IMG/VR virus record: IMGVR_UViG_3300027143_000001
Span: 32,001-96,000 of that record
Direction: 5' to 3' (one strand)
Source: a virus
Length of the DNA: 64,000 nucleotides
Part shown: one piece after another, positions 1 through 64,000 of the stretch
Layout of the letters: every line of letters begins with the position of its first letter
Position numbering within the stretch: position 1 is the first letter of the stretch
Program-made: the position numbers and the translations under genes
The notes under the pieces: model-generated
Databases searched by the model: none
What the model was told of the DNA's origin: nothing
The model's input: the letters and a program-made list of their open reading frames with translations, nothing else

Positions 1-1478
1 CCTTGAGGGCAATCTGCATCAATAGCACATGGGCAACCCGAATTACCATTAGGGTTGAGAATAGACTTAAGCCTTCTTCCTAAAGGTCCTCCAGTTCTAC
101 GCGGAGACCTTGTTCCAAATTTTACATACCCATAATCTTCTGTTTCTAAGACACCATACACGCGCAGTTCTTCTCTTTGATCCCATCCGGTGTGGAACTC
201 TATGCCGCCATTACCATTAGGATCGTGCATCTGAGAGCCTGGGCCGCGGTAGATCTCACCTCCAGAAGGTTTAGCACCGACTTTCTGCCATTGGTTAGTG
301 TTATTGATATCAACAACAGAAAGACCCTCAACACACTTGAAACCTTCAGGGCAATCCCCATTTTCCGTGCATTCAAATCGAGTGTAACTAGTACTTACCT
401 GCAACTGTCGTACTTGCTTGCCTTCAATACAGGTATATCCATAACGTGTTGTCTGAGCGTCACCACCGCAGAAATCATAATTCTGCTGTCCATATACCAG
501 GTAACTGCTGCCGTCAAACGCAAACTGGTGTAAGGGTCCTACGTCATCTATGGTAAAGGTCATGGGTACGTTTACTGTTACCCTGTAGTTATACGGCTGT
601 CGACCACGGTCGATGTTGTTCTCTGCTCCACAGGTAGACAATGTTACAGACTTAGTGGAACGCAAAAAGAATCCCAGTCCTGACAGCTTTGTCAGACAGC
701 TTTCCAGTGTGGTGTATTGTTCTTCTTTAATGTGAAATCCTGCAAGCTTGCACAACTCCGCACGACAAGACTCAATGATGTTGCTCTTACCGCCATCCAT
801 CATGTATCCATGACCACCAGCGTTAAGCACCGTGCAGTTCTTCAATGCTGAACTGCGTGCACCCAGCATGTAAATGCCATGGTTACGCGCGCCATCCACC
901 AGCACATTGCTCAGCACTACATCATCAATGAATTCAGTACTGGAAAACGGGCTGCCTTTGATGATGTGCAAACCACCAGCGCCTGTTCTTGTGTATACAG
1001 TGCTCTCGTTGTCATCGTCCACCTCAATCAAAGATGCAAGTCCTTTAAGTTCTATGTCATGCAGTTCAAACCCGTGGCGTGATACCCAGCTCTGTGTTTC
1101 TGCCATCTCAGCGGTAGCACCCACAAAAATGTGGTAGCCTGCGCCCTGCGTGGTCATAAACAAACGGGTCACGCTTTGATCCGTAGTACTTACACCTGCG
1201 CGGCTGACACCCTTGATTTTTACATTGGGTGCGTACACATTGAACATGTTGGTGTTCCCTGCCCCTGTATAACCCAGGGTGATGTTACCAAAAAGCAATG
1301 TGACAGAACGAGTAATGTTAATGGGTGTTCTGAAATTGACACGTCCTGCGTAAGACGTGCAGTCAATGACAGTACCAGGCGCTGCGTTGTTCACAGCGTT
1401 TTGCAGTTTAGCAACAAAGTTCGTTGCTGATACTTGCGGTGTACCAGGAGCAAAGGTTTCAAGTTTTATAGTGGCCAT
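1..1478 (-). CDS. Tailspike-like protein with right-handed beta-helix (pectate lyase-like) region and Cys-rich repeats; 3' end lies outside the window
   Basis: Absent from the ORF track. Hand translation from ATG 1478 (MATIKLETFAPG...) stays open to position 1. It has beta-helix-type rungs (SNVLVDGARNHGIYML, KNCTVLNAGGHGYMMD, ESCRAELCKLAGFHIK) and two CxxxxDCPxG motifs. Confidence 0.65.
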   Translation of the reverse strand, partial: MATIKLETFAPGTPQVSATNFVAKLQNAVNNAAPGTVIDCTSYAGRVNFRTPINITRSVTLLFGNITLGYTGAGNTNMFNVYAPNVKIKGVSRAGVSTTDQSVTRLFMTTQGAGYHIFVGATAEMAETQSWVSRHGFELHDIELKGLASLIEVDDDNESTVYTRTGAGGLHIIKGSPFSSTEFIDDVVLSNVLVDGARNHGIYMLGARSSALKNCTVLNAGGHGYMMDGGKSNIIESCRAELCKLAGFHIKEEQYTTLESCLTKLSGLGFFLRSTKSVTLSTCGAENNIDRGRQPYNYRVTVNVPMTFTIDDVGPLHQFAFDGSSYLVYGQQNYDFCGGDAQTTRYGYTCIEGKQVRQLQVSTSYTRFECTENGDCPEGFKCVEGLSVVDINNTNQWQKVGAKPSGGEIYRGPGSQMHDPNGNGGIEFHTGWDQREELRVYGVLETEDYGYVKFGTRSPRRTGGPLGRRLKSILNPNGNSGCPCAIDADCPQ

Positions 1479-1479
1479 A

Positions 1480-1752
1480 TTACGATAGAGTTAAATTCAG
1501 TTGGTCAGCTGCCCAGATAAACGCTTCTGGTGTTGCATTAGCACCGGTGTTCCAGGTGGTATATGCGGCACCGCTCAGCGTAAGATTACCATTGGTGACA
1601 ATATCGTCATCTGTGGTACGCAGCTCATAATAGAACACGGCCTGACTGTACAGGTCGTCTGCTATTACCCGCAGTAAAAGTTTAGTAGCTGATTGTGTGA
1701 TTCCGTCCTTCCAGATGTTTACCGGAGAGATGTCATTGATCATGTCATTCAT
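1480..1752 (-). CDS. Small tail-fibre-associated phage protein (90 aa)
   Basis: Co-oriented ORF between fibre and spike genes; resembles small tail accessory proteins of Bacteroidota phages (GNLTLSGAAYTTW...AFIWAADQLNLTL). Confidence 0.6.
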   Translation of the reverse strand: MNDMINDISPVNIWKDGITQSATKLLLRVIADDLYSQAVFYYELRTTDDDIVTNGNLTLSGAAYTTWNTGANATPEAFIWAADQLNLTLS

Positions 1753-1780
1753 TTATACTTGTGAAAAAATAAGGTTGGAC

Positions 1781-1912
1781 TTATGGTGCTGGGTCTGGGT
1801 CAGGTACTTCCTCCCAGATCTCTACATAGTTGCCGTGAGCCTGGGCCTCCTCCAGACTTAGCGTTTCAATATACCCGTTGTCAAATAGCATCCTGTACTT
1901 ATGCATGATCAT
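1781..1912 (-). CDS. Small hypothetical protein (43 aa, MIMHKYRMLFDNG...EEVPDPDPAP)
   Basis: Hand translation. The ATG overlaps the upstream TAA (TAATG coupling) and the ORF fills the intergenic gap. Below the track length cut-off. Confidence 0.6.
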   Translation of the reverse strand: MIMHKYRMLFDNGYIETLSLEEAQAHGNYVEIWEEVPDPDPAP

Positions 1913-4900
1913 TATTTGGTATTTGTGTATGTCTGCCTATAGTAGAGATAATCAGCGAAGAAAGTACGTGACGTGGTACCAACAGCTTTTGCAATATTTA
2001 GTTTTGCAACTATTGTTTGTGATGCACCCGTTGGTATGTTAGTACTATGCGTTGCCACAGCCACAGCCATGTCGTTAATAAAGTATTGTGCAGAATTACC
2101 TGCAGCATTGATGACGACCTTTAGTTTTACCCATGCACTGTTTGACACTGCCACCGCCGTAGTAGTCTGTGTTCTCACAGAGTTTGCGACGGAAAGGCAC
2201 TGCCAGTTGGCAGAAGCGACCGATCCATTGAGTGTGCCACCCTCATCATAAGTAAAAAATACACCATTGGTTTCTGCGGAATTGGTGGCAACACTACCAT
2301 ACCCTATAACAATACGGTACCTCTCAGTAGCGGTACTCAGAATTGGTATAAAAACCGATGTTTCATACACCATCTCGCCACCACCAGTAATCAAAAAATT
2401 AGATGCAGTGGTTGTGCCAAAAATACCAGAAACACCGGTAGCAGTTGTACCTGTAGCAGGCTGAATAAACCCTTGTTGGTTGGTAGCCCTAACAGTAGGA
2501 ACCGAACTTGGTACAACGGTCGCGCCAGCACCGCTCCAAAAAGCTGTATGACCTGAACCATCAGTACCGCCTGATGTAGAAACCGTAGTTAAAAAATCAT
2601 TGAAAAATTCGTAACCGTATTTTGAACGGTCACCATCAAACACAAGTTCATTGCCTGATCCCAATAGCGTATCACCGTGTATACTTTTGATGTTGGTACC
2701 AGATACCAGTGCAGCCTGTTTACCATTGAACGTGTTCCAGTGTGCAGCAGACAAGTAACCGTCAGTTGTGGTAGTGGCTTGCGTAATGCTGAATACCCCT
2801 GTGGTGTTGTTATACTGAACAGGTGCTGTTGCTGACAAGTCTGTCAGTGCAATGCCGCCACCAGGTGCCGTCTGGAATTCAACTTCACCAGATGCGGGAT
2901 CAACCAGCGTCAGCACGTCTCCCGTAGAAGCAGATGAGTAGTTTAGCGTTTTGATATATATACCCGTAGGCATTACATCAATACCTGCAGCTCCACTGGC
3001 ACCTGATGCAATCAGTGTAATATAAGCGTCTCCTCCACCAAACACAGAGACCATGAGACGAGCTTGTTGCACACTATCGTCTACGTTTATATCCACAAAC
3101 TTGGTGGAATTGAACGAGTATTTACCAACGTTATCCCAAAAAAAGTCATATCCTGCCACATCAATGTTGTTGATCTGGTTGAGTAATGCATTGTTAGTTA
3201 TTACATCCTGCAAACCATACTGAGGCATTTCAGGTATTGATTGAGTAGACAATACACCTGCACTATCTGCAACCACCATTCTGGTATCTATTCCTGCAAG
3301 CACACGAAATTTTACCAACCCTGTTACCAGGTCCATGGCATAATGTGTCAGACCTGTTGTTGCAGTAACTGTAGGGTTGTAGTAAAACCCTGTGAACGTT
3401 GAAGTACCTGTTGTGTAGTTCAACGTTGGCATCAGGTTTATTCCATAGTTGTCAAGACCTGTAGTATTAACTGTGTTACCAATTGCATCACCTGTAAAGA
3501 TTTTAATCAGTGACTGTCCTCCAGTGTGTATGGTACCGTTGTTACTATAGGTAGCATTAAATGCAAATACAGATTTGATAGCAGCACTTGATGCAAATCG
3601 TAAGTCTCCTATAAAAGTCAGAGCATGCGCCCCTGCAGCATTATATGCACTTTGTCTGGTGAATCCATCGGCAGTATGCGATATATGCATCTGATCACGA
3701 AAAGAGTGTGCACCAGTTCTAATGTCTATACCGTAGAAAATACCTTGTGCTCTGACAGATCCGTTGACATCCAGTTTGTAACCGGCATCTGTTGGTGATG
3801 AGGATCCGATGACTACATTTCCATTGGCAAATATCTGCTGCCTTATAATATCCTGTGTTCTGAGCTCTAAGTTTCCTGTGCTGTATTCATTTGACAACAC
3901 CACGTTGAGTGTAGCGTTGTTGTAACCCAGGTACGATTTAGCAGAAGGAGAAAGTGTTGTCTGGTTTATGTAAAACTTCATAAACCCGCTGCTGGACTCC
4001 CTTTCAAATACCAGGTTGTTTGCTTCTGTTCTTAGTCTGGTCGCTGTACCTGCATATATAGTACTGGTAACACCTGTTGCAGTTATACCACCTACAGTAA
4101 TTGTGTTTAAGGTAGTGTTTCCCCTGGTTGTTACACTATTCAGCGTGTCTGCCTCTGCTGTAATATAACCAGCAGTACTGTGATCACCCCATCCGTAAGC
4201 TGTATTCCAGTTTGTAATATCTGTAGATGATATTGCTGCAGCAGCACTTGCCGTAAAAATCGGGTCTGTCTCTGTAAATGAAGTGATAAATCCAGCATCA
4301 TTGGTAAACTGACTAAGTGCTGTAGGTTTGTTCAGAATTTGTGCTTCACCTGTAGTAGCATTCCAGTCAGAAAGAATCTGGCGCAAACGATTACCTACGC
4401 CCAGATCTGTCCAATAAGCATTGCCACCTATAACAGGTGGTACACCATCGTTGTTAGCAAGTGCCGAGTATATATGACCCTGGTAGTACACCAGGTCACC
4501 TACTTCATACTGTGTTCCGTAACCGCTAAAGTGATAGCTGTCCAATTGTGTGGCAACTTTAAGTGGTGCGGATGCATTTTCCAGATTAGTAACACGACCA
4601 TCAATATCTGATGTCTGGCCATAAATGGTTACAATATCACCCTGTATCCCGGTTACAGCAGTTTCCAAGATGCTTACACTACCCTGCAGGTTAATGATAT
4701 CTGCTAGGATAATATCAATGCTGCCATAGATACTAGTGACATCCCCCTGTAAGGTGGTGATGTCGCCCTGTATATCAATGATGACCTGGCAGTTTAATAG
4801 CTCTGTGCAATCAATGCCACCGCCACCTGTTGTCTGAATGACCAGTTCACCACCTGTATAAGTTGCAGTACCGGTGACGTCACCTACTAATTTTAACGTG

Positions 4901-5151
4901 CTCAAGCTGCGCTGTATCTTTTCAATCGCACCAAGCACCGTGTCAGAAGCCATTACAGGATTTGCGTAACGGTCTACTTCTGTAAAACCGTCAAGCGGTC
5001 GCTGCAATACCAAATCAGTTTCCTCAATGCCTGTATGCTTTGTCCACCAACCATGTTTAATATAGGCGAGCACAAAACCAGGATCCGCTGTACTTACAGG
5101 GACTCCTTGATAATCAGGCAGTTCAAAAGGTACAAGAAACTTAGATGGCAT
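1912..5151 (-). CDS. Tail fibre protein (1079 aa)
   Basis: Heptad coiled coil (IQGDITTLQGDVTSI...), CBM5/12-like module (YEVGDLVYYQGHIYSA...AYWTDLG), fibre-typical segments (ETDPIF, WNTAYGWGDH, DAGYKLDVNG, GTNIKSI), and a Thr/Gly-rich C-terminal beta domain. Confidence 0.8.
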   Translation of the reverse strand: MPSKFLVPFELPDYQGVPVSTADPGFVLAYIKHGWWTKHTGIEETDLVLQRPLDGFTEVDRYANPVMASDTVLGAIEKIQRSLSTLKLVGDVTGTATYTGGELVIQTTGGGGIDCTELLNCQVIIDIQGDITTLQGDVTSIYGSIDIILADIINLQGSVSILETAVTGIQGDIVTIYGQTSDIDGRVTNLENASAPLKVATQLDSYHFSGYGTQYEVGDLVYYQGHIYSALANNDGVPPVIGGNAYWTDLGVGNRLRQILSDWNATTGEAQILNKPTALSQFTNDAGFITSFTETDPIFTASAAAAISSTDITNWNTAYGWGDHSTAGYITAEADTLNSVTTRGNTTLNTITVGGITATGVTSTIYAGTATRLRTEANNLVFERESSSGFMKFYINQTTLSPSAKSYLGYNNATLNVVLSNEYSTGNLELRTQDIIRQQIFANGNVVIGSSSPTDAGYKLDVNGSVRAQGIFYGIDIRTGAHSFRDQMHISHTADGFTRQSAYNAAGAHALTFIGDLRFASSAAIKSVFAFNATYSNNGTIHTGGQSLIKIFTGDAIGNTVNTTGLDNYGINLMPTLNYTTGTSTFTGFYYNPTVTATTGLTHYAMDLVTGLVKFRVLAGIDTRMVVADSAGVLSTQSIPEMPQYGLQDVITNNALLNQINNIDVAGYDFFWDNVGKYSFNSTKFVDINVDDSVQQARLMVSVFGGGDAYITLIASGASGAAGIDVMPTGIYIKTLNYSSASTGDVLTLVDPASGEVEFQTAPGGGIALTDLSATAPVQYNNTTGVFSITQATTTTDGYLSAAHWNTFNGKQAALVSGTNIKSIHGDTLLGSGNELVFDGDRSKYGYEFFNDFLTTVSTSGGTDGSGHTAFWSGAGATVVPSSVPTVRATNQQGFIQPATGTTATGVSGIFGTTTASNFLITGGGEMVYETSVFIPILSTATERYRIVIGYGSVATNSAETNGVFFTYDEGGTLNGSVASANWQCLSVANSVRTQTTTAVAVSNSAWVKLKVVINAAGNSAQYFINDMAVAVATHSTNIPTGASQTIVAKLNIAKAVGTTSRTFFADYLYYRQTYTNTK

Positions 5152-5161
5152 ACGTAGATTA

Positions 5162-5189
5162 TAGGAGAAGGCAGTGATACCTCCTCCTA
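5162..5189 (-). promoter_or_regulatory. 10-bp hairpin in the leader of the tail fibre gene
   Basis: Minus strand TAGGAGGAGG-TATCACTG-CCTTCTCCTA, ending 10 nt before the ATG at 5151; no U-tract. Confidence 0.45.
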
Positions 5190-5206
5190 TATAATATACT
5201 CAATTC

Positions 5207-8200
5207 TTACTGATTTTTCTTCATCTGTTGCACTCTGTCTTCAGGGTCAAAGAAGTCGCGGAAGTTGCGGATACCAGTGAGATCTTCAATGTCTTTGACG
5301 ATCTTGGCATCACCCTCTTCAAAGCGTCCTGCCTTGCGGGTATAGAACGCATCTTTCCATATCTGGTAAGCTACATCCCCGTCATATTCAGGGTCTGGTT
5401 CTTCTCCACCGTTGTACATCATAGCCATGATATAGTTTAAACCATGGGAGCCAAAGCGCTTGATTGCGTTCAACTCTCGTGTATACACTGTCAGTGAAGT
5501 AAAGTTCCTGATGTACTCATCAGATCCCCCACCTAGCGGGAACATGGATGTGGTCTCCCCTTTCACACCCCACAGGACGCGCAGCATGTTTCCTTCCAGC
5601 ATGCTAATCTCTTCATCGTCATCATCCTTTCTTCTCAAATAACTCATGGCTGCCATAGACAACATACTCATAATGGCCATCATGATCATATCACGGCGGG
5701 CCTGCGCAATCTTGCGGGAGTAGAAATCCCCCTGGCGTTCTGAAGTCTGACCTGTGTCCTTGTCCATCACGTCAATCAGGTCCATGTTGCTGCCGAACTT
5801 TCTGGCAAGCTTGTCGCCCAGTACCAAGTGCTTCAGTGTATTTGCAGGACCGTAGTATTGCCATGCCATGGACACTGCTCTCCAGTAACCCACCGCTACC
5901 TCACCTGCCTCCCAGTTAGGTCTCAGGTATCCAAAGCGATTAAGTACTTGAGGAATAAGGTATTTACGGTAGAAAAACATCAGCTTACCCAGTACAGTTT
6001 GTTCAAACTTAGCTTGGTCAGACTGTGCGTAGTTACCCTGTGCACGACGAATCTCTGAGTAGATAATGTTTCTCAGGCGGTTCTCATCTTCTTCACTGTA
6101 CTCAACCATGGGATTACGCGTCAACATACCTGAGCTGTCCTTGTAATACGCCTCGTGTGCAGGGACCAATACATCGTTTCCTTCAGCATCCTTCTCATAC
6201 ACTGCTTTACCGCTGGCATCAAAGCTTGCGATCTTCTTGAACCTGTACTTGTTCATCACAGCATACATCACGGTCAAACCGATTTCTGTATCTCCTTTGT
6301 CCTGGATCATGTTACCCATCTCCTGGATGTTCATGACCTTACCCATCACACGGCGAGTGCTGCCTCCGGTTACGTCGCTGACATACTTGGTATAGTCTTT
6401 CTGCAATGGGTTAATCATGCGGTACAACATAGTGCTTTCGGTCAAGTCGCTGACCTTACCCCAGTCTTTGAAGTAGTTAGCCAAAAATCCGTCATATCCA
6501 TAGATCTTACCCTTGGCCCACATAAAGTCGCCCTGGCTAAAGTGGTCACTCTTGAAGTTACCTGCAGCAATCCAGGTCTGTACGTTACCAGAGATGTAGT
6601 TTTTCATCTGGTTAGCTACGTCAAAACCCATACGGATGAACGCCGTGTACGCCATTACCTGCTTAAGTCGCTTTCTCAGTACGCGTGCCTTGGAGTCTTC
6701 GTTCTCCTCCTGGCCGTATGCAAACTTCTTACGTTCAAACTTCAGCTGGTCAATGATCTTATCCAGCTCACGCTGGCGCACAGACATGTCTACCGGTTTG
6801 CGTTCTCCTGTTACAGGATCTGTCACATAAGTGGCACCAGCTTCAATCTCTCTTTTCAAACGACCGGACATCATCTCCAGATAAGTAATTGCGTTGTCTG
6901 CCATAGGCACAGCGTCTTGCATAGCAATGTTGAAGTTAGCCTCCAACACATACTTGATCATCGCACCGATGGCGTCCTGTGTCTGGATGTTAGGGTCAAG
7001 CTGCTCGGTAAAGCGCATGCGAATACGTCCTCCCAAATCTCCATACACGTTGGATACACGCTCTTGCTCTCCTACTGCTCTCACACTTTTATCCACAAAC
7101 TTGCTCCACTCTTTTTTCAGTCCACCCATGATTCCTTCTTCTGCCAGGTTCTCAATAAGGGACGCAGCATAACCGGGTACCATATATCCAACCTTGCGAC
7201 CCTCCACCTTTTTTTGCAGCTCAAAGAACATGTCCATCATCTTGTTGTAAAACGTCATGACCTTTGGGTCAGCCATCAACTTCTTATAGTTGTCATTGAT
7301 GTTTGGACTATTCTCATAACCAGGCATAATCTGGTAGTGGCCGTTGGCGTCTACTGTTATACCTTTAGGCATAGGGATACCGTCAGGGCTTTGCAAAAAC
7401 GCAGGGTTCTTGGCGCTCTCTCTGATACGCTTGATGCTATACTTTGGATGCGGTAACTCCGTATCCATGTATTGATCATACACAGATGGGTTTACCACCA
7501 CCTCTTCGTTAAATGTCTTTGGTGTTACGTTACCACGCACGTCATAACCTTTCGCAATAGACTGGTAAGGCTGATAGTGGTTCATATTATACCACTGCTC
7601 AAAGTCTGTTTCCACTACGTCAAACTGTACGGTGTAGAAACGCAAGTCTTTCTGCGCTTTCTTGATAACATCAGGATCACCCTTTGCACGTGCTGTGGCA
7701 AGATCATTCTCCGCGTTGATCATATTGCGGTATGCGCTGTCCAGCATGCGGTACTTATCGTCAAATAGTTCTGTGTAGTACTTACTCAACTGACGCATGC
7801 TCAGCATTTCCAGCGTTGCGTTTATTGCGCTTAGCTCCTGCTTTTCATCTTGTGTAAGTTTAGGGGCTGTCTTATCCTCCTGGCGCTCTGCTATGATATC
7901 CTGTATCTCTCCCTCAATTCTATCAAGCTCCTCAATCTCTTCAGCCTGCATGTACTTAGGATTGAACCTTCCTGCTGCATCTTTGTGTGGACGCATAATG
8001 GAACGTTTTTCCTCCATAAGTTTTTGGATACGATCGTCTGTACCAAATATGGCAGCACGCGCCTCATACAGTTCAGCCATCTTCTCATACCACTCAGCCT
8101 TTGGACGGTTAATGGTATTCTCTTTCAACCACTTGGCCCACATGTCAGGGTCATCAGCGTATCTGTTGAATGCGTTATCATACATACGCTTGAACAAACC

Positions 8201-11200
8201 TTCATTGGGTATAAACTCAAACAGTTTGTCAAACTCCTGCATGTAACGCGCATAGTCTGGGTTACGCTTCTTGGCCTCTGCCTTCAGCTTCTTGATCTCT
8301 ACATTGATCTCTTTTACACGGTCCAGGTCAGACTCCTCCAGCAACACTTCGTTGCGGGCACCTACCTGGTGCATGATCACCTGGATCTCCAGATACTTCT
8401 TCTGCATCTCGTCGCGGATGTCCTGAGGCAGAAGCTGCTGTAACTTATAGTAAGAATCTACATAAGGTAAGCTGGCATTCTTTTGCAGCCATGTCATGTA
8501 GTTGTCTACTTCCTTTTCACGCTCGCGCTTTTTATCCAAGTACGTTTTCTCCAGCGTTTTCATATCACGCTCTTTTTCACGCATCTCCTTTTCCAACTTA
8601 GTGTTGGTAGGATCTGCAGCCAGTGCTTTGGCAGCTTTGCTGTACACACTGAATGAAGCAATGTAATTGCGGTTGGCATCATACACCTGCTTATTCATCT
8701 CACGCATATTTGTAGAATACGCACGGTATGTCTGCTCGTATGCCTCACTCATGGGTTTGGTAAAGTTGAGCACACGTTTTTCTATTGTCTTACCGCTTTT
8801 TGAATCCACCCATTGTACTGTTCTCCATTCGCTTACAAGCTTGTTAAGATCGCCAATACTCATGGATTTCAGTAGCTCATCACGTGCGTTGTCAAAATCA
8901 AGGTTAACCATATTACGCATGGCTTCACGCTGGGCGTTGGCCTGGGCGCGCTTGAACATCTGTACATATGCACTAACAATCATGTTACTGTCACTCACAC
9001 CTGCAATCAGCTCTCCACCGGATACAATGTTACCAAGACCTGCAAACGCGCTGTTGTTGAAAATATCTTTAGACGCCATGTGAAAATCACTGTTGGGGTC
9101 TGTGACACCCTCGATGAACTTTCTCAAGTCTGCATCATCAAATGACACACCTGTCTCCAGGTATTGCTCTAGGTTCTTGATCTGTATTTCCAGTGATGTC
9201 ATCTCGCCTACCAGGCTGTTACCATTGGCACCCAGCTTCTCCGCAATCTTCTCCTTATACTCTTTACTCAAAAACGACAATGTTGTATTCTTTAGCCAAG
9301 GCATCACACCCGCAAACTCGCCTTTTTGTAACTTGGCAAGCTTGGCTTTCAGGGCATTGATCTTGGGTATCAAACTTTCTTCTGACTGACGTTTGACTCC
9401 CTCAAAGGTTTTCTCTCCCATCATCTTCGCAATCTCTACCAGGTTCTCTAGTCCAGCCTCAGAAAAGTTTCCTTCAATGCGGGCATTAGCCAGCTCCATA
9501 GATTGCAACTTCTTGCTGATCTCAGAGTCCAACCCCAGCTTTTCTTTATTGGCAGGATTACGACGGCCCTCATCCACTATCTCTTTCAGTGCCATGATTA
9601 CACTCCACATCCCGCGGGACTTGTTGTACACCATACCTATCTGAGACTTGTGACGGTTCTTCTCCTTCTGGTTGGTTGCGTTCTTTAGTCCAGCAATAGC
9701 CACGTCACTGGATTCTTCCAGCTGGATCAAGTCGTTTTGCAGGTAGTCCAATACCAGGGAAAAGTTTACACTGGCTGAAGCGTCCTGTCTGGCCAGGATA
9801 TCATCAAAGCTGCGCAGTGTTTCTCTGCGGTCAGCCAATACCTTTCTGCGCTCCGGGTCTTTGTTTTCAGACTTCTCCAGGTCCGCAATCTGTTTGATGA
9901 TGTCATCCAGTTCTCTTTTTACTGCGTTCTTCAACGCGGCCATCAAACGCTCCATGCCTGCCTTTGAAGGTTCAAAGTCAAAAATGTTAGCTTTCTTCTT
10001 AGCCTCCTCTGTCTTAGCAGAACCAGGATAAGGTACTTCCTCATCAATGATACGACGCATGTCTGCAATACGCTGGTCACTGGTGCTAAGTTTGGTCTCT
10101 AACTCATAGTTAGTACCGGGCTGCAGTACACCGCGGGCGTAATCGTAGTAGTTATCCTTGTTAAATATGTGCAGGTTAGCTGCACGGTAACTTCCGCTGT
10201 CCTGATCTGTCTCATACAACAATGCTACAATCTGGCTTTTGATGGTGTTGATACCATGCTGGGCCAGAATGTTTTCATACGTCTTCAGCTGCAAGGTCCA
10301 TGTGTCATACGCTGTACGGTATTGTTTCTTTAGTAATCTCAGCGTACCTGCTTTACCATCAACCTTCATGTTTTTATGTGCCAGATGCAACATCACAGCA
10401 GCCTTATCCATGTACGTTTCTCCTGTAACAGGGTCAGTCACGGTAGTACCGCTCACTTTCTTTGTCTTAAAGTCAAAGATCTCTACGTTACCATCAGAGT
10501 CAATAAGCAACATGTCTAGTCGACCAATCACCATGCTACCACTCTTGGTCATACCGGTAACGGTAATCTCTGGCAGGATCATGTAGTTTTCGTCTGCTTT
10601 GGCAGTTACCTGGATCGCAATACGCGTAGCCAGGTTAAACATCATGTCTTTAGGAAAATCCTTTACTTCTTTTTTCTTGCCCTCTACGTAGAACTTCTCA
10701 TAGCGCTTCTCAAAGAAATCACGTGTCAGTACCTGAGAGATGTTACGACCGGTGCTTAGTGCATCCTGCTGTGCAAGTTCAATCACTTCATGCATAAAGA
10801 TTCCAAACTCTTTGAACTCCTCATACTTGCTGGGATCACCCTTGAAGTCTGCGGAACCGAGCAGGTTGGATACGCTTACGGTCTTTACAGTCTGCTCACC
10901 ACGAGCTGCCTTATCAATGTTATCCTCAAGGAATCTCTGATAAGAACGGTTCATATTGATGAGCGTCTGCAGTTGTGCATTCTGTGCATCTGTACCGCGG
11001 AGCATCATGTTCTCCAGGTGCTTCTCCTGCTGCTTGGCACGTATGAGTTTAAACTCATCGCTGGACAGTGAGATCTGTTCATCTTTCTCCTGGGTAGGCA
11101 GACTTTGCAAAAGTTTGTGTGCGGTGGCTACATCAGGCACCTCAAAGTTGTTCATTTTGTAGACCGCTAGTGCATCACCCTCGCTGCCAAGTGCGGCAAC

Positions 11201-11245
11201 AAGGGATTTCCATGCGGGGTCGTTAGGGTTTGGGCAAGAGCTCAT
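5207..11245 (-). CDS. Giant virion cargo/ejection protein with N-terminal PD-(D/E)XK nuclease-like domain (2012 aa)
   Basis: LPEITV...GRLDMLLIDSDGNVEIFDFKT...LQLKTY at ~10270-10590; long helical body; C-terminal hydrophobic helix followed by an acidic run; lies directly downstream of the vRNAP gene as in crAss-like phages. Confidence 0.7.
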   Translation of the reverse strand: MSSCPNPNDPAWKSLVAALGSEGDALAVYKMNNFEVPDVATAHKLLQSLPTQEKDEQISLSSDEFKLIRAKQQEKHLENMMLRGTDAQNAQLQTLINMNRSYQRFLEDNIDKAARGEQTVKTVSVSNLLGSADFKGDPSKYEEFKEFGIFMHEVIELAQQDALSTGRNISQVLTRDFFEKRYEKFYVEGKKKEVKDFPKDMMFNLATRIAIQVTAKADENYMILPEITVTGMTKSGSMVIGRLDMLLIDSDGNVEIFDFKTKKVSGTTVTDPVTGETYMDKAAVMLHLAHKNMKVDGKAGTLRLLKKQYRTAYDTWTLQLKTYENILAQHGINTIKSQIVALLYETDQDSGSYRAANLHIFNKDNYYDYARGVLQPGTNYELETKLSTSDQRIADMRRIIDEEVPYPGSAKTEEAKKKANIFDFEPSKAGMERLMAALKNAVKRELDDIIKQIADLEKSENKDPERRKVLADRRETLRSFDDILARQDASASVNFSLVLDYLQNDLIQLEESSDVAIAGLKNATNQKEKNRHKSQIGMVYNKSRGMWSVIMALKEIVDEGRRNPANKEKLGLDSEISKKLQSMELANARIEGNFSEAGLENLVEIAKMMGEKTFEGVKRQSEESLIPKINALKAKLAKLQKGEFAGVMPWLKNTTLSFLSKEYKEKIAEKLGANGNSLVGEMTSLEIQIKNLEQYLETGVSFDDADLRKFIEGVTDPNSDFHMASKDIFNNSAFAGLGNIVSGGELIAGVSDSNMIVSAYVQMFKRAQANAQREAMRNMVNLDFDNARDELLKSMSIGDLNKLVSEWRTVQWVDSKSGKTIEKRVLNFTKPMSEAYEQTYRAYSTNMREMNKQVYDANRNYIASFSVYSKAAKALAADPTNTKLEKEMREKERDMKTLEKTYLDKKREREKEVDNYMTWLQKNASLPYVDSYYKLQQLLPQDIRDEMQKKYLEIQVIMHQVGARNEVLLEESDLDRVKEINVEIKKLKAEAKKRNPDYARYMQEFDKLFEFIPNEGLFKRMYDNAFNRYADDPDMWAKWLKENTINRPKAEWYEKMAELYEARAAIFGTDDRIQKLMEEKRSIMRPHKDAAGRFNPKYMQAEEIEELDRIEGEIQDIIAERQEDKTAPKLTQDEKQELSAINATLEMLSMRQLSKYYTELFDDKYRMLDSAYRNMINAENDLATARAKGDPDVIKKAQKDLRFYTVQFDVVETDFEQWYNMNHYQPYQSIAKGYDVRGNVTPKTFNEEVVVNPSVYDQYMDTELPHPKYSIKRIRESAKNPAFLQSPDGIPMPKGITVDANGHYQIMPGYENSPNINDNYKKLMADPKVMTFYNKMMDMFFELQKKVEGRKVGYMVPGYAASLIENLAEEGIMGGLKKEWSKFVDKSVRAVGEQERVSNVYGDLGGRIRMRFTEQLDPNIQTQDAIGAMIKYVLEANFNIAMQDAVPMADNAITYLEMMSGRLKREIEAGATYVTDPVTGERKPVDMSVRQRELDKIIDQLKFERKKFAYGQEENEDSKARVLRKRLKQVMAYTAFIRMGFDVANQMKNYISGNVQTWIAAGNFKSDHFSQGDFMWAKGKIYGYDGFLANYFKDWGKVSDLTESTMLYRMINPLQKDYTKYVSDVTGGSTRRVMGKVMNIQEMGNMIQDKGDTEIGLTVMYAVMNKYRFKKIASFDASGKAVYEKDAEGNDVLVPAHEAYYKDSSGMLTRNPMVEYSEEDENRLRNIIYSEIRRAQGNYAQSDQAKFEQTVLGKLMFFYRKYLIPQVLNRFGYLRPNWEAGEVAVGYWRAVSMAWQYYGPANTLKHLVLGDKLARKFGSNMDLIDVMDKDTGQTSERQGDFYSRKIAQARRDMIMMAIMSMLSMAAMSYLRRKDDDDEEISMLEGNMLRVLWGVKGETTSMFPLGGGSDEYIRNFTSLTVYTRELNAIKRFGSHGLNYIMAMMYNGGEEPDPEYDGDVAYQIWKDAFYTRKAGRFEEGDAKIVKDIEDLTGIRNFRDFFDPEDRVQQMKKNQ

Positions 11246-11248
11246 AGG

Positions 11249-14200
11249 TTAGAGACAGGTAATATCTTCAATTATATCTTCAGTGAATTTCACGCCACGC
11301 GTCTTATCAACATATCGTTTTGCTTCCTCAGCAAATTTGTCAAACGGCATACGTTGGCTACTATTCTGGTACAAATATCGTAAAGCTTTGTCCGTCATGT
11401 TCAGGTCAACCAAATCTTTTTCAAGTGAGGCTTCCAGATTTCCATCTTCATCCTCAAACATGTCAGGCTGTAAGTCTTGCTGTTGCTGGGTTTGCGCAGG
11501 TTGTGCAACAAGAGCCATAATCGCCTTGCGGTTACCATCATTCTCTGCCCAGTTCATTTGTTTGAACGTTGCCATAGAGATGATGTTTCCTTTTGGTGTG
11601 ACCATGTACTGCTTGTCATTATACGTTACAATCTTTGCAGTCTGCGGTTGTGCGGTAAGGTTACGCTCTGCTACGGACACTTTAGAACCAGCTCCTTCTT
11701 TCGTTGGATTATAGATCTGTATGGTTCCGTTAGCGTTGATCTTTGTCACAATATAGACAGCATCATTAAACTTGACGTAGCGTCCAGGCTCGATGGTAAG
11801 TGTTGTTTCTTCAGCTTCTTCTACGGGCGCTTGCTCTTCAGTTTTCTCAGCTGGCTTTTGAGCAGGCTCACTAACTGTGATACCGCGTTTCTTCGCCAGG
11901 ATTCTAGCAGCCATACCCAGGTCACCAGAAATACCAGCACCCTCCGTCTCATCGACTTCTTCTTGTTCATCATTAGTTTCAATAACTTCTTCTTTTTCAG
12001 GAGTAGCTCTCAAGGTTTGTGTTGCTCTAAAATCTGTAGGGATGTAGTTTTCAAAATCATCATAGCTTACTTCCTCTACTTTCTCTACGCTCATCTCAGC
12101 AAATCTGTTGATCTCATCTGCATCAAAACCAAGTGGAGAGATGTTATTGCTCATCAGATTACCAGGTACAAGCGTGTAACGCGCAGTATCTCCAACCGTG
12201 TTGAAACCACCTTTCTTACCAGAAAGCGTGTCATACACACTCTGACCGATGGTGTTGCTTGTATCACTTCCTGCTCCCTGTAGCATGTATACAGAACCAT
12301 CCTGGAACTTAATCACCATGGGAAACATCCAGTTGTTCTCATCTCCCGGAGTAATGCCATAAGACATGGCAATACGCTGGATAGCAACATTGTTCAATCC
12401 ATAGATACCAAGTTTTTCACTAGACAAATCTAATATAAACTCAGGGCCCAGTTCTTTTTCACCCAATGGAAGTACGGTGTTACCACGCTGGCTGGTAGGT
12501 ACAATCTCACCGGCTTTACCAAACATGGCGTTCACCACATTGGTAACGGCTGCACGTTTCTCATCATCGCTCATGTCTACAGAAACCGGTAGGGTCTGCA
12601 TCAGGCGTTTGTTACCGCTGACGTTCAGGTTGTATCGGGTCTTGATGCGGGTGTTGTTGGGTTCTTTGATTGCGTTGTACACCATGTTGGTAAACAGCAT
12701 ATCAAAAGCATCATACACCGCGTCGTTGTCTGTTGCTCCAAAGTATTTCTGGATCATAGACTGGAACGCCTCTGGATCGTTGTGCGTGGTTTTCAGGGTG
12801 TCAACAAACATATCAATGTTGTTGCTTAGTTCTTTTCTGAATACGCGTGGCAGGAAGTTGTAGAACATGTTCTTCTTGTGCCCCATGCCTGCACGTGCAA
12901 GCTCATGGTAGAACAGTTTCTTTAGGAACAACTTACCTTCCTGGTCATTCATCAAACTCAATGCGTCATTGTATACGCCACTGGCCTCGTCGCTTTTCAG
13001 CTTTACCGTGTTGATCATCTTTATGAAACGCATAGGCAACTGCTCGTCACCCACCTGTGCAAGCTCAGATTCTACCACCTCTTCTTTAAGGAAGTTGAGG
13101 AACTTGTTGTTGGGGTACTTGGTCTGGAAGCTGCGAAGCTCCTCACCCAGCGTGTTTGTAAACCAGAACTCTGCGGTAAACGTATCTTGCAACGCTTTGT
13201 CTTCACGATCAATCAAACTCTGGATGTACTTATCACTTGACTTTCTGCTACCTGGTAACGTATCTCTCAAACGCTTGATAGCCACATAACCTACAATCGT
13301 CTTAGCAATCTGACTCTTGTCGTTGAACAACTCTTTAAACACGCGGTTGATCTCGCGGAAGAATGGTCCACGCTCCAGGAACAGGTTGGATGACTGTTGA
13401 TCCAGGTCGTTTGCCATCCTGTACAGCTGATTCCACACCTGATCGTTAATCATAGGTGCCATAGACTCTTCTGTAAAGATGCTCTCTGCCGTCATCATGG
13501 ATGACATGTTTTTGTAAATTGTATCAAAACTTGCAAAGTCAGGGTTAAGTGACTTGAGCATGTTGATCATGGAGCCTGCCGTTGAAATATCAAATGACTG
13601 AGCGGCTTGTTGTTCATACATAAACAACAGCACAAACTTCTTTGCTTCTTCTGACAAAACAGCTTTGCTCTTTAGTGCAGAAACATTGAATCCGATTTCG
13701 CCAATGCTGAGCTCATTATTCATCATGCGCTCGTCGTTGAGCATCTCACCACGATCTTTTGGTGTGGTAAACTCGATGACCAACTGGCTCTTGTTGAGCA
13801 TAGGCTCAAACATGGTAGAGTTTTCGTTCAATAAACCTGCCTCTTCCAGCTCCTGGTACACCTCTTCTGTCAATACAGCACTGGCTGCTTTTCTCACTTC
13901 TGAGGACAGTGATGCAAATTGCTGGTTGGTAGTAGAACGTAACGCGCGCTGTGTAGCAATTACATTTGCAGTTGCCTTGGCTATCTCAGGGATAAAGTTA
14001 AACCCAATGGCAAACTCAGGACGCAGACCCACACCGATCATGGCTAGGGTGACACCTGTGTTCACGTCGTTCATCTTCAGCGCAGATGGAATAGGCTCCT
14101 TAACACCATCAGCAAACATACCTAGTACGTTTCCTATCAGTGCAATTACACGCTGGTTCTCACCATTGATACTACCAAACTTGTTCAGACGATTCCAGTT

Positions 14201-17200
14201 CTTTCCGTCTGCTGTGGCATGGAACTGCCATACAGGCTTAGCCAACTCCAGCTGATACCAGCTAGCCATTGCCAAAAACTTGTTCATGTTGGCAGTGATA
14301 CCGATACCGTCCTTGAAGATACCATTGTCCGCCTTGGAGCGAATGATAGAACTGATGGTATAGTGGTTGGTCTTAAGACCTGAACGTTTCAGGTCAATGC
14401 CAAATTCTTTAGCAAGCTGTTTGAAACGATCCACGCTGGAACGCTCACGCTTGTACAGGTAGTTAAAGATATACTCGTTACCCAACATTGCCTGGCGTGC
14501 ATTCAGGTTCTGGTTCTGAAACTTATCCGCCACCAGGTCTTTCATGAACTCATGCTTCTCAAAAGCTTCAATGCTGATTGGGATATCAAACTTGCTAAAC
14601 ACATCAAACATGGCTTTTATCTTAGCAGCGCTGTACATAAACTTCTCTGCTGTAGATGCAGCCTCCCAAGACTCTTCCTGTAACGGACGGATGTTCTTGA
14701 TGGTGTCAAACAACTGTTGCTTTACGCCACGGATTTCTTCAATGGCTTTTCTGCGTCGCTCCTTGATATCCTTTATGCTGTTAGCACGCTTCTTGCCTTT
14801 CATCTTGGTCTCACCCAGCGCAATCTGATCTTTCAGATCATCCAGGTAATTTCCCAATTCATCACGCTGCTCAGAAAGTGCGTCAATATCTGATTGCATT
14901 TCATCCAGGCGTGCGCGAATCTGACCAAGGTTGACTGTTTTTACAAAGTCATCCTCAGTAAATCCAAGCATCTCCATGTAGCGGAAGATCTCTGAATCTG
15001 AGTCCATGTCAAATGAACCCTCTTCCATGATCTCACGCATGCGGTTAGCAATCAAATCACTAAACTCTTCTTTCTTGCTCATGAAGTGCATGAACTCTAC
15101 AAATTGTCCCTCACGTTCGTTACGGTAATTCTTGTAGTCTCCATACTTTACAAACTTGCCCATCATATTCTTGTAGTAAGAATACGCCTGTGCATACAAA
15201 GTGTCCACGTCAAAGTCAGAACCTGCTAGCAAGTGCACCATGTAAGGCACTACAATACCATTCAGGTTAGATGAGTCCATGTAGTCTACAGCTTTGAGGA
15301 TTACCATAGAACGCTTGTCCTCCGTAGGGATACGGGTAGCAAACATGCGGGTCAACTCCTGCTCAAAGAACTCTTTGAACTCAGGGTTGTCGCGGAATGG
15401 TTCTGGCAGAATACACTCTACCATGTAGATAGTACGACCGGTAGGATTACCGTCTTTGTCTAACTCTGCTTCCTGGGTTACGCCCAGTTTGCGGGTACCT
15501 ACATTGGTATACAGTTTTGGGTTCTTAGCATAGTCCGCAGTCTTGATCACCTTGCCGGTGGTCTTATCATAGAGTACGTCGTATCCAAACTGGCTGATGT
15601 GGATGTATTTACCTCCTGCTCCTTTCTCGTCAGTGACGTGCTTGGAATATTGAGAGAAGAAATAGTACTCCAGCATGCTGCGGATCTCCGGCATGTTGGG
15701 GCTATACAATGGTTTACCTGAAGCATCCAGTTCAAAGAGCTCCAGCATTTGCTGAGGCGCACCTTGTACAGACAAGTTCTCACGGATCATATCGTAGATC
15801 TTGCTGATCTTAAAGTTACCCGCTTCTACAATGTCGTTTACAATGCTCTCCGCCTGTTCTGCAATCTCTTTAGATACGCTGCTGTCATTGTTTAATGCGT
15901 CCAGTATCAAACGCGCATTTTGCTTATGGCGTTCTGTAACTGCTTTCTTACCCTTGAAGTCATTGATGACCACTGCCAGTTGACTGATCTGTGCTGCTGC
16001 ATCTGCAGATACATTCTCTGCTGCTGCGTTCTTAGAAAGTTCTTTCTGGCGGGCCGATGCATCTGAAGGCACCATGCCTCTCATAACATTAGTCAGGTAC
16101 AACAAGCGTGAACGTGTTGCGTCACGCAGCGAATCTTCATAGTCTTTTACAAGTCTCTCAGACAAATCGTCCAGGAACTTACGCTCTTTAGCATCCAACT
16201 TGCGATTGTCTGCAATCTCAATGAGGTCAGCCAGCATGTTAATGTCAGCTGGCAACAGCATCTTGGCTTGTACGGAAAGCTTGGCTTTATCTTTTACTCC
16301 TGAGGTTTCCACCTGCAGGAACTTAAATCGGTTGTCTACCTCCACCGCAATGAAATCAAGGTTCATGTAACCTTCTTTCTGTGGTGCAGTAAATACGCTG
16401 ATTGGCAACTTGGTTGTGTTCTTAGACGCCTCGTTATCCATCAACTGGTCAATCTGGAAGTACTCCATGGCATTGAGCATATCGTGCGCCATCTTACGGT
16501 GGGGCAATGGCTCATAGAATTCATGGATCATCTTTACAGTATCCTGGATCTGTCTAAATGTGCTGGCAGCGTCTTCACCATTAAGTCGCTGTGACTGGTA
16601 TACTTTACGCAAGTCATAGACTTTACTCCACATTGTGTGTAGCACATCATATACGTCCTGCTCTGTTTCAGCAGTACCGTCAAAGTACTCATCCTTGATG
16701 CGGCTGGTATCCAGACGGTCAAACAAGTTTTCAGATTGTTTGTGGTATGCATTGCGCGCTCCTACTACTGTCTTCTTAGCATTGTTCACCACCTTCATGG
16801 CCTGCAACGTCATGATCTCAGACTCTGTCAGTTTACGGTAGTGCTTTGCAATCAACAAATCGAGCACCTTGGACGTCAGACGACCCAGTTGTTCGTGCAT
16901 ATCTATCTGGTGCATAAGCAACGATATTGACTGACCGTCAAATATCTTTTGCAACATGCCTGCATACTTGCCACCAAAATCGTTTTCACCACTTTCTTCT
17001 GCAATGGCTTTCTTGTAATCATCCATCAGGATCTGCTTTACTTCAGCAGATGGTAATGGGTCATTCACAATCTCCTGTTCTGTAAAGTAAGGTCCATACT
17101 CAGGATAATCCTCGTGTATAAATCCTTTAATAGTTTCCAGCACAGCTGCGCGGTGATAACCTTCTTTCATGTTGTCACCACTGGCCAGGTATTTCTTGGC

Positions 17201-20200
17201 ACGCTTAACCATATCCTGCGCGTTCTTTACGTTCATCGCAGGGTTGCCGTCAAACACGTCGTTGAAATGCAGGGCGTTGGTCCAGTTGTTATAGAAGTAA
17301 TCTGCCAGGATATTCTCCCAGTTCATGCGGCTTACCGGTGAACCTTTCACCACGCCGTATTGCTCCATCAAACCAACAGGTTTCTGATAACCTATTTTCA
17401 GCTTGGATGGTAACATGGTGCTGGTGATGAATTCTACTTCAGCATCACCCGCAGCATTCTTTTCTTTTTTGCGCTCAATGATGTTGTTGAACTCCAGTAC
17501 TTTCAAGTACGTTTCAAACTGCTTCTTGGCATACTCTTCCAACAATAGTGGAAGACCGCCCAAATCAATCTCTTCAAACTCCAGTCCCTCTTCTGCTGAC
17601 TCTGCAAACACATCCTGGATAGCAGGGTTGGCTGCAAAGAAATCTTCAAGCTTGTGGAACTTGTATGCTTTCAGCGGATTACCATTGGCATCGGTGAACT
17701 GCACCTTGCCATTGGAATCACGACGACCGTTAAAGTCTTTGACAATGTTGTTGGCAGTATAAGACTCGTATTCTTTTTTCAGAGCATCACGACGGGCAAA
17801 CTCCTTACGCATGCTCATATACTCCTGGCGGATAACGCCTACCAGGTCTTCTACTACAGCAAGCACAGGTTTAGCCACACCATCCATCTTCACAGTTTTC
17901 ATACCGTCCTTGTTCGCAAACTCGCGGTATAGCGCTGATACTAAAAAGTTAGTGTTGGATGACTCCAGCTGATGAAACGTGCGTCGGTAAGTTTGTATGG
18001 TTACTTTACCATCTTTGGCATTGGAGGTTTCCTCCATGCGACTCAGAAATGATGTAAAGTTCAGGATGTGTAAAGCGTATTCATCCAGGTCCTTGAACGT
18101 CTTACCGTCCAGCACCGTGTCTCCCACCTTACCCTGCACACCACCAAACATCTCTACACGCAGGTTATTCAGCATAAGCTTGACCATCTTGGTCATCTCA
18201 TCGTCCTTACCCTGCATCACGCCACCCAACAAGTGGTTGTTGGCAATATAATCTTTCAGGTATGCCTCATAGTATGGGTCTTCCTGCAACATGCCATCCA
18301 GTCCTTTCTGGCGCACGTCTTCTGCAGTAATCACCATTGGTGAGTACTTCACATACTCATAGATTGGTTTACCTTCTGCATTGTACACCACCGAGCTGAA
18401 TGCTGTTGGGTCATACTTAACCATGAACTTGGCAGACTTACGCAGGATGCTATTGAAGCTTTTTACTTCAGTAGATGCTGTGTTCTCATCGTCCAGCATG
18501 TTCTCAAACATCTTACCGGGTGCTGTCTCAGAACCTGCAGCAGCTTCCAGTATGTTCTTCAGGTTGGTGAAGAATGTTTTCTCCAGGTATTCTTTCTCGT
18601 TGGCAAACGGACGGTCAAGCTCGTACTTGGCAAGGGTGTCTTCACTCAGTTTGCTGATGGTCTTCTCATTCTCCATCTCCTGGATAGCAATCAATGAAAA
18701 GCGCAACATGGATTTAGGAATCTGCAGACCAATAGCCCACATGTTCTTGTGCAAACTGTCTACCAGGTTGTCTAGTGTTTTCTGACTCTTGTCACCGGTA
18801 AACAGCGTCTCAGAAGAATCCACTTTGCTCATCAGTTTGATGAGTGCCAGCATAGCCTTGCGGTATTCTGGATTGTCCTTCTCAGACTTCTGTGTCAGGA
18901 TCATGCGTTCAACAAGCTTGTTTTTCTTGTTGTTGATGTCCTTGTATTGTATCTTGTCTGATATGCTGAAGCGAGGCGTGGTATCCTTTTGGATATCTTC
19001 ATCGCTCATCATGTCAATATCAACTGCTTCAGTGTACTGCATGTTGAACATCACATATCCAATGCGTGTTCCGTGCAGCACGTTCAGTATCATCTTGTAC
19101 ATCTGCACATTGGCCATAGGCATAGAGCCGTTGTCCAATAATGTCAGTTTCTTAATCTCATTGTATACCGCCTCCAGGTCCATGGCTTCGTTGATAAGAC
19201 CATCGTCATACCAGCGCTCATATACCATTTTCAAAGTAGGCAGGATTTGTTGTGGCTCTTTGTTAGCAGCAATCTTTAAAAGCGTAGGGGACATCTTGCG
19301 TCCGTCTACAATCGCTGGAACCAGGATGCCATACACAGGGTGAATATAGTCCCTGCGGATGGTGCTCAAGAACTTCTTGAATTCTGCAGGAAGAGAGTCC
19401 ATGCGGTTCAACTCATTGATGGATGCTTCAAAGTCACCAGACTCAGGATTCTCCTCACGGTTCTCTGCGTTCTCATCATGTGGTTTGACCGCTGCGTTCA
19501 TTGCATCTTCCAGGTTCTGCGTATTCAATGGATTGGTAGAGCTTACGTTGAACTCATTCAAACGCTTGCGCACCAGTGCCATCAATGCGGCCATAGATTC
19601 TTCACCATAGGTGTTGGTACCGTTGTCCAATACCATGGCATCATTGGTGTCTATGCCTGTGGTATTAATATCATACACATCTGTTTGCTTACCTGCTTTG
19701 TTATCACGCAGGCGCTGACCCAGGACAAAACGCATCTGGTTATACTTAGGCAAGAACTCCTTTTTGATGTCCGCGTGGAACTTAGGATCTGCCTGGCGCA
19801 GCAACATGTCTATGTTATACACTTCATTCAGCAGCACAGTAGCTGCGTCCTGAAACTTCTCTTCAAACTTTTTCTTGGTGTTGTCTGCCAGCATTTGGCG
19901 TACAACCATGTTAACCGCTTCTTTCTCCAGGTCATCCAGCAATATAGTAGGTCCACTCATCACACGACCCGTAGGTGTAGTGACCAGCTTTCTCAGACCC
20001 TTGATTTCAAAGGCTGCCTTGCCATCATATGCTTTTCCAGAGATAATACTTTCTTTGTACTTGCCAGTAGCGATGTCACTATATGTTTGTTCAATGACGT
20101 CACGGTTGGCTTTGAACATACCAATCAGTTTCTTGAGCAATTCAAACAACTTGCCTATCAGTCCTTTAGGGGCTGTGGCACGCTTGGCACGCATATAACG

Positions 20201-23200
20201 CTGGAACCCATCAGCTAGAATCTCTTCTGCTACCAGGTCCATCATCTCCGCTTTGTTGTACACAAAGTTGCGCACACGGGCAAACTCAATCAGGTTCTCA
20301 TCTCTGAACTGCTCTGCGTATTTAGGATTGCCAATAACCTCATTCAGCAACTCCCTGCGTTGCATGTCTGTCATCAGGTAGCGGAACACACCATGAAATG
20401 CTTCATGGAATACAATCCCTTTGCTCAGCATGGCTGCGTTGAGGTGCAATACGCGATCCTTAAACATACCCAACACTGTACCATCAATACGCATCAGGTC
20501 TGCAATGCTTTGCATGTCAGAAACCTCGATACCAAACTGACCCAATGCTTCCTTGAACCATGCAATCTCGCTCTTGATATCCTGCATGGATGCAGCTTCA
20601 TACTCGTCTGCAATCTTAAACGCCTCATCCTCCATACGGGGGATGTCAGGGAATGAACTTGGATTCTCTGCACTCTTAGCATCGCTTGCCATCATCTCAT
20701 TGACAATGCGCATTGCTTCTTCCATAGAAGGAACGTACTCTGCCACAACACCCTCCTCTTCGTGCTGGATGTCATAGCTGTCATTGATCTTCAAGATGGT
20801 GTAAGGACCCACCACCGCACTGTTGGCAGCAGGGTTGACCATGGCATCAATAGCATTAGATAACTCATCATACATCTGATTGAGGATGCTATCCAGTACA
20901 GCATTGACCACATCATCAGGTTGACCTTCCATTTGATCAGCCATCATTTCCATGCGACCCATAAAGTCGTTGTAGATCATGCTGTAGGTAGGATTGTTAA
21001 CCAGTTCCTGTTGTTGTGCGTTCAGCTCTTTAAGCGGAATACCATCTGCCAACATCTCAAATGCTTCAACAATTACATCTGCATTTACTACAGCTGCATC
21101 ATCGGTAAGCGTTGATGAGGGTTCTACAATATTCACAGGCGGTGCTGTGATAGACGTACCTTCACCAGACGGTGACGTAGGATTTACAATTACTTCTGTG
21201 GCAGGTGCTGTTGCAGTACTTGCCTTGGAGGTGATCAGGGTTTCTGCACGGTTGGAGTGCTTAACCGTAAAACGTTTAGCATTGCGATAGAACGATGGGG
21301 TGCCCGCTTCTTTTTTACGGTTCAGTCCCACGTGCGGCCACTTGTTACCTTCATTGTCTTTGTCTACTACCAGGTACTCCAGGTTAAACCCTTCGTTAGG
21401 GAATGTATAGGTACTGCGCAATGCAGCTTCTACCTCAGGGTGTTCACCCATTCTCTCTTGCAGCGGCTTAATCACCAAGTCAATCAGGAATTGTGCAAAC
21501 TTCTCACGGGTATCATTAAGATATTGTACAAGCTCTTGTGCAGATTCAGTCAGACTGTTGCTTTCTTCCATTACGCTTAGTGCACTGTAGAATGCCATAC
21601 GACCTTCTGCGGTACTAAGGTCATAGGATTTTAGTGATGGATTGTCAGCAATCGCTGCTTTAACCATCTTACCGTTAGGACCTAACTCATCTGCAAGACT
21701 AACCAGTCTGGCTTTGAATGCTTCTGAAAATGGAAACTGGAACGCGCTGCGATCCTGTAACATGACTCTCAGTGGACTGGTACTTGTTTTATCTTTAGGT
21801 ACAAGCTCAAACTTAAGCTTACCATTAAAGTATTCCAGGTTTAGGTAGAACGGTCCGCGTGCACCACTAAAACGGTACATAGCGTTAAACGCCTGGGCAG
21901 CTTTAGTGGGCTGTCCTTTACCAGTACGTTCCTTAGTGCTGACCATCTCTGACACCATGTTGATGAAATCCACAAACCCTTCATTTGTTTGCATGGGTTT
22001 CTGGTCTTCTAGTGTCAGGTAGCTGGAGGGTTGTCCGTCTTTGAAGCGTACTACAATCAGCGTATTCTTCTGGCTGTATTTGTTATCGCTAAATAATTCT
22101 TCTTTGATGAATGCATCAACATCTGTGATTCCCAGCTCATACTCAAAGTATTCAGCCTCATTGTATAAAGAGTCTCCAACCTTGATGCGCTCATTGGCAG
22201 CCAATACAGAGTTAGGCATAAAGAATGATGTCTCACGGTTACCAGTGCGATAAAATACAAAAGGCACTTTACGCTTGGTGGTGCTGATCACGTTCTCATC
22301 ATCGTCAATGGTAGCCACTTCCAGCTCCAGGCTCAGTGATGAATCCACGTTCATGAATTCCTCCAGGCTTGGGTTTTCCCTGGTGCGGCCTTGAGACATG
22401 TCAAAGCTCTCAAAGAACTCCTCTGTGAAATCCACAGAGTTTACGCCTTTGGAGAACATGTCATCCAGCATGTCAGCATGCTTTGCCTTAAACTGTTGCA
22501 ACTGGTTATAAGATTGCATCAGTGTAGACATGTCAGACTCGGTCAACTCCACCGGTCCCGCAGATCCGTTTAACAACGCCAGGCGCTGGAACTTCTCACG
22601 GTGTGCCGCATTATTGAAATCTACTTTCTCAGTAGTGTTGTTGTCGTATACAAATACGTAGTTGTCCAGAGTCCACAGGTTGAACAGGATGTTCTTTCCG
22701 TCTTCCATGGTGATCTCCCCTATCAGCTGAAACTTTTGCTCCTCCTGGCTAGGACGTGCCACAGACAATACCACACCACCTGGTGTGTTCTTCAGGAAGT
22801 TGATCTGTCCGGTGCTCTCAAATGTTTCATGCTTGCGATTGGCCAGTCCTGCCATCTCTGGATTTGATGCAGCCAGTTCCTGGATACGCTCCATACGGGC
22901 AGCAGCAATGCCTGGTCTTACCGCGTGGATTTTCACACGGCTCATGGGATTCTCCATGGCAGCCAGTTCATTTTTCAATCGCTCTCTGTCTTCTTCAAAC
23001 GCTGCCTGGATCTTCATCGCAGAGTGCAACATGGTTACAGGTACGCGCTCCTCTGAGGAATTACTCTCAAATGGTGCAGGTCTACCTGCTTTGTAGTTGC
23101 GGATGTCTTCTTTGCTTAACGCCACGGTCTCCCCTGTCTCGTCTATCATATACAGGATGCCGTCCTGGATGAATCCTTCTACCAGCTCGCGGTTGTTCAA

Positions 23201-23845
23201 GGATATCAGTACGTTGTTTAGCTCTGTTTCTGCAGGAAGTTCGTTCAGGTTAATATAACCTGTGTTCTGTAACAAGTCATCAAGCGCTGCACCCAGGTAC
23301 TTGCGCATGCTTGCGTTGTACGCAGTGTCTTCTGTATAGCTGTCGATGATATCGGTTACGCTTTTGCGGACCATGTCCACATAGCTGTCACGATCCTTTC
23401 CAGTGATACCGTTGGCGGTAAAGAATTGTCTGAGCAGGGTAATGATACCCTTGTCACCAAACAAATCACGGCCACGCTCAAACTCAGTTTGGCTGGCCAT
23501 CGCATCAATGCGGTCCTCAATGGTCTTGGCTGTAACAGCAGGCGCGGCTTTCTTGCCATACAAACCGTTCATGAACTTCATGTACGCTTTTGTGTCAGCA
23601 AGCAAGTGCACAGCACCCTTTACATCTGCAGCTTTACCAGGCTCGTAGAACTTAGCGTCTACACCGGCAAGCCCTTCATAAATGTAGGCCAGTTGATGGA
23701 TGGATAATTTTTTCTGCTCAGGAGTTAGGTCGCTGTCCATCACAAAGCGGACGGCATTGTCATAACTGCGGAAAGCAGCGGGATCATACTTGATCAGTTT
23801 TTGTACAAAAGAAATGTACTTGCCAGTTAGAATATCACAGGCCAT
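11249..23845 (-). CDS. Virion-packaged DNA-dependent RNA polymerase (crAss-like two-barrel vRNAP) with N-terminal zincin domain (4198 aa)
   Basis: Catalytic loop AGSDFDVDTLY (DFDVD at 15203-15217) preceded by RIPTEDKRSM; zincin motif FHEAFH (~20393-20410) followed by EEILAD; size and position typical of crAss-like vRNAPs. Confidence 0.9.
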   Translation of the reverse strand: MACDILTGKYISFVQKLIKYDPAAFRSYDNAVRFVMDSDLTPEQKKLSIHQLAYIYEGLAGVDAKFYEPGKAADVKGAVHLLADTKAYMKFMNGLYGKKAAPAVTAKTIEDRIDAMASQTEFERGRDLFGDKGIITLLRQFFTANGITGKDRDSYVDMVRKSVTDIIDSYTEDTAYNASMRKYLGAALDDLLQNTGYINLNELPAETELNNVLISLNNRELVEGFIQDGILYMIDETGETVALSKEDIRNYKAGRPAPFESNSSEERVPVTMLHSAMKIQAAFEEDRERLKNELAAMENPMSRVKIHAVRPGIAAARMERIQELAASNPEMAGLANRKHETFESTGQINFLKNTPGGVVLSVARPSQEEQKFQLIGEITMEDGKNILFNLWTLDNYVFVYDNNTTEKVDFNNAAHREKFQRLALLNGSAGPVELTESDMSTLMQSYNQLQQFKAKHADMLDDMFSKGVNSVDFTEEFFESFDMSQGRTRENPSLEEFMNVDSSLSLELEVATIDDDENVISTTKRKVPFVFYRTGNRETSFFMPNSVLAANERIKVGDSLYNEAEYFEYELGITDVDAFIKEELFSDNKYSQKNTLIVVRFKDGQPSSYLTLEDQKPMQTNEGFVDFINMVSEMVSTKERTGKGQPTKAAQAFNAMYRFSGARGPFYLNLEYFNGKLKFELVPKDKTSTSPLRVMLQDRSAFQFPFSEAFKARLVSLADELGPNGKMVKAAIADNPSLKSYDLSTAEGRMAFYSALSVMEESNSLTESAQELVQYLNDTREKFAQFLIDLVIKPLQERMGEHPEVEAALRSTYTFPNEGFNLEYLVVDKDNEGNKWPHVGLNRKKEAGTPSFYRNAKRFTVKHSNRAETLITSKASTATAPATEVIVNPTSPSGEGTSITAPPVNIVEPSSTLTDDAAVVNADVIVEAFEMLADGIPLKELNAQQQELVNNPTYSMIYNDFMGRMEMMADQMEGQPDDVVNAVLDSILNQMYDELSNAIDAMVNPAANSAVVGPYTILKINDSYDIQHEEEGVVAEYVPSMEEAMRIVNEMMASDAKSAENPSSFPDIPRMEDEAFKIADEYEAASMQDIKSEIAWFKEALGQFGIEVSDMQSIADLMRIDGTVLGMFKDRVLHLNAAMLSKGIVFHEAFHGVFRYLMTDMQRRELLNEVIGNPKYAEQFRDENLIEFARVRNFVYNKAEMMDLVAEEILADGFQRYMRAKRATAPKGLIGKLFELLKKLIGMFKANRDVIEQTYSDIATGKYKESIISGKAYDGKAAFEIKGLRKLVTTPTGRVMSGPTILLDDLEKEAVNMVVRQMLADNTKKKFEEKFQDAATVLLNEVYNIDMLLRQADPKFHADIKKEFLPKYNQMRFVLGQRLRDNKAGKQTDVYDINTTGIDTNDAMVLDNGTNTYGEESMAALMALVRKRLNEFNVSSTNPLNTQNLEDAMNAAVKPHDENAENREENPESGDFEASINELNRMDSLPAEFKKFLSTIRRDYIHPVYGILVPAIVDGRKMSPTLLKIAANKEPQQILPTLKMVYERWYDDGLINEAMDLEAVYNEIKKLTLLDNGSMPMANVQMYKMILNVLHGTRIGYVMFNMQYTEAVDIDMMSDEDIQKDTTPRFSISDKIQYKDINNKKNKLVERMILTQKSEKDNPEYRKAMLALIKLMSKVDSSETLFTGDKSQKTLDNLVDSLHKNMWAIGLQIPKSMLRFSLIAIQEMENEKTISKLSEDTLAKYELDRPFANEKEYLEKTFFTNLKNILEAAAGSETAPGKMFENMLDDENTASTEVKSFNSILRKSAKFMVKYDPTAFSSVVYNAEGKPIYEYVKYSPMVITAEDVRQKGLDGMLQEDPYYEAYLKDYIANNHLLGGVMQGKDDEMTKMVKLMLNNLRVEMFGGVQGKVGDTVLDGKTFKDLDEYALHILNFTSFLSRMEETSNAKDGKVTIQTYRRTFHQLESSNTNFLVSALYREFANKDGMKTVKMDGVAKPVLAVVEDLVGVIRQEYMSMRKEFARRDALKKEYESYTANNIVKDFNGRRDSNGKVQFTDANGNPLKAYKFHKLEDFFAANPAIQDVFAESAEEGLEFEEIDLGGLPLLLEEYAKKQFETYLKVLEFNNIIERKKEKNAAGDAEVEFITSTMLPSKLKIGYQKPVGLMEQYGVVKGSPVSRMNWENILADYFYNNWTNALHFNDVFDGNPAMNVKNAQDMVKRAKKYLASGDNMKEGYHRAAVLETIKGFIHEDYPEYGPYFTEQEIVNDPLPSAEVKQILMDDYKKAIAEESGENDFGGKYAGMLQKIFDGQSISLLMHQIDMHEQLGRLTSKVLDLLIAKHYRKLTESEIMTLQAMKVVNNAKKTVVGARNAYHKQSENLFDRLDTSRIKDEYFDGTAETEQDVYDVLHTMWSKVYDLRKVYQSQRLNGEDAASTFRQIQDTVKMIHEFYEPLPHRKMAHDMLNAMEYFQIDQLMDNEASKNTTKLPISVFTAPQKEGYMNLDFIAVEVDNRFKFLQVETSGVKDKAKLSVQAKMLLPADINMLADLIEIADNRKLDAKERKFLDDLSERLVKDYEDSLRDATRSRLLYLTNVMRGMVPSDASARQKELSKNAAAENVSADAAAQISQLAVVINDFKGKKAVTERHKQNARLILDALNNDSSVSKEIAEQAESIVNDIVEAGNFKISKIYDMIRENLSVQGAPQQMLELFELDASGKPLYSPNMPEIRSMLEYYFFSQYSKHVTDEKGAGGKYIHISQFGYDVLYDKTTGKVIKTADYAKNPKLYTNVGTRKLGVTQEAELDKDGNPTGRTIYMVECILPEPFRDNPEFKEFFEQELTRMFATRIPTEDKRSMVILKAVDYMDSSNLNGIVVPYMVHLLAGSDFDVDTLYAQAYSYYKNMMGKFVKYGDYKNYRNEREGQFVEFMHFMSKKEEFSDLIANRMREIMEEGSFDMDSDSEIFRYMEMLGFTEDDFVKTVNLGQIRARLDEMQSDIDALSEQRDELGNYLDDLKDQIALGETKMKGKKRANSIKDIKERRRKAIEEIRGVKQQLFDTIKNIRPLQEESWEAASTAEKFMYSAAKIKAMFDVFSKFDIPISIEAFEKHEFMKDLVADKFQNQNLNARQAMLGNEYIFNYLYKRERSSVDRFKQLAKEFGIDLKRSGLKTNHYTISSIIRSKADNGIFKDGIGITANMNKFLAMASWYQLELAKPVWQFHATADGKNWNRLNKFGSINGENQRVIALIGNVLGMFADGVKEPIPSALKMNDVNTGVTLAMIGVGLRPEFAIGFNFIPEIAKATANVIATQRALRSTTNQQFASLSSEVRKAASAVLTEEVYQELEEAGLLNENSTMFEPMLNKSQLVIEFTTPKDRGEMLNDERMMNNELSIGEIGFNVSALKSKAVLSEEAKKFVLLFMYEQQAAQSFDISTAGSMINMLKSLNPDFASFDTIYKNMSSMMTAESIFTEESMAPMINDQVWNQLYRMANDLDQQSSNLFLERGPFFREINRVFKELFNDKSQIAKTIVGYVAIKRLRDTLPGSRKSSDKYIQSLIDREDKALQDTFTAEFWFTNTLGEELRSFQTKYPNNKFLNFLKEEVVESELAQVGDEQLPMRFIKMINTVKLKSDEASGVYNDALSLMNDQEGKLFLKKLFYHELARAGMGHKKNMFYNFLPRVFRKELSNNIDMFVDTLKTTHNDPEAFQSMIQKYFGATDNDAVYDAFDMLFTNMVYNAIKEPNNTRIKTRYNLNVSGNKRLMQTLPVSVDMSDDEKRAAVTNVVNAMFGKAGEIVPTSQRGNTVLPLGEKELGPEFILDLSSEKLGIYGLNNVAIQRIAMSYGITPGDENNWMFPMVIKFQDGSVYMLQGAGSDTSNTIGQSVYDTLSGKKGGFNTVGDTARYTLVPGNLMSNNISPLGFDADEINRFAEMSVEKVEEVSYDDFENYIPTDFRATQTLRATPEKEEVIETNDEQEEVDETEGAGISGDLGMAARILAKKRGITVSEPAQKPAEKTEEQAPVEEAEETTLTIEPGRYVKFNDAVYIVTKINANGTIQIYNPTKEGAGSKVSVAERNLTAQPQTAKIVTYNDKQYMVTPKGNIISMATFKQMNWAENDGNRKAIMALVAQPAQTQQQQDLQPDMFEDEDGNLEASLEKDLVDLNMTDKALRYLYQNSSQRMPFDKFAEEAKRYVDKTRGVKFTEDIIEDITCL

Positions 23846-23877
23846 AACAGGTTAGCGTATTATCAGAGGGTACTGGA

Positions 23878-26800
23878 TTAGAAGCATGCATGTATATCGC
23901 GGAGGATATTTACAAGGTCTGTCTTCGTCACCGGTGCCTCAGTTTTTGTAGATGTGTCCTCCTCTACAAATTTACTAATTTCCTGTGTATCTTGGTTAGC
24001 TTTAGCTTTAAATTCTGCAAGTTTTTCGTCAAGCTCTACAAAATCTTCAAAAGTTAAACTTGCTGCATTCGCTGTGGTAGTTGTCTCAAACAGTGGTACA
24101 TCCTCGCCTGCAGGGCTTTCCACTACCACCGGAGCGTCTGCCGCTTCCTGTGTAGTTCCCTTTTTCAGAATACGTGTGGCAATTCCTTTCAAGGTACTTT
24201 TTCCCTTAGGGGTTTTGCTAAACTCTTCCAGGCTTGAAAACGGTGTATCACGTTTAGCGTTAGCTCTTGCCAGTGCCTCCAGTGCTTTGGAGTGGAACTC
24301 ATTCTTCTGTGTAAGCGTTGCACCCGTCATGTAGTTGTACACCACATCCAGTTCACTGCGCGTGCGGTCCAGCGATTGCTGTAGTTCATCTGCCTGTTCT
24401 TCTGTCAGGGGTTGGTCATTTACAGGTGTACCGTTATTGTCCACCACGTTCATACCATTGCCCTGCTGTTCTGTATGAAAATTATCACCGCTTTCTTCAC
24501 GTGCAGCCTGCTGACGTTGTTGGCGCTTGTTCCTTAATAACTGGGCAGCACTCATGGCTCCTGACTCTCCTACACCTTCTGTTTCATCTACCTCTTCAGG
24601 TTCCGTTTGCTCAGGTTTAACAACTGGTGCATACTGTTCTAAAGCAGCTAGTTCTGCGTTATATTCAGCAATAATATCAAAAGCTTGTTTTGGTGCATTA
24701 AGTTTATCAGCAACCGCATAACCAATAGGATTAGCTTTTTGTAACCAACTAATATAAGTACCTTTTGATAAATCTTCGGTAAACTTGGGTATGCCTAATA
24801 CTTCTGCATAATAATCAAGAAGCATTTGAGTTACAGGGGTTCTAGTATTAGATTGTGTATCTGGAAAATCTTCTCTTTTATATTTAGCTTCTGTATCAGC
24901 TTTAGCATCTGTAGCAGAATCTTGACCTTCTTGTGAAGATTGTCCTGAATTTTCTGAAGATGCCTTTGCAACAATACGGTGTGGCTCTTGCATGACTTGG
25001 ATATCCAGATCAGGATATTTGTCAGACACTGCCTGGATAGCGTCCAGGATAGCCTGACGGTCTTCTGGTGAAGCGTTCTGTAAACCGGTAGCAATGTGTA
25101 CACCCCCGTTGAGGATGTCCTCCTCAATCTGCTGTACCATTACTTCATTGCCTTCTTCTACTTGTTCCGGTGTGGCATTCACTGCCTGGCCACCGTTGAG
25201 CTCAGCCAACTTGGCTTCTGCCTCACTGCGGTTCTTGGTCCAAAACGATTGACCGTTCTCATCATACCAGTAGTCGTTGATCGTGGAATCCAGAATGCTA
25301 AAACCAAGATACTTGTCTTCAGCCAGGATATACTTTGGACCTGCCGCTGCAGCAGGTTGTTCCTCTTCCTCTTCTTCTTCTGTTTGCTGAGGTGTTGCGC
25401 CTGCTGGTGCAGGAGCAGGTGAAGGACCTGTAGGGTTCTGTGGTGTAGCAGCCGGTGCAGGATTTTCTGTATCGTCCACCCTGGTTTCTGTCTGTGGTGT
25501 TGCTTCTACTTCTGCTGCTTTGTAATCGTTTACCACCTCATCAATGTCAGTGGTGTATTTATCATACACTTCCTGTTCACGGCTTGTCAGTGGGATTTCA
25601 TCAAATAACTTATTGGCAATGCGCACCATAACCTGAAACGACGGGCGCATGTCTTTCTTAAAATTCTCATACTGCTCATCACTTAGGTCAGCATAACCTT
25701 CCATACTGATGTTTCTGCGGTAGATCTTAGCCATGACAGCTTTAAGGTTGCTGCTGATCTTTTCCACCTGCTCTTGTGCATACTTGTTCATCTGCACACC
25801 AGCGTTAGGATCAAGCACAATAGTCTCCAGGTTTCTGTACTCTTCACTCTTAAATGTAGCAGCTGCAATCTCCTCACGAATACGGTCACGCTCAGCTTTC
25901 TCAGAGTCGCTGTCCCCAAAGATCTTAAGGTTCATCACCGCAACCATCCATTGTTTCTGTGCAAGTTCTTCTACACTATCCAAATACTGCATTACCAGGT
26001 ACTTGAAATTACCGTCCGTCATGCGGTACAGCATCATCTCAAAGTTCTCTGGGTTAAACAATACGTCTACTGCTTTCATGTACTCCTTAGCGTCCTTATC
26101 CAGGCGCATGTAGTCAATGATCTTTTGGAAAGGCTCCTGGTACGGAAAGGTCATGTTCATGTCCACGTCCAGTCCAGCCTGTTTGTTTTTGAGTTGCATC
26201 AGTCGCGCAAAGTTGGTAAACACCTCTGGGTCGTGCATGTCAAACTCATCATCTTCCTCTACGGTAGATGTTTCTGTAAGTGTGGTACCGTCTGCTTGTG
26301 TACGTTCACCACTCATGGTGCGATAGGTCTTGCGACCAGGCTTGCGCTTTCCAATGAATGATTCCAAATCGTCTTCTTCAATCTCTTCCTCCATCTCCTG
26401 ACCCTGGTCATTGGTCACCGTGTTCTTGGTTGTACGCATACTCCACCACGATGTCCACGTATCAAGCTCTTGCAGTTCACTTTTCTTATCAGCAATTTGT
26501 TGCTCCAGATCTTTCTTTTGCTCAGGGGTAAGACCCTCCGCCTGCATGTTCTGCATCAGGATGTTGATGTCTGCTGATATGTTACCAATCTCCGCTTTCA
26601 GGGCATTAGGGTTTGTCAGAATGCGCAGTGCATAATCTGCAGAGTCTGCAATTCCTGCAATAGAGCGGATGTCATTGGATAATTGTTGTACACGCTTAAC
26701 AGTCATCTCCCCTTTGATTGCATTGTATGCAATTACAGAGATTGCCTCGTCTTGTACCTGGCGCATTACAGCAGCCACGTAGCGGTCACGTGAACCTTCC

Positions 26801-29148
26801 TGGTATCTGAATGGGTCAGCTAACTGCCCTACCTTTCTTTTTACACCCTCAATGACCTCAGAGTATTTCTTGACATCACGGGCTACAGAGTCACTAAACT
26901 CAGCTGCACTAGAGTACTTGGTGTCTTCAATGTTAACACCCATCATCTTACTGAACTCCTCGTTGGACATTTCCATGCCCATGTTACGGATTGCACTCTC
27001 AAATGCTTTAACAGAGTTGGTACGCTGTGCTGCTAATACAGCATGTAGCAACGCGTTATCCTTACCGTTCTGAAATTCATACTGCTTACCTTGCGCAGCA
27101 GCCGCGGTCATTTCCTGGGCAGCTTCTGTTTGGGCAGCAAAGTTGAACATTTTGTGGCTCATGTTGTCCCCAGAGCTTAGCTGACGAAACGCTGCATTTA
27201 GTGTTTTCAAATCGTTGTCAAGTGCTTTCTCAGCTTGCTTGACGGGATCTGCAGCAGGGTCGTTTTTATACTGCATGCTGGTAGCAGCATTGCTCATCTT
27301 CTCCAGCAAACGTGATGTGGCAGCAGTGGGGATGCGTATCACCGATCCTGTCACAGCCCCCATCAAAAATGTCTTGAATCCCTGTTTGGTAAACTGCTCT
27401 TGAAATCCTTCACCAAACGCTTCTGTTAAACTCTTTTCTGCATTTTGCGCTTTGGCCATGTAGTATTCCTGCCATGACTTGGAACTCATTTCCTGCAAGT
27501 TTTCCTGCAAACCTTCTGTTACCTCCATGCGCAGCATGTCCTTGGTCAATGCTTTACCTACCTGGTATGCAGCTTCTTTCTTTCCAAAGTCCTTGGATAT
27601 CTGGCCCAGTACACCGTACGTGCCAAAGAATCCTTTCTTATAACCCTGAGTAAGTAATTTCTTAGTTGCAATATCACGTCCTTCCACAAACAGCATACGC
27701 TCTGCACCTTCTTCCAACAGGTCCTTGATTACTTTGTTGGCTGGTGTAAATCGGTTGAACAGGTTACCAAACTGTAACTTGTTGGTTACCATCAGGATAG
27801 CCAGGTTTGTATTGTAGTTAGATGCACTGGTATCTGTAGCAGCCTGCTTGAATTTTTCAAACTCTTCTTCAGGAGGTAGCAAGCCGTTGTTTCTGTCTTT
27901 ATAATCTTTGACAAGTTTGTCCAGGGTATCACCATATGACGTCACCGCTTCAAACGATGCCTCTGTTGCACTCATATTAAACTCCTGAGCCAGTCTTCTG
28001 ACACCCTGGAGTCCCATACCTGTTAACTCAAAAGCATTCTTTCCCGCCTTGGCTCCCGCTACAATCTTTTCCCCATAGCGCACGCCTGTACCTAACAAAG
28101 GTACACCACGCACAAACTGTCCTGCAAACTCACTGAAGTTCTTACTGCGCCACATACCACCAATATTGTTGGAGTACATGGTAAACGTATCAGCAATCGT
28201 ATCCTGCATGCGTGCAGAGAAAGAACGTCCTGTTGCAGCAGCCACCTCAGCAGCTTCATCTGCCTTACCGGCTACTTTAGCAGAAGCACGGATAGCATCT
28301 ACACTTTGATTGGCTTCAGTGAAACCTCTACCAATATCTGAAATAGCATCTGTAAACCTGAAGCCTGATTTGACTCCAGCCTCCACGCCTTCTTTAGCAA
28401 GCTTCTTGACTCCCATCTTGGCACCCAGCCTGGCAAAGGTGGCACCAAAGGATGCAATGCCTCCACCTGCGGTCAGTGCTGTGATAGCAGCATCTGCAGC
28501 CAGCTCGACGCCTAACGCACCAAATGTACCCAGGGCAAACCCGGAGTTGGAGATCAGGTCAGCTGCAAACTTCTTGTTGAATATACCTTCCTCATCTTCC
28601 TTGGACGCAAACACAAAGTTGCGGTTCATGTCAAGCTGGTCCTGGTAGTACTGATCAATCAGTGTCTGTTCGTCTGGGCGCAACTTGTCCCAGTCCATGG
28701 ACAATAATGCATCACCCATGCGACCATAGTCTTTCCACCAGTCCGTAAAAGTGTTACCAAATCTATAACCTGCTGAGTCAAATGCTTTGCCCATAGCAGT
28801 GCCCCATGTTTCATTATCAATGGCACGTTGGGTGTTATAGGCATCGCCAGGTGAAAATGCGTCACCTTTGAAATTTTCCTGTTGAATAAACTTATCAACC
28901 TGCTCTGCATTCCAGTATTCTGTACCAGGAGATTCAGCAGTGGTCAGGCTTTCCAAGAGACTCATCTTGGGAGGAGCAAAGTTTTCCTGCGCATACTGGT
29001 TGGCAGATTGCTCCATACTTGTTTTAAAAGAAGATGCAGGTCCTGAAGCGCCAGTTAACTGTCCGCTTTGGAATGCATCTGCTATTTGTCCAATGGTAGG
29101 TGGATCACCTCCACCTTCCTGCATATTCAAATCTAGTTCCTCCGCCAT
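23878..29148 (-). CDS. Giant virion cargo/ejection protein with putative membrane-inserting helices (1756 aa)
   Basis: Gly/Ala hydrophobic segment (GFALGTFGALGVELAADAAITALTAGGGIASFGA), TEGLQENLQ motif, acidic low-complexity C-terminal third; directly upstream of the vRNAP gene. Confidence 0.7.
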   Translation of the reverse strand: MAEELDLNMQEGGGDPPTIGQIADAFQSGQLTGASGPASSFKTSMEQSANQYAQENFAPPKMSLLESLTTAESPGTEYWNAEQVDKFIQQENFKGDAFSPGDAYNTQRAIDNETWGTAMGKAFDSAGYRFGNTFTDWWKDYGRMGDALLSMDWDKLRPDEQTLIDQYYQDQLDMNRNFVFASKEDEEGIFNKKFAADLISNSGFALGTFGALGVELAADAAITALTAGGGIASFGATFARLGAKMGVKKLAKEGVEAGVKSGFRFTDAISDIGRGFTEANQSVDAIRASAKVAGKADEAAEVAAATGRSFSARMQDTIADTFTMYSNNIGGMWRSKNFSEFAGQFVRGVPLLGTGVRYGEKIVAGAKAGKNAFELTGMGLQGVRRLAQEFNMSATEASFEAVTSYGDTLDKLVKDYKDRNNGLLPPEEEFEKFKQAATDTSASNYNTNLAILMVTNKLQFGNLFNRFTPANKVIKDLLEEGAERMLFVEGRDIATKKLLTQGYKKGFFGTYGVLGQISKDFGKKEAAYQVGKALTKDMLRMEVTEGLQENLQEMSSKSWQEYYMAKAQNAEKSLTEAFGEGFQEQFTKQGFKTFLMGAVTGSVIRIPTAATSRLLEKMSNAATSMQYKNDPAADPVKQAEKALDNDLKTLNAAFRQLSSGDNMSHKMFNFAAQTEAAQEMTAAAAQGKQYEFQNGKDNALLHAVLAAQRTNSVKAFESAIRNMGMEMSNEEFSKMMGVNIEDTKYSSAAEFSDSVARDVKKYSEVIEGVKRKVGQLADPFRYQEGSRDRYVAAVMRQVQDEAISVIAYNAIKGEMTVKRVQQLSNDIRSIAGIADSADYALRILTNPNALKAEIGNISADINILMQNMQAEGLTPEQKKDLEQQIADKKSELQELDTWTSWWSMRTTKNTVTNDQGQEMEEEIEEDDLESFIGKRKPGRKTYRTMSGERTQADGTTLTETSTVEEDDEFDMHDPEVFTNFARLMQLKNKQAGLDVDMNMTFPYQEPFQKIIDYMRLDKDAKEYMKAVDVLFNPENFEMMLYRMTDGNFKYLVMQYLDSVEELAQKQWMVAVMNLKIFGDSDSEKAERDRIREEIAAATFKSEEYRNLETIVLDPNAGVQMNKYAQEQVEKISSNLKAVMAKIYRRNISMEGYADLSDEQYENFKKDMRPSFQVMVRIANKLFDEIPLTSREQEVYDKYTTDIDEVVNDYKAAEVEATPQTETRVDDTENPAPAATPQNPTGPSPAPAPAGATPQQTEEEEEEEQPAAAAGPKYILAEDKYLGFSILDSTINDYWYDENGQSFWTKNRSEAEAKLAELNGGQAVNATPEQVEEGNEVMVQQIEEDILNGGVHIATGLQNASPEDRQAILDAIQAVSDKYPDLDIQVMQEPHRIVAKASSENSGQSSQEGQDSATDAKADTEAKYKREDFPDTQSNTRTPVTQMLLDYYAEVLGIPKFTEDLSKGTYISWLQKANPIGYAVADKLNAPKQAFDIIAEYNAELAALEQYAPVVKPEQTEPEEVDETEGVGESGAMSAAQLLRNKRQQRQQAAREESGDNFHTEQQGNGMNVVDNNGTPVNDQPLTEEQADELQQSLDRTRSELDVVYNYMTGATLTQKNEFHSKALEALARANAKRDTPFSSLEEFSKTPKGKSTLKGIATRILKKGTTQEAADAPVVVESPAGEDVPLFETTTTANAASLTFEDFVELDEKLAEFKAKANQDTQEISKFVEEDTSTKTEAPVTKTDLVNILRDIHACF

Positions 29149-29153
29149 ATCAA

Positions 29154-31817
29154 TTACTTGCCGCTTTCTGCGACTTTTCTGTTGGTTACATATTTTTCAA
29201 ACATATCCGTTACATAGGTTCCAGCACTCAGATACGAGGTAGGGTCATTTGGATTGTCAATCTTCTGAAATTTGTACAGCTTCTCGTTACGCTTTGTGCT
29301 AGGGTCAAAATACTGGAAAGTGATACCCAAGCCAAATGCACCAGAGACGTCACGCACACCAGCAGCGGTGTAATCAAAACCAACAGCGTTCATATAGCCA
29401 GGAGCTGTCACAATGGTGTTGGGATCAGCTGCAAATGCTGAGAAAGATCCTAGGTCAGTAGAGTTCACCGTATTCTTAGCCAGATACTTGTTGAAGCGTT
29501 CCAGCGGTAATGCGTTCTCACGGATGGTAGAATAAGGAAGTGTTACTGTTACAGTTTCTCCCTGCTTAAAACCTAAAGTTTTTGCAGCACTGGAATTAAT
29601 ATCAACCTTGAACTTTACCTTTACCTTCTCTCCCTGCGCATCATATGATACCGTGGCTGAATTACCCATCAGTTCTTTGATACTTACAGGAGACATGGAT
29701 GCTAACTTTTCAGGTGCAATCTTAGCACCGGTCTCTGCTACTTCTACAGAAGCAGCCGTATTTCCTGAAGCAGCGCCATCAATCAGCTGATACAATTCTG
29801 CGGAAGTAATCCCACTAAACTCAAATGTATCACCTGTTACACGCGCACGGTCATTGTATTGTGCGTCTACACGTTGGCTTAAATAAGATTGCTGAGCATC
29901 ACTTAGTCCGCTCAAATCATATACCGGTGTTCCGTCTTCTAATCTGTACAACAACTTAGCGCTTTCATATCCAGACTTAAGGTTGCCATATCCATCAGTA
30001 ATTTCTTTACTGATGTTTTTGGCATTACGTAGCAAGCTCTCGCGCTGTGTCATCAGTATGTTCATACTCGATAGCGACTTGCTGAACATATCCAACATCT
30101 TTGTGATTTCTTCTGTTTTCTTAATACCTGCATAGTCAGCAACAATCTCACGACCACGTGTATAAGTTGCTGCAGTAAACCCATCCAGCAATGATTGAGC
30201 TGCCTGCGGATTATTATTAGGATCTACAACTTTGGTATGTGTTTTCTTACCGTACTCTTTTAAGATTTCCTTGTCAGCATCTGTCAGCTGAATCCTGGTA
30301 TCACCATTGGCAATCTGCTGTACTTTATACATAATGTTATAGTACTTGCCATGTTCTGCCTCACCCACCACCAGGTTCATCAAACCGTTACCGGCTCCAA
30401 ACGTAGTGTTGAACAAATTATCGCGGTTCTTGGCCATACCATCCATCAATACATCTACCCCTGTAAAGACCTGTTGTCCAGCAGCATTACGTCCTAAGTA
30501 AGATTCAGACGGAAGATCGCCTTTACCTTGTGCAATTTTAACATCCAGAGCATACTCGCGATCCTTGTTCGCCTGCTCCTGGTTCATCTCCATGATCTTA
30601 AGCTCGCGATCCTGTTTCATCTTGGCGTAGGTTAGCTCTCTATCCTGTGCCATTTTCCATCTGGTAAGAACTACATCGTCAGACTTGATATCTACAGATG
30701 CTGTAGCATCGCTGTATCCTTTGGCCCACATCTTTGCAGTCTGGCTTTTAGCTTGTTGTGCAAAAATACCATGGATGTTTTGTGCTATAAAGTTTGCACC
30801 CTCTTCATCAAGTTTACTTGACAGAGATGATGCACCATCACGCTGGTTAATGTATGCGTCTTTTTCGTTGAGCGCATTGATGTACTTTTCTTTTACATCT
30901 GGATCCTCAATGCCATCAGGATATTTTTCTTCAATAAGCTTGATGCGTGATTCTATTTTCTCTAGCTCTGTGTCAGCTGTAGTAGTTTCTTCTGCGGTAT
31001 CAGTTTGCAATTGTTTTGCAAGCTGACCAGATACCATTTGTAACGCCTGCTCACGGGATACACCCTGAGATTGCTGAATGTTACGAATAGCGCTCTCTGC
31101 CTGCACCCAGCCTTGTTGCTGTAACTGACGGTCAAAGCGATTGCCCATCTGTGCCTGCGCCCAGTTGGTAAATGCTGCGTAAGACATCTTACCATTACCA
31201 TAAGTAACAATGTAAGGATTCTTACCATCTGCCGTAGCTACCTTAACGCCAATGTTTTGCTGCTTTGCTGCATCATTTAAGAATGTTGCAATATCATCCA
31301 TAGGCACAAACTCCTGCGGGCGAATCTTCTGAATAGACCCGTCACCACGTTTAGAGCTACGTAAATCTTCTTCTGCAAACCCAATAGCCTGACGACTAAA
31401 GTCATTATACTGCGCACGCATTTTAGGATCAGTACTGTTTTTGTACTGCTCCATACGTTGCTTTTGCTTTTGGTGAAACGAGGTAACCTGCATATCATAT
31501 GCGAGCTCCTGGTCCCTGGAGATTGGATTAAAGATTTCCTGCGCCTGCATTACGTTGGTAGGATTGGACAAGTCCACCCCTGCCAGACTCTTAATAGAGT
31601 TCTGCAGTTTCTTCATAACCTCCTGACGGTAGAGTTCGTTGGACTCACTGGTCAGGGGATTGTTAAGCGCAGAGTTATAGATACTCTTGACCATGTTAAA
31701 ACCACGGTCGTACTCCTGCTGACGCTGGCCATAGATCTCAGTCAAAAACTGGTAATCTGGCTTGTACACCTCAGCAGGTGTAATGTTGTCTGTTATACCT
31801 TGTATGAATGTTGACAT
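29154..31817 (-). CDS. Conserved crAss-like cargo/core protein (887 aa)
   Basis: Long helical ORF, translationally coupled to the upstream gene (TAATG), in the cargo cluster. Confidence 0.6.
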   Translation of the reverse strand: MSTFIQGITDNITPAEVYKPDYQFLTEIYGQRQQEYDRGFNMVKSIYNSALNNPLTSESNELYRQEVMKKLQNSIKSLAGVDLSNPTNVMQAQEIFNPISRDQELAYDMQVTSFHQKQKQRMEQYKNSTDPKMRAQYNDFSRQAIGFAEEDLRSSKRGDGSIQKIRPQEFVPMDDIATFLNDAAKQQNIGVKVATADGKNPYIVTYGNGKMSYAAFTNWAQAQMGNRFDRQLQQQGWVQAESAIRNIQQSQGVSREQALQMVSGQLAKQLQTDTAEETTTADTELEKIESRIKLIEEKYPDGIEDPDVKEKYINALNEKDAYINQRDGASSLSSKLDEEGANFIAQNIHGIFAQQAKSQTAKMWAKGYSDATASVDIKSDDVVLTRWKMAQDRELTYAKMKQDRELKIMEMNQEQANKDREYALDVKIAQGKGDLPSESYLGRNAAGQQVFTGVDVLMDGMAKNRDNLFNTTFGAGNGLMNLVVGEAEHGKYYNIMYKVQQIANGDTRIQLTDADKEILKEYGKKTHTKVVDPNNNPQAAQSLLDGFTAATYTRGREIVADYAGIKKTEEITKMLDMFSKSLSSMNILMTQRESLLRNAKNISKEITDGYGNLKSGYESAKLLYRLEDGTPVYDLSGLSDAQQSYLSQRVDAQYNDRARVTGDTFEFSGITSAELYQLIDGAASGNTAASVEVAETGAKIAPEKLASMSPVSIKELMGNSATVSYDAQGEKVKVKFKVDINSSAAKTLGFKQGETVTVTLPYSTIRENALPLERFNKYLAKNTVNSTDLGSFSAFAADPNTIVTAPGYMNAVGFDYTAAGVRDVSGAFGLGITFQYFDPSTKRNEKLYKFQKIDNPNDPTSYLSAGTYVTDMFEKYVTNRKVAESGK

Positions 31818-34800
31818 TATCTTCCTGTCTTACGCTTGATTAATATTCTGAACATCTCGTCTGGTGTAACCACCGCTCCGCCCGTAGCAAAACCTCGTAC
31901 GCCACTCATGCCTGCAATGTCATAACCTGAATAGTTTGAATACCCTGCATAGGGATCTGCATACAACGCTGCTGCAGGATTACTTCTCAGAAGTGCATTG
32001 GTGCGATTCATCTCTGCAAGTGCTGCTTGTTTTGCAGCATCTTCTCCCAGCTCCGCTTTATAAGCTTCAAATGTCTCTCTGTAGGCTTTGATACCAGCGT
32101 CACTGTTCATTGCAGCACTAACTGCATATGGATCAGCAGTACCTTTGCGTCCTGAACCTGAAGCATACCCTGTTGCATAGCCCGGTACGTATAAGTCCGC
32201 CATAGTCATGTCGCGACCTTGGCCTGAAAACTCAGCGTTATAAGAAATAGGATCAATATACACCTGTGGAGTCTTAACTTGCTCTTGCAATTTTTTGCGC
32301 TGGTAATTAGTCATACCTGCCATAAGTGCTCTCAGTTTATTTCTATCTTGCAGATTTTGCGAGTTTTCATTTTGCTGTCCTTCTGTTGCAAGATCCTTGT
32401 TATACTGATAAGCATACTTGGAGTTCATGTCACGCTCCGTGTTCTCAATCTGCGCGTTAAACTGTCCAGCCTGTGTAGACGTTTGACCATTGACAGTGTT
32501 GGTCTGTGCGTCGCTCAGTGCATTGTTTTGCAGGGTCTCACCAGTATTACCCATCATGGCTCCCAACGCTACGTTACCATCAGCGGAGTTTTGCGCCATG
32601 TTATTAAAATTGGCAGAAACACCTTGGTTGTTGGCAATGGTAGACGCATTGGTAACAGTAGTCCACTCCGGGGTAACAAAATCAACCTGTTGTTTAGCAG
32701 GTCTGAAACGCTCGTTATCGCGGGTAGATTCAAAGGCAAAGTTTACAATGTCTTGTGCCCACCACGGTCCTTGTTTTCTTCTTCCTGGAGGAACTTCTGT
32801 AGTTGTATACTCTTGACATTCTGCCTGCGCTTTCTCTAATGAGTCATAAGGAGTAACTTTTTTTCCAGTTGGAGCAACAGGTGAAGAACCTTCATCATAG
32901 TTTACAGTTTGCACAGAACGCGTACCATCTTCTGACTCTACGCAGTAATAAGCCTGCTTCTTACCTGGATCTTTTTCTTTTTCTACCTCAGGTGGCTGCC
33001 AATCTTCTTTAATTCCAAAATACTGGCGAGAAGTGTTGTTGCCATAAAAGTCATCAATATAAGAAGTACCAGTCTTGTCAGAATCCTGATCCGTTTTACT
33101 ACCAGTTGCATCAACATCAAATCCTGCGTCTTTGAACTGCTGAATATACTCAGGTTGTCTGCCCACTTTGTTTGCGGCACGATACGCAGCCTGAAATGCA
33201 ACGCGTCCCACATCGTCCATGGCCTGAATACCTAAACGATTTGCAACAGCGTTATACACTTTGTTCTTTGTGTTTACAGGATTACCTTTCTCATCATAGA
33301 TTTGACCAACAGTTCCTGTAAAAGAGTCCCAAGCTTTGGAGTTTCTAAAATCACCTTCATCACCATACACAGAACGCATCAGCAAGTTGTCTTTATTTCC
33401 TTGTAGCAAGTATTTAAGAACGTCCTCTTGCTTAAGCCCCTTAAGTTGATCCAATGTCTCCTTAGGTATTTTACCTGTGCTGTTTGGATCATTTAATATT
33501 GCCTGAAACTCTTTGAACAATGCATCTCTCAAACCCTGGTTGTTAGCACCTTGGATGATAGACTCATATGATTTGATATCCTCTGCATACTTATTCTGAT
33601 ATGTTTTAGGATCATATCCCTCAACCTCAGGCGCTTCATAGTCAACTAGCTTGTTGCCTGCGTTATAAACATAAATACCATCAGGATTGTAAACCTTTTT
33701 CTGATTGGTCTTTGTGTCTTTTACTTCTATAATCTTGCCTGTCTCAGCGTCTCGTACAATGTTTAATGTACCTTTCTTGTAGCGCTTTACTTTTCTGTTG
33801 GTTTTTGGATCAACAACCTCGTCCACAAATGTCTCCTGATTAGCCGTTCCTGCATCTTGATAGCGCGGAATCATGTAGCCTGAAGTAAACGTAGGCATTT
33901 CATATGCACCGCCTTCTTTAAAATCAGTAAGATTGCTAGGTGCTGGTGCAGATCTTCTTGCGGGTGCTGCTTGTTGAGGGCGAGATCTTTGTGTAGTGTT
34001 TTGTTGCTGAGGTTGCTGTTGTGTTTGTCTTGCAGGTGCAGGTTGGCTATCTGGATCATATAGTACAGCAGCGTTACCACTTGATGCTCTATTTGTATCA
34101 GCGGCTCCAGCTTGTTGAGACTGTTTGGGGTTTTGAAAACCTTGACTCAAATCAACTTTTGTAAACTGTCTGTCACGGTCTGCATAAATCAGATCACTTT
34201 GAAAAAGGTTTTCAGTCTGTGATCCATAAATCTCATTGTATCCTGTGATTTTTCCGTTTTGGTCATAGATAGGGGTTACCTTTCTAGCTTTCAGTGAAGG
34301 TGATGAATGAGGATGGTTTTGAAATTTTCTTGCTGCATATGGCCACTCAACGCGGTACATGCTATCACCTTTAAAAAACAAATCACCAGTGTTTAGTTTT
34401 TTACCGTTTACGTCAATGCCGTAATTGTACTTGTACCAGTCGTCACCAATAAAGGGTTCATTGCTTTCTCCAATGTAGTAATGAAGGTTCTGATCACCAT
34501 ACATGCGATCATAAGGAACACTGGTGTTGTAAGATTTATTGAAGCTGTGCTCATCAATGTAAAACTTTTGTCCGCTTTCTGTATTAAGAAACACATATTG
34601 ATTGGGACTAAAAGTGTTAATCTGACTTTCATTGGCCATGTAACGGTGAGGCTTGCCATTGATGTAGACAATTGTAGCAGGAGTAAGTCCAATCTGATCT
34701 CCTGTTGGTCTAACCTTTTTTACATCACCTGCACTCTGGTATTTATGTAATCCACCCCATCTGCCTTGTGGCATTTCTTGAGGCATCATTTCTTGTGACT

Positions 34801-35419
34801 CTTGCTGCTGTGGCTGTTGTACCATCTCTGGTGTAACACCCAGCACTGAAGCAGCCATCTCTGCAATAGCAGGAATACCATCAGGAAAACCTTTCATGGA
34901 TTCCTGAATAAGCGCCAGTGTGCTCAGCTTCTGCAAGTTGTTCTTCAACATCTCAGACGCGCTGCGCTTGGTAATGTTATCTGCCTCAGGATTTTTCAGG
35001 TCAGCAACGTATGCATTGATCTGATATTTCTTAGCAATTTCAGCAGGCGTGTATCCTCCCTTTCTGGGAGAAAGACCAAACACCTTTTGCAACACTTCCT
35101 CATCCTTAATGCGAAGCTTGCGAGTGTTGGAATATATGAATGAACCTGCAGGTACATCAACGGGTGTACCACCCTTGCTGTGAGGTTTGCCGGTAAAGGT
35201 AAACAGTTCCAGGAAACCATCTTTGTTGGTATCCCCTACAACAACTTCACCGCGCTCCACTTCAATGGATGCTTCTTCGCGGGGTACTGGACCCATTGTT
35301 GTTTTGACGTCGTCTTCTGCATTACCTCCCATACCCGCGTTGCGGTAACGGCTGTCATAGAAGCTATAGTCTACTTGGTCACCCAGCTTAGGGGCGGTTT
35401 TGATACGGATTCTTTGCAT
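31817..35419 (-). CDS. crAss-like cargo protein (1200 aa)
   Basis: N-terminal IEVERGEVV...GKPHSKGGTPV...SFIYSN motif typical of crAss cargo proteins; Gln/Pro-rich linkers; internal xxxGG motifs. Confidence 0.65.
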   Translation of the reverse strand: MQRIRIKTAPKLGDQVDYSFYDSRYRNAGMGGNAEDDVKTTMGPVPREEASIEVERGEVVVGDTNKDGFLELFTFTGKPHSKGGTPVDVPAGSFIYSNTRKLRIKDEEVLQKVFGLSPRKGGYTPAEIAKKYQINAYVADLKNPEADNITKRSASEMLKNNLQKLSTLALIQESMKGFPDGIPAIAEMAASVLGVTPEMVQQPQQQESQEMMPQEMPQGRWGGLHKYQSAGDVKKVRPTGDQIGLTPATIVYINGKPHRYMANESQINTFSPNQYVFLNTESGQKFYIDEHSFNKSYNTSVPYDRMYGDQNLHYYIGESNEPFIGDDWYKYNYGIDVNGKKLNTGDLFFKGDSMYRVEWPYAARKFQNHPHSSPSLKARKVTPIYDQNGKITGYNEIYGSQTENLFQSDLIYADRDRQFTKVDLSQGFQNPKQSQQAGAADTNRASSGNAAVLYDPDSQPAPARQTQQQPQQQNTTQRSRPQQAAPARRSAPAPSNLTDFKEGGAYEMPTFTSGYMIPRYQDAGTANQETFVDEVVDPKTNRKVKRYKKGTLNIVRDAETGKIIEVKDTKTNQKKVYNPDGIYVYNAGNKLVDYEAPEVEGYDPKTYQNKYAEDIKSYESIIQGANNQGLRDALFKEFQAILNDPNSTGKIPKETLDQLKGLKQEDVLKYLLQGNKDNLLMRSVYGDEGDFRNSKAWDSFTGTVGQIYDEKGNPVNTKNKVYNAVANRLGIQAMDDVGRVAFQAAYRAANKVGRQPEYIQQFKDAGFDVDATGSKTDQDSDKTGTSYIDDFYGNNTSRQYFGIKEDWQPPEVEKEKDPGKKQAYYCVESEDGTRSVQTVNYDEGSSPVAPTGKKVTPYDSLEKAQAECQEYTTTEVPPGRRKQGPWWAQDIVNFAFESTRDNERFRPAKQQVDFVTPEWTTVTNASTIANNQGVSANFNNMAQNSADGNVALGAMMGNTGETLQNNALSDAQTNTVNGQTSTQAGQFNAQIENTERDMNSKYAYQYNKDLATEGQQNENSQNLQDRNKLRALMAGMTNYQRKKLQEQVKTPQVYIDPISYNAEFSGQGRDMTMADLYVPGYATGYASGSGRKGTADPYAVSAAMNSDAGIKAYRETFEAYKAELGEDAAKQAALAEMNRTNALLRSNPAAALYADPYAGYSNYSGYDIAGMSGVRGFATGGAVVTPDEMFRILIKRKTGR

Positions 35420-35458
35420 AAACTTTAGAAGTTTAAAAGGGTAGGAAGGCTAAACATC

Positions 35459-35478
35459 TCACATTTAGAATTTACAAA
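35459..35478 (-). promoter_or_regulatory. Putative phage late-promoter motif, copy 3 (TTTGTAAATTCTAAATGTGA)
   Basis: Near-identical to the copies at 52039-52058 and 59138-59157; all three are intergenic and upstream of minus-strand starts. Confidence 0.55.
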
Positions 35479-35522
35479 TTTAATCGCAAAAGTCCTACTC
35501 TTGTAGATGTTTTTTGTAGAGG

Positions 35523-37601
35523 TTATAAAAATTCAATCTCACCACCGGCAGCCAGGATTGCTGCAATCTCTTCTGCAGAGACTTCATAGGTTCCACCCTG
35601 GCGGTATCTTTTTGTACCTCCGTAGCGTGCTCCTACTTGTGAGAAGTCTTGCATGGGTGTACCCATTACTAGTTGTGAATTAGGACCTACAGCCATGTTG
35701 GTACGCTCGTTACCAAATGCATTCTTGGGGTTGTAGGCATTGTACATGGAGTCTGTGTTGTTGGTTTCACGCAACAGTTGGTCGTAGCTTTTGTTTCTGC
35801 GCTGGTCGCGTTTTTCCGCCCAGTCTGCAAAGTAACCCAAACCGACAATAGCATTGTTACCTGCCACAAATCCAGCTTCGTCACCCTGATATTTTGTTTG
35901 TGATGTTTGCTGCATTTTAACGCCAGGATTTTCAACAGTACCCAAACCGCTTCCTACTGCAACATCACCCAACACACCTTCAAGTTGTTGTTGTCCAAGC
36001 ATTGCATTGTACATACCAGATCCTGGACCTGTGCCTTTAACAGGCGTGCCTGTACCTATACTGTTTGCAGGTGTATTCTGCGCAGGTTGGTTAGCAGTTT
36101 CTTCTGTTTGACCAGTTTCACTTCTCCACATCTCCATAAGCTTGGCTTGGTTTGCGCTGTTCTGCATTACGTCTTGACGCATTGCATTCTGTGCAAACCA
36201 CTGGTTAAATGGAACAGCACCCCCTGGTTGAAAGCGCATCATACCACCTTGTCTTTTCTGCTGCAAATTTCCTCTGTCCATGTAGTCTTGAAAGCCTGCA
36301 GGCATTTGAGGCATTACAGGTGCAGCACTTGCAGCAGGATTTGGAGTATACATGCTCTCCATATCCATCATGTTACCCATACCTGATCCTTTAGACCCCC
36401 TATGAGGAAGCGGCTGAGATGCGGGAGGTGTAGTAGTGGATGTCTGAGAAGTTGTAGTAGAAGATCCGCTACCCATGTATCCAGATTGAGCACCAGCAAA
36501 ATCATCATACATATTGCCAGCTTCTAATGTAGCACCCATCCCTGATCCACCAGACTTTGTCATCCTGGTTTTTGGATCCGGATTCATATCCTGTTGTGCA
36601 GGAGGCGTTGCAGGTGTAGGATTGGCTTTGTCATAACGTGCTTTCAATACATCCTGAGTGTTACCATACTCGCCAGTACCTGTATTCATAAGCTTGCTGT
36701 CGTGCTTGTCTTTAGCAAACATTTTCTCATAGCCAAGTGTTGCCCCTGACAATCCTGATGCAAGTCCAATCATACCTTTTAAGAATGAACCTTTTGGTAA
36801 GTATTGAGCAACACCGCGAGGATCTGTCAGAGTTGTAGCTGTAGCCAAACCACGATTCCATTTACTATTGTCAAGGTTCTCCAGCCTGTGACGACTTACT
36901 CTGTCTACCTGGTAGTCACCCTCTTGGTACATATCGCTATGTGGACCACTATAGTAATCTCCTCCGTCATCATACATGGACAACTCACCACCCTCTTCCC
37001 AGGTACCAAAGCGCTTATGCCAGTACAGTGGTGAGAATGGATCTTTTGCTTTTGCAGAATCTCTGCCACCCATGCGGTCCCAGAAACGCTCGCGACGGTC
37101 TTCACTACCATGTTGAGTGTAGTCTTTCATACCGTCATATCCACCATGCACCACTTTGTATTGATCTCCTTTTTTAGCAAGCACCATCCACTTCTTACCA
37201 TCACTTGTGGATTCTTTCTTTACACCTACTTTGGTGAAACCCATGTTCTTGTAGCGTTCAGGAATTCCTCCGCCATCCTCATAAGATTCCACTTCTTCTG
37301 GCAAATCTTCTCCAAGATATCCTCCAAAGCGTTTGCTAAAGTCCATTGACATGCCTCCTTGTTCCATAAAAGGAACTGTGTACACGCCTCCAAAATTATA
37401 CATACCGCCACACTCATAGCAGATATTACCACCCATCTCAGCTTTTTTCCAGCCGCCACCACGTTCCTTATACCACTTGGCAGCATAACCGTTCGCATAT
37501 GCAGAAGGATAAACATCATACTTAGCTTTAGCAGCAGCTTTTGCTCTGCTCCAAAGTTCAGGGTTGGTTGGGGTGTTGCCACCGTTTTTCATGTATTCCA
37601 T
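35523..37601 (-). CDS. Modular low-complexity cargo protein (692 aa) with DUF5872-N-like and DUF5754-like modules
   Basis: PTNPELWSRAK...YPSAYANG...YKERGGGW module; KKWMVL...GYDGMKDYTQH...RRERF...SPLYW module; more than 10 xxxGG motifs. Confidence 0.6.
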   Translation of the reverse strand: MEYMKNGGNTPTNPELWSRAKAAAKAKYDVYPSAYANGYAAKWYKERGGGWKKAEMGGNICYECGGMYNFGGVYTVPFMEQGGMSMDFSKRFGGYLGEDLPEEVESYEDGGGIPERYKNMGFTKVGVKKESTSDGKKWMVLAKKGDQYKVVHGGYDGMKDYTQHGSEDRRERFWDRMGGRDSAKAKDPFSPLYWHKRFGTWEEGGELSMYDDGGDYYSGPHSDMYQEGDYQVDRVSRHRLENLDNSKWNRGLATATTLTDPRGVAQYLPKGSFLKGMIGLASGLSGATLGYEKMFAKDKHDSKLMNTGTGEYGNTQDVLKARYDKANPTPATPPAQQDMNPDPKTRMTKSGGSGMGATLEAGNMYDDFAGAQSGYMGSGSSTTTSQTSTTTPPASQPLPHRGSKGSGMGNMMDMESMYTPNPAASAAPVMPQMPAGFQDYMDRGNLQQKRQGGMMRFQPGGAVPFNQWFAQNAMRQDVMQNSANQAKLMEMWRSETGQTEETANQPAQNTPANSIGTGTPVKGTGPGSGMYNAMLGQQQLEGVLGDVAVGSGLGTVENPGVKMQQTSQTKYQGDEAGFVAGNNAIVGLGYFADWAEKRDQRRNKSYDQLLRETNNTDSMYNAYNPKNAFGNERTNMAVGPNSQLVMGTPMQDFSQVGARYGGTKRYRQGGTYEVSAEEIAAILAAGGEIEFL

Positions 37602-37609
37602 AGGTAAGC

Positions 37610-40600
37610 TTATATTTGTCCACCATCTTCCTTACGTCTGTGCTGATAAGGAATGCGCTGGCTGGATGTCTTTGTTCTTTTAAATTTTTCTTTCTCTGAA
37701 GCACTAAGTTCTGACGACGTTTTAGGTGTGTCATCAGATACACGTTTAGAGGGTCTGCATGCAGGATATCCTTTACGCTTTTCACCTTCCTGTCTTCCGC
37801 AAGGTTTACCGGTTTTTACATCAACCCACTTCTCTGCAAACCAGCGGTCAAGTCCGCCATGCTCTCCTCCCCCTACAAATTTACTCAATGCTCCGCCAAA
37901 AGCAAAACCTTCTGGTGTAGATTCTTGTTCATCCATCATCATACCTGCACCTACAGCTGGTATTGCAGCAGGTAACATGCGAATCAACTTGCGTTTATCT
38001 TCTATAGAAGTGTTGCCTTTGAAGAACCTGTTGAGGTATTGGTCTTTGATCATATAGTCTACCATATCATCTGAAGGATTCTGCAATGCCTGAATGGCTT
38101 GCTCCATACTTATACCTGATTCCTGAGCATATCTCTTTGCAAGGTTCATGCGCGCCACCATTAACTCAGAGTGAAGTTCTTTTGGTGAGGCCGCCCATGT
38201 TTTAACTTTGTCTTTATTTGCTTTCCTATATAATGGAAGTTCAACATCCTCAATCTTTTTAATCTTGTCATCATACTCATCTACAATTTGTATTGCAAAA
38301 TCATAATGATCATTTGTAGAAACTTTTCCGGCAGCCACGTCGTCATTGAGCTGCTGAAGCTTTGCATTCTTTTCATCACCTAAGTCAATAAGTCTTTGAC
38401 GTATTTGCTGATAACCAACATCATCTCGCCACAGCTTTGGTTCAACCATTGCATCTGCAAACATTTTACCTGTAGGTGTAGATGTGTTTGCAAAAAAGTA
38501 AGGAGTGATGGTTGAGTCATAATTTGTAATAGCGCTTGACCAGGGAAAAACTGGATCCCCAAATCTTTGAAAAGTGTGACCTGTTTCGTGTGCACTTGTT
38601 GCAGCAACACCTTTTGGATCAACATGATAAAATCCCTGATTTCTTAAGGTAATGTTATAATCGTTATTGTTTACACCAAGTATCTTACCCCTATTCTCTG
38701 TAATGTAATCTTTAGCAGTATCAACAATTTTAGAGTCTGCGGCAAGATCTGAAGAACGACTGCTTACAAGCCTTGAAGGATTAGTGTTCAAAATATTGTT
38801 AGAGTCCATAACTGAGCTATTGGTATCAAACGTCAGTCGGAATCTATTAACCGTTGCTGGATCAAGTGCGGTAGCGCGGTCAACAACTTGACCTCTGATT
38901 TCTCCGTCAGGGCCATAAATCCACTGCTTGACAAAGTCCTCACCTTCTTTAAGTGCCGCGTCTTGTTTGGCCCATACCTTTTGCTTTTGTGATTTTGTCA
39001 TAGGAAAGATCTCAAAGAATGGACGCTCTCCTTCTACCACTTCAGCCAACCCTTGACCAAGTCCATATAAATGCTCATTAACGGCAGGAGTCTTTTTTTC
39101 TCTGACAAACTTAGCAAGCTTACCATCTCCTTTGGGTTGCCACACACTGGCATCATATGCAAAGCTTCTAAATTTACTAGGTAAATTACCAAAGATACTT
39201 GCAGAAGCAGGAGCTGCTGCTTGTGACATTTGTGCTACATCTTGCGAAGCATTCACCATCCTGCCTATGTTTCCTGCACGTGTAGCATCGTCTATAATTC
39301 CTGCACCTACTAGGTTTAGTGGATCCGATCCTGCTAAGATTAATTCTTCTAGCGCCTGTGTACTGCCGGGTTGAACATAAGATTCCAGGCTACCATAAGT
39401 CATAGGCTTTGTACTTCTGCCAGACACAGCATTTGCCATATCCCCACTGAACGCTCCTCTGACAAGATTGCTGGTATACCCTAATGGTGCAAACACTCCC
39501 AGTCGTGACGCATTCTTTGCTTCTTCAGGACTCAAGTCTTCATCATTGTAGTCAATACCAAATAGATTAGCCATACCCTGGCGGAACTGTGTACCCATGT
39601 CTGGGTTCAAATTGTATCTAGCCTGGGATTCTCCAATAATGCTAAGCTGCTCAGGTGTAAATGTCTTTAACCACTCTTGGCGGTTTCTATCACCTTGAGG
39701 GTTTTGTGCCAAGATTTGTTCTGCTACTTTAGTACGTGCATAATCATATGCCCTTTTTTTAGAGCGCTTGTCGCTGTATGCATCAAAGCCCACCGCACGG
39801 GCAAATCCTGTGTCTTCTTTACCCATCCACTCTTTGGCAAACTTGTCCATATCACCTGCGTATTGGCCACGATCTGACATGACCTCTACAGGTTTTCTAT
39901 AAGTGAATACAGGGGCGTTGTTTTTAGTGTCCCACGATGTGTAACCACTATCAAACAAAAAATCAAAACGTCTGTCATTGGCACGATCGTAATTAAACTT
40001 ACGCTGCCCTTCTGCAGGCTTTACATATTTTTCAATGAATGCTTCTTTTTCTTCTACTGTCAGCTCTCTTCCTCTGCGCTGCTCCTCACGATTAAGCATA
40101 TCAGACCACTGTTGTGCGCCTTGTGTGTATGCCTTCCAACCAGCTTCATATTCTGCACGCTGGTCAGCATTATTCATAGCATCATAGTTTGTAACTGGAG
40201 CATCAACGCTTTTGCGCCTGGGCCCACCTTTGACAAACTTCTGCAATTTTGAATTACTGTAGGTTACACCACCGTCTCGCTGAACTTCATGAAAAGTAAA
40301 CCACCAACCAAAAGGCGAGTTCTTATCCTTCTTACCCATGTCACGGTGCAATAGTTCAGCGTACGTGTGCCCCGTAGTGCCATGATCGCGTATAGGATAT
40401 TCATCCAGGTCATCAGGATTCATGTGCCTATAATGATCCATTGTTCGCTTCATCTCAGGATCATCTTTATACTTATCATGCATGGCTTTAAAAGTCTGCT
40501 CGCCAAAGTATCCATCGGCTTCTACACCTAAAAAGTTCTGGATGTTTTTAATCTTTTCAGGAGTAAGATGATAATATGATGTCATGGCAATACCAGGCTC

Positions 40601-41404
40601 ATACAATCTGTGAGTTTTATACTCTACAGTCCCTGGAGTCTTGTACGTGTCTTCGCCATACCTAAGTCTTTCCAATAAAACCTCAAGATTCTGTCCTACA
40701 TTGCTTAAGCCAGGGTCTTTGACATGCGCCATTTCTGCAATAAGATTGGATATAAACTCCTCACGAGGCTCTTTACCAACTCCAATTTCATTAAAAAAAG
40801 AGTTGTAATGAGCTCTGTTTTCTTGGTCTGCAAATGCGCCATCAAAGTTAATTTTATCAACACCTTTACCTCTGTTTACCAACTTAGCAAGCTCAGGATA
40901 AACATTAAGAAGGTCTACATACATTTTTGCATTGGGATGAGACATATCAATGTTTACAGGATCTGTATCTTTTCTGGTGTTGTACCTGTCACTATTCCAC
41001 ATAAACTCTTGTTCACCCGCTGCTCTAGCTTTGGCAAATGCTTCATCTCTAGTGGGATATTGAGAGTAGTCATCTAGTCCCCAGTTCTTAGGATTTAACG
41101 CTGCCCCTACAGTTTTAAGCATGCCTGGTTTTTTAATAGCCCTGGTTTTAATTTCTAAGCCAGGCATTGAGGTGCCGGATTCCCATATGTTATCCTGCAC
41201 ATCAAACAGTGCTAAGTCTTGAGGAGGAACAACATGCTCTCCTTGTTCATTAACATAATATCTTTGGTCTTTGAACCTTGGGTCCAGGAATACACTCTCC
41301 CCTGTGGGAAGTTTATACTCTCTCCACCCATTCTCTCTAGGACCTCCTGTTACATACTTGCGCAAGTTTCTTTTGCCAAAGTGTGAATTGTAATCATTAT
41401 TCAT
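37610..41404 (-). CDS. Modular cargo polyprotein (1264 aa): PG-binding-like, zincin-like and DUF5872-C-like modules
   Basis: EAFAKARAAGEQEFMW module; IQNFLGVEADGYFGEQT (PG_binding_1-like); AHETGH...SPKELHS zincin; C-terminal GLDRWFAEKWVDVKTGKPCGR...YPACRPSKRVS. Confidence 0.6.
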   Translation of the reverse strand: MNNDYNSHFGKRNLRKYVTGGPRENGWREYKLPTGESVFLDPRFKDQRYYVNEQGEHVVPPQDLALFDVQDNIWESGTSMPGLEIKTRAIKKPGMLKTVGAALNPKNWGLDDYSQYPTRDEAFAKARAAGEQEFMWNSDRYNTRKDTDPVNIDMSHPNAKMYVDLLNVYPELAKLVNRGKGVDKINFDGAFADQENRAHYNSFFNEIGVGKEPREEFISNLIAEMAHVKDPGLSNVGQNLEVLLERLRYGEDTYKTPGTVEYKTHRLYEPGIAMTSYYHLTPEKIKNIQNFLGVEADGYFGEQTFKAMHDKYKDDPEMKRTMDHYRHMNPDDLDEYPIRDHGTTGHTYAELLHRDMGKKDKNSPFGWWFTFHEVQRDGGVTYSNSKLQKFVKGGPRRKSVDAPVTNYDAMNNADQRAEYEAGWKAYTQGAQQWSDMLNREEQRRGRELTVEEKEAFIEKYVKPAEGQRKFNYDRANDRRFDFLFDSGYTSWDTKNNAPVFTYRKPVEVMSDRGQYAGDMDKFAKEWMGKEDTGFARAVGFDAYSDKRSKKRAYDYARTKVAEQILAQNPQGDRNRQEWLKTFTPEQLSIIGESQARYNLNPDMGTQFRQGMANLFGIDYNDEDLSPEEAKNASRLGVFAPLGYTSNLVRGAFSGDMANAVSGRSTKPMTYGSLESYVQPGSTQALEELILAGSDPLNLVGAGIIDDATRAGNIGRMVNASQDVAQMSQAAAPASASIFGNLPSKFRSFAYDASVWQPKGDGKLAKFVREKKTPAVNEHLYGLGQGLAEVVEGERPFFEIFPMTKSQKQKVWAKQDAALKEGEDFVKQWIYGPDGEIRGQVVDRATALDPATVNRFRLTFDTNSSVMDSNNILNTNPSRLVSSRSSDLAADSKIVDTAKDYITENRGKILGVNNNDYNITLRNQGFYHVDPKGVAATSAHETGHTFQRFGDPVFPWSSAITNYDSTITPYFFANTSTPTGKMFADAMVEPKLWRDDVGYQQIRQRLIDLGDEKNAKLQQLNDDVAAGKVSTNDHYDFAIQIVDEYDDKIKKIEDVELPLYRKANKDKVKTWAASPKELHSELMVARMNLAKRYAQESGISMEQAIQALQNPSDDMVDYMIKDQYLNRFFKGNTSIEDKRKLIRMLPAAIPAVGAGMMMDEQESTPEGFAFGGALSKFVGGGEHGGLDRWFAEKWVDVKTGKPCGRQEGEKRKGYPACRPSKRVSDDTPKTSSELSASEKEKFKRTKTSSQRIPYQHRRKEDGGQI

Positions 41405-41422
41405 GAACGGCAGCGTTAACAG

Positions 41423-43576
41423 TTATAAACCTTTGATAAATTTTTGAAGGATAGCGTTCTCATAAGACTGACCGCCGTTACGTTTAATTTCCATAGTACC
41501 TGTAGTGGGGTAGTGCTGAAACATGTTAGCAAAAGTACGCACGTTTCTTACGTACTCGTTGTTTGTGTTATTTGGATTCTGCACAATAGCTTCCTCAGGA
41601 CTGATACCCTCATCAATTGCCTTAATAACAGTTTTCTTATCACCTCTTCTCAGACGACCAGGCATGCTGTACAGATAAGGTAAGAAGTCTAAGTAATTGC
41701 TTTCATCAAGCGCAGCAGTCTCACCCTTGGCAGCCAGCTTTCTCAACTGCGGTAGGTTCTGTGCGTTTGCAATCATAGCTGCTACAAATGCTTTCTCAGG
41801 ATCAGTGTCAACACTCTCAGGTGTAATTCCGTAAAGCTTCATATCTGCATCACTCAAGTTCTTAAGCTTCACTTGCGTTAGCCCTCTACTGTACTCTGTC
41901 TTAGGATTAATGTTATTGCCTTTGGCAAGACCATTTGACATCCATCTTGCTATAAGATTTTGAGTACTCGCTGCTGTACTACGGCCAAAATCAGATTCAG
42001 AAAATCCTCCAGCCTTGGTTCCAAATCCAGTCTCCTGTCCATAGATTCCAAACGTGTTGGACACAATACCGTTATACTCACGATTTGAAATGTTGTAGCG
42101 CTTCATGAACTCTTTCTTAAAATTCTCATCGTTCACTTTGTTCAGAATCTGATTAAAACCTGCCTTCTCAGACAGCGCTTTATAATCTACATCATATGCC
42201 GTTTGAACTTTAAGATCTTTGTCTACAAACGGCATATCAAAACTGCGCGTTGTCAAGAGTCTTGACGCTTCCTGAAATCCAGGATCCGTATTCTGCATCA
42301 TAGTTGGCGTACTTACACCAACGGTCTCGCCATTCATAGTAATCCAGTTCTTACCTTTTTCTGCAAACATGCCTGGTGAATATGTTTGCCAGCGACTCTC
42401 AGCACCTTTAGAACGGGTAAAGAACTGTGGGTCTTGCTTCTTTATCTTTTGGTCCAGCCAGTTGCGCAACTTTGTATTTTTGTTGTCATTACCAAAATCG
42501 CGTGTGATTAACTGAATGTGTTCATTAGATGCAGGTGCCATAATAGGATCACCATTGTCATCTGTAAGATACCGCCAAATCGTATCATCAGGGTTATCTG
42601 AATCGGGATCATCAATCCATTCCCCTGATGCGTCTAAATGTTTGTCTGAAGAAGGATTAACTGTATACTCTTGTTCAAACATTGTACCCGTTCCACCATT
42701 CATAAAAAGAGTAAAACTGATTGTACCGTCTGAGTTTTTGAAAATAGAACCAGGTTTTACCAATCCTGCATGATGGGGATGACCTTGATCAAACGCAAAC
42801 TGTACAATGTCACCACCTTTAATATCATTAGTATCATAGTTCAGTTTCCAGTTGGGCACTTCACCAGCTTTTACAGCATCTTGAAATGCGGAATTTGAAT
42901 AGTAGTGAAGGTCTTCACCGACATTAGCATCATTAATTGTATAACATACGCCTGATATACAATACATTGGTGATCCATAACCGTTTGGGTCATTGTAAGC
43001 AGCTTGCTTAACACTCTCAGGCATGTAGTCTGTATTTGCAACCTCAAAATTTTGTGCACCTAGCCTATTAATTGCGTTTAATATACCCTGCTCATAATCG
43101 TACCTTGGACCCTTGTTGATGTTATCCTGTGTAAGGTTTCTGCGATTTACCAAGTCTTGGTCTACCCACTGTGTTCCAGGAGCTGGTTGCGCGTCAATAC
43201 CGTAGCGGTCTGCGTCGGCAGGTATTTGAACAATAGGTCTTGCCGCCTCAGCCTTAACGGGTCCTTCAGCTTCTAACCCACCTTGTGCTTTAGGTAAAAA
43301 TTTATACAGACCACCATAACGCATCTCATACTCATCTACGTATTGTGCACCAGGAAAATGGACATTGGTCTCATCATAAGGCTGTAGCTCTGCCTGAATA
43401 CCGTTATCACTCACAGCCTTGATGCGATGAGGTGTAGGGTTATACAAAGTGTCGCTAGGAATCCTATAATTAGTTCCAGGAGCAGGTGCTCCATTTAAGA
43501 ATCCTTGGTTGCTAACAACAGGAGTAGTCTTTTGTCTCTGCTCCTGTATGAATCTTAGTAGTACTTCTTTTTTCAT
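41423..43576 (-). CDS. Virion-associated peptidoglycan hydrolase: CHAP/NlpC-P60-like plus lysozyme-like domain (717 aa)
   Basis: YCISGV...GGDIVQF...HHAGLV (Cys/His dyad) and GIYGQETGFG...SRGLTQVK (transglycosylase-type E...GLxQ). Confidence 0.6.
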   Translation of the reverse strand: MKKEVLLRFIQEQRQKTTPVVSNQGFLNGAPAPGTNYRIPSDTLYNPTPHRIKAVSDNGIQAELQPYDETNVHFPGAQYVDEYEMRYGGLYKFLPKAQGGLEAEGPVKAEAARPIVQIPADADRYGIDAQPAPGTQWVDQDLVNRRNLTQDNINKGPRYDYEQGILNAINRLGAQNFEVANTDYMPESVKQAAYNDPNGYGSPMYCISGVCYTINDANVGEDLHYYSNSAFQDAVKAGEVPNWKLNYDTNDIKGGDIVQFAFDQGHPHHAGLVKPGSIFKNSDGTISFTLFMNGGTGTMFEQEYTVNPSSDKHLDASGEWIDDPDSDNPDDTIWRYLTDDNGDPIMAPASNEHIQLITRDFGNDNKNTKLRNWLDQKIKKQDPQFFTRSKGAESRWQTYSPGMFAEKGKNWITMNGETVGVSTPTMMQNTDPGFQEASRLLTTRSFDMPFVDKDLKVQTAYDVDYKALSEKAGFNQILNKVNDENFKKEFMKRYNISNREYNGIVSNTFGIYGQETGFGTKAGGFSESDFGRSTAASTQNLIARWMSNGLAKGNNINPKTEYSRGLTQVKLKNLSDADMKLYGITPESVDTDPEKAFVAAMIANAQNLPQLRKLAAKGETAALDESNYLDFLPYLYSMPGRLRRGDKKTVIKAIDEGISPEEAIVQNPNNTNNEYVRNVRTFANMFQHYPTTGTMEIKRNGGQSYENAILQKFIKGL

Positions 43577-46500
43577 CGTGGACTATTCAAATGCTTGGTT
43601 AAACCTACTTTCAAGATCATCTTCTTATCTGTAGAAGCAGTCTTACGCAAGATGACTCTGTTACCATAGTGACGGAACTTCTTACGCTGAAGAGCAGGCT
43701 TGTCATAATTAATATACTGAGGATTTACTGTACGTTGGTAACCATTACAATTGGTAATCCACATTGGTGTCTGGTCAAAGCTAAATTCACCGCGGTCGTT
43801 AGTGTTGTCCCAGAACTGATTGAAGCGATACTTGTTCTCTTCCTTAGCCACCATGATCTGCATGTTGTACTGTGTAATCACGGGTTGCGCCACCAATGCA
43901 AACGGATCATTCTTAGGCTTGGTGTTCAGCTTTAGAATACCTGAATGCTGTTCTGAATTATAGATGATTGCGGTATCAAAGTTCTCATCCAACACGTGGT
44001 TGTAATCAACACCATTGTTATAATATTTGTACGCCTCCATCCAGTACTCCACACTTCTAAGGGTTGTTACACCGGTGGTGTTGACTACAGGAAACTCAAT
44101 CTCCCATCCTTTTTGCTCACCATAGTACTCAGTAAACAGGTCCCACTTAGTGTTGTGTTTCCAGATACCAGAACCCTTCACTGTAAAGAAATGCTCATAT
44201 GCGGGCATGTTCAGGTCTGGTGCCCAGCTGTGAAAACTGATCCACTGCTTGCTCTTTGGGTCATAAGACACCGTCCAATTACAAGGCTCAAAACAGTTAG
44301 GGTCATCAAACTTACAGGGGCATGTTTTGTTAATTGGATCGCGCGGGCGAGGTGTAAGAGTTACAGTACATGTACTTGTACTACCCTTTCCATCATCCAG
44401 TAGCAATGTGTATATAACCTGGTCTCCCACAGGAACTACCACTGCGCTTCCATCTACGGGTACTGAAAATGATTCTACAAGGTTCAATGATACGTAGTTT
44501 ACCTCAAGCGTTGCGTTCACAGCGCTTATAGTTGTCCAATATAACAGTACTTGTTCTCCTTCTGTAAACACGTTAGTGTTTGCTTCAAAATTACACCCTA
44601 TGCCTGGAATGCATACTGATGCCGAAACAGCATCTACAACAGATTGCACAGAGGCAGGGCTTGACGCATTTACTGCATATTGATAAGATCCTATTCCGTT
44701 GGTAGGTCCGTTAAAACATGATATTTTTCCCAAAGTTTCTTCTACGTTTGCTGGAACTGACGCAGTTGGTCCTGCATAAATTCCATATACAAACTGGTTG
44801 TCAGGACCCGATGCTGAACCACCCAGTGTAGCAGACTGAAGAAAGCACAAATCGTCAGAAAGACCTGACTGCTGAGCAGTAGATTGGCTATCCGTTATGA
44901 CTAATAATATTTGCCTAAAGGCAGAACTGGCAGAGCGGTCTCCAAGCTGAGAAGAAGTTTTGTTATTCAAAACATCCCTTCCCTCCAAAGCGCCATTTCT
45001 AATGTGTGTTCCATTACAATACCAGTTATCAATAAGCCATGTTTCAACTTCGGCACCTGTAATGGTATTACTCATAGAAAATCCATTAGGTGTCATGGAG
45101 ACCTGATCGTTTTGACCCGACCAGGATACAATACCTACCTGGATGTTACCTTCCTGCATAGACTGAAGAATCGCAGGGGATTCCAAAAACTGCCTTATAA
45201 AAGATATCTCAGCTAATGCAACTGAACCAACGGGGATGTTAGAAACACATCCTGTACTACCTGAACTGTCCACAGCAATCACAATGTCAATCAAGCAGGA
45301 TGCACTAGGTTGTGGTAGTCCTACAATGGCGTCAACCACAGGATCCACAGGAGTAATAGGCGGAGGTGGCGTCTGGCCACAGATATAGTAAGGCACACCG
45401 GTAGGACTGTCAAAGTACAAGTCACGGCGCTTAGGGATATAGTCCTTCTTAGAGAAATACAACAGTTCATACTGCTGATCATACATTGTCTGGCAACCAA
45501 TACCTGCTACAGGATTATCGTATAGTGGAAAGTCAGGATACGCTTCCAGTAACTTAGACGGCAGATGCTCATTGAACCAGAACTTCAGACCGTCACGGCT
45601 AATCTCTGTTACTCCTCCACCACCGTACTGCATAATTTTACCTGTCTTCTGAGACATAAAGAACAAACCAAATGGTGTGTTCACCGCAGAACGGGATGAT
45701 ATACATGATGCATAATCTAGGGCGTCGTCTGCATTGACAACGCTTTGCATATTCTGCTGGAACAATCCGCCATCTCCAATGGTGATTTTTACGTCACCTT
45801 TGGTCTGCAATGTATCAACACCAACAAATTGTACAGGTTCAGCATCCTCAAACAGGATAACTGCTCCCTGTGCATTCAGACTTTTGATAGTTGATATCTT
45901 GCCACTAAAGTCTTTATAATTCAACGGGAGGTAGTTCCTCCAGTTGTCTCGCTTCATTCCTGAACGCTGTGGTAAACTATAGACAGCCCTGTTTGGGAAA
46001 TACTCAAAACATGAGGAATACAAAGCGGGGTCATAGTCCCGTGGTAGGACAGATCCCCAGCTTGCAGTGTTGTTGAAGAGTTTGCTGGCAGATAATGAAG
46101 TGTCGTATTTGGCATAGATTGGTGTTTTGATCATGTCTGTGCGGAACATGGTACTCAGGTCATTAAATGAGTTTCCATATACGTCATAGAACTTTTCACG
46201 GTCATCTTCTCCATAGTCACGGTAAGCCATGTTTAGCTCACTTTCACAGAAGAAATCACGTACCCCATTGTAAAACAGGTATGCCCAAACATTTCTCAAC
46301 AAGAAAGTGCCTGTATTATTACCTCTGTCAAAGCGGTGAAAATCAGATGGCGTGTTGAAGTTAATACCAGTTGGCTTATTGATGTCAATTCCAAGAAATG
46401 ATACTGTCTCTGTTTCTACGGTAACACCAAAATCAGTAACGTCGTACTTACTCAGGTTAGCCCAATAGCGAGGACAAGGTCCGTTGACATAAATACGATA

Positions 46501-49305
46501 GTCCATCTCTGCACCATCTGGCTCATTGAACATCCAGTTATTGAAAAAGTAGAATGGATTCTTTTCTGTAAAACGATTGATGTACACATCTCCACCAAAA
46601 ATTGTGTCTGTGGTAGTTGTTATGCTAATATCAGGCGTTGACGGATACACACAGGAATTTACAGGAATCTGTACAATACTTTCCAGCAATCCATACTGGT
46701 TCTGAAAGTCTAATTTAATAGCACCATAGTATGCGGTGGTATTACTGTTGAACGCACCAAAAGGAGTTTTGTGGTTTACTCCACCTCCTACATCGCGCAC
46801 GCGCTTACGTGAATTGTCTGTAGAGCTTTGAGGATCCGGAACATTGCTGGTAAGTTTGATACCTACAAACTTGTTGCGGTTATTGTTGTTAATGCGGTAT
46901 GTTGCGTCAAAATCCTGCAGGGCTCCGCCTACATATTTGGCACCATTATCTGATACCAGCCTGCTAAATGACGGAGCACTTGACCCTGTCGCGGAATTGG
47001 TGACATTGCTAAAGCTGTGATAGAAACCGTGGGAATTGTATTGCAACATGTAGTCGCGGTAACGACCCATGGCAAATATAGCTCTCAACACCTGGTCAAT
47101 GGCCATACTTCCAAAATAAGTCATCTGAGCAACCATTAAAGCTACGCCGGCTGCAGTTGCCGCAATAGAACCCTGAGCACCAGTACTGGCAGCCTGTAGA
47201 CCTGCTGTGGCAATTAAATCAGGTATAGCGGAAGCCTGACCAGACTCTTTTGCACCATACGCTACCACAAATCCACCAAGTGCGGCACCCACTTCATTAC
47301 CACCAGTTACAGTAGTACTGCCTAAACCAATAACTGCTGCAAGACCCAGACCTACAACAATGGCTGCACCAAATGCACCGTCTGTAAGCAATTTGTGTTT
47401 GGGATGCTTATGAGGGACCTGGAAACTACCAGTCACCGTGCCGCGTTCTTCTGTATAAATCTTGATATGGTTGCCACCCAGGTAAGGGCGAATGAACGCG
47501 GTCTCTGGAGAGTGGAATGAAAAGTAGTTCTTCTTGTATGTGCTTAGCTTGCTGGCGCTTTCCGCCTCTTCTGAACCACCTGTATCAAGCGCGGTAAAGT
47601 CAGGTGTCAAAAATGGATCAGGGCGCAAGTCATTGTAAGGATAGTTTTGATACAATCCTTTTCTGGTAGTGCTGCTTCCGGCCTGTGGAGTATACTCCCA
47701 CATGTTGTTGAACATCCCCTTAGCAACAATGGAACGGTTGCCCTCACGTGAACCTCTTAGGATCTCATAGCCCACAATGTCAGCAAGAGGATTGCCGTTT
47801 TCATCAACAGGATGGGATATGTTTGCAAACTCAACACCAAGCACGTATATCTTATCACCGCCTTGGCTGTGTATATGCATTGTCTCATTGGACGGCATTT
47901 TATGGTGACGTATGGGTTTGCCACAAAGGTCTCCCCATATTTCAGGTTTATCATCAGGATATGTGTTTACACTCTCCCAGTAACCCATTTTACCCTTGAA
48001 CACAACAGCTCCACCATCGCGAGTTTCCCCGACAGAAGGTGTCTTAGTTGATGTGTCATACACCTGCCAGCGTTTATTCTGACCAGCATAGACCACATCG
48101 CCTGAAGATATTATATCAACATCATTAGCATTTGAAGCCCTGCCTGGTATATGAAACGATGCACTGCGTGCCCCAGTCTGATATACCCAGCGAATGAAGA
48201 AGGAATACACCTCATCACGCATGTAACCCAGCGATGTACCTGCTCCCCAGTAGTAATCAGCTGCATATTCTGCAGCTACCCATTTAGTAGTAATCTGGTT
48301 AGCCAGGGGTTGATAGTTAAAGTATGGTTGAGTAGTTACGCCTGTACGAATGAGGTAATCTCCAACCTTGTGGATCTTGTCACTCTTTTCATAGACAACG
48401 TTTCTCAATGGTAATACGTTGATGGGAACGGTTTCAAGTGCAGAGCTGTAGTTGTCTAATGTTACCTTGTTCTGACGTATAGGAAAGTTGCCAATTTTTT
48501 TAGCAACCGGATTCTGCTTTGTCACAGATACAATTACCAACTCATATTCTTCAAAGCTCTGATCCAGGTTGGAAAGTTCAATATCCAAAGATCCACCCAA
48601 TCCTTCATGATCCCATAGACCTACAGGTGTGCTAGGCATTGAGTAGTCTGTAAGGCGTATGCCATTCTCAGAATAGGCAACACATGCCATGTAGCTCCCG
48701 TTATTGAGCTGACCTCCTCCAGGTGCACGTCTTACATTTACACATGGCTGGTCAACTATAGGGTGCAAACGAATAGCGTCGCAGTCAAGCTGCGTAGTAT
48801 ATTCAGGAATAAAGCAATCAGGATCTTCAGAAAGGTTGTTGCCTGTAGTCTTGTATGGAATTCTATCCACGTTGAGCATGCGGTCAGGGTTAAGACCGTC
48901 CTGGAAGTACACGCTATGGGTGCAGTCATAGTTCTCTTTGCAGACACCTGTGATCAGATTAGTTTGCTTAAAACCCAAGCAATTGTCATTGACCAGCATC
49001 TGGTAAGTTTCAAGTTGCTCATCAAATACACCAATCTCTGATTGATAGTTGTTGGTAGAAAATATCAGCCATTCGCGTCCTGACTTGTGTACAGCACCAA
49101 TGATTGTATAAGGCGCGTTAGATGCATTGTAGTTTGCAGGCTCATTAGAAACGGTACCCTGCTCACCAAGATGCGAATTGTTGATTGCGTTGATAGCATG
49201 TGTCCACGCCTGGTCATTCATGTAGATGTCAGCGACATCTTTATTCATGCCTTTTACAAACGAGTTCGCCTTGATTCCTGATGTATTGGGTGTAGTCTGT
49301 GCCAT
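43573..49305 (-). CDS. Muzzle / tail stabilisation protein with vWA and Ig-like insertion (1910 aa)
   Basis: N-terminal SFVKGMNKD, GYMRDEVYSF, GYEILRGSREGNRSIVAKG and C-terminal WTVSY...WISFHSW motifs typical of the crAss muzzle; follows the ring genes. Confidence 0.75.
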   Translation of the reverse strand: MAQTTPNTSGIKANSFVKGMNKDVADIYMNDQAWTHAINAINNSHLGEQGTVSNEPANYNASNAPYTIIGAVHKSGREWLIFSTNNYQSEIGVFDEQLETYQMLVNDNCLGFKQTNLITGVCKENYDCTHSVYFQDGLNPDRMLNVDRIPYKTTGNNLSEDPDCFIPEYTTQLDCDAIRLHPIVDQPCVNVRRAPGGGQLNNGSYMACVAYSENGIRLTDYSMPSTPVGLWDHEGLGGSLDIELSNLDQSFEEYELVIVSVTKQNPVAKKIGNFPIRQNKVTLDNYSSALETVPINVLPLRNVVYEKSDKIHKVGDYLIRTGVTTQPYFNYQPLANQITTKWVAAEYAADYYWGAGTSLGYMRDEVYSFFIRWVYQTGARSASFHIPGRASNANDVDIISSGDVVYAGQNKRWQVYDTSTKTPSVGETRDGGAVVFKGKMGYWESVNTYPDDKPEIWGDLCGKPIRHHKMPSNETMHIHSQGGDKIYVLGVEFANISHPVDENGNPLADIVGYEILRGSREGNRSIVAKGMFNNMWEYTPQAGSSTTRKGLYQNYPYNDLRPDPFLTPDFTALDTGGSEEAESASKLSTYKKNYFSFHSPETAFIRPYLGGNHIKIYTEERGTVTGSFQVPHKHPKHKLLTDGAFGAAIVVGLGLAAVIGLGSTTVTGGNEVGAALGGFVVAYGAKESGQASAIPDLIATAGLQAASTGAQGSIAATAAGVALMVAQMTYFGSMAIDQVLRAIFAMGRYRDYMLQYNSHGFYHSFSNVTNSATGSSAPSFSRLVSDNGAKYVGGALQDFDATYRINNNNRNKFVGIKLTSNVPDPQSSTDNSRKRVRDVGGGVNHKTPFGAFNSNTTAYYGAIKLDFQNQYGLLESIVQIPVNSCVYPSTPDISITTTTDTIFGGDVYINRFTEKNPFYFFNNWMFNEPDGAEMDYRIYVNGPCPRYWANLSKYDVTDFGVTVETETVSFLGIDINKPTGINFNTPSDFHRFDRGNNTGTFLLRNVWAYLFYNGVRDFFCESELNMAYRDYGEDDREKFYDVYGNSFNDLSTMFRTDMIKTPIYAKYDTSLSASKLFNNTASWGSVLPRDYDPALYSSCFEYFPNRAVYSLPQRSGMKRDNWRNYLPLNYKDFSGKISTIKSLNAQGAVILFEDAEPVQFVGVDTLQTKGDVKITIGDGGLFQQNMQSVVNADDALDYASCISSRSAVNTPFGLFFMSQKTGKIMQYGGGGVTEISRDGLKFWFNEHLPSKLLEAYPDFPLYDNPVAGIGCQTMYDQQYELLYFSKKDYIPKRRDLYFDSPTGVPYYICGQTPPPPITPVDPVVDAIVGLPQPSASCLIDIVIAVDSSGSTGCVSNIPVGSVALAEISFIRQFLESPAILQSMQEGNIQVGIVSWSGQNDQVSMTPNGFSMSNTITGAEVETWLIDNWYCNGTHIRNGALEGRDVLNNKTSSQLGDRSASSAFRQILLVITDSQSTAQQSGLSDDLCFLQSATLGGSASGPDNQFVYGIYAGPTASVPANVEETLGKISCFNGPTNGIGSYQYAVNASSPASVQSVVDAVSASVCIPGIGCNFEANTNVFTEGEQVLLYWTTISAVNATLEVNYVSLNLVESFSVPVDGSAVVVPVGDQVIYTLLLDDGKGSTSTCTVTLTPRPRDPINKTCPCKFDDPNCFEPCNWTVSYDPKSKQWISFHSWAPDLNMPAYEHFFTVKGSGIWKHNTKWDLFTEYYGEQKGWEIEFPVVNTTGVTTLRSVEYWMEAYKYYNNGVDYNHVLDENFDTAIIYNSEQHSGILKLNTKPKNDPFALVAQPVITQYNMQIMVAKEENKYRFNQFWDNTNDRGEFSFDQTPMWITNCNGYQRTVNPQYINYDKPALQRKKFRHYGNRVILRKTASTDKKMILKVGLTKHLNSPR

Positions 49306-49308
49306 TGG

Positions 49309-49659
49309 TTATCTGATCGCAAAGTTTTTCTTATTGAGTGCTTTATACACGTTCTCCGTCAGGTGACCATTCAGCCATGCCTGGGATTCTTCGTCTATAA
49401 TATCTATGTCTGTAGTGATGGCCATTGTCAGGTGAAAGATTTCATGAGCCAGCAGATTGTGCGTAAGCGAATCTTCTTTCAGTGCAATAATGTACTCTGA
49501 GTTGCCCCAGTTAAACACCACGCCATATGTATCCAACACATCCACATTAGCCTTTTTTTTCTTCATCACATGTTGCTGCAACTCTTCCATAGTAGAGGTT
49601 ACAATCAGGATCACCTTGCACTCATACAAAGGAACCTTGATAGTTGTCTTAGACATCAT
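49309..49659 (-). CDS. Small HExxH metallopeptidase-like protein (116 aa)
   Basis: LLAHEIFHL...DEESQAWL; overlaps the upstream gene by 11 nt. Confidence 0.55.
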   Translation of the reverse strand: MMSKTTIKVPLYECKVILIVTSTMEELQQHVMKKKKANVDVLDTYGVVFNWGNSEYIIALKEDSLTHNLLAHEIFHLTMAITTDIDIIDEESQAWLNGHLTENVYKALNKKNFAIR

Positions 49660-50770
49660 GGCTTTTAAACATGTTATAGTATTTGTGATACTGTGCTTTA
49701 CGGTTCATCTCCCATGTGCGCTGCATTTCGCGGAAGTTTGGCGTATTCACAAAAGATATTGCGTTGTTACGTGCACCACGAAGTCTCTGTTCAATCAGCT
49801 GGATAAATCCGCTGACGTTCTCACCGCTCATAAACAGGTTCTCATAGATGCGCTGTTTAATAGCGTACTCATAGAACTCGTTGACCAGCGGATGGTCCAT
49901 AACAAGCAGGTTACCCTGGTCGTCTTCCATCAGGCTTTGGTAGTTAATGAATACTACGCCTTCATCAAAGTTGGTCACCAGGAATCCGTTCTTGATATGA
50001 CCTGCAAATACAGCACGGCTTTGTAAGTTGAGACAGTCCGCACTAACACTTTTGCTTTTGTCAATACGCATTTGTATCAGCTTCTTTGACTCATACTTGC
50101 GACCCATGTTGTTATAGATCACCTTGGGTATGTGGTAGAAAGGATCATTGACCACTTCTGCAGGACAACCTCCGGGCTGTATCTGCGTAACGGTGTTTGT
50201 AGGCGTATCAGGTACACCTACAATTACAAACTTAATAGTGTTCTGCAGGGGTGCTGAAGAAATGATCTGTACCGTATTTGGTGTATTGGGATCTACCTCA
50301 AAACTCAGCATGGTGCCATCCGGAGCAAATGCTTCAATGACCAGATTCTGTGTGTTAAGGTTATGGGTAATAGTGGTCGTACCTGTAGGTACATCAATGG
50401 TTGTTACAAAATGACCCAGGCTGTTTTGCAGGTAGTATTGCTGAGCCAGGTAAATACCTTCCAGTACGCCTTCTGTCTTTCCTTCCACATAAGTCTTATC
50501 GTCCTCTGGAGGATATGCATAGTGATCTTCACAGATCATGGCAAAGTTTAGTACATAGAAATCAGGTGGTAATTTAGCCTTACCATTGTGCACTTCTAAT
50601 GCTTTACTGCGTGATGGATTTACTTTTAGTCCCAGCTCATAGCTTACACGCTGCGCCACTTTGATCAGTTGCTGGGGATCTATCATCCCTTCCAGGTCAT
50701 AGCTTTTCAAATCCAGCTTTATACTGTCAAGAAGTTCGTCAAAGGTTCTGTATTGTGTTTCAGTCAGCAT
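49649..50770 (-). CDS. Ring / tail tubular protein (373 aa)
   Basis: KAKLPPDF...GFLVTNFDEGVVFINY...DDQGNLLVMD pattern of crAss ring proteins; lies upstream of the muzzle gene. Confidence 0.65.
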   Translation of the reverse strand: MLTETQYRTFDELLDSIKLDLKSYDLEGMIDPQQLIKVAQRVSYELGLKVNPSRSKALEVHNGKAKLPPDFYVLNFAMICEDHYAYPPEDDKTYVEGKTEGVLEGIYLAQQYYLQNSLGHFVTTIDVPTGTTTITHNLNTQNLVIEAFAPDGTMLSFEVDPNTPNTVQIISSAPLQNTIKFVIVGVPDTPTNTVTQIQPGGCPAEVVNDPFYHIPKVIYNNMGRKYESKKLIQMRIDKSKSVSADCLNLQSRAVFAGHIKNGFLVTNFDEGVVFINYQSLMEDDQGNLLVMDHPLVNEFYEYAIKQRIYENLFMSGENVSGFIQLIEQRLRGARNNAISFVNTPNFREMQRTWEMNRKAQYHKYYNMFKSHDV

Positions 50771-50780
50771 GGATCAGGAA

Positions 50781-51455
50781 TTAAGGGCGTTCTATGTGTT
50801 TGTTGTCACTGGCAGCGTCCTGTGGGATCTGCAACAGCATCATCATGTCTTTGGCCACAAGCTGTTCAATTTCTGCAAACAGGAACTCAGGCACATGCAT
50901 TTCTTTATCTTGTATGTACTGGCAGTTGTCAGCAGGGTCACAGTTGTAGTGAGACACGTCTCCCTCAAACACACCTTCCACGCGAACAGCGTCCCAGTCC
51001 ATGTTAGGGAAGTACAGGTACCCGTTAAGGAACCAGTAGTATTTTTTCTTGTTGTACTTGAAGTTCTTCTGGCGGCTCATTTGTTCAAAGCTTACCGGGT
51101 AAGTAGGCTGCAAATCTTCTGAGAGGTCAATTGAAGTAATACTTCTGATAAGCGGACCCCAGTAGCCTTCCATAGTAGCAGGAAGTTTCTCTTTGCTGCG
51201 CTTAAAGTAGCAGCCGGTATCAACACCGCGACAGCCTGCTTGAGCTCTGTCTACGTCAATAAGCTCTACAAAGTCCAGCGTCTGAAAGATGCTGTTAAAC
51301 TTCATGAGCTTGTTCAGGTTATCCTGGCGACGCATCAGCAATTTAGCATGCTTCATCACCATGGAGTAGATAAAGCGGTCCGTCATAAAGGCGTCCTGTC
51401 TGGTAGCCTTATACTGGTTACGCACGCGGGATATTACTTCTCCAATGGTTATCAT
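50781..51455 (-). CDS. Ring / tail tubular protein (224 aa)
   Basis: RSKEKLP...YYWFLNGYLY...VRVEGVFE pattern; synteny with the IHF-like and ring genes. Confidence 0.65.
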   Translation of the reverse strand: MITIGEVISRVRNQYKATRQDAFMTDRFIYSMVMKHAKLLMRRQDNLNKLMKFNSIFQTLDFVELIDVDRAQAGCRGVDTGCYFKRSKEKLPATMEGYWGPLIRSITSIDLSEDLQPTYPVSFEQMSRQKNFKYNKKKYYWFLNGYLYFPNMDWDAVRVEGVFEGDVSHYNCDPADNCQYIQDKEMHVPEFLFAEIEQLVAKDMMMLLQIPQDAASDNKHIERP

Positions 51456-52033
51456 AGGTCAAATTCGTTGTAGTTCTCAAGGGTTATGGCGTCCTGTTTG
51501 GTCTGCTCCATCGCCTTGATATTATCGCGGTAGACATAGCTGATCTTCTTGTGAGGGTCAACCATAACATACCGTTTCCAGTACTCAGGATAGGTGCGTC
51601 CGACTTCACGCTTGAACGCGCGTGTGGGATTGAATGCCCAAAGTTCATGGTGCTTGAAGCGGTACTTGCTGCCGAATGTCGTATAGAAGATCTTGGCCAG
51701 GTAGTTATCACTCTCCCAGTTGCGGTGTTGGACAACCTTGCGGAAGTCTGCGCTTAGCTTGAAGTCCACATTTTTAGACTTCTTGGGCGGACATGTTCCT
51801 ATGAAGATGTGGCCCAGCTGGTTGGGTAGCTCAACCCCGTCACGTACATCAATGGCCGTTTGCCATACAATACCGTTGAAGGTTTTGATTACCTCTTTGA
51901 TCTCCTTGTCATTCAGCACATTACAGCCTGGGACCTTTTCCCGTAGCTGCTCAATAAATGCCGCGTTCAACATTCCAGACGCACACTTCCTGTAACGGGG
52001 TGCGTGCAAATCTGGTTTCTTTGCTGCTTTCAT
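51452..52033 (-). CDS. IHF/HU-like DNA-binding protein of crAss-like phages (193 aa)
   Basis: Basic protein with EVIKTFN...DGVELPNQLGHIFI...FNPTRAFKR; canonical position before the ring genes. Confidence 0.6.
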   Translation of the reverse strand: MKAAKKPDLHAPRYRKCASGMLNAAFIEQLREKVPGCNVLNDKEIKEVIKTFNGIVWQTAIDVRDGVELPNQLGHIFIGTCPPKKSKNVDFKLSADFRKVVQHRNWESDNYLAKIFYTTFGSKYRFKHHELWAFNPTRAFKREVGRTYPEYWKRYVMVDPHKKISYVYRDNIKAMEQTKQDAITLENYNEFDL

Positions 52034-52038
52034 ATTCC

Positions 52039-52058
52039 CTACACTAAGAATTTACAAA
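52039..52058 (-). promoter_or_regulatory. Putative phage late-promoter motif, copy 2 (TTTGTAAATTCTTAGTGTAG)
   Basis: Matches the 59138-59157 copy at 19 of 20 nt; ends 5 nt before the ATG at 52033. Confidence 0.55.
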
Positions 52059-52082
52059 AAAATGAGTAGATATTAAAGAGAA

Positions 52083-53396
52083 TCAGAGAGTATATACAAA
52101 CTCACTGATCAATCCTTTGTGCTCGTCATGCAGGTGCAGGATTGCACTGCGCTTGTTGCCCACGTACTTGTTGTGGTAATGGTAGTAGTCTGAGCTGGTC
52201 AGCGCGGGAATGATGCGGGTCACAAACCCGTGCTCTTCATTCTCTGTGACAAACTCCTTGGTCTTGCGCCCGTGGTAGTGACCGGTGTACAGCATGCGGT
52301 GCTGGCACATGCCCCATTGCTCAGGAAACTCTACGGCAAACACCAGGGGATTGTTTTTGGCAGATACATCACCGTGTTCAAAACACAGCATGTTCTCTCC
52401 ATACTTGAGCACTTTACGCTCTGCATATTCAATGTTGAAACTAACGGTAGACCATTCCCTGAATACCTGCTTAACAGCATGCAACAGGTGAAAGGAGCTC
52501 AGACGGTCATGATTACCTGGTACAAATACCACTTCCACGTTTTGTGCAAAGTGTGACAGGGTTGTCACGGCTTGACAGATTGCGTCAAATGCCTTCAGGT
52601 ATGTATCGGTAGCGCTTTCAGAATTTTCCACCGGCGTACCCTTGGTGGTGGTTCCCCCAAAGGTATCCATATTCAGTGTATCTGGACCAATAACCAGTAC
52701 AACTTTTTCCAGGAAGTAGTTCTTGTGTGCTTTGTCTATGAGATACTTGACGGCATCGTTCATGATCACACCCATATCTTCATTGCCTGTCTTACCAAAG
52801 TGCAGGTCCTGTAAAGAAAAAACCCCGCAAACCTTTTCCTGTGCTGTAACGTTAAGGAAGTAGGATTCGGGGGCGGGCATGGCAGGCAGGTCGTAGTTTT
52901 CCAGCAGTTCCAGAAACGAACTTTGCAATTGCTCTGCTTCTGGTTTCTTGCTGACAAGTGCTGAGATTTCCCAGCGGTCACTCTTTTCCTTGTTCCAATA
53001 CTGCGATAGTTTCCACTTGCTGGTATCAATCTGCAGGATGCGGATAATCTCCTCAGCTGTCTTGGGTTCTGTAGTTGCAATACCTGTGATCTTACTGGTA
53101 CCGCTTTCCAAGTCTTCATGTATACTTACGCGTTTGCCTGTTTCTTCAGGCGTCTCCACCGTCTCCAGTGCAGATAAGATTTCTTCATCAGTTTTGCGGT
53201 AGCCTTTCTTACTCAGTTCTTTTTCTACCAGTTCAATGACCACGTTGTCAATGGTGTCACCCACGCGGGCAACTACTTCCATGACTTTGTCTTTGATCTT
53301 GAGGTAATGAGAAGTGGGGATACCTAGTCTGGCCGCCTCAGCTTCCGCTGATTTTTTGCGCTTCAGACTGTGATAGACAGCTGAAATAATGGTCAT
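52083..53396 (-). CDS. Calcineurin-like metallophosphoesterase with N-terminal extension (437 aa)
   Basis: Complete motif set: DLHFG, GPDTLNMD, PGNHD, EHGD, GHYH. Confidence 0.85.
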   Translation of the reverse strand: MTIISAVYHSLKRKKSAEAEAARLGIPTSHYLKIKDKVMEVVARVGDTIDNVVIELVEKELSKKGYRKTDEEILSALETVETPEETGKRVSIHEDLESGTSKITGIATTEPKTAEEIIRILQIDTSKWKLSQYWNKEKSDRWEISALVSKKPEAEQLQSSFLELLENYDLPAMPAPESYFLNVTAQEKVCGVFSLQDLHFGKTGNEDMGVIMNDAVKYLIDKAHKNYFLEKVVLVIGPDTLNMDTFGGTTTKGTPVENSESATDTYLKAFDAICQAVTTLSHFAQNVEVVFVPGNHDRLSSFHLLHAVKQVFREWSTVSFNIEYAERKVLKYGENMLCFEHGDVSAKNNPLVFAVEFPEQWGMCQHRMLYTGHYHGRKTKEFVTENEEHGFVTRIIPALTSSDYYHYHNKYVGNKRSAILHLHDEHKGLISEFVYTL

Positions 53397-53426
53397 AGGG
53401 TCTTAGAGGATATTGGGCTTATGTTA

Positions 53427-53459
53427 CAAATGTATATACAAAACTCGTTGGTTTACAAA
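53427..53459 (-). promoter_or_regulatory. Bacteroidota primary-sigma-type promoter (-33 TTTG / -7 TAnnTTTG)
   Basis: Minus strand TTTG-N21-TACATTTG, 30 nt upstream of the ATG at 53396 and just after a terminator. Confidence 0.65.
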
Positions 53460-53468
53460 TGTTTGTGC

Positions 53469-53495
53469 AAAAAAGAACCCCCGGTTACCCAGGGG
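53469..53495 (-). terminator. Rho-independent terminator
   Basis: Minus strand CCCCTGG-GTAA-CCGGGGG followed by TTCTTTTTT. Confidence 0.75.
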
Positions 53496-53538
53496 CACTC
53501 CCATTCGTCAGGAAAACCAACAAACCTGATTCATGTTA

Positions 53539-55179
53539 TTACTTAGGTTTATTAAACTGGCAGTTGAATACAGAAGGTCCCAAGTCGGCAAGGTTAGAGG
53601 GTATATTGTAATAGGTGCGGTCTCTTTGAGAGAAGTTAAAGTTGGTAATGCTTGGCGCATATCCTTTGACGCTCACAATCTCAGCAAATTGGCTGTCCCC
53701 AGGGTTAAAACCTGGATTAAAAACACCAATGAACTTTGCGTTGTGAGGGTAGAGTGCATTTGCACCACCACCAATACCTGTTTGTCCAGGGTTTAATGTA
53801 GCAACAGTGCTAATGCTTTGACCTTGCAAAACACCAAGACTTGTTCTTACTATTTTGCGCACGCCATCAACTGCAGATGAAGGGACATCCCATCCGGTCA
53901 GCACTGTTCCTCCATAATCATTACTTATTGAAGTACTTTTGTTAAAAGTCATGACCATACCGTTAGGCAACGTTATCAATTTGGACATGTTGCTAAACGA
54001 TCCTGAGGTCGTATTTACAGAATATGACATGGCAATGATGTTCATGGTTTGCGTTACCGGATCAAGTACCAGAATGCCATTTGAAACATTGAGATTGGCC
54101 TGAGTATCCACCGCAATCCTTGGGACGCAGTAGATCTTCAGGGTATTGATGTCATGACTGGCATCACGAGGCTTTTCCAAAAATGCAGACTGTATCTGAA
54201 TATTTTTTGTCATACCTGTATAGGTTGTTCTTAAATTAGGCGCAGACACCAGTTCTCCACTAGTCCCCCACGCACTTTGTTTGACATAAAAAATGCGTCC
54301 GCGTCCTTTTCCAGGCATCAGATATATACACCCACTGGGGTGAACAATGGCATCTGAAATTGCAGTAAAATTCCGCGCTGACGCACTATTTGACCCTGCT
54401 GAATCCGTAGCGTATGCAGGGGTAAAACCCGTTGTGTCTGGGTAATCTGTATAGGTTGTACCAGCTTCATCTCTCCAGCTCAGGACTGATTGTCCAAAAG
54501 GCGCAGTAGTTGCAAAGTAATTTGAGTAATAACTGTCTTCCACCGTGTCAGCGGAAGCATTTGAAGTAGTGGTAATTCTGAAAGACTGAGCATATACCGA
54601 AAACACGTAGATCTTATTGTCAGTTCCCAGTACCGCACTACTTATTGCGCGGTTAGTAATGAATGTGGCACCGCTTGGGCGCAACATGTCTGTGACTTTC
54701 CAAAGTTCACTGTTTGGATTGAATATCACCCACTTGTTGTCATTGCTTCCACATTGCGCAGGAGGAAAGTATATCAATCCATTTGATGCTAATATTCCTG
54801 TGTTGAACCTGAAAAGTGCATTGTCAGTTGTATTACTGCTTACGGCACTAGGCGCACCCCATGATGGTTTTGCAAACCCACTTCCGTTAGCTGTTACACC
54901 GTTATCTGCCACCAGATATGAAATGGTGGGCGGGGTGTAATTGGTGGTAGCTGTGTTGCTCGTACCAGGAACAATCTTCATGATCACAAAAGCCTCGTAA
55001 GTTCCTGACACATTGAAAGCAGTGGCTCCCAGTATGGCGTACATATTTCCGTTAGGGGCAAGCGTGGGTTTTGTAAACAACCCTATGTACGACGCACTAC
55101 CGTATGCTCCTGCAAGTGGTGCAATATCACGTACGCTGTAGCCCCATGTTGCGGCCTGGTGTGTTCCTAAAGATATCAT
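53539..55179 (-). CDS. Beta-propeller-type virion appendage / receptor-binding protein (546 aa)
   Basis: Repeated blades LAPNGNMY, LASNGLIYFPP, LGTDNKIY, VHPSGCIYLMP, LPNGMVM; follows the collagen fibre gene. Confidence 0.55.
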   Translation of the reverse strand: MISLGTHQAATWGYSVRDIAPLAGAYGSASYIGLFTKPTLAPNGNMYAILGATAFNVSGTYEAFVIMKIVPGTSNTATTNYTPPTISYLVADNGVTANGSGFAKPSWGAPSAVSSNTTDNALFRFNTGILASNGLIYFPPAQCGSNDNKWVIFNPNSELWKVTDMLRPSGATFITNRAISSAVLGTDNKIYVFSVYAQSFRITTTSNASADTVEDSYYSNYFATTAPFGQSVLSWRDEAGTTYTDYPDTTGFTPAYATDSAGSNSASARNFTAISDAIVHPSGCIYLMPGKGRGRIFYVKQSAWGTSGELVSAPNLRTTYTGMTKNIQIQSAFLEKPRDASHDINTLKIYCVPRIAVDTQANLNVSNGILVLDPVTQTMNIIAMSYSVNTTSGSFSNMSKLITLPNGMVMTFNKSTSISNDYGGTVLTGWDVPSSAVDGVRKIVRTSLGVLQGQSISTVATLNPGQTGIGGGANALYPHNAKFIGVFNPGFNPGDSQFAEIVSVKGYAPSITNFNFSQRDRTYYNIPSNLADLGPSVFNCQFNKPK

Positions 55180-55185
55180 CTGTTA

Positions 55186-56532
55186 TTATACTACTACGTT
55201 TGTAAGGTCACCGAACATGTACCACAACGCGTCACTTCTTTTTACCAAAGTGGCAGCACTGTATCGTGTTCTTAAATATTGCATGCTGTTGGCACTTTCA
55301 AGGGTTACGCCTATTCCGCCTATGATGCGCACCTGTCCTGTTCCCTTTTGCATAATCGTCACCTGGTAGCCAACCGGAAAGTTGGTTAATCCTGCTGGAA
55401 CAGTGATGGTTACAGGGTTGGAAGATTCGGCCAATACAACAACACCTGCATCTGTACTGGGAAAAGTTGCAGGGCCTCCTCCGGCCTGAACAGATCCTAC
55501 AGCACCATCTGCTTTCAATGTATATGCAACAACAGCACTCGTCAAATCTCTGAATCCTGCGACTCCTGTTGAACTGTTGGCTCCGTTGGAACCTGCAGGT
55601 CCCTGAGATCCTGTTGCACCTGTCGCTCCTGTTGCTCCTGTTGGTCCAGCAGGGCCAGCGGGTCCCGCGGGGCCGGTAGCTCCAGCAGGTCCGGCAGGTC
55701 CGGTTGCACCCGTAGGTCCAGCAGGACCGGCAGGGCCAGCAGGACCAGTAGCACCAGGTAAACCATTGGCACCATTTGCTCCGGCAGGTCCAACCAGGCT
55801 AATACCCGTTGTTGGCCATACCCCTCCTACTTTTGGGCCTATGAGAATGTTGGTGTCGGTTCTGATATAGTAGTCGCCATTGTTACCAATTGAATTGTTA
55901 GGCGCAAAGTTTCCTGAAAGGATTAAGTTTCCAGCAGGTCCTTGTGGGCCAACGCTTCCTCCAGTACCAGGAGGGCCTGCGATCTGGCCTAGATTCACCC
56001 AGCCGCTTCCATCCGCTGATGTACTAGTAGGGTCATAAACATATATAGTCCCATTGACACCACTATCCACATCCGTTAACATGACAACTGTCAAGGGATC
56101 AGGTGTAGGAAAGTCTACAAGCATGGTTGCATATGTAGATGTATATCCCTCAACCGTTACAGATTGTCCGGGAGCACCGGGAGGGCCTTGGGCACCTATG
56201 GCGCTGATCTCAATAACCTGTCCAGGCGTATCCACCACCACAGGGTCAATTCCGCCATTTAAAGTGACACTGCCGTCTAGTGCAGGTTGCAGGGTAAAGT
56301 TATTTGCACCACCAATGTTTCCATTGTTAGACAAACCTTGCAGTACGTCAGTCATGTTGTCGCCAGTATCAGCAACACCAGGAATGGCTGGTCCGTCATA
56401 ACGAACACAAGATGTATTCATTACCTCTGGGCATGGCTCACCATCTACGCAGATGGGAGGTGCAGGTACGGTAACCGGAGGAGTAGTTGGCTCCTGAGGG
56501 CATCCGCAAGTTGAAGGGTTATCAGGGTACAT
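55186..56532 (-). CDS. Collagen-like fibre protein (448 aa)
   Basis: Uninterrupted Gly-X-Y run ([22 protein letters not shown]...), [11 protein letters not shown] motif, C-terminal [17 protein letters not shown] domain. Confidence 0.85.
55575..55791 (-). repeat. Collagen Gly-X-Y tandem repeat (9-nt period)
   Basis: GPA/GAT/GPT triplets encoded by degenerate 9-mers. Confidence 0.85.
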
Positions 56533-56556
56533 ATCTTAAATAATGTTTTTCATAGT

Positions 56557-58143
56557 TTAGGGTTGGGCACACATGTTATAAGAAACACCTGCACAAAGCG
56601 GTACGGTTTGACCAGTGATTGACTGCACACATCCCAAAATGCGGGTGACAGTTCCACATTGTCCGGTTCCTGAACATAGTGCGGTTGTTACGGCAACATA
56701 GTCAAGAGTTGCTTGAGAATTACCTCCTGTAATTGACAGAACCTCTGTGTAGTAGCTTTGTACACCACATTCATTGGTAAGTTCAAAATACAAGGTTACA
56801 TCTATCGTTGCGCCTGCATTGCTAATAGGAGATCCTGTAGAAGAGTTCTGAAGAGTTACAGTTATACGCTTATTGGTTTCATTGTATGTAGTTGTCGATC
56901 CTGCAGTTGGTGTACAATCAACAGTTGTTGTTGGAAGAATGGTCTCCTCAATATCTATGCACATCGGAATTATAGAAGACCTAAGCACTGCAATTTGCGT
57001 CACAGGCGCACTTCCACAGCCATAAACTGCTGTTACACGCACTGCGTAGTTTTTGTTCTCATTAGCAAACCCGTTTAAAATTGTAAGAGGTAAAGTTGCT
57101 GGATGAGATAAAATAGTCTGAGGTAATAAAGATGGACCTGATGGAGTGCTACCTATAAGATTAAAAATCTCAACAACGTACTCAATTGGAGGTTCACCAG
57201 TTCCATACAAGGGATCACTCCAGGAAATCTGAAAATTATTTGATGTCACATTGTTGATGCTTAATCCCCGTACAGGTAAAGGAGAACACACAAGTACTTC
57301 CTGGCAACAGTCAATGATCTTTGCTCTCATATCGCAGATGGTGATCCACATGTTGGAAAGCGTTTCTGCTAGTGTACTAGGATTACTTACCCAGCCTGGC
57401 AAATCTGCCATAATTGTTCCAGGTGTCATCAGTGAATCAACTGATTCAATAGTTGCACATCCTGCATAATCTGTCACAGCATTAATCTGGGCAATAGATC
57501 CCAGTACAGCACTTAAGTCACAAAAGGTAGACTCAAAGTTGGCAAACGCCATTTGGATAGGCAATACCAAACCAGGAGAAGGACCACTGGCACATTGCGT
57601 AGTGATGTTAATCACAGGAGATCCTGTAGTAGGCGTCTGATTTTCCAGAATTGTTACACGCTGGTCAAGGCTGTCAAGTTGTGTTTGGTGATCGTCTGTG
57701 ATTGTGTACAGATCACAAACAGCATTTGCAATAAGATCAATGTACTCTTCCTGGGTAACCTGTGTAATAGTATTGCCATCCCCGTCAATATATTGCAAAC
57801 AGGCTGGTAAATCGTAGAGCATGTCAGGACCTGGTGTTACAGGATCGTCTGTCAACGCTTCACATAATTTATTTACAATAAGCTGGATAAGTGCTTCCTG
57901 TGTTTCAGGAGTAGTGTCACCCACACCCAGCAAACAGTTTACATCTATGCCCGCTACATCAAACAGATTATCATTTAGCTCGCATACTTTAAGTGCAAGC
58001 TGATAGACCACATCTGTGATTGTGTCCCCGCTGCACAATGACAGGCAGGAAATATCCGGTCCCTGCCACACCACACAGTTGCTGGACAACGGTGTACAGT
58101 TGGCATTTGGATCAGGATTGCTATTTGACCTTACAGGGTTCAT
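56557..58143 (-). CDS. Cys-rich fibre/appendage protein with FN3-like domain (528 aa)
   Basis: Cys-rich N-terminus, coiled-coil stretches, FN3 signature (LSINNVTSNNFQISWSDP...YVVE...NYAVRVTAV). Confidence 0.65.
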   Translation of the reverse strand: MNPVRSNSNPDPNANCTPLSSNCVVWQGPDISCLSLCSGDTITDVVYQLALKVCELNDNLFDVAGIDVNCLLGVGDTTPETQEALIQLIVNKLCEALTDDPVTPGPDMLYDLPACLQYIDGDGNTITQVTQEEYIDLIANAVCDLYTITDDHQTQLDSLDQRVTILENQTPTTGSPVINITTQCASGPSPGLVLPIQMAFANFESTFCDLSAVLGSIAQINAVTDYAGCATIESVDSLMTPGTIMADLPGWVSNPSTLAETLSNMWITICDMRAKIIDCCQEVLVCSPLPVRGLSINNVTSNNFQISWSDPLYGTGEPPIEYVVEIFNLIGSTPSGPSLLPQTILSHPATLPLTILNGFANENKNYAVRVTAVYGCGSAPVTQIAVLRSSIIPMCIDIEETILPTTTVDCTPTAGSTTTYNETNKRITVTLQNSSTGSPISNAGATIDVTLYFELTNECGVQSYYTEVLSITGGNSQATLDYVAVTTALCSGTGQCGTVTRILGCVQSITGQTVPLCAGVSYNMCAQP

Positions 58144-58370
58144 AGGGTATTGATTCTTTCAATTACAGCATCATGTGTACAGCCTGCGCTGTCAACGTTA
58201 CATCCACACGCTTTTCGCTCCTCTCCTCTCATATAGAGATTTCTCAGATCATCTGCCAGGTCAGCATCCACTTTTGCGCGACAGGTCTTAAGACCAAAGC
58301 GCTTGCGCTGCATGTCCTGAAAAAGAGCATCTGCAAAGAGCTGGTTGATATGGGTTAGCGTGTCAGTCAC
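58140..58370 (-). CDS. Small conserved structural protein (76 aa, GTG start)
   Basis: Coupled at both ends (GTGA and ATGA overlaps). Confidence 0.6.
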   Translation of the reverse strand: MTDTLTHINQLFADALFQDMQRKRFGLKTCRAKVDADLADDLRNLYMRGEERKACGCNVDSAGCTHDAVIERINTL

Positions 58371-58531
58371 GATTTAGTGAAGTTGTTGTTATTATTGATA
58401 TTGGTGTTCGTGTATTTTAGCTGAGCTTCATACACTTTGATACAATTTGAGCATACAGAACGTCCGTCTGATGCAGTGCGAACCTGGCATGAGCAGCCAA
58501 GGTTGGTGTTACAGTTGTTACACTTTGCCAT
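58367..58531 (-). CDS. Small Cys-rich putative Zn-binding protein (54 aa, MAKCNNCNTNLGCSCQ...VCSNC)
   Basis: Hand translation; not in the track. CxxC...CxC...CxxC; the stop overlaps the next GTG. Confidence 0.7.
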   Translation of the reverse strand: MAKCNNCNTNLGCSCQVRTASDGRSVCSNCIKVYEAQLKYTNTNINNNNNFTKS

Positions 58532-58546
58532 ATACTTGTTGGTTGG

Positions 58547-59113
58547 TTAGCAGTTACAGGTAGAGCAACATCCGCTCTGGTACTTTTTCAACAGCTTCTG
58601 TGCGTAGGCAAGCATGTTCACCGCATCTTTTGGCGAGTGACAATATTCAGCCTTTGCTTTGGCTGCTTCTAAAAACATTTTGATGTAGCGCAGGTCATGC
58701 ATTTTATCATGCTGCTCAGGAGTGGGCTCACACGCTGCAAGCTGCACTTTGCACACTTCCTTATAGTAGGTGTTCAATGTAGCAGTGATTCTCAGGTGGT
58801 AGTATTCCACGTACACCTTGTCATTTGGAGAAACACTATACTTGATGGTGTAAAGACCGTCTGGCAAATCTGCCACGGCAGGATTGTTCACCGGCATCAG
58901 TCCCAGGTCATAAGCAGAAAAGTTCTTGCAGAATCCAGGGGTTAAATCCTCTGTGATGTATACAGGCACTGTATAGCCAGGAACATAGATATCCAGGCGC
59001 TGGCAATCCACGTTCAATCCTTGTGCGTATACAGAGGCGTCGCAGATGCGCAGGATGTTCTCACACGCTGTGTCTGGAACATCTAGGGATAAATGGTGTT
59101 TAAGTGCGGCCAT
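58547..59113 (-). CDS. Structural protein, possible tail hub / fibre-docking subunit (188 aa)
   Basis: LPDGLYTIKYSV motif, Cys-rich C-terminus (CCSTCNC); first gene after a terminator and promoter motif. Confidence 0.5.
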   Translation of the reverse strand: MAALKHHLSLDVPDTACENILRICDASVYAQGLNVDCQRLDIYVPGYTVPVYITEDLTPGFCKNFSAYDLGLMPVNNPAVADLPDGLYTIKYSVSPNDKVYVEYYHLRITATLNTYYKEVCKVQLAACEPTPEQHDKMHDLRYIKMFLEAAKAKAEYCHSPKDAVNMLAYAQKLLKKYQSGCCSTCNC

Positions 59114-59137
59114 AGGGTATAGTGGGCAGATTAATCT

Positions 59138-59157
59138 CTACAATAAGAATTTACAAA
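59138..59157 (-). promoter_or_regulatory. Putative phage late-promoter motif, copy 1 (TTTGTAAATTCTTATTGTAG)
   Basis: Repeated intergenic motif, located directly after a terminator. Confidence 0.55.
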
Positions 59158-59169
59158 AAATACCTCTAC

Positions 59170-59207
59170 AAAACAAAAAAGGAGGCGAGTTTCCTCGACC
59201 TCCTTTT
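59170..59207 (-). terminator. Rho-independent terminator
   Basis: Minus strand AAAAGGAGGTCGAG-GAAA-CTCGCCTCC followed by TTTTTTGTTTT. Confidence 0.85.
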
Positions 59208-59229
59208 CATAGGGTAGGGTTAATTAAGA

Positions 59230-60696
59230 TTAAAGAGTGCTGATCAAGCTTGCTTCGCTTCCACCAGCAATAAGCCAGTTGTTCATGAATTGCTCAAAAT
59301 TTGAGTTTGTTCCGTTGGTAACAATCTTCACCAAGTACTGGTCAGCATCCATAGTGCCTGATGGGTTGCTCTTGCGAGGAACACTGTGCAGGATGTAGTA
59401 TGCTCCGTAGCGAGCAGCGCGAGATACGCCATTGCTATGTAATGTAGTAACATCTAATACTTCACGCATACGTGGATCATTGTTCCATGGCTCTTGCATG
59501 TAACGGTTAGACAAGATCAACTCGCGGATGATGGTCTCACCGAATCCGTTTCCTTGTGCAGTTGCTTGAGTTTCAAAAACACCACCTGTAGCTTCGTTAG
59601 TTACAAGCACGCTTTCAAAAGTCTTAGTTTCGTCAGACTGAACTCCAGTTGAACCGAAACACTTGGTAGCGCAAGGCTGATCCTTATCGTCTACAACAGA
59701 AGCGTAGATCTGGATTGGCTGCAACTCGTAGTGGTCAGTTGGCTGGAATGAACAGTTACCGAAAGTGGTATCTGCATAAGCACCAGTCAATTCCAAGAAC
59801 GCGTCGTTGGTAGCTGGTGTAGCATCTGGAACGTATGAGCTGAACGCAGTAGTTACGTTGTTGTAGAACTTAACAGGAGTTGCAGCAGAAACAGTTACTG
59901 TCACAGCTGAACCGTCAGCATTCACCAAACCAACAGTTGTTCCACTTACGTAGTTATAACTCACAAAAGTGTTTGCAGGAATACCTGCACCAACTACTCT
60001 TTGGTTGGCAACAATACCTGTAGCAGAAGCAACAGTCAAGCTAGTTGCAGCAGCAGCAGTACCAGTTGTTTCAGCAGCTAAGCTGTATACTTTTGGCGAT
60101 ACAAACTGCTTTAAGATTGGACTTGCAGCCAATTGCTCTTTCCATTGAAGCAATACGATCAACGGATCTACAGCTGCACCAGGAGTAGCGCAACATCCAG
60201 TGTATGCGTCAACAGTCATGTATGCGTTGTGCGTTAAGAAACGAAGTGCAGGAGAACCTTTAACGTCTACACGTAAACGGTAAGTGGTGTCACATACAAG
60301 TGCCGTGCAGTCAGCAGCGGGTTTTACCACAACGATGTTCTGAACAGGAGCCTCAGCTGGGATGTAGTAGAAAGCACTAACATATCTAGGGTTGATACCC
60401 TTAGATTTGATAGTCTCTTTGTACCCTCCGTGGAAAGGTCCGATCTTATCGTTTGCATGGAAGCTTCCTTGAGCCAAATAGATCATAGGAAGTTGCGCAT
60501 ACGTTGGGAAGGAACCTGGGTTCAAATCCAAAACTTTGTGAGTCTTAGCGTTGATTACACCAATCTGTCCAGCCAAAAGGGCTGTAGTAGCAATGGTACC
60601 TACTCCATTAGGAGCGCCTGTGTCATTTCCGTCTACAAACGGAGTTGCGTTCGTAGCTAACATGAGCTTCTGAAACGCGTGGGGAAAATAAGCCAT
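59230..60696 (-). CDS. Abundant structural protein, probable auxiliary capsid (decoration) protein (488 aa)
   Basis: Ala/Thr-rich, last gene of the capsid transcription unit before a terminator; internal beta-rich insert (ASATGIVANQRVVGAGIPANTFV). Confidence 0.5.
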   Translation of the reverse strand: MAYFPHAFQKLMLATNATPFVDGNDTGAPNGVGTIATTALLAGQIGVINAKTHKVLDLNPGSFPTYAQLPMIYLAQGSFHANDKIGPFHGGYKETIKSKGINPRYVSAFYYIPAEAPVQNIVVVKPAADCTALVCDTTYRLRVDVKGSPALRFLTHNAYMTVDAYTGCCATPGAAVDPLIVLLQWKEQLAASPILKQFVSPKVYSLAAETTGTAAAATSLTVASATGIVANQRVVGAGIPANTFVSYNYVSGTTVGLVNADGSAVTVTVSAATPVKFYNNVTTAFSSYVPDATPATNDAFLELTGAYADTTFGNCSFQPTDHYELQPIQIYASVVDDKDQPCATKCFGSTGVQSDETKTFESVLVTNEATGGVFETQATAQGNGFGETIIRELILSNRYMQEPWNNDPRMREVLDVTTLHSNGVSRAARYGAYYILHSVPRKSNPSGTMDADQYLVKIVTNGTNSNFEQFMNNWLIAGGSEASLISTL

Positions 60697-60732
60697 AGGG
60701 TTATAAGAATTATGAGGTTAGATAAAAAAAAA

Positions 60733-61164
60733 TCATTGTAAAAACAGGAGCTTGTACTTGATGGAGTTGATTGTGCTTTTCACATTGTCCAGGTCGTTTC
60801 CTATCTCACTGTAAGGCATCACTGACTGCAGGTCATTGACCATTGTCTTGAGCTCTCTTAAATAAGATAATCCATCCTCTACACTGTTCAAAATTTTAGG
60901 AGAACTTTCTTCACCATACTCCAGCAACTTTTCATGTGCACCCTGAAATCCTTCTGCCAGTGTATCAGCATGTCCGGGCAATGCGTCATAGAGTTCATTT
61001 AAAGCTTTGTGGCTAGCAAATGAACCTGGTCCTGTTACCTTCAGGTGTAGTTTGTGAATACTTGTAGCAGCATTCATCAGTTCTGATACAACCATTGCAG
61101 TACGAGCTTCCAGCGTGTTTGTTGACGCACCTTCTACAGGTATGATAAGTTTACGCTTCTCCAT
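60733..61164 (-). CDS. Dps/ferritin-like protein (143 aa)
   Basis: HKLHLKVTGPGSFASHKALNELYD...ADTLAE ferroxidase-type pattern; ends KYKLLFL. Confidence 0.8.
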   Translation of the reverse strand: MEKRKLIIPVEGASTNTLEARTAMVVSELMNAATSIHKLHLKVTGPGSFASHKALNELYDALPGHADTLAEGFQGAHEKLLEYGEESSPKILNSVEDGLSYLRELKTMVNDLQSVMPYSEIGNDLDNVKSTINSIKYKLLFLQ

Positions 61165-61865
61165 TAGTTATTTCCTGTTGCGTTGGTTTTGTTACGTTGA
61201 TACTGTGTGATAGACTCAATGTCTCCAGCCAGTATGCTTGCAGCGTCATCAACAAGCATCTCTGCTACATCATCCTTAAACTCGCAGGTTACGTCTGCTG
61301 TAACAGCTTGTCCTGTGTTCAGGTTTATGCATCCTGCAAACTGTACGTCTATGGGTTTGCGGTAGTAGGTAAGCTTTGTGTCAGCAACTGTAAACTTGTT
61401 GTTGTGATAAATTCTGAATTTGTTACCCTGTAATGTGCAGAAGGTTTCTCCCCACTCTGCACTGGGGTTTCTCAGAGAATCCACCAGCAGTTGACTAACA
61501 TCTGCAACCGGTGCCAGGTATACACCGATGGCACGGTCCGGGCAGCAGTCTGTGTGGCTCTTGGCACTGATACGTTTGAAATACAAGTAGTCGGGTGGGA
61601 GTACCTGCGTTTCAAAGTATATCAACTGGTTTGCACCAGTAAGCGGGGCTTCTACCAATAAACGTTGCAAGTCATCGATCAGGACATCAGAAGACTCATC
61701 GCCCTCCTTGGTCTGGTTAACACCATGAACCTGGCGTCTGACAAACTCCAGTTGTGCTTTGTTGAACGCTTCCGCGATCTGCCAGCACTCGATGTTGTCA
61801 TAGTCCATAGAGGCCAACTTATTGAGGCGCTCCTTTATCTTGATCTGTAACAGTGCGTTGTTCAT
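61164..61865 (-). CDS. Conserved crAss-like ring / head-tail connector protein (233 aa)
   Basis: IAEAFNKAQ...IDDLQRLL...LPPDYLY...LTYYRKP...TCEF pattern; second gene after the MCP gene. Confidence 0.65.
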   Translation of the reverse strand: MNNALLQIKIKERLNKLASMDYDNIECWQIAEAFNKAQLEFVRRQVHGVNQTKEGDESSDVLIDDLQRLLVEAPLTGANQLIYFETQVLPPDYLYFKRISAKSHTDCCPDRAIGVYLAPVADVSQLLVDSLRNPSAEWGETFCTLQGNKFRIYHNNKFTVADTKLTYYRKPIDVQFAGCINLNTGQAVTADVTCEFKDDVAEMLVDDAASILAGDIESITQYQRNKTNATGNN

Positions 61866-62878
61866 CAGTTATTCCACATTTTCTCTACGTTCTTTGTTAA
61901 GTCCATCAGGATCTCCTCGTTCAAAGGATTCTTCAGGTACTCAACCACATCTGAAGGATTCTTACCAATCATTGTCGCACTCTTCATGTGATAGATAAAA
62001 CCATCACCACGGGTTGCAATCAACTTGTACAGGTTTGCATCCTTTACAATGGCGCGCAACTTAAGCGTTTCCATATCCAGGCCGTTTACGTCCAGGAAGC
62101 GCTGTGCTGTCTTCTTCTTATCCTTCTCAACCGTTTCACCGTTGATATACTTATCCATGTTATCATAGAGTACGTCAAGCGGAGTGGTTTTACGATACTG
62201 TGTAGAATTGGGATCAACAATCTTACACACGTAGAACAGCTTATTGGCGTTCTTGTCAAATAATTTCTGCAATTCAGCCAAAGCTTTGTTGCGTAATTTC
62301 TTCACTTCAGTTCTGATGGAAGCGGTCTCCTCAAACTTGTCTAAGTAGAATTTAGCTCCAGGACGTCTGCGTGCTTCTTCAAGGCTTGGTGCAATCAAGG
62401 AAAATCCTCCAGCTTCAATAGCCTTAAGCTTGATCAGATCGTGTGGGTCTTTGATTGGATCTAAGAACACAGGATCATTGCCCATGCGAATCACAATTGT
62501 CTCCCAGAACTTTGCATTGTCTGGTCTAAGCAACTTGACTTTGTTCCAGAACTCCGGATCCTTTGGATCAATCACGTTAGATACCAGTTCTTTTTCAAGC
62601 TGCGCTACAGTGACGCGAATCTGATTGATCTTTGCTTCACGCTCATCGTCATCCAGTTCTTTTAGTTCTGGTGCAAATTCATTGAGGCCCGTCATGTAAC
62701 GACTGATACCATTAATGGTCAGACAGATTAGCGGCTCCTCGTGAAAACAGTTTTCAAACAAGGCCATGTTGTAACGCTGTAGACCCATGTTATCAGCAGA
62801 GGTGTCTACAAAAGGTCGGATGCTTACTTGTGCACCCGTCTTCAATGAGTTGTGTTTCTCAATCAAAGTAACTTCCAT
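61865..62878 (-). CDS. Conserved crAss-like protein following the MCP gene (337 aa; true start ATG 62878)
   Basis: MEVTLIEKH... start preceded by an A-rich leader; FLDPIKDPHDLI and VVEYLKNPLNEEIL motifs. The track's 26-aa extension runs into structured RNA. Confidence 0.7.
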   Translation of the reverse strand: MEVTLIEKHNSLKTGAQVSIRPFVDTSADNMGLQRYNMALFENCFHEEPLICLTINGISRYMTGLNEFAPELKELDDDEREAKINQIRVTVAQLEKELVSNVIDPKDPEFWNKVKLLRPDNAKFWETIVIRMGNDPVFLDPIKDPHDLIKLKAIEAGGFSLIAPSLEEARRRPGAKFYLDKFEETASIRTEVKKLRNKALAELQKLFDKNANKLFYVCKIVDPNSTQYRKTTPLDVLYDNMDKYINGETVEKDKKKTAQRFLDVNGLDMETLKLRAIVKDANLYKLIATRGDGFIYHMKSATMIGKNPSDVVEYLKNPLNEEILMDLTKNVEKMWNN

Positions 62879-62904
62879 AAAAATTTTTAGTTGGTTTGGT
62901 GTTC

Positions 62905-63090
62905 TTCTGCAACATTGGTGGGGCATTGCTGCCTTTAAGCTCCTGAACCACGTCACGGTTGTTGCTTCTCAGGAGTACCTGAACCTTTCGGTCCAGGCTT
63001 GGCTGTACATTACTAATGCACAGAGGGAGGTGGTCATAAGTTAGCCTGCAAAGACCAGGAGGATTTTAATGCCCTCCTGGTTTGCAGTAT
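62905..63090 (-). ncRNA. Candidate structured RNA (five stems, GNRA loops, possible pseudoknot)
   Basis: Stems at 63046-63087, 63003-63023, 62978-62997 (GAAA loop), 62940-62975 and 62922-62933 (GCAA loop). Mismatches in the 63003-63023 and 62978-62997 stems resolve as G-U pairs on the minus strand. Confidence 0.6.
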
Positions 63091-63104
63091 TACCTTCAGG
63101 GTTC

Positions 63105-64000
63105 TTAGAATGAACCTCCAGTGATGGGGTTGCGCATCACGATTTTGAGAACTTTGGTTGGGTCCTTAACCCAGATAGAAGGCATCATCTGAGTCATGAA
63201 TACACGGTAACCGTTGAAGTTACCTACAGAGGCAAACCCTTGAGAGCGACCCATGTAGTCCATAGTACCGTTTTGATAGAACCACTTCAACTCGCTGTCC
63301 CACTTCAACTTCAACAAGAAGATGTTGTCGTTGGTGTTGTCAGTGATGTCGAACACGATAAAGTTGTAAGAAGACAATGGGAAACCGTCAATGATTGGGT
63401 TCTCCACATCGTTAGTGTGTACGTTGTCAAAAGCAGGGTTCAACACAAACTTCACGTTTGCCAAGAATGGGATAGTGTAGCTGGTGAACGCAAACCCGAA
63501 GTTCAGGTCCATAGCGTTGTTACCAGAGATAGCACCAATACCGTTCTTAGACATGTCTGTGAACAAAGAGTTGTTCTGTGTAGCACTTGCACCTGCGATG
63601 TTGAAGGCCTCTTGCTTGATCGCCTCGTTAACCATACGCATACCGGCCATACCAGTTTGAACGATGATCTGACGAGAAGGATCTGGACCTTTGAAATCAA
63701 CCTTACCATTGTAGAAGTTGAAGATCTCAGAGCGGAACAATTCCAAAGAGAAACCATTCTTGTTGTAGATTCTCTTGAACGAGTTGTCCAATTGATCCCA
63801 CAAACCTACTGACAAACGAATGTCATCTGGTCCGTCTTGCTTGATTCTTCCACCCTTACCCCACATCAGGTAAGTTTCAATGTCATTGGCAATCTTGCTC
63901 AAGTGAGCTGATTCCATCTTAGTAACGAATGTTCTGGTCAAAGAACCATTGTCATACGCCTTCTTGATGTAATCTTTACCAAGTTTAGAAACCATTGCAT
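63105..64000 (-). CDS. Major capsid protein (HK97 fold, crAss-like), C-terminal part; 5' end lies outside the window
   Basis: LMWGKGG...GLWDQL, IIVQTGMAGM, NPAFDN, SIWVKDPTK motifs; the frame is open at the window edge. Confidence 0.85.
   Translation of the reverse strand, partial: AMVSKLGKDYIKKAYDNGSLTRTFVTKMESAHLSKIANDIETYLMWGKGGRIKQDGPDDIRLSVGLWDQLDNSFKRIYNKNGFSLELFRSEIFNFYNGKVDFKGPDPSRQIIVQTGMAGMRMVNEAIKQEAFNIAGASATQNNSLFTDMSKNGIGAISGNNAMDLNFGFAFTSYTIPFLANVKFVLNPAFDNVHTNDVENPIIDGFPLSSYNFIVFDITDNTNDNIFLLKLKWDSELKWFYQNGTMDYMGRSQGFASVGNFNGYRVFMTQMMPSIWVKDPTKVLKIVMRNPITGGSF

Follow-up and report, generated by a model that had tools for sequence, protein, structure and literature searches.

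The protein cargo of podophage-like viruses amounts to several megadaltons, and its enzymes leave through a channel narrower than their own folds. The order and passage of giant ejected enzymes through such a narrow channel are an open question in the papers on crAss001 (PMC10172136) and coliphage N4 (PMC13434306). A covalent link between ejection proteins is not unprecedented, as cryo-EM of cyanopodophage A4 (Anabaena phage A-4L) has shown gp27 reaching into gp26 with its C-terminal helix, and Cys1715 of the former disulfide-bonded to Cys5 of the latter (PNAS 2025, PMC12002296). These two proteins have a single cysteine each, at L-2 in gp27 and at position 5 in gp26. The A4 paper makes no mention of a multi-link chain, of Cys depletion, or of covariation with gene fission and fusion (PMC12002296). 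Among crassviruses, the structure of the phi14:2 gp66 polymerase has been described (bioRxiv 10.1101/2020.03.07.982082, Nature 2021), the DFDxD motif is the signature of the crAss-type polymerase family (bioRxiv 10.1101/2020.03.07.982082), and cargo-block homologues of phi14:2 and crAss001 have been detected in virions by mass spectrometry (bioRxiv 10.1101/2020.03.07.982082; PMC10172136). In addition, disulfides between separate molecules occur in tail and capsid parts of the crAss001 virion, and the authors of that study expect the order of extrusion to hinge on packing and mutual interactions (PMC10172136). The cysteines of the cargo proteins are unmentioned in both the phi14:2 (bioRxiv 10.1101/2020.03.07.982082, Nature 2021) and the crAss001 (PMC10172136) papers.

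The window, a 64,000-nt stretch of viral DNA (positions 32,001 to 96,000 of IMG/VR record IMGVR_UViG_3300027143_000001), carries three giant ORFs of 1756, 4198, and 2012 aa on its minus strand. An earlier note on this DNA had claimed that terminal cysteines may join the three products head to tail. The features concerned, in the direction of the genes, are as follows.

29154..31817, minus strand: 887-aa upstream neighbour with 0 Cys, outside the proposed chain and marking its start (Cys count; homologues).
23878..29148, minus strand: 1756-aa cargo protein, putative first chain link (ORF call, Cys count, 62 homologues).
23881..23922, minus strand: putative clasp at the C-terminus, comprising the last 14 residues (TDLVNILRDIHACF) of the 1756-aa protein; Cys1755 codon at 23884-23886 (sequence).
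11249..23845, minus strand: 4198-aa virion RNA polymerase protein, putative middle link, with Cys 3, 2811, and 4197 (ORF call, tblastn, 79 homologues).
23837..23839, minus strand: codon for Cys3 (MACDIL) of the polymerase protein, at the end that faces the 1756-aa protein (sequence).
20393..20407, minus strand: HEAFH zincin-type motif, polymerase protein residues 1147-1151 (H1147, E1148, and H1151 invariant in alignment A1).
15413..15415, minus strand: Cys2811 (MVECILP), the one Cys of the three giant proteins that lies away from a terminus (sequence; homologues).
15203..15217, minus strand: DFDVD catalytic motif of a crAss-type RNA polymerase, residues 2877-2881 (D2877, D2879, and D2881 invariant in alignment A1).
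11252..11434, minus strand: polymerase C-terminal module, residues 4138-4198, ending EDIIEDITCL, with the Cys4197 codon at 11255-11257 (BLASTP of linker ORFs).
5207..11245, minus strand: 2012-aa protein, putative last link, with a single Cys4; orthologue of phi14:2 gp65 (BLASTP to phi14:2 g065; 82 homologues).
11207..11245, minus strand: putative clasp motif MSSCPNPNDPAWK at the N-terminus of the 2012-aa protein, with the Cys4 codon at 11234-11236 (sequence; family motif).
10391..10822, minus strand: PD-(D/E)XK nuclease domain, 2012-aa protein residues 142-285 (Pfam PF12705, E = 1.1e-5).
1912..5151, minus strand: 1079-aa downstream neighbour, tail-fibre-like and without terminal Cys, marking the end of the proposed chain (phrog_9729).

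The middle protein combines a DFDxD motif, similarity to crAss polymerase subunits, and a zincin module, features by which the three genes are identified at the sequence level as the RNA-polymerase cargo block of a crAss-like phage. Polymerase residues 2674-2950 gave tblastn matches to annotated RNAP catalytic subunits in 22 crAss records (E down to 1e-14), BLASTP also linked the protein to crAss001 gp50, phi14:2 g066, and p-crAss gp44, and its zincin region aligns with crAss001 gp47 residues 2037-2212; alignment A1 comprises 28 aligned homologues. The nuclease match in the 2012-aa protein scored 25.9 bits (cut-off 22), and residues D244, D258, and K260 of that domain are invariant in the alignment of the 2012-aa family (A2). 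No other Pfam family was found above threshold in the three giant proteins, PHROGs returned no family for any of them, searches of PDB sequences gave no matches, and IMG/VR scans by single protein recovered one close relative only. The description of the 1756-aa protein as a membrane channel in the earlier note is not supported, as the protein has no Kyte-Doolittle segment of 1.6 or above and no family match. Homology and position suggest that the window proteins are carried in the virion and ejected.

The three proteins contain five cysteines in 7,966 residues, and four of the five sit 2-4 residues from termini that face a neighbour protein. The sole Cys of the 1756-aa protein is residue 1755 (C-terminus IHACF) and that of the 2012-aa protein is residue 4 (MSSCPN), while the polymerase has Cys3, Cys2811, and, in its DITCL end, Cys4197. 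Such clustering has a chance probability of ~2e-10, computed for at least four of five Cys falling inside 20 facing-terminal positions among 7,966. Cysteine makes up 0.05-0.07% of the three giant proteins versus 0.7-5.9% in other virion genes of the window. ORF translation and Cys counting confirmed every Cys coordinate given in the earlier note, along with its statements that MVECILP holds the only further Cys (none was missed internally) and that the outer, non-facing ends have none; the I-x-x-D-I-x(x)-C-hydrophobic-stop ending that it had described is indeed shared by the 1756- and 4198-aa proteins. In the 1756-aa protein this ending, preceded by an acidic low-complexity tether, has the spacing of what is probably an amphipathic helix. 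The 2012-aa protein opens with the family motif M-x-x-C-P-N-x-N-x-P-E-W-K. Outside the block, homologues of the 887-aa neighbour in related loci likewise have 0 Cys, and the 1079-aa neighbour (phrog_9729 tail fiber protein match, E = 2.3e-25) has Cys at 115, 121, and 985.

Terminal cysteines are retained in all three homologue families down to ~25% identity. They account for 60 of the 62 Cys in the 1756-aa family (62 homologues, 97,623 residues), 141 of 215 in the polymerase family (79 homologues, 321,615 residues), and 80 of 170 in the 2012-aa family (82 homologues, 163,886 residues); a Cys2811-type Cys near the catalytic region recurs in many polymerase homologues. C4197 is invariant in A1 and C4 in A2, and Cys is the sole invariant terminal residue while its flanks vary. 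The 34 distinct termini of the 1756-aa family have hydrophobics at -10, -9, -6, -3, and +1 around the invariant Cys. The N-terminal Cys of the polymerase family lies at position 3-7, forms with a longer N-terminal extension being the exception, and across Crassvirales loci the clasp Cys is 0-8 residues away from the C-terminus, with its partner at position 3-7. In phi14:2, the one Cys of g067 is the last residue, g066 has only Cys3 and L-1, and g065 only Cys3; in crAss001, Cys are found at L-2 in gp47, at 5 and L-8 in gp50, and at 5 in gp49; and in p-crAssphage, gp45 has its Cys at L-1 and gp44 has Cys3.

These cysteines come and go in pairs with the gene breaks. Gene contexts were drawn from 77 IMG/VR loci, with ORF starts called by us as the first ATG, and among 282 adjacent gene pairs both facing Cys were present in 121, neither in 141, and one only in 20, although the loci are related and the pair counts are therefore not independent events. 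Most of the 20 discordant pairs are accounted for by an inserted ORF or by a partner whose gene lies elsewhere. Three kinds of loci have a Cys near the start only with a later ATG, and one Cys-rich locus has its C-terminal Cys 26 residues from the end. The polymerase cargo block of relatives is made up of one, two, three, four, or more polypeptides, and a Cys pair is found at every gene break, non-homologous break sites included, while fused junctions have none. Two terminal Cys per junction are always present, whatever the length of the chain (one, two, three, or four junctions). The first break, for instance, falls at non-homologous places in crAss001 and the window, with a Cys pair at both.

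Linkers and fusions follow the same rule. Where the C-terminal module of the polymerase is split off, stand-alone linker proteins of 135-875 aa occur with exactly two Cys, one per end; in three loci the C-terminal end of the linker ORF is homologous to window polymerase residues 4138-4198 (BLASTP), and the fused form in the window has no Cys at the linker-split site. A linker fused to the last subunit keeps its N-terminal Cys alone. The catalytic and last subunits are fused in p-crAss gp44, which has neither a C-terminal Cys nor a pair where the two are joined. In two loci the polymerase is fused to a 1756-like protein, with 1756-like segments found by BLASTP, and the product has only the C-terminal Cys; a third locus has the same layout, with the fusion read from gene order only. 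A profile of the 1756-aa family found no match in long polymerase forms that have no N-terminal Cys. On a catalytic-core tree, which is a quick tree with long branches, at least four plus seven architecture changes were placed. The cognate motifs also co-vary across junctions, ..KCL* occurring with M..CPN..PEW, ..DENNC* with M.KC[RK]xDIK, and ..CF[SK]* with MAC[QE]IQT.KY. Together, the conservation and pairing of the terminal Cys in Crassvirales orthologues, their loss at fusions, and the covariation of motifs support the earlier proposal that the C-terminal Cys of each protein belongs with the N-terminal Cys of the next. A co-fold of the second junction (2012-aa protein 1-420 with polymerase 4050-4198, single sequences, no alignments) scored 0.00, with the partner's own fold uncertain, a result that favours neither side.

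We postulate, as the probable if far from certain reading, that the separate cargo proteins are joined end-to-end within the assembled particle, by terminal docking and an intermolecular disulfide. The upstream protein at each break would end in a short Cys clasp, which in the window may be an amphipathic helix, and the downstream protein would open with the cognate Cys motif, so that the two termini could dock specifically and their thiols bond to each other. The joined proteins would then act as a single thread of ~8,000 residues, running from the 1756-aa protein through the polymerase to the 2012-aa protein, from which nearly all remaining Cys would have been purged, avoiding wrong or internal cross-links that block unfolding in the tail channel. 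Such a thread could hold stoichiometry and order through packaging and ejection, and its links could open in the reducing cytoplasm of the host; the order of ejection and the role of reduction are pure conjecture on our part.

Many crassvirus hosts are anaerobes, which counts against a disulfide. No dedicated oxidising system is evident either, since the 109-kb record of the phage (85% complete) gave no match to thioredoxin (PF00085) or Erv1/Alr (PF04777), with the Erv1 control matching nowhere, so that the Erv1 part carries no weight. Perhaps the paired Cys bridge a metal ion such as Zn at the docking interface, giving the same reversible end-to-end clasp: two adjacent thiols can bind metal, the first window clasp (D-I-H-A-C) has His and Asp close by, and the zincin domain indicates that the block handles zinc. 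A stable site, however, needs three or four ligands, whereas each terminus has one invariant residue, His is present in 18% of the distinct termini, and Cys is the one ligand-type residue to be conserved. The constancy of two Cys per junction at any chain length and the disulfide in the sole solved analogue, A4 gp27-gp26, also weigh against metal, which we regard as unlikely; disulfide is favoured because Cys alone is invariant at the termini. Or, perhaps each terminal Cys acts alone, in C-C or N-N homodimers or in anchoring to the portal, the capsid interior, or a scaffold, as a packaging signal rather than a neighbour link. Capsid-targeting sequences act as packaging signals in other phages, and the conserved terminal motifs could serve in the same way; in addition, each protein may be present in several copies in crAss001 (PMC10172136). 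Solitary Cys would leave unexplained why C- and N-terminal Cys are gained and lost jointly at one break, why outer chain ends never carry Cys, and why motif types vary together as cognates on either side of the junction, and neighbouring packaged cargo proteins lack terminal Cys, all of which makes this alternative improbable.

The invariant HExxH motif of the polymerase protein, and the expectation in the literature that fused polyprotein forms are cleaved, could also point to a cysteine switch of the zincin protease, as in matrix metalloproteinases, or to relics of ancestral polyprotein processing sites. We consider this very improbable: a single zinc site cannot employ two to eight terminal Cys, in A4 gp27 and gp26 this signature is that of a disulfide, and the Cys do not belong to a cleavage motif because fused forms have none at homologous sites. 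Related sequences do inherit their termini, but chance or shared ancestry without function is scarcely credible given the probability of ~2e-10 in the window, the retention of Cys at ~25% identity while flanks vary, and the gain or loss of pairs along with architecture, placed on the tree 11 times or more and seen also at non-homologous break points. Three further candidates were rejected. A DNA or RNA motif at the junction is ruled out because crAss001 gp47 lies on the opposite strand, and gaps range from -23 to ~1,000 nt. A split intein or trans-splicing would require halves of ~100 aa after the N-extein and ~35 aa before a +1 Cys/Ser/Thr, for which there is no room, the Cys lying so close to the ends, and Pfam gave no Hint or intein match in the three giant proteins. 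A single Cys4 site common to all four termini is excluded by the fixed number of Cys in one- to four-junction chains.

If the disulfide-linked thread exists, a reversible covalent tether would explain the order and stoichiometry of the cargo, the near-absence of Cys in cargo proteins, and the free splitting and fusing of the cargo block in evolution, and would hold for the phage order that is most abundant in the human gut. It is tempting to speculate further that the Crassvirales polymerase cargo is a disulfide-stitched 'virtual polyprotein', in which clasps serve as an address code joining two to five products in gene order into a ~8,000-residue thread that exits the tail processively, with host reduction separating the parts and timing the activation of polymerase, protease, and nuclease; this wider proposal is possible, yet we hold it doubtful as a whole. 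Terminal Cys pairs may also serve as an annotation aid, flagging cargo-chain ORFs and true start codons.

The statement of the earlier note that no such linkage had been described stands for crassviruses, for which our literature search found none, but calls for qualification beyond them in view of the disulfide seen by cryo-EM between the two A4 ejection proteins (PMC12002296). Like the window, A4 has large ejection proteins encoded by adjacent genes, with an upstream C-terminal and a downstream N-terminal Cys in Cys-poor proteins, and this signature matches both window junctions, although the bond has been seen in A4 and the window is known from its sequence alone. The putative C-terminal docking helix of the window proteins likewise rests on conserved amphipathic spacing and that of A4 on cryo-EM. 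BLASTP of A-4L gp26-gp29 against the three window proteins gave no gp26 or gp27 match below E = 0.1, the sole match below that value being 54 residues of gp29 (E = 8e-4); since gp26 and gp27 have no match, the resemblance, so far as sequence can tell, is one of mode of working and not of descent. A4 also differs in that its single link joins two proteins side by side in a pentameric ring and in that it has no polymerase, and end-to-end threading is not part of the A4 data.

Closer relatives are phi14:2 gp67-gp66-gp65 and crAss001 gp47-gp50-gp49, which share a homologous DFDxD polymerase, a zincin module, a last subunit, and the same terminal-Cys rule. The window polymerase is larger (4198 aa), has only 25-28% identity with cultured crassvirus polymerases over the catalytic part, and carries the zincin module that crAss001 has in gp47, which places the first break elsewhere. 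Coliphage N4 resembles the window in its giant packaged polymerase, which is ejected via a narrow tail, thought to be unfolded in transit, and Cys-depleted (PMC13434306). The 4,294 residues of its gp50 (virion RNA polymerase), gp51, and gp52 include no Cys, suggesting that ejected proteins are Cys-free unless Cys is needed. Unlike the window, N4 has a single-chain polymerase with no break, of a different polymerase fold family (PMC13434306). A single disulfide between ejection proteins is known from A4 (PMC12002296), and what appears to be new here is a putative multi-link chain, the depletion of Cys, and the tracking of gene fission and fusion in Crassvirales.

The window comes from a 109-kb virus record in IMG/VR. 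Three giant proteins encoded consecutively on its minus strand make up the polymerase cargo block already described in phi14:2 (g067-g066-g065) and crAss001 (gp47, gp50, gp49), two phages in which mass spectrometry places these proteins in the virion (bioRxiv 10.1101/2020.03.07.982082; PMC10172136).

Open reading frames of the block and their cysteines
23878-29148, minus strand: 1756-aa protein; sole Cys is residue 1755 (C-terminus IHACF)
11249-23845, minus strand: 4198-aa protein (polymerase); Cys 3 (start MACDIL), 2811 and 4197 (end DITCL)
5207-11245, minus strand: 2012-aa protein; sole Cys is residue 4 (start MSSCPN)

Residues 2674-2950 of the 4198-aa protein match annotated crAss polymerase subunits, and both its DFDVD (residues 2877-2881) and its HEAFH zincin motif (residues 1147-1151) are invariant in the alignment of polymerase homologues. 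The 2012-aa protein contains a PD-(D/E)XK nuclease domain and matches phi14:2 g065. Family searches and hydropathy analysis of the 1756-aa protein returned neither a family match nor a strongly hydrophobic segment, and its earlier label as a membrane channel is therefore unsupported. A tail-fibre-like protein adjoins the block downstream, and a large virion structural protein sits further upstream. Precomputed Pfam domains add RNase H (PF00075), YbiA-like DUF1768 (PF08719) or 2OG-Fe(II) oxygenase/AlkB-like (PF13532) modules to some polymerase homologues (P0112, P0119, P0122, P0127, P0129, P0132, P0134, P0131, P0140-P0143 and P0158), and these giant cargo proteins seem to acquire additional enzyme modules.

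A script count bears out every cysteine coordinate in the earlier note: the three proteins hold 5 Cys in 7,966 residues, only one of them internal (polymerase residue 2811), with none overlooked and none at the outer, non-facing ends. The shared ending I-x-x-D-I-x(x)-C-hydrophobic is likewise present in both the 1756- and the 4198-aa protein. The probability of four or more of the five Cys landing by chance in the 20 facing-terminal positions is P ~2e-10. Cysteine content is 0.05-0.07% in the three proteins against 0.7-5.9% in the window's genes for capsid, tail and fibre, and the 887-aa protein upstream of the block has none. The remaining low-Cys proteins in the block (window 31817-43576 and 1912-5151) have few Cys, arranged as close pairs that may represent either local disulfides within one chain or small metal-binding sites.

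Close cysteine pairs in other low-Cys proteins
1200-aa protein: C826/C868
692-aa protein: C61/C64
1264-aa protein: C1202/C1216
717-aa protein: C206/C211
1079-aa protein: C115/C121, plus C985

In the 1200-aa family, a spacing of roughly 35-50 residues is kept in several related loci, and the pair is absent in others.

The facing cysteines are conserved. A search over 5.8 billion proteins yielded 82 homologues of the 2012-aa protein, 79 of the polymerase and 62 of the 1756-aa protein. Within the 2012-aa family, Cys lies at position 3-8 in 80/82 members, within the motif M-x-x-C-P-N-x-N-x-P-E-W-K, and a 42-row alignment shows no variation at C4; the exceptions are one member with Cys at position 13 and one that is apparently N-terminally truncated. 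Nearly all 1756-aa family members have a single Cys, 0-3 residues from the end (60/62 Cys terminal, over 97,623 residues). The C-terminal Cys of the polymerase is invariant in the alignment of its homologues, and the N-terminal Cys is missing only from forms that carry a long N-terminal extension. Throughout the terminal motifs, Cys is the sole invariant residue, with amphipathic spacing kept in the C-terminal flanks. One outlier in both depletion and terminal position belongs to a crAss001-like lineage (L067:5639-17417), where the polymerase proteins are rich in Cys (28 and 11) and the ..DDIC motif lies 26 residues from the C-terminal end.

Terminal cysteines of cultured and reference phages
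phi14:2: g067 (1797 aa), one Cys, the last residue; g066 (2180 aa), only Cys3 and one Cys one residue from the C-terminal end; g065 (1421 aa), Cys3 only
crAss001: gp47, one Cys, two residues from the C-terminal end; gp50, Cys 5, 1334 and one eight residues from the C-terminal end; gp49, Cys5 only
p-crAssphage: gp45 ends SFSCM; gp44, a fusion of the catalytic and last subunits, starts MSC and has no C-terminal Cys

A motif in the junction DNA might be thought to generate this terminal-Cys rule. That explanation is ruled out by crAss001 gp47, which is encoded on the strand opposite to gp50 and gp49; the rule therefore concerns the proteins.

An alignment-based IMG/VR scan gave 76 mutually related loci, with genes called from the first ATG. 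Among 282 adjacent same-strand gene pairs, both terminal Cys were present in 121, neither in 141, and 20 were discordant, the latter mostly crAss001-like loci with the partner gene elsewhere, three loci with an inserted ORF, and unrelated Cys-rich tail genes. A 162-165-aa ORF without terminal Cys between a Cys-ended polymerase and a Cys-started last protein (L060:16786-17283, L068:8776-9264, L071:17099-17590) looks like an inserted gene outside the chain, skipped by the Cys pair. Polymerases ending ..DENNC are separated from the last protein by an ORF of 149-345 aa with two Cys and no more, one at position 3-5 and the other one residue from the C-terminal end. The final 60 residues of this ORF match window polymerase residues 4138-4198, and the homologous break in the window polymerase has no Cys. 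When one such linker was searched against 1.84 billion representatives, members of 135-875 aa had exactly two Cys, at both ends, and forms of 1,213-1,952 aa, long proteins headed by the linker start, had the N-terminal Cys only. Two loci (L042, L065) encode four-protein chains with a Cys pair at every junction. In L061 and L063, a 1756-like segment is fused ahead of the polymerase and the C-terminal Cys alone is kept; L039 shares this gene order and has an 887-like gene without Cys immediately upstream, and we infer that it carries this fusion too.

Here the zincin HExxH module is part of the polymerase protein (window 20393-20407), but crAss001 and p-crAssphage carry it one protein earlier (gp47 and gp45, respectively). 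Module and gene borders are thus uncoupled in the block, and the first break falls at non-homologous places in crAss001 and the window lineage; both breaks bear a Cys pair. For the catalytic core, a quick maximum-likelihood tree requires at least four changes in first-junction state and at least seven in the number of downstream junctions; its long branches make these counts rough. In L054-L059, L042 and L062, an internal M-S-C or M-K-I-Y-C lies 10-14 codons downstream of where the longest polymerase ORF begins; the terminal-Cys rule favours this later ATG as the real start codon, and could aid gene calling for such phages.

Across junctions, the types of C-terminal and N-terminal motif also associate. 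M..CPN..PEW starts follow ..KCL* in 14/17 CP-type starts (the remaining three come after ..KKLC, ..KRCNL and ..KKCNL), ..DENNC* pairs with M.KC[RK]xDIK, and ..CF[SK]* with MAC[QE]IQT.KY. Such pairing suggests specific docking, and docking of this kind would set the order in which the proteins are linked.

Most economically, a disulfide is predicted to join the C-terminal Cys of protein n to the N-terminal Cys of protein n+1. In the picture drawn by the earlier note, the linked proteins would then be threaded linearly in gene order and released by reduction. The disulfide is favoured because junctions carry two Cys at any chain length, because there is no further conserved ligand residue, and because crAss001 virions are known to hold intermolecular disulfides (PMC10172136). 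The 109-kb record yielded no thioredoxin-fold gene. The earlier note knew of no description of such links, and for crassviruses this stands: full-text searches of the literature found no description of these terminal cysteines, nor do the phi14:2 preprint (bioRxiv 10.1101/2020.03.07.982082) or the crAss001 atlas (PMC10172136) mention them. Beyond crassviruses, however, one such bond has been reported.

This bond, in the cyanopodophage A4 (Anabaena phage A-4L), offers structural precedent for the disulfide. The C-terminal helix of ejection protein gp27 is inserted in gp26, with a Cys1715-Cys5 bond, and the report describes this one bond and no general rule (PMC12002296). Our check of the A-4L genome found a single Cys in each protein, two residues from the C-terminal end of gp27 and at position 5 of gp26. 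As in the window, the upstream protein carries Cys at its C-terminal end and the downstream protein near its start, although gp27 and gp26 have no detectable sequence similarity to the window's proteins. Coliphage N4 (L086; NC_008720 34523-47523) also argues for the disulfide, since its polymerase is in one chain and Cys is absent from its virion RNA polymerase gp50 (3500 aa) as well as from the ejection proteins gp51 and gp52, a zero-Cys set that fits the view that ejected proteins avoid Cys unless it is needed.

Follow-up and report, generated by a model that had tools for sequence, protein, structure and literature searches.

A Met/aromatic-x-x-Gly-Gly seam peptide at module junctions of probable cargo proteins from a marine crAss-like phage

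A crAss-like phage has to load several megadaltons of cargo protein, inject it and put it to use, and we know of no loading or processing signal for it. Four neighbouring genes of one such phage share a short recurrent peptide, which raises the question of whether this peptide could be such a signal and, if so, of what kind. The DNA analysed, hereafter the window, is a 64,000-nucleotide stretch (positions 32,001 to 96,000) of the IMG/VR record IMGVR_UViG_3300027143_000001, which in total is 109 kb long and about 85% complete.

The window covers the virion block of a marine crAss-like phage. It carries the paralogous tail ring proteins (Pfam matches to CrAss_Ring_1, E 5.6e-11, and CrAss_Ring_2, E 8.4e-18) and the muzzle gene upstream of giant cargo and RNA polymerase genes that characterize the Crassvirales virion module. 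A 1910-aa protein resembles crAss001 gp44 (E 1.8e-6) and phrog_37948, and ORFs of 4198, 2012 and 1756 aa are located downstream in the same block. The four genes of interest encode proteins of 717, 1264, 692 and 1200 aa that are probably injected cargo proteins, the first three forming a cargo unit directly 3' of the muzzle gene. It is their position between the muzzle and virion RNA polymerase genes that suggests, by analogy with crAss001, that they would enter the host together with the DNA. The largest cargo proteins (4198, 2012, 1756 and 887 aa) do not carry the peptide, which we call a seam.

A Gly-Gly peptide in four neighbouring genes

The first-pass annotation had reported copies of a hydrophobic-x-x-Gly-Gly motif in four consecutive genes, and all 28 pentapeptides that it listed are present where it had placed them. 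The observation holds for a narrower form of the motif. Since the motif as first written accepts any residue, including K, Q, A and G, before x-x-G-G, it reduces to bare GG, and for this the four cargo proteins are at background (40 copies, 33.5 after shuffling, P 0.12). The tightened pattern [FYW]xxGG, in contrast, is four-fold enriched there (14 vs 3.4, with 0 of 1000 shuffles as high) and gives 14 vs 12.4 for all other proteins of the 109-kb record. Similarly, [KR][FY]xxGG is found five times (0.3 in shuffles), and the doublets described as frequent are indeed so, with 13 occurrences of GG..GG in the four proteins vs 3.8 in shuffles. The 717-aa protein taken alone shows no motif enrichment, and only its two terminal doublets are conserved. 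Among the 27 listed copies in the four genes, 16 fit [MFYW]xxGG and two are x-x-A-G variants, and most of the others open a doublet and either have their aromatic residue at P3 or lack a bulky residue.

We tightened the pattern post hoc on these data and then confirmed it on sequences outside its definition. Across 119 homologues, [FYW]xxGG is enriched 5.7-fold and [MIL]xxGG 4.4-fold, and the cargo ORFs of 36 syntenic loci hold 605 motifs where 111 are expected. Seams are kept at orthologous positions in the relatives L001 and L002. Distant family members lie on contigs of 30-70 kb, and their contexts were viewed through IMG/VR loci. When cultured phages were searched by tblastn, only DUF5872 and DUF5754 fragments matched and no seam-bearing phage was found among them; the crAss-like Flavobacterium phage FpV4 has cargo genes without seams.

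The consensus of the seam is [M/Y/F/W]-x-x-G-G, sometimes x-x-A-G, and it is often doubled at a spacing of 3-10 residues. Such a peptide has apparently not been described before. Position-specific preferences extend from P5 to P3' among 1291 distinct seams: M (.42), Y (.36), F (.13) or W (.09) at P5, A, K, Q or E at P4, enrichment of E (3.3x) and depletion of R (0.07x) at P1', and Pro at P2' and P3'. Residues of the N-degron type make up 14% of P1' positions vs 27% in the background, a weak signal in which Tyr is not avoided. The codons of the motif are free to vary, and selection acts on the peptide rather than on the DNA. A DNA-level recombination signal was rejected because these codons are not conserved, as was an internal translation start at the motif Met, because Tyr, Phe or Trp fill the same position.

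We give practically no credence to the notion that the motif merely mirrors a Gly-rich composition. It draws on bare GG being at background in the window and on two copies that are probably due to chance, namely FMNGG inside the 717-aa core and MQEGG at the start of the 1756-aa protein, which the first-pass annotation had counted as a copy and which is MQEGA in L001 and absent from L002. It is refuted by the four- to ten-fold excess over composition-preserving shuffles, by orthologous conservation and by the coincidence of seams with the ends of homology blocks.

Modular architecture of the cargo proteins

In relatives, a single gene corresponds to the 717-, 1264- and 692-aa proteins joined together, and the cargo unit opens with a conserved head and closes with a conserved C-terminal tail of 22 residues; between the two runs a string of small modules that fold on their own and vary in make-up. 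The present genome has this unit split over three genes. All features listed below are on the minus strand.

41423..43576, minus strand: ORF of the 717-aa protein, the head part of a cargo unit rich in seams
43277..43324, minus strand: seam doublet MRYGG..KAQGG, residues 85-100 of the 717-aa protein, conserved in L001 and P0125/P0126
41426..41485, minus strand: C-terminal doublet remnant KRNGG..LQKFIKGL followed by the stop of the 717-aa gene, which ends inside the doublet

The N-terminus of the 717-aa protein (M..LLRFIQ) is conserved and equivalent to ILMKFI in relatives, and the protein is 50% identical to a 707-aa ORF of L001. Its core is probably a peptidoglycan hydrolase; the protein has no Pfam or PDB match, and CHAP, SLT and lysozyme-like assignments from the Atlas serve as a lead only. 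The terminal remnant has the same shape as QRDGG..LQKFVKGG in the 1264-aa protein, and P0125/P0126 read through it as one ORF, in which a 717-type head is fused to the 1264 core.

37610..41404, minus strand: 1264-aa protein, middle piece of the cargo unit (Pfam and homologue alignment)
41342..41356, minus strand: N-terminal seam YVTGG of the 1264-aa protein, F[LV]xGG in P0122-P0124 despite a different following module
40223..40282, minus strand: seam doublet QRDGG..FVKGG, residues 375-394 of the 1264-aa protein, which borders the swapped N-module and is a point of fusion in relatives
37853..37906, minus strand: seam cluster FAFGG..FVGGG..HGG before the DUF5872 C-half of the 1264-aa protein, conserved in 7 of 7 homologues
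37619..37633, minus strand: KEDGG at the C-terminal end of the 1264-aa protein, two residues ahead of the stop, opening half of a doublet that the gene boundary interrupts

In the 1264-aa protein, a swappable N-module spans residues 22-375, a core of 770 aa holds a HETxH that is invariant in seven homologues, and residues 1181-1247 match the C-half of DUF5872 (Pfam positions 52-111). In L001 the N-module is replaced between two conserved seams, and P0127 starts five residues past the QRDGG..FVKGG seam. The protein has no PDB sequence match, its HETxH block matches neither Pfam nor PDB, and its AF2 model is unusable (pLDDT 44). Of the named domains that the motif was said to bracket, the DUF5872 halves are confirmed; CHAP and lysozyme remain the lead mentioned above, and the PG_binding_1 match in the 1264-aa protein is weak (E 0.0011, below the cut-off). 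In L002 the C-terminus of the 1264-aa protein is fused to the 692-aa protein, and a 1191-aa ORF reads ..DEGG-(11 aa)-MKEGG-NVPTNPELW as one chain.

35523..37601, minus strand: 692-aa protein, tail piece of the cargo unit (Pfam, homologues, AF2 blocks)
37578..37592, minus strand: MKNGG near the N-terminus of the 692-aa protein (residues 4-8), completing the doublet begun by KEDGG of the 1264-aa gene
37269..37442, minus strand: micro-array of six seams in 58 residues (54-111) of the 692-aa protein, including a conserved C-x-x-C-G-G
36960..37001, minus strand: seam doublet WEEGG..YDDGG of the 692-aa protein, between DUF5754 and the next block (L002 comparison, AF2)
36219..36257, minus strand: seam doublet KRQGG..FQPGG of the 692-aa protein (L002 comparison, AF2)
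35592..35630, minus strand: seam doublet ARYGG..YRQGG before the tail of the 692-aa protein (L002 comparison, family C-termini)
35526..35591, minus strand: conserved 22-residue C-terminal tail TYEVS..EI..ILAAGGEIEFL of the 692-aa protein (family alignment)

More than 1410 homologues exist for the 692-aa protein, which contains the N-half of DUF5872, DUF5754, three more folded blocks and the C-terminal tail. Confident blocks of its AF2 model span residues 8-55, 111-201, 215-336, 461-500, 561-614 and 672-692, and the edges 7|8, 110|111, 201|202, 214|215, 460|461 and 671|672 each fall on a motif GG. A fold search of the model against the PDB returned nothing at E <= 0.001. The micro-array is modelled at a pLDDT of about 30-36, and its site is occupied by some 480 extra module residues in L002. 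Of 120 family members, 103 have a motif within their last 40 residues, mostly followed by the tail or by a ..GYEFEII variant. The tail is carried by proteins of 41-2242 residues and sits at the C-terminus, or within a residue of it, in 38 of 40 representative clusters. It is found only on the last ORF of the unit in 19 of the 22 syntenic loci listed (one misses the pattern and two are without a detected tail), and the upstream pieces of split units do not carry it.

31817..35419, minus strand: 1200-aa protein, a separate conserved cargo protein aligned with L001 and L002
34727..34765, minus strand: seam doublet GRWGG..YQSAG of the 1200-aa protein, a doublet in 3 of 3 orthologues
33848..33922, minus strand: seam doublet FKEGG..YQDAG of the 1200-aa protein (aligned with L001 and L002)
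31877..31924, minus strand: seam doublet YDIAG..FATGG of the 1200-aa protein, followed by a short tail AVVTPDEMFRIL.. (aligned with L001 and L002)

The 1200-aa protein begins with MQRIRIK..PK.GD, contains three conserved seam doublets, several of them using x-x-A-G, and has no PDB sequence match. In most of the 22 syntenic loci listed, it follows the ORF that carries the tail.

Nearly every module joint in the four cargo genes carries a seam. The proposal that the proteins are mosaics whose variable modules are bounded by the motif is upheld: modules are gained, lost and swapped exactly at seams, and both homology-block ends and AF2 edges coincide with them. Internal BLAST block ends (n=12,876) fall within five residues of a motif in 30.5% of cases vs 11.7% for random positions, at a median distance of 12 vs 31 residues. 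Domains added in relatives include SET, glucosaminidase, YkuD and tail-lysozyme. A doublet can be read as the C-flank of one cassette beside the N-flank of the next. Where a stop codon falls at a junction, the last Gly-Gly has decayed and L-x-K-[FY] is kept (..LQKFIKGL, ..LHKFLNY, ..WLDKYK); N-terminal seams are kept with nothing upstream of them, even where the next module differs (YVTGG / FLKGG).

Possible roles of the seam

One possibility, to which we assign a probability of roughly 0.4, is that the seam is the recognition site of a putative endopeptidase that cuts after Gly-Gly. Cutting could occur during head maturation or after ejection and would free the wall hydrolase, DUF5754, the DUF5872 halves and other modules as separate proteins, such that one loaded or threaded chain would then act as many. 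We favour cleavage because Gly-Gly decays at natural C-termini while N-terminal seams persist, and we argue, from few and phylogenetically linked events, that only a cutting site fits both. Also consistent with it are the specific enrichment in these proteins, reproduced in 119 homologues and 36 loci; the block ends and AF2 domain edges on seams, the free codons and the gene fissions and fusions at seams; and the P5-P3' preferences, as expected of an extended binding cleft. The scarcity of N-degron-type residues at P1' adds weakly to this, and processing was already proposed for multidomain polyvalent proteins of phages (PMC5512222). Against it, the bulky P5 and non-hydrophobic P4 match no known Gly-Gly peptidase, Peptidase_C5, C48, C39, S78 and ClpP are absent from the record, no candidate peptidase gene co-occurs with seams, and the micro-array would yield only tiny peptides. 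In addition, the modelled crAss001 gp45 fragment 425-552 holds an uncut G427-G428, and the giant cargo proteins of crAss001 run at full length; gp45, however, has no detectable homologue here and a strict motif count that is not significant.

The peptidase would be outside the known Gly-Gly families. Peptidase_C5 and Peptidase_C48 gave no candidate at E <= 10 in the 109-kb record (about 85% complete), Peptidase_C39, Peptidase_S78 and CLP_protease gave no matches in it, and a Pfam scan of ten head and tail genes detected no peptidase; known Gly-Gly and prohead proteases were rejected on this basis. Two of the three zincin-like candidates of the first-pass annotation also find little support. 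L001 and L002 share the 116-aa HEIFH gene (49309-49659), ahead of the muzzle gene in both. This gene was rejected as a required factor: it is absent from 16 of 36 syntenic relatives, in which the gap between ring1 and muzzle genes is about 0 nt and leaves no room for it, and whose cargo is equally motif-rich (285 motifs vs 54.8 expected; 320 vs 56.5 in the other loci). Only 3 of 79 loci carry the HETGH block found in the 1264-aa protein, and no candidate peptidase gene co-occurs with seams in the 20-kb syntenic loci.

A more tentative extension of the cleavage reading is that a large group of marine crAss-like phages might deliver effectors as a true polyprotein cut after [M/Y/F/W]-x-x-G-G. 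One threaded chain, or two to three chains, would be processed by a new type of peptidase, encoded by phage or host, with a P5-driven specificity unlike that of adenain, PLpro or C39. Seam and 22-residue tail might then form a general 'load, inject, release' code into which any small domain could be plugged.

Perhaps the seam instead docks into a pocket of the portal, the tail barrel or the inside of the capsid, like encapsulin cargo-loading peptides, with many copies lending avidity for procapsid loading and the C-terminal tail as primary anchor. This is unlikely in our judgement, even though the motifs lie in low-pLDDT linkers as binding motifs do, occur in tandem and in micro-arrays without modules between them, show extended P5-P3' preferences and are joined by a portable tail, and even though crAss001 gp45 binds the tail barrel and portal by short segments. 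The seam-less giant cargo must be loaded as well, loss of Gly-Gly at natural C-termini would destroy the tag, and the upstream pieces of split units are without the tail. We also doubt that the seam is a passive junction, in which Gly-Gly forms a hinge, the bulky residue caps the preceding module and the chain threads the tail channel uncut; the motif would insulate the folding of adjacent modules and mark tolerated recombination. Gly-Gly is located exactly at fold edges, with the Trp of WEEGG being the last confident residue of the DUF5754 block, it is dispensable at C-termini, the proteases sought have no match in the record, and the gp45 model places one chain, with G427-G428 intact, in tail and capsid. 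A hinge, however, needs neither a P5 residue nor P4 and P1'-P3' preferences across unrelated modules, seams are kept at N-termini with nothing to hinge, and the split into three genes shows that the chain need not be continuous.

The junction peptide and portable tail are common to well over a thousand proteins. Seams predict exact neo-termini and mark out dozens of so far uncharacterised mini-domains, DUF5754 and the DUF5872 halves among them, as units of their own. If they are cut, they point to an unrecognised peptidase specificity; if seam and tail are transplantable, they might load foreign proteins into phage particles; if they are only hinges, the extreme mosaicism of these genes is still explained.

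Comparison with known systems

Proteases of clan CE act at similar sites: adenain has the consensus (M/I/L)-X-G-G|X, ASFV pS273R processes pp220 and pp62, and poxvirus I7 cuts at A-G|X. As in these systems, proteins of a DNA virus are bounded by Gly-Gly or Ala-Gly with an upstream hydrophobic residue, following a polyprotein logic. The analogy with adenovirus and ASFV drawn by the first-pass annotation nevertheless does not hold, as the genome has no C5 or C48 match, the seam has A, K, Q or E at P4 and its bulky residue at P5, and [MIL]-x-G-G shows no enrichment, with 2 vs 4.0 for the window and 0.74x for the homologues, in which [FYW]xGG is at 0.38x. Double-glycine leaders are cut by a C39 peptidase and have hydrophobic residues at -4, -7 and -12; the seam differs in having A, K, Q or E at -4, and the record has no Peptidase_C39. 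The internal proteins of T4, whose capsid-targeting sequence is cleaved by gp21, and the inner-body proteins of phiKZ, which gp175 cleaves, are likewise packaged and ejected phage proteins with a short targeting or processing peptide. Their sites end in Glu, with one per protein, and the prohead protease is known; unlike in these and HK97-type systems, no S78 or ClpP-type prohead protease was matched here.

The crAss001 cargo protein C1, gp45 (PDB 7QOG, 7QOI, 7QOJ, 7QOL, 8CKB; PMC10172136), for which processing is not reported, is also encoded directly after the muzzle gene and is GG-rich (21 vs 13.1), with A-[FY]-G-G beside both fragments resolved by cryo-EM, but by the strict motif it shows no significant excess (3 vs 1.4). 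BLASTP of gp45 and gp46 against the 717-, 1264-, 692-, 1200-, 887- and 1756-aa proteins detected no similarity (gp45 E > 3), and the portal-binding domain profile crAss_CARG1 (PF25725) had no match at E <= 10 in the 109-kb record. We redid the crAss001 peptide-mass fingerprint from the MALDI peaks published for gel bands 1-9 (PMC6235969 supplement). The portal, the fibres and the giant proteins appear at their expected sizes, the giant cargo being full length, and gp45 is not above chance in any band of at least about 77 kDa, within bands 1-9 only.

The polyvalent proteins of phages and conjugative elements (Iyer, Burroughs, Anand, de Souza and Aravind 2017, PMC5512222) have been proposed to be processed into parts, with embedded zincin-like peptidases named as the agents; no junction motif is described there, and the words 'linker' and 'glycine' have 0 occurrences. 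These too are large phage proteins that string together unrelated effector and wall-breaching domains and are predicted to travel with DNA. At least two unrelated domains per polypeptide are likewise found here (the DUF5872 halves, DUF5754, the weak PG_binding_1 and six AF2 blocks). The present cargo differs in that no embedded peptidase is universal and that the junction peptide itself is the conserved element.

Gene layout of the post-muzzle region

The window comes from a 109-kb viral record, and ORF calling places all of its virion genes on the minus strand. There are Pfam matches to CrAss_Ring_1 and CrAss_Ring_2, and a 1910-aa protein is a homologue of the muzzle protein (crAss001 gp44 match, E 1.8e-6; phrog_37948). 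Downstream of the muzzle gene are ORFs of 717, 1264, 692, 1200, 887, 1756, 4198 and 2012 aa. The ring and muzzle genes and these large ORFs together indicate a crAss-like layout, wherein the proteins encoded by the post-muzzle genes are carried inside the particle and then ejected (PMC10172136). No close cultured relative was found. The features discussed here are as follows.

49309-49659, minus strand: 116-aa protein in which ..AHEIFHL.. is invariant and D.ES comes after it
37619-37860 and 37440-37592, minus strand: DUF5872 halves, in reversed order over the boundary of the 1264-aa and 692-aa genes
37386-37418, minus strand: C-[YM]-E-C-G-G mini-element, framed by seams
35377-35419, minus strand: basic N-terminus of the 1200-type protein, M-[QHK]-K-I-R-I-K-K-x-P-K-x-G-D
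29154-31817, minus strand: conserved 887-aa protein

The seam motif and module borders

The 717-, 1264-, 692- and 1200-aa proteins carry a motif, [M/Y/F/W]-x-x-G-G, at the joints of their modules (the seam), and two copies close together form a doublet. Every pentapeptide listed in the first-pass annotation was present when checked. With any first residue allowed, as proposed there, the motif is plain GG and occurs at background (40 vs 33.5, P 0.12; expected counts are from composition-preserving shuffles). The suggested enrichment of cargo over other proteins is recovered with a tightened pattern, because [FYW]xxGG is found 14 times in the four proteins compared with 3.4 in shuffles, and is flat in the remaining proteome (14 vs 12.4). 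There are also 5 copies of [KR][FY]xxGG (0.3 expected) and 13 GG..GG doublets (3.8 expected) in the four proteins. The adenain-type pattern [MIL]xGG is not enriched in the window (2 vs 4.0 in shuffles).

The tightened pattern was chosen after inspection of the data, and therefore it was tested on independent sequences. There are more than 1410 homologues of the 692-aa protein, and among the 119 in the matches listed, [FYW]xxGG, [MIL]xxGG and doublets exceed shuffles 5.7-, 4.4- and 6.1-fold, whereas [FYW]xGG (0.38-fold) and [MIL]xGG (0.74-fold) are both depleted. The cargo ORFs of 36 syntenic IMG/VR loci hold 605 motifs vs 111 expected. Position P5 of 1291 distinct seams is M (.42), Y (.36), F (.13) or W (.09), P4 is A/K/Q/E and P2-P1 is G-G; after the Gly-Gly end, P1' favours E (3.3-fold) and avoids R (0.07-fold), and P2'/P3' are often Pro. 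The codons of the motif vary freely, and thus the conserved entity is the peptide.

Alignments with two related loci, L001 and L002, agree with the proposal that variable modules begin and end at the motif, since gains, losses and exchanges of modules run exactly from seam to seam. In L001, an unrelated module takes the place of the 1264-aa N-module (residues 22-375), and it is at a six-seam micro-array in the 692-aa protein (residues 54-111) that L002 has about 480 extra residues. The family has 12,876 internal BLAST block ends, of which 30.5% are found at most 5 residues away from a seam vs 11.7% of random positions, with median distances of 12 and 31 residues. An AlphaFold2 model of the 692-aa protein (49-sequence alignment, mean pLDDT 61.7) has confident blocks at 8-55, 111-201, 215-336, 461-500, 561-614 and 672-692. 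Seams sit in the low-confidence linkers, and the block edges 7|8, 110|111, 201|202, 214|215, 460|461 and 671|672 each fall on a seam Gly-Gly.

L001 and L002 share the C-[YM]-E-C-G-G element, as do many members of the family, and it could be a half zinc knuckle or a mini-module. The 887-aa protein has no GG, against the 3.9 copies that its glycine content predicts (P about 0.02).

The cargo unit and its termini

In L002, a single ORF joins the 1264-type C-terminus to the 692-aa protein; in the window, a doublet contains both the stop codon of one gene and the start codon of the next (..KEDGG-QI stop / MEY-MKNGG..). Similarly, the homologues P0125 and P0126 have a 717-type head fused to the 1264 core at ..K-FVKGG-PKRKS, and another, P0127, starts five residues past the seam FVKGG. 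Among the 22 loci listed, 19 have a post-muzzle unit made of one, two or three ORFs, in which the head is conserved (..ILMKFI..) and only the last ORF carries a conserved C-terminal tail. Of the other three, L025 and L037 have no detected tail, and L015 closes its last ORF with a tail-like ..GADIEILD missed by the tail pattern. The 717-, 1264- and 692-aa genes are therefore a single unit, divided here into three. Thus, three of the four genes grouped by the first-pass annotation make up one cargo unit, and the 1200-aa protein is a separate, further cargo protein; a 1200-type ORF comes after the unit in most of the 22 loci listed.

The basic 1200-type N-terminus is strongly conserved across distant relatives (L001, L002 and most of the other loci listed) and is a candidate for a functional terminus of its own. 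The DUF5872 C-half closes the 1264-aa gene and the N-half opens the 692-aa gene, and in L002 a single chain runs from C-half through a seam doublet to N-half. Reversed and parted by a seam, the halves point to a composite of two separable modules.

There is a motif within 40 residues of the C-terminus in 103 of 120 family members, in most of which (by eye) it precedes a conserved stretch of about 22 residues, ..EY.VS..EI..ILA.GGEIEFL or, as a variant, ..GYEFEII. A search of the last 45 residues against 1.84 billion representatives gave 40 clusters, with the match at or within one residue of the C-terminus in 38, in proteins of 41 to 2242 residues. By these matches, the tail behaves as a portable terminal tag. 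A second recurrent ending, G-G-Q-x-x-W-L-[DEN]-x-Y (ORF ends in L008, L020, L022 and L024; P0096 and P0098), is often on upstream pieces of split units, and looks like a doublet truncated ahead of its second Gly-Gly.

Possible cleavage at seams and comparison with known systems

At junctions that have given way to a stop codon, the last Gly-Gly has decayed and the L-x-K-[FY] before it is kept, which argues against the seam as a docking tag. N-termini with nothing upstream keep the seam, also where the module after it differs, and this argues against a mere hinge. Both patterns would fit a site that is cut, and a doublet can be read as the flanks of two adjacent cassettes. These terminal events are few and phylogenetically linked, and so we place the probability that the seam is a cleavage site at about 0.4.

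Among known Gly-Gly and prohead proteases, Peptidase_C5, C48, C39, S78 and ClpP gave no match in the 109-kb record, which is about 85% complete. Two of the putative zincins put forward as the protease were compared with seam occurrence across loci, and the presence of neither tracks the seams. Of 36 syntenic loci, 20 have the 116-aa HEIFH gene between ring 1 and muzzle, and the other 16 have neither the gene nor intergenic room for it; seam enrichment is alike with it (320 vs 56.5) and without it (285 vs 54.8). The HETGH block of the 1264-aa protein is rare, being limited to 3 of 79 loci. As a negative control, the crAss-like Flavobacterium phage FpV4, which is cultured, lacks both the 116-aa gene and seams. 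The 116-aa protein (90% conserved in L001, 44% in L002) may be a minimal zincin and is unlinked to seams. It has weak relatives (E 4e-3) in Flavobacterium phages of the FpV9 type (42 kb), where they adjoin DNA methylase genes.

The seam is undescribed within the literature searched. Processing by embedded zincins has been proposed for polyvalent proteins, with no mention of a linker motif (PMC5512222). Neither a protease nor cleavage is described in the papers on crAss001, and the 12 best full-text matches hold nothing relevant linking Crassvirales or cargo to Gly-Gly, diglycine or polyprotein. DUF5754 and DUF5872 appear only in annotation papers on giant viruses and polinton-like viruses.

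The known protein compared here is crAss001 gp45 (L006, 7988-10516), a 90.9-kDa protein for which cryo-EM gives 12 copies and PDB has five entries, 7QOG among them. It has no detectable homology to seam proteins, and its strict motif count (3 vs 1.4) is not significant. The peptide-mass fingerprint was redone on the published crAss001 virion MALDI lists for gel bands 1-9, wherein gp47+gp50, gp49, portal and fibre proteins are at expected sizes. Among these bands, none of about 77 kDa or heavier gives gp45 a match beyond chance, and the 12-copy portal is identified. The likeness is that gp45 is GG-rich, with A-[FY]-G-G adjoining its resolved fragments 214-245 and 425-552. G427-G428 lies within the latter modelled fragment, and thus this bond is intact in crAss001 virions.

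Follow-up and report, generated by a model that had tools for sequence, protein, structure and literature searches.

What is the densely structured RNA that follows the major capsid protein gene of an uncultured phage and precedes its downstream neighbor, and what could its role be? The 64,000-nt stretch that was analyzed (the window) belongs to a 109-kb IMG/VR phage contig, and the features described here are encoded on its minus strand. The intergenic gap of 226 nt extends from the capsid stop codon (TAA, 63107–63105) to the ATG of the next gene at 62878. According to the ORF list, the 3′ part of the capsid gene occupies 63105–63995; the gene extends beyond the window end and encodes 499 amino acids in full. 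The protein matched Pfam Crass_capsid (E = 6.8e-32) and PHROG 11589, major head protein. Because of the Pfam match, the source can be assigned to the crAss-like phages. The downstream gene (61865–62878) encodes a protein of 337 amino acids and turned out to be the constant 3′ neighbor of the element in the relatives. No family match was found for this protein in PHROG, Pfam, and PDB sequences, its AlphaFold model had a pLDDT of 40, and the ESM Atlas gave hypothetical viral proteins only. A sequence-only reading of the locus had offered a cis-regulator, a processing element or ribozyme, or a structural RNA. The evidence favors the second of these options: judged from sequence comparisons, positions 62909–62975 probably form a minimal HDV-like ("theta"-type) self-cleaving ribozyme of a flipped-core subclass, which would act as a processing site after the capsid gene.

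The structural observations were confirmed. A region of 241 nt folded in silico at −76.6 kcal/mol, compared with −56.8 ± 4.4 kcal/mol for 200 dinucleotide shuffles (z = −4.5), and none of the 200 shuffles folded equally well. All stems listed in the sequence-only reading were present on the minus strand, i.e., the hairpins H1 (63087–63046), H2 (63023–63003), and H3 (62997–62978), the outer and the inner stem, and the GGCA-GCAA-UGCC hairpin. The statement that the element is not a tRNA also held, as ARAGORN detected neither a tRNA nor a tmRNA in the window locus or in the loci of the relatives. The suggestion that AAG/CUU pairing closes a three-way junction had to be given up, because the AAG is not conserved in relatives.

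The core comprises 67 nt (62909–62975), and its assignment rests on covariation, a table of key positions, the theta layout, and a descriptor search. P1 is formed by 7 bp between CUCCUGA (62975–62969) and UCAGGAG (62946–62940) and is followed by J1/2 (62968–62966). P2, the pseudoknot, pairs GCAACA (62965–62960) with UGUUGC (62914–62909). The 3-bp helix P3 (ACC/GGU, 62959–62957 with 62949–62947) carries the 7-nt loop L3 (GUGACGU, 62956–62950), and P1.1 consists of a single pair between C62939 and G62954. The optional hairpin P4 (62933–62922) precedes J4/2 (62921–62915) with the candidate catalytic C62918. The strand order, P1-P2-P3-L3-P3′-P1′-P1.1-(P4)-J4/2-P2′, corresponds to the nested double pseudoknot known from HDV-like ribozymes, and from this fold the cleavage site is predicted between A62976 (N-1) and C62975 (+1). 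A sequence-constrained descriptor, in which +1 and P1.1 were left free, had one match in the genome, at this site, and none in 300 shuffled genomes. A structure-only descriptor yielded about 0.6 matches per shuffled genome and therefore has little meaning by itself. A weak match of model R1 elsewhere in the genome (G000:5944) was rejected as a second copy; it is a terminator-like hairpin.

Relatives were collected by searches with either flanking protein. This yielded 160 related loci, in 150 of which both genes are adjacent and separated by a gap of at least 143 nt. About 50 unique gaps have the conserved core in common with the window. The core pattern matched 63 viral contigs, and the same 337-aa gene always follows it at a distance of 70–95 nt. 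The capsid gene was found upstream in 58 of these contigs, that is, in every contig for which the fetched DNA extends far enough. Some relatives carry an additional small ORF behind the capsid gene; there, the element remains beside the downstream gene, and thus, it belongs to the 5′ side of that gene. In several relatives (L027, L031, L038, L039, L124, and others, with gaps of 440–630 nt), a small ORF between the capsid gene and the ribozyme ends with KYKKC and the stop codon. The same gene pair is found in the nearest cultured relative, Leptolyngbya phage Lbo-JY46, with a 64-nt gap in which no core motifs were seen by eye. Ten matches in bacterial genome contigs were rejected as ribozyme copies; their number does not exceed the chance expectation, the flanking genes are missing, and model R1 does not recognize them.

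The more than 60 related phage contigs contained 43 unique core versions with covariation in every helix. In 30 relatives without P4, 94.9% of the positions in P1, P3, and P2 were paired, and pairing fell to 23–46% in the control, in which the partner strand was slid by 1–3 columns. All seven P2 pairs had changed on both sides, the variants including GCAACA/UGUUGC, AGUAGU/ACUACU, UGUAAU/AUUACA, and UAUAAC/GUUAUA. The pseudoknot, proposed initially as a possibility from one sequence, is thus real. In 22 P4-bearing relatives, including the window, 97.4% of the cells were paired, and double changes occurred in P1, P2, P3, P4, and P1.1. The P4 hairpin is carried by half of the relatives. The architecture is nearly constant: P1 has 7 bp in 41 of the 43 unique cores and 6 bp in the other two, J1/2 has 2–3 nt, P2 has 6–7 bp, and the 3′ strand of P1 directly abuts P3. 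P3 is ACC/GGU in 37 cores and GCC/GGC in 6, and L3 has 7 nt in all 43. Loop positions 2, 6, and 7 are invariant, and so is the G25 equivalent. P1.1 is G-C in 41 cores and U-A in two, and the adjoining U·U is invariant. J4/2 reads ACYAA with an invariant C; the candidate catalytic C was found within AC[CU]A at a distance of at most 9 nt from P2′ in 41 of the 43 cores, and in the two remaining cores P2 has probably been parsed wrongly.

The closest known RNAs are the theta ribozymes, the minimal HDV-like ribozymes of Caudoviricetes (Kienbeck et al. 2024, PMC10879173). Their segments are given there as P1 of 6–7 bp, J1/2 of 1–3 nt, P2 of 7 bp, P3 of 3 bp, L3 of 7 nt, P3′, P1′, P1.1 of 2, a short linker, J4/2, and P2′. 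The order and lengths of the segments are the same in the capsid-gap element. They match throughout in one P4-less relative, which is parsed as CTCCTGA-GA-AGCAACT-ACC-T-TG-ACGT-GGT-TCAGGAG-CT-TTAAA-CTAGA-AGTTGCT. The likeness extends to the letters, with ACC/GGU or GCC/GGC in P3, ACGU as the tail of L3, and CUAA or CCAA with the C first in J4/2. Both groups are phage-borne, and most predicted hosts are Bacteroidota. More than 80% of the published theta ribozymes are from gut phages (PMC10879173), whereas the capsid-gap elements stem from IMG/VR records of uncultured crAss-like phages. Furthermore, a cleavage site at most 5 nt from a tRNA 3′ end is the mark of the tRNA-associated theta ribozymes, whereas the capsid-gap element has no tRNA nearby and is fixed in the gap that separates the capsid gene from its downstream neighbor. 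In that paper, 526 theta copies not beside tRNAs are left without an assigned function.

CPEB3 and HDV ribozymes resemble the element in the nested double pseudoknot, the 7-bp P1, the 3-bp P3, and a J4/2 of C-N-A-A; they differ in having a G1·U wobble at the cut site, a long P4, and a eukaryotic or viroid-like context. The L3 sequence of CPEB3, UUCACGU, is one base off UUGACGU. In the active CPEB3 ribozyme, P1.1 is composed of one G-C pair plus U-U (PMC4836649), as in the capsid-gap element. A further parallel is offered by the HDV-like ribozymes of R2 and L1Tc (PMC6765202), which lie in the 5′ UTR of an ORF, are retained at the 5′ terminus of the RNA that is translated, and free the ORF from an upstream co-transcript, as the capsid-gap element might do by analogy. 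They belong to eukaryotic mobile elements and have the canonical G1, whereas the element described here lies in a phage structural operon.

Database searches had a bearing on the claim of novelty. No Rfam family was found for the window, a 601-nt close-up, the loci of 18 relatives, or a type B locus (see below). Nothing matched at gathering scores, and at E ≤ 10 there was only a weak sRNA match on H1. The Rfam HDV ribozyme models, which do not score pseudoknots, gave no match even at E ≤ 10. Nevertheless, the fold and the core agree segment by segment with minimal HDV-like/theta ribozymes, and therefore, the RNA is novel as a variant and in its context and not as a new kind.

The variant departs from two rules of the HDV-like family. 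In all 43 cores, the +1 nucleotide is a C paired to G, in contrast to the G·U (or G-C) pair with G+1 in HDV-like ribozymes. For HDV, the G1:U37 wobble has been described as specifically required (PMC1874588), and the theta sequences compared from Supplementary Data 2 of PMC10879173 all begin with G. P1.1 is flipped relative to HDV-like ribozymes, as a G of L3 pairs with the C after P1, and the second pair is U·U. The first base of L3 is equivalent to U20, the partner in the Mg-binding G25·U20 pair of HDV; it is U in 33 cores, G in 9, including the window copy, and C in one, whereas the G25 equivalent does not vary. The N-1 base is A in 24, U in 10, and C in 9 of the 43 unique cores and never G, which is the worst N-1 base for HDV (PMC1874588).

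The flipped core is not confined to the capsid gap but was found in at least 20 other phage loci. A wider scan was performed with a pattern consisting of P3, L3, P3′, seven free bases, and CUU, and more than 111 stretches were among the matches listed. MAFFT lost the P1/P2 register across unrelated loci, and per-sequence parsing and flank shuffles were used instead. Among the matches listed, 26 of 50 sites outside the capsid family had a perfect P1 together with a P2 of at least 6 bp, compared with 0.7% for shuffled flanks. The 20 unique non-capsid sequences among these matches have unrelated P1/P2 letters; 19 of them start with C, and all but one have an ACUAA-like J4/2. The listed non-capsid copies are intergenic and come from other large phages; often they precede an ORF by about 50 nt. 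Copies with G+1 and the same L3 and P1.1 abut the 3′ ends of tRNA-Met (L239) and tRNA-Arg (L253, L255), and one C+1 copy (L283:10440–10496, minus strand) begins 1–2 bases downstream of the CCA encoded with tRNA-Asn and ends immediately upstream of tRNA-Thr. The unrelated P1/P2 sequences, the many loci, and the tRNA-linked copies indicate that the flipped core is a recurrent subclass and not a decayed one-off. The C+1 loci comprise L241, L243 (two copies), L244, L251, L254, L257, L261, and L264–L267, as well as L271, L274, L276, L279, L282, and L283. The C+1 copies lie between small genes, and some of the host phages carry amber-suppressor-like tRNAs.

The region between the capsid stop and the core is less uniform. 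H1, a long hairpin directly after the capsid stop, is not followed by a U-run, and no terminator was called anywhere in the window, in accord with the initial remark that a U-tract is missing. In L023 and L044–L049, a U-run follows the H1-equivalent hairpin, which is thus terminator-like there. H1 is missing in L035, L043, L106, L113, and L132, and the ribozyme core is retained in these relatives. Downstream of H1 lies a pyrimidine motif (63025–63035), GACCACCUCCC in the window and CUCCACCUCC in relatives, that is conserved in the alignment. The CCACCUCC / CUCCACCUCC motif has exactly the sequence of the anti-Shine-Dalgarno core of 16S rRNA. Nearly all type A relatives keep CCACCUCC 5′ of H2; a conserved pairing partner for it was sought, and none was found. 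H2 is a 9-bp hairpin, which was present in every relative when each was folded separately, with differing sequences. H3 has 8 bp and a GNRA cap and ends 2 nt before the predicted cut. All relatives (54 unique upstream regions) have a stable hairpin of varying sequence that ends 0–3 nt 5′ of P1.

These observations can be combined into a working model. We infer that the element is transcribed together with the capsid gene within a long late message, that the RNA folds into the nested double pseudoknot, and that it would cut itself between A62976 and C62975. H3 would shield the ribozyme from upstream pairing and would become the 3′-terminal hairpin of the upstream product, so that the capsid mRNA would be left with the three 3′ hairpins H1–H3 and a 2′,3′-cyclic phosphate. 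At the start of the downstream mRNA there would be a 5′-OH and the compact ribozyme fold, followed by the A-rich leader. In this way, the very abundant message for the capsid protein would be uncoupled in its fate from the virion genes behind it, and expression would be affected. Hundreds of phage HDV-like ribozymes away from tRNAs are without an assigned job (PMC10879173), and with its fixed site in more than 60 contigs the capsid-gap element lends itself to a direct test of a role in cutting a structural operon. If the element does cut, the criteria by which HDV-like ribozymes are sought are too strict and have overlooked a whole subclass; if not, a ribozyme fold has been adopted for another use.

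Such an adoption is the most serious alternative. The HDV-like fold might have been retained and cutting lost, leaving a rigid 5′-UTR knot against 5′ exonucleases or an aid for ribosome loading without a Shine-Dalgarno sequence. The C+1-G pair in place of the required G1:U37 pair and the varying U20 equivalent (PMC1874588) would fit this explanation, as would the position of the element, which is always in the 5′ UTR of one gene, before an unstructured A-rich leader (62879–62908). A Shine-Dalgarno sequence is absent from this leader and from all genes of the phage. In addition, an IRES-like role has been described for HDV-like ribozymes, and those of R2 and L1Tc are thought to aid translation (PMC6765202). 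However, the candidate catalytic C and the G25 equivalent are invariant in diverged phages while the adjoining linkers drift, the same flipped core occurs at a tRNA 3′ end, a place in which no role other than cutting is plausible, and a hairpin is located just before P1 in all relatives. We therefore regard a fold that no longer cuts as rather unlikely.

Still less probable is a regulator that binds a ligand or protein, i.e., a riboswitch or a translational operator for a phage protein, and merely has an H-type pseudoknot topology in common with HDV. The conserved loop and junction bases and the 5′-UTR position would be in line with such a regulator, and an alternative pairing of 12 bp between H2 and P3/L3 could form in the L008 subgroup. 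In L008–L014 (at about 4560–4640), it would join CACGUCAGGGUA, the 5′ arm of H2, to UACCUUGACGUG in the P3/L3 core, possibly as an inhibitory alternative fold, but this pairing is absent from the window and from most relatives. The pseudoknot had been noted about 30 nt before the ATG, and the leader between them indeed has 30 nt in the window and 25–57 nt in relatives; at this variable distance, the start site is not masked. A riboswitch that masks the start site was accordingly rejected, because the ATG spacing is variable and the leader is unpaired. An operator specific for one gene is also at odds with the sequence-level match to theta ribozymes and with the copies in unrelated gene contexts and beside tRNAs. 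The simplest explanation, 3′-UTR hairpins plus a leaky capsid terminator with a pseudoknot that is chance complementarity, could draw on the terminator-like H1 and its U-run in some relatives. It is practically excluded, because compensatory changes were found in every helix, including P2 and P1.1; moreover, in relatives with additional ORFs behind the capsid gene the element keeps its place beside the downstream gene, and several relatives without H1 keep the core. Taken together, the self-cleaving ribozyme is the reading we prefer.

Sister clades, the capsid proteins of which are about 75% identical, contain a different conserved three-way-junction RNA (type B) in the same gap, which is as well supported as the ribozyme core and which we count among the points against the ribozyme reading. 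It was found at L057:4541–4608 and also in L065, L066, L071, L081, L146, L153, L156, L157, and L161. A 7-bp closing stem surrounds a 9-nt strand, UAYGCRNRC, and two hairpins with the palindromic loops UGAUCA and YUYGCAA. In the alignment of relatives, pairing amounted to 97.8%, and 8 pairs had changed on both sides. The exchange of GCA/UGC for GCG/CGC suggests, from the sequences, that the 9-nt strand forms a pseudoknot with the second loop. The type B RNA had no Rfam match; it is superficially tRNA-shaped without a D arm. At the position of CCACCUCC, type B relatives have a CCCUCCC-type motif.

A broader proposal, which we put forward only tentatively, would cover both RNAs. The flipped-core RNAs may be an active subclass that cuts before C and punctuates crAss-like mRNAs, thereby setting capsid-to-accessory ratios. 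The sister clades may have swapped in the unrelated three-way-junction/pseudoknot RNA for the same job, perhaps as an unrecognised ribozyme or as a substrate of RNase P/Z.

Several additional features of the gaps were observed. Type B relatives with gaps of 1–1.9 kb have further ORFs inside. An extra module is located just after the capsid stop, 5′ of the type B RNA, in L066, L067, L081, L146, L157, L079, and L148 (e.g., L081:4520–4590); its stem ACUCAG/CUGAGU encloses GGAUAGCGGMCACCAG-loop-CUGG and CUAAAACACCC, and it had no Rfam match. The short gaps of L052 (4459–4601) and L050 (4459–4620) contain a tRNA-like element with a 7-bp acceptor-like stem and one hairpin. In L052 it has a perfect T-arm, GGGUUCGAAUCC, and ARAGORN calls no tRNA.

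Two motifs near gene starts were also noted. AACCAAC, which lies in the leader of the window at 62896–62890, is kept 10–15 nt 5′ of the ATG in the gaps of almost all relatives. It was also seen at other gene starts and has 17 occurrences on the coding strand of the genome. The 14-nt motif TTTGTAAATTCTTA has two copies in the genome, at about 52058 and 59157 of the window on the minus strand, each just upstream of a gene start (genes 51452–52033 and 58547–59113), and may be a phage promoter.
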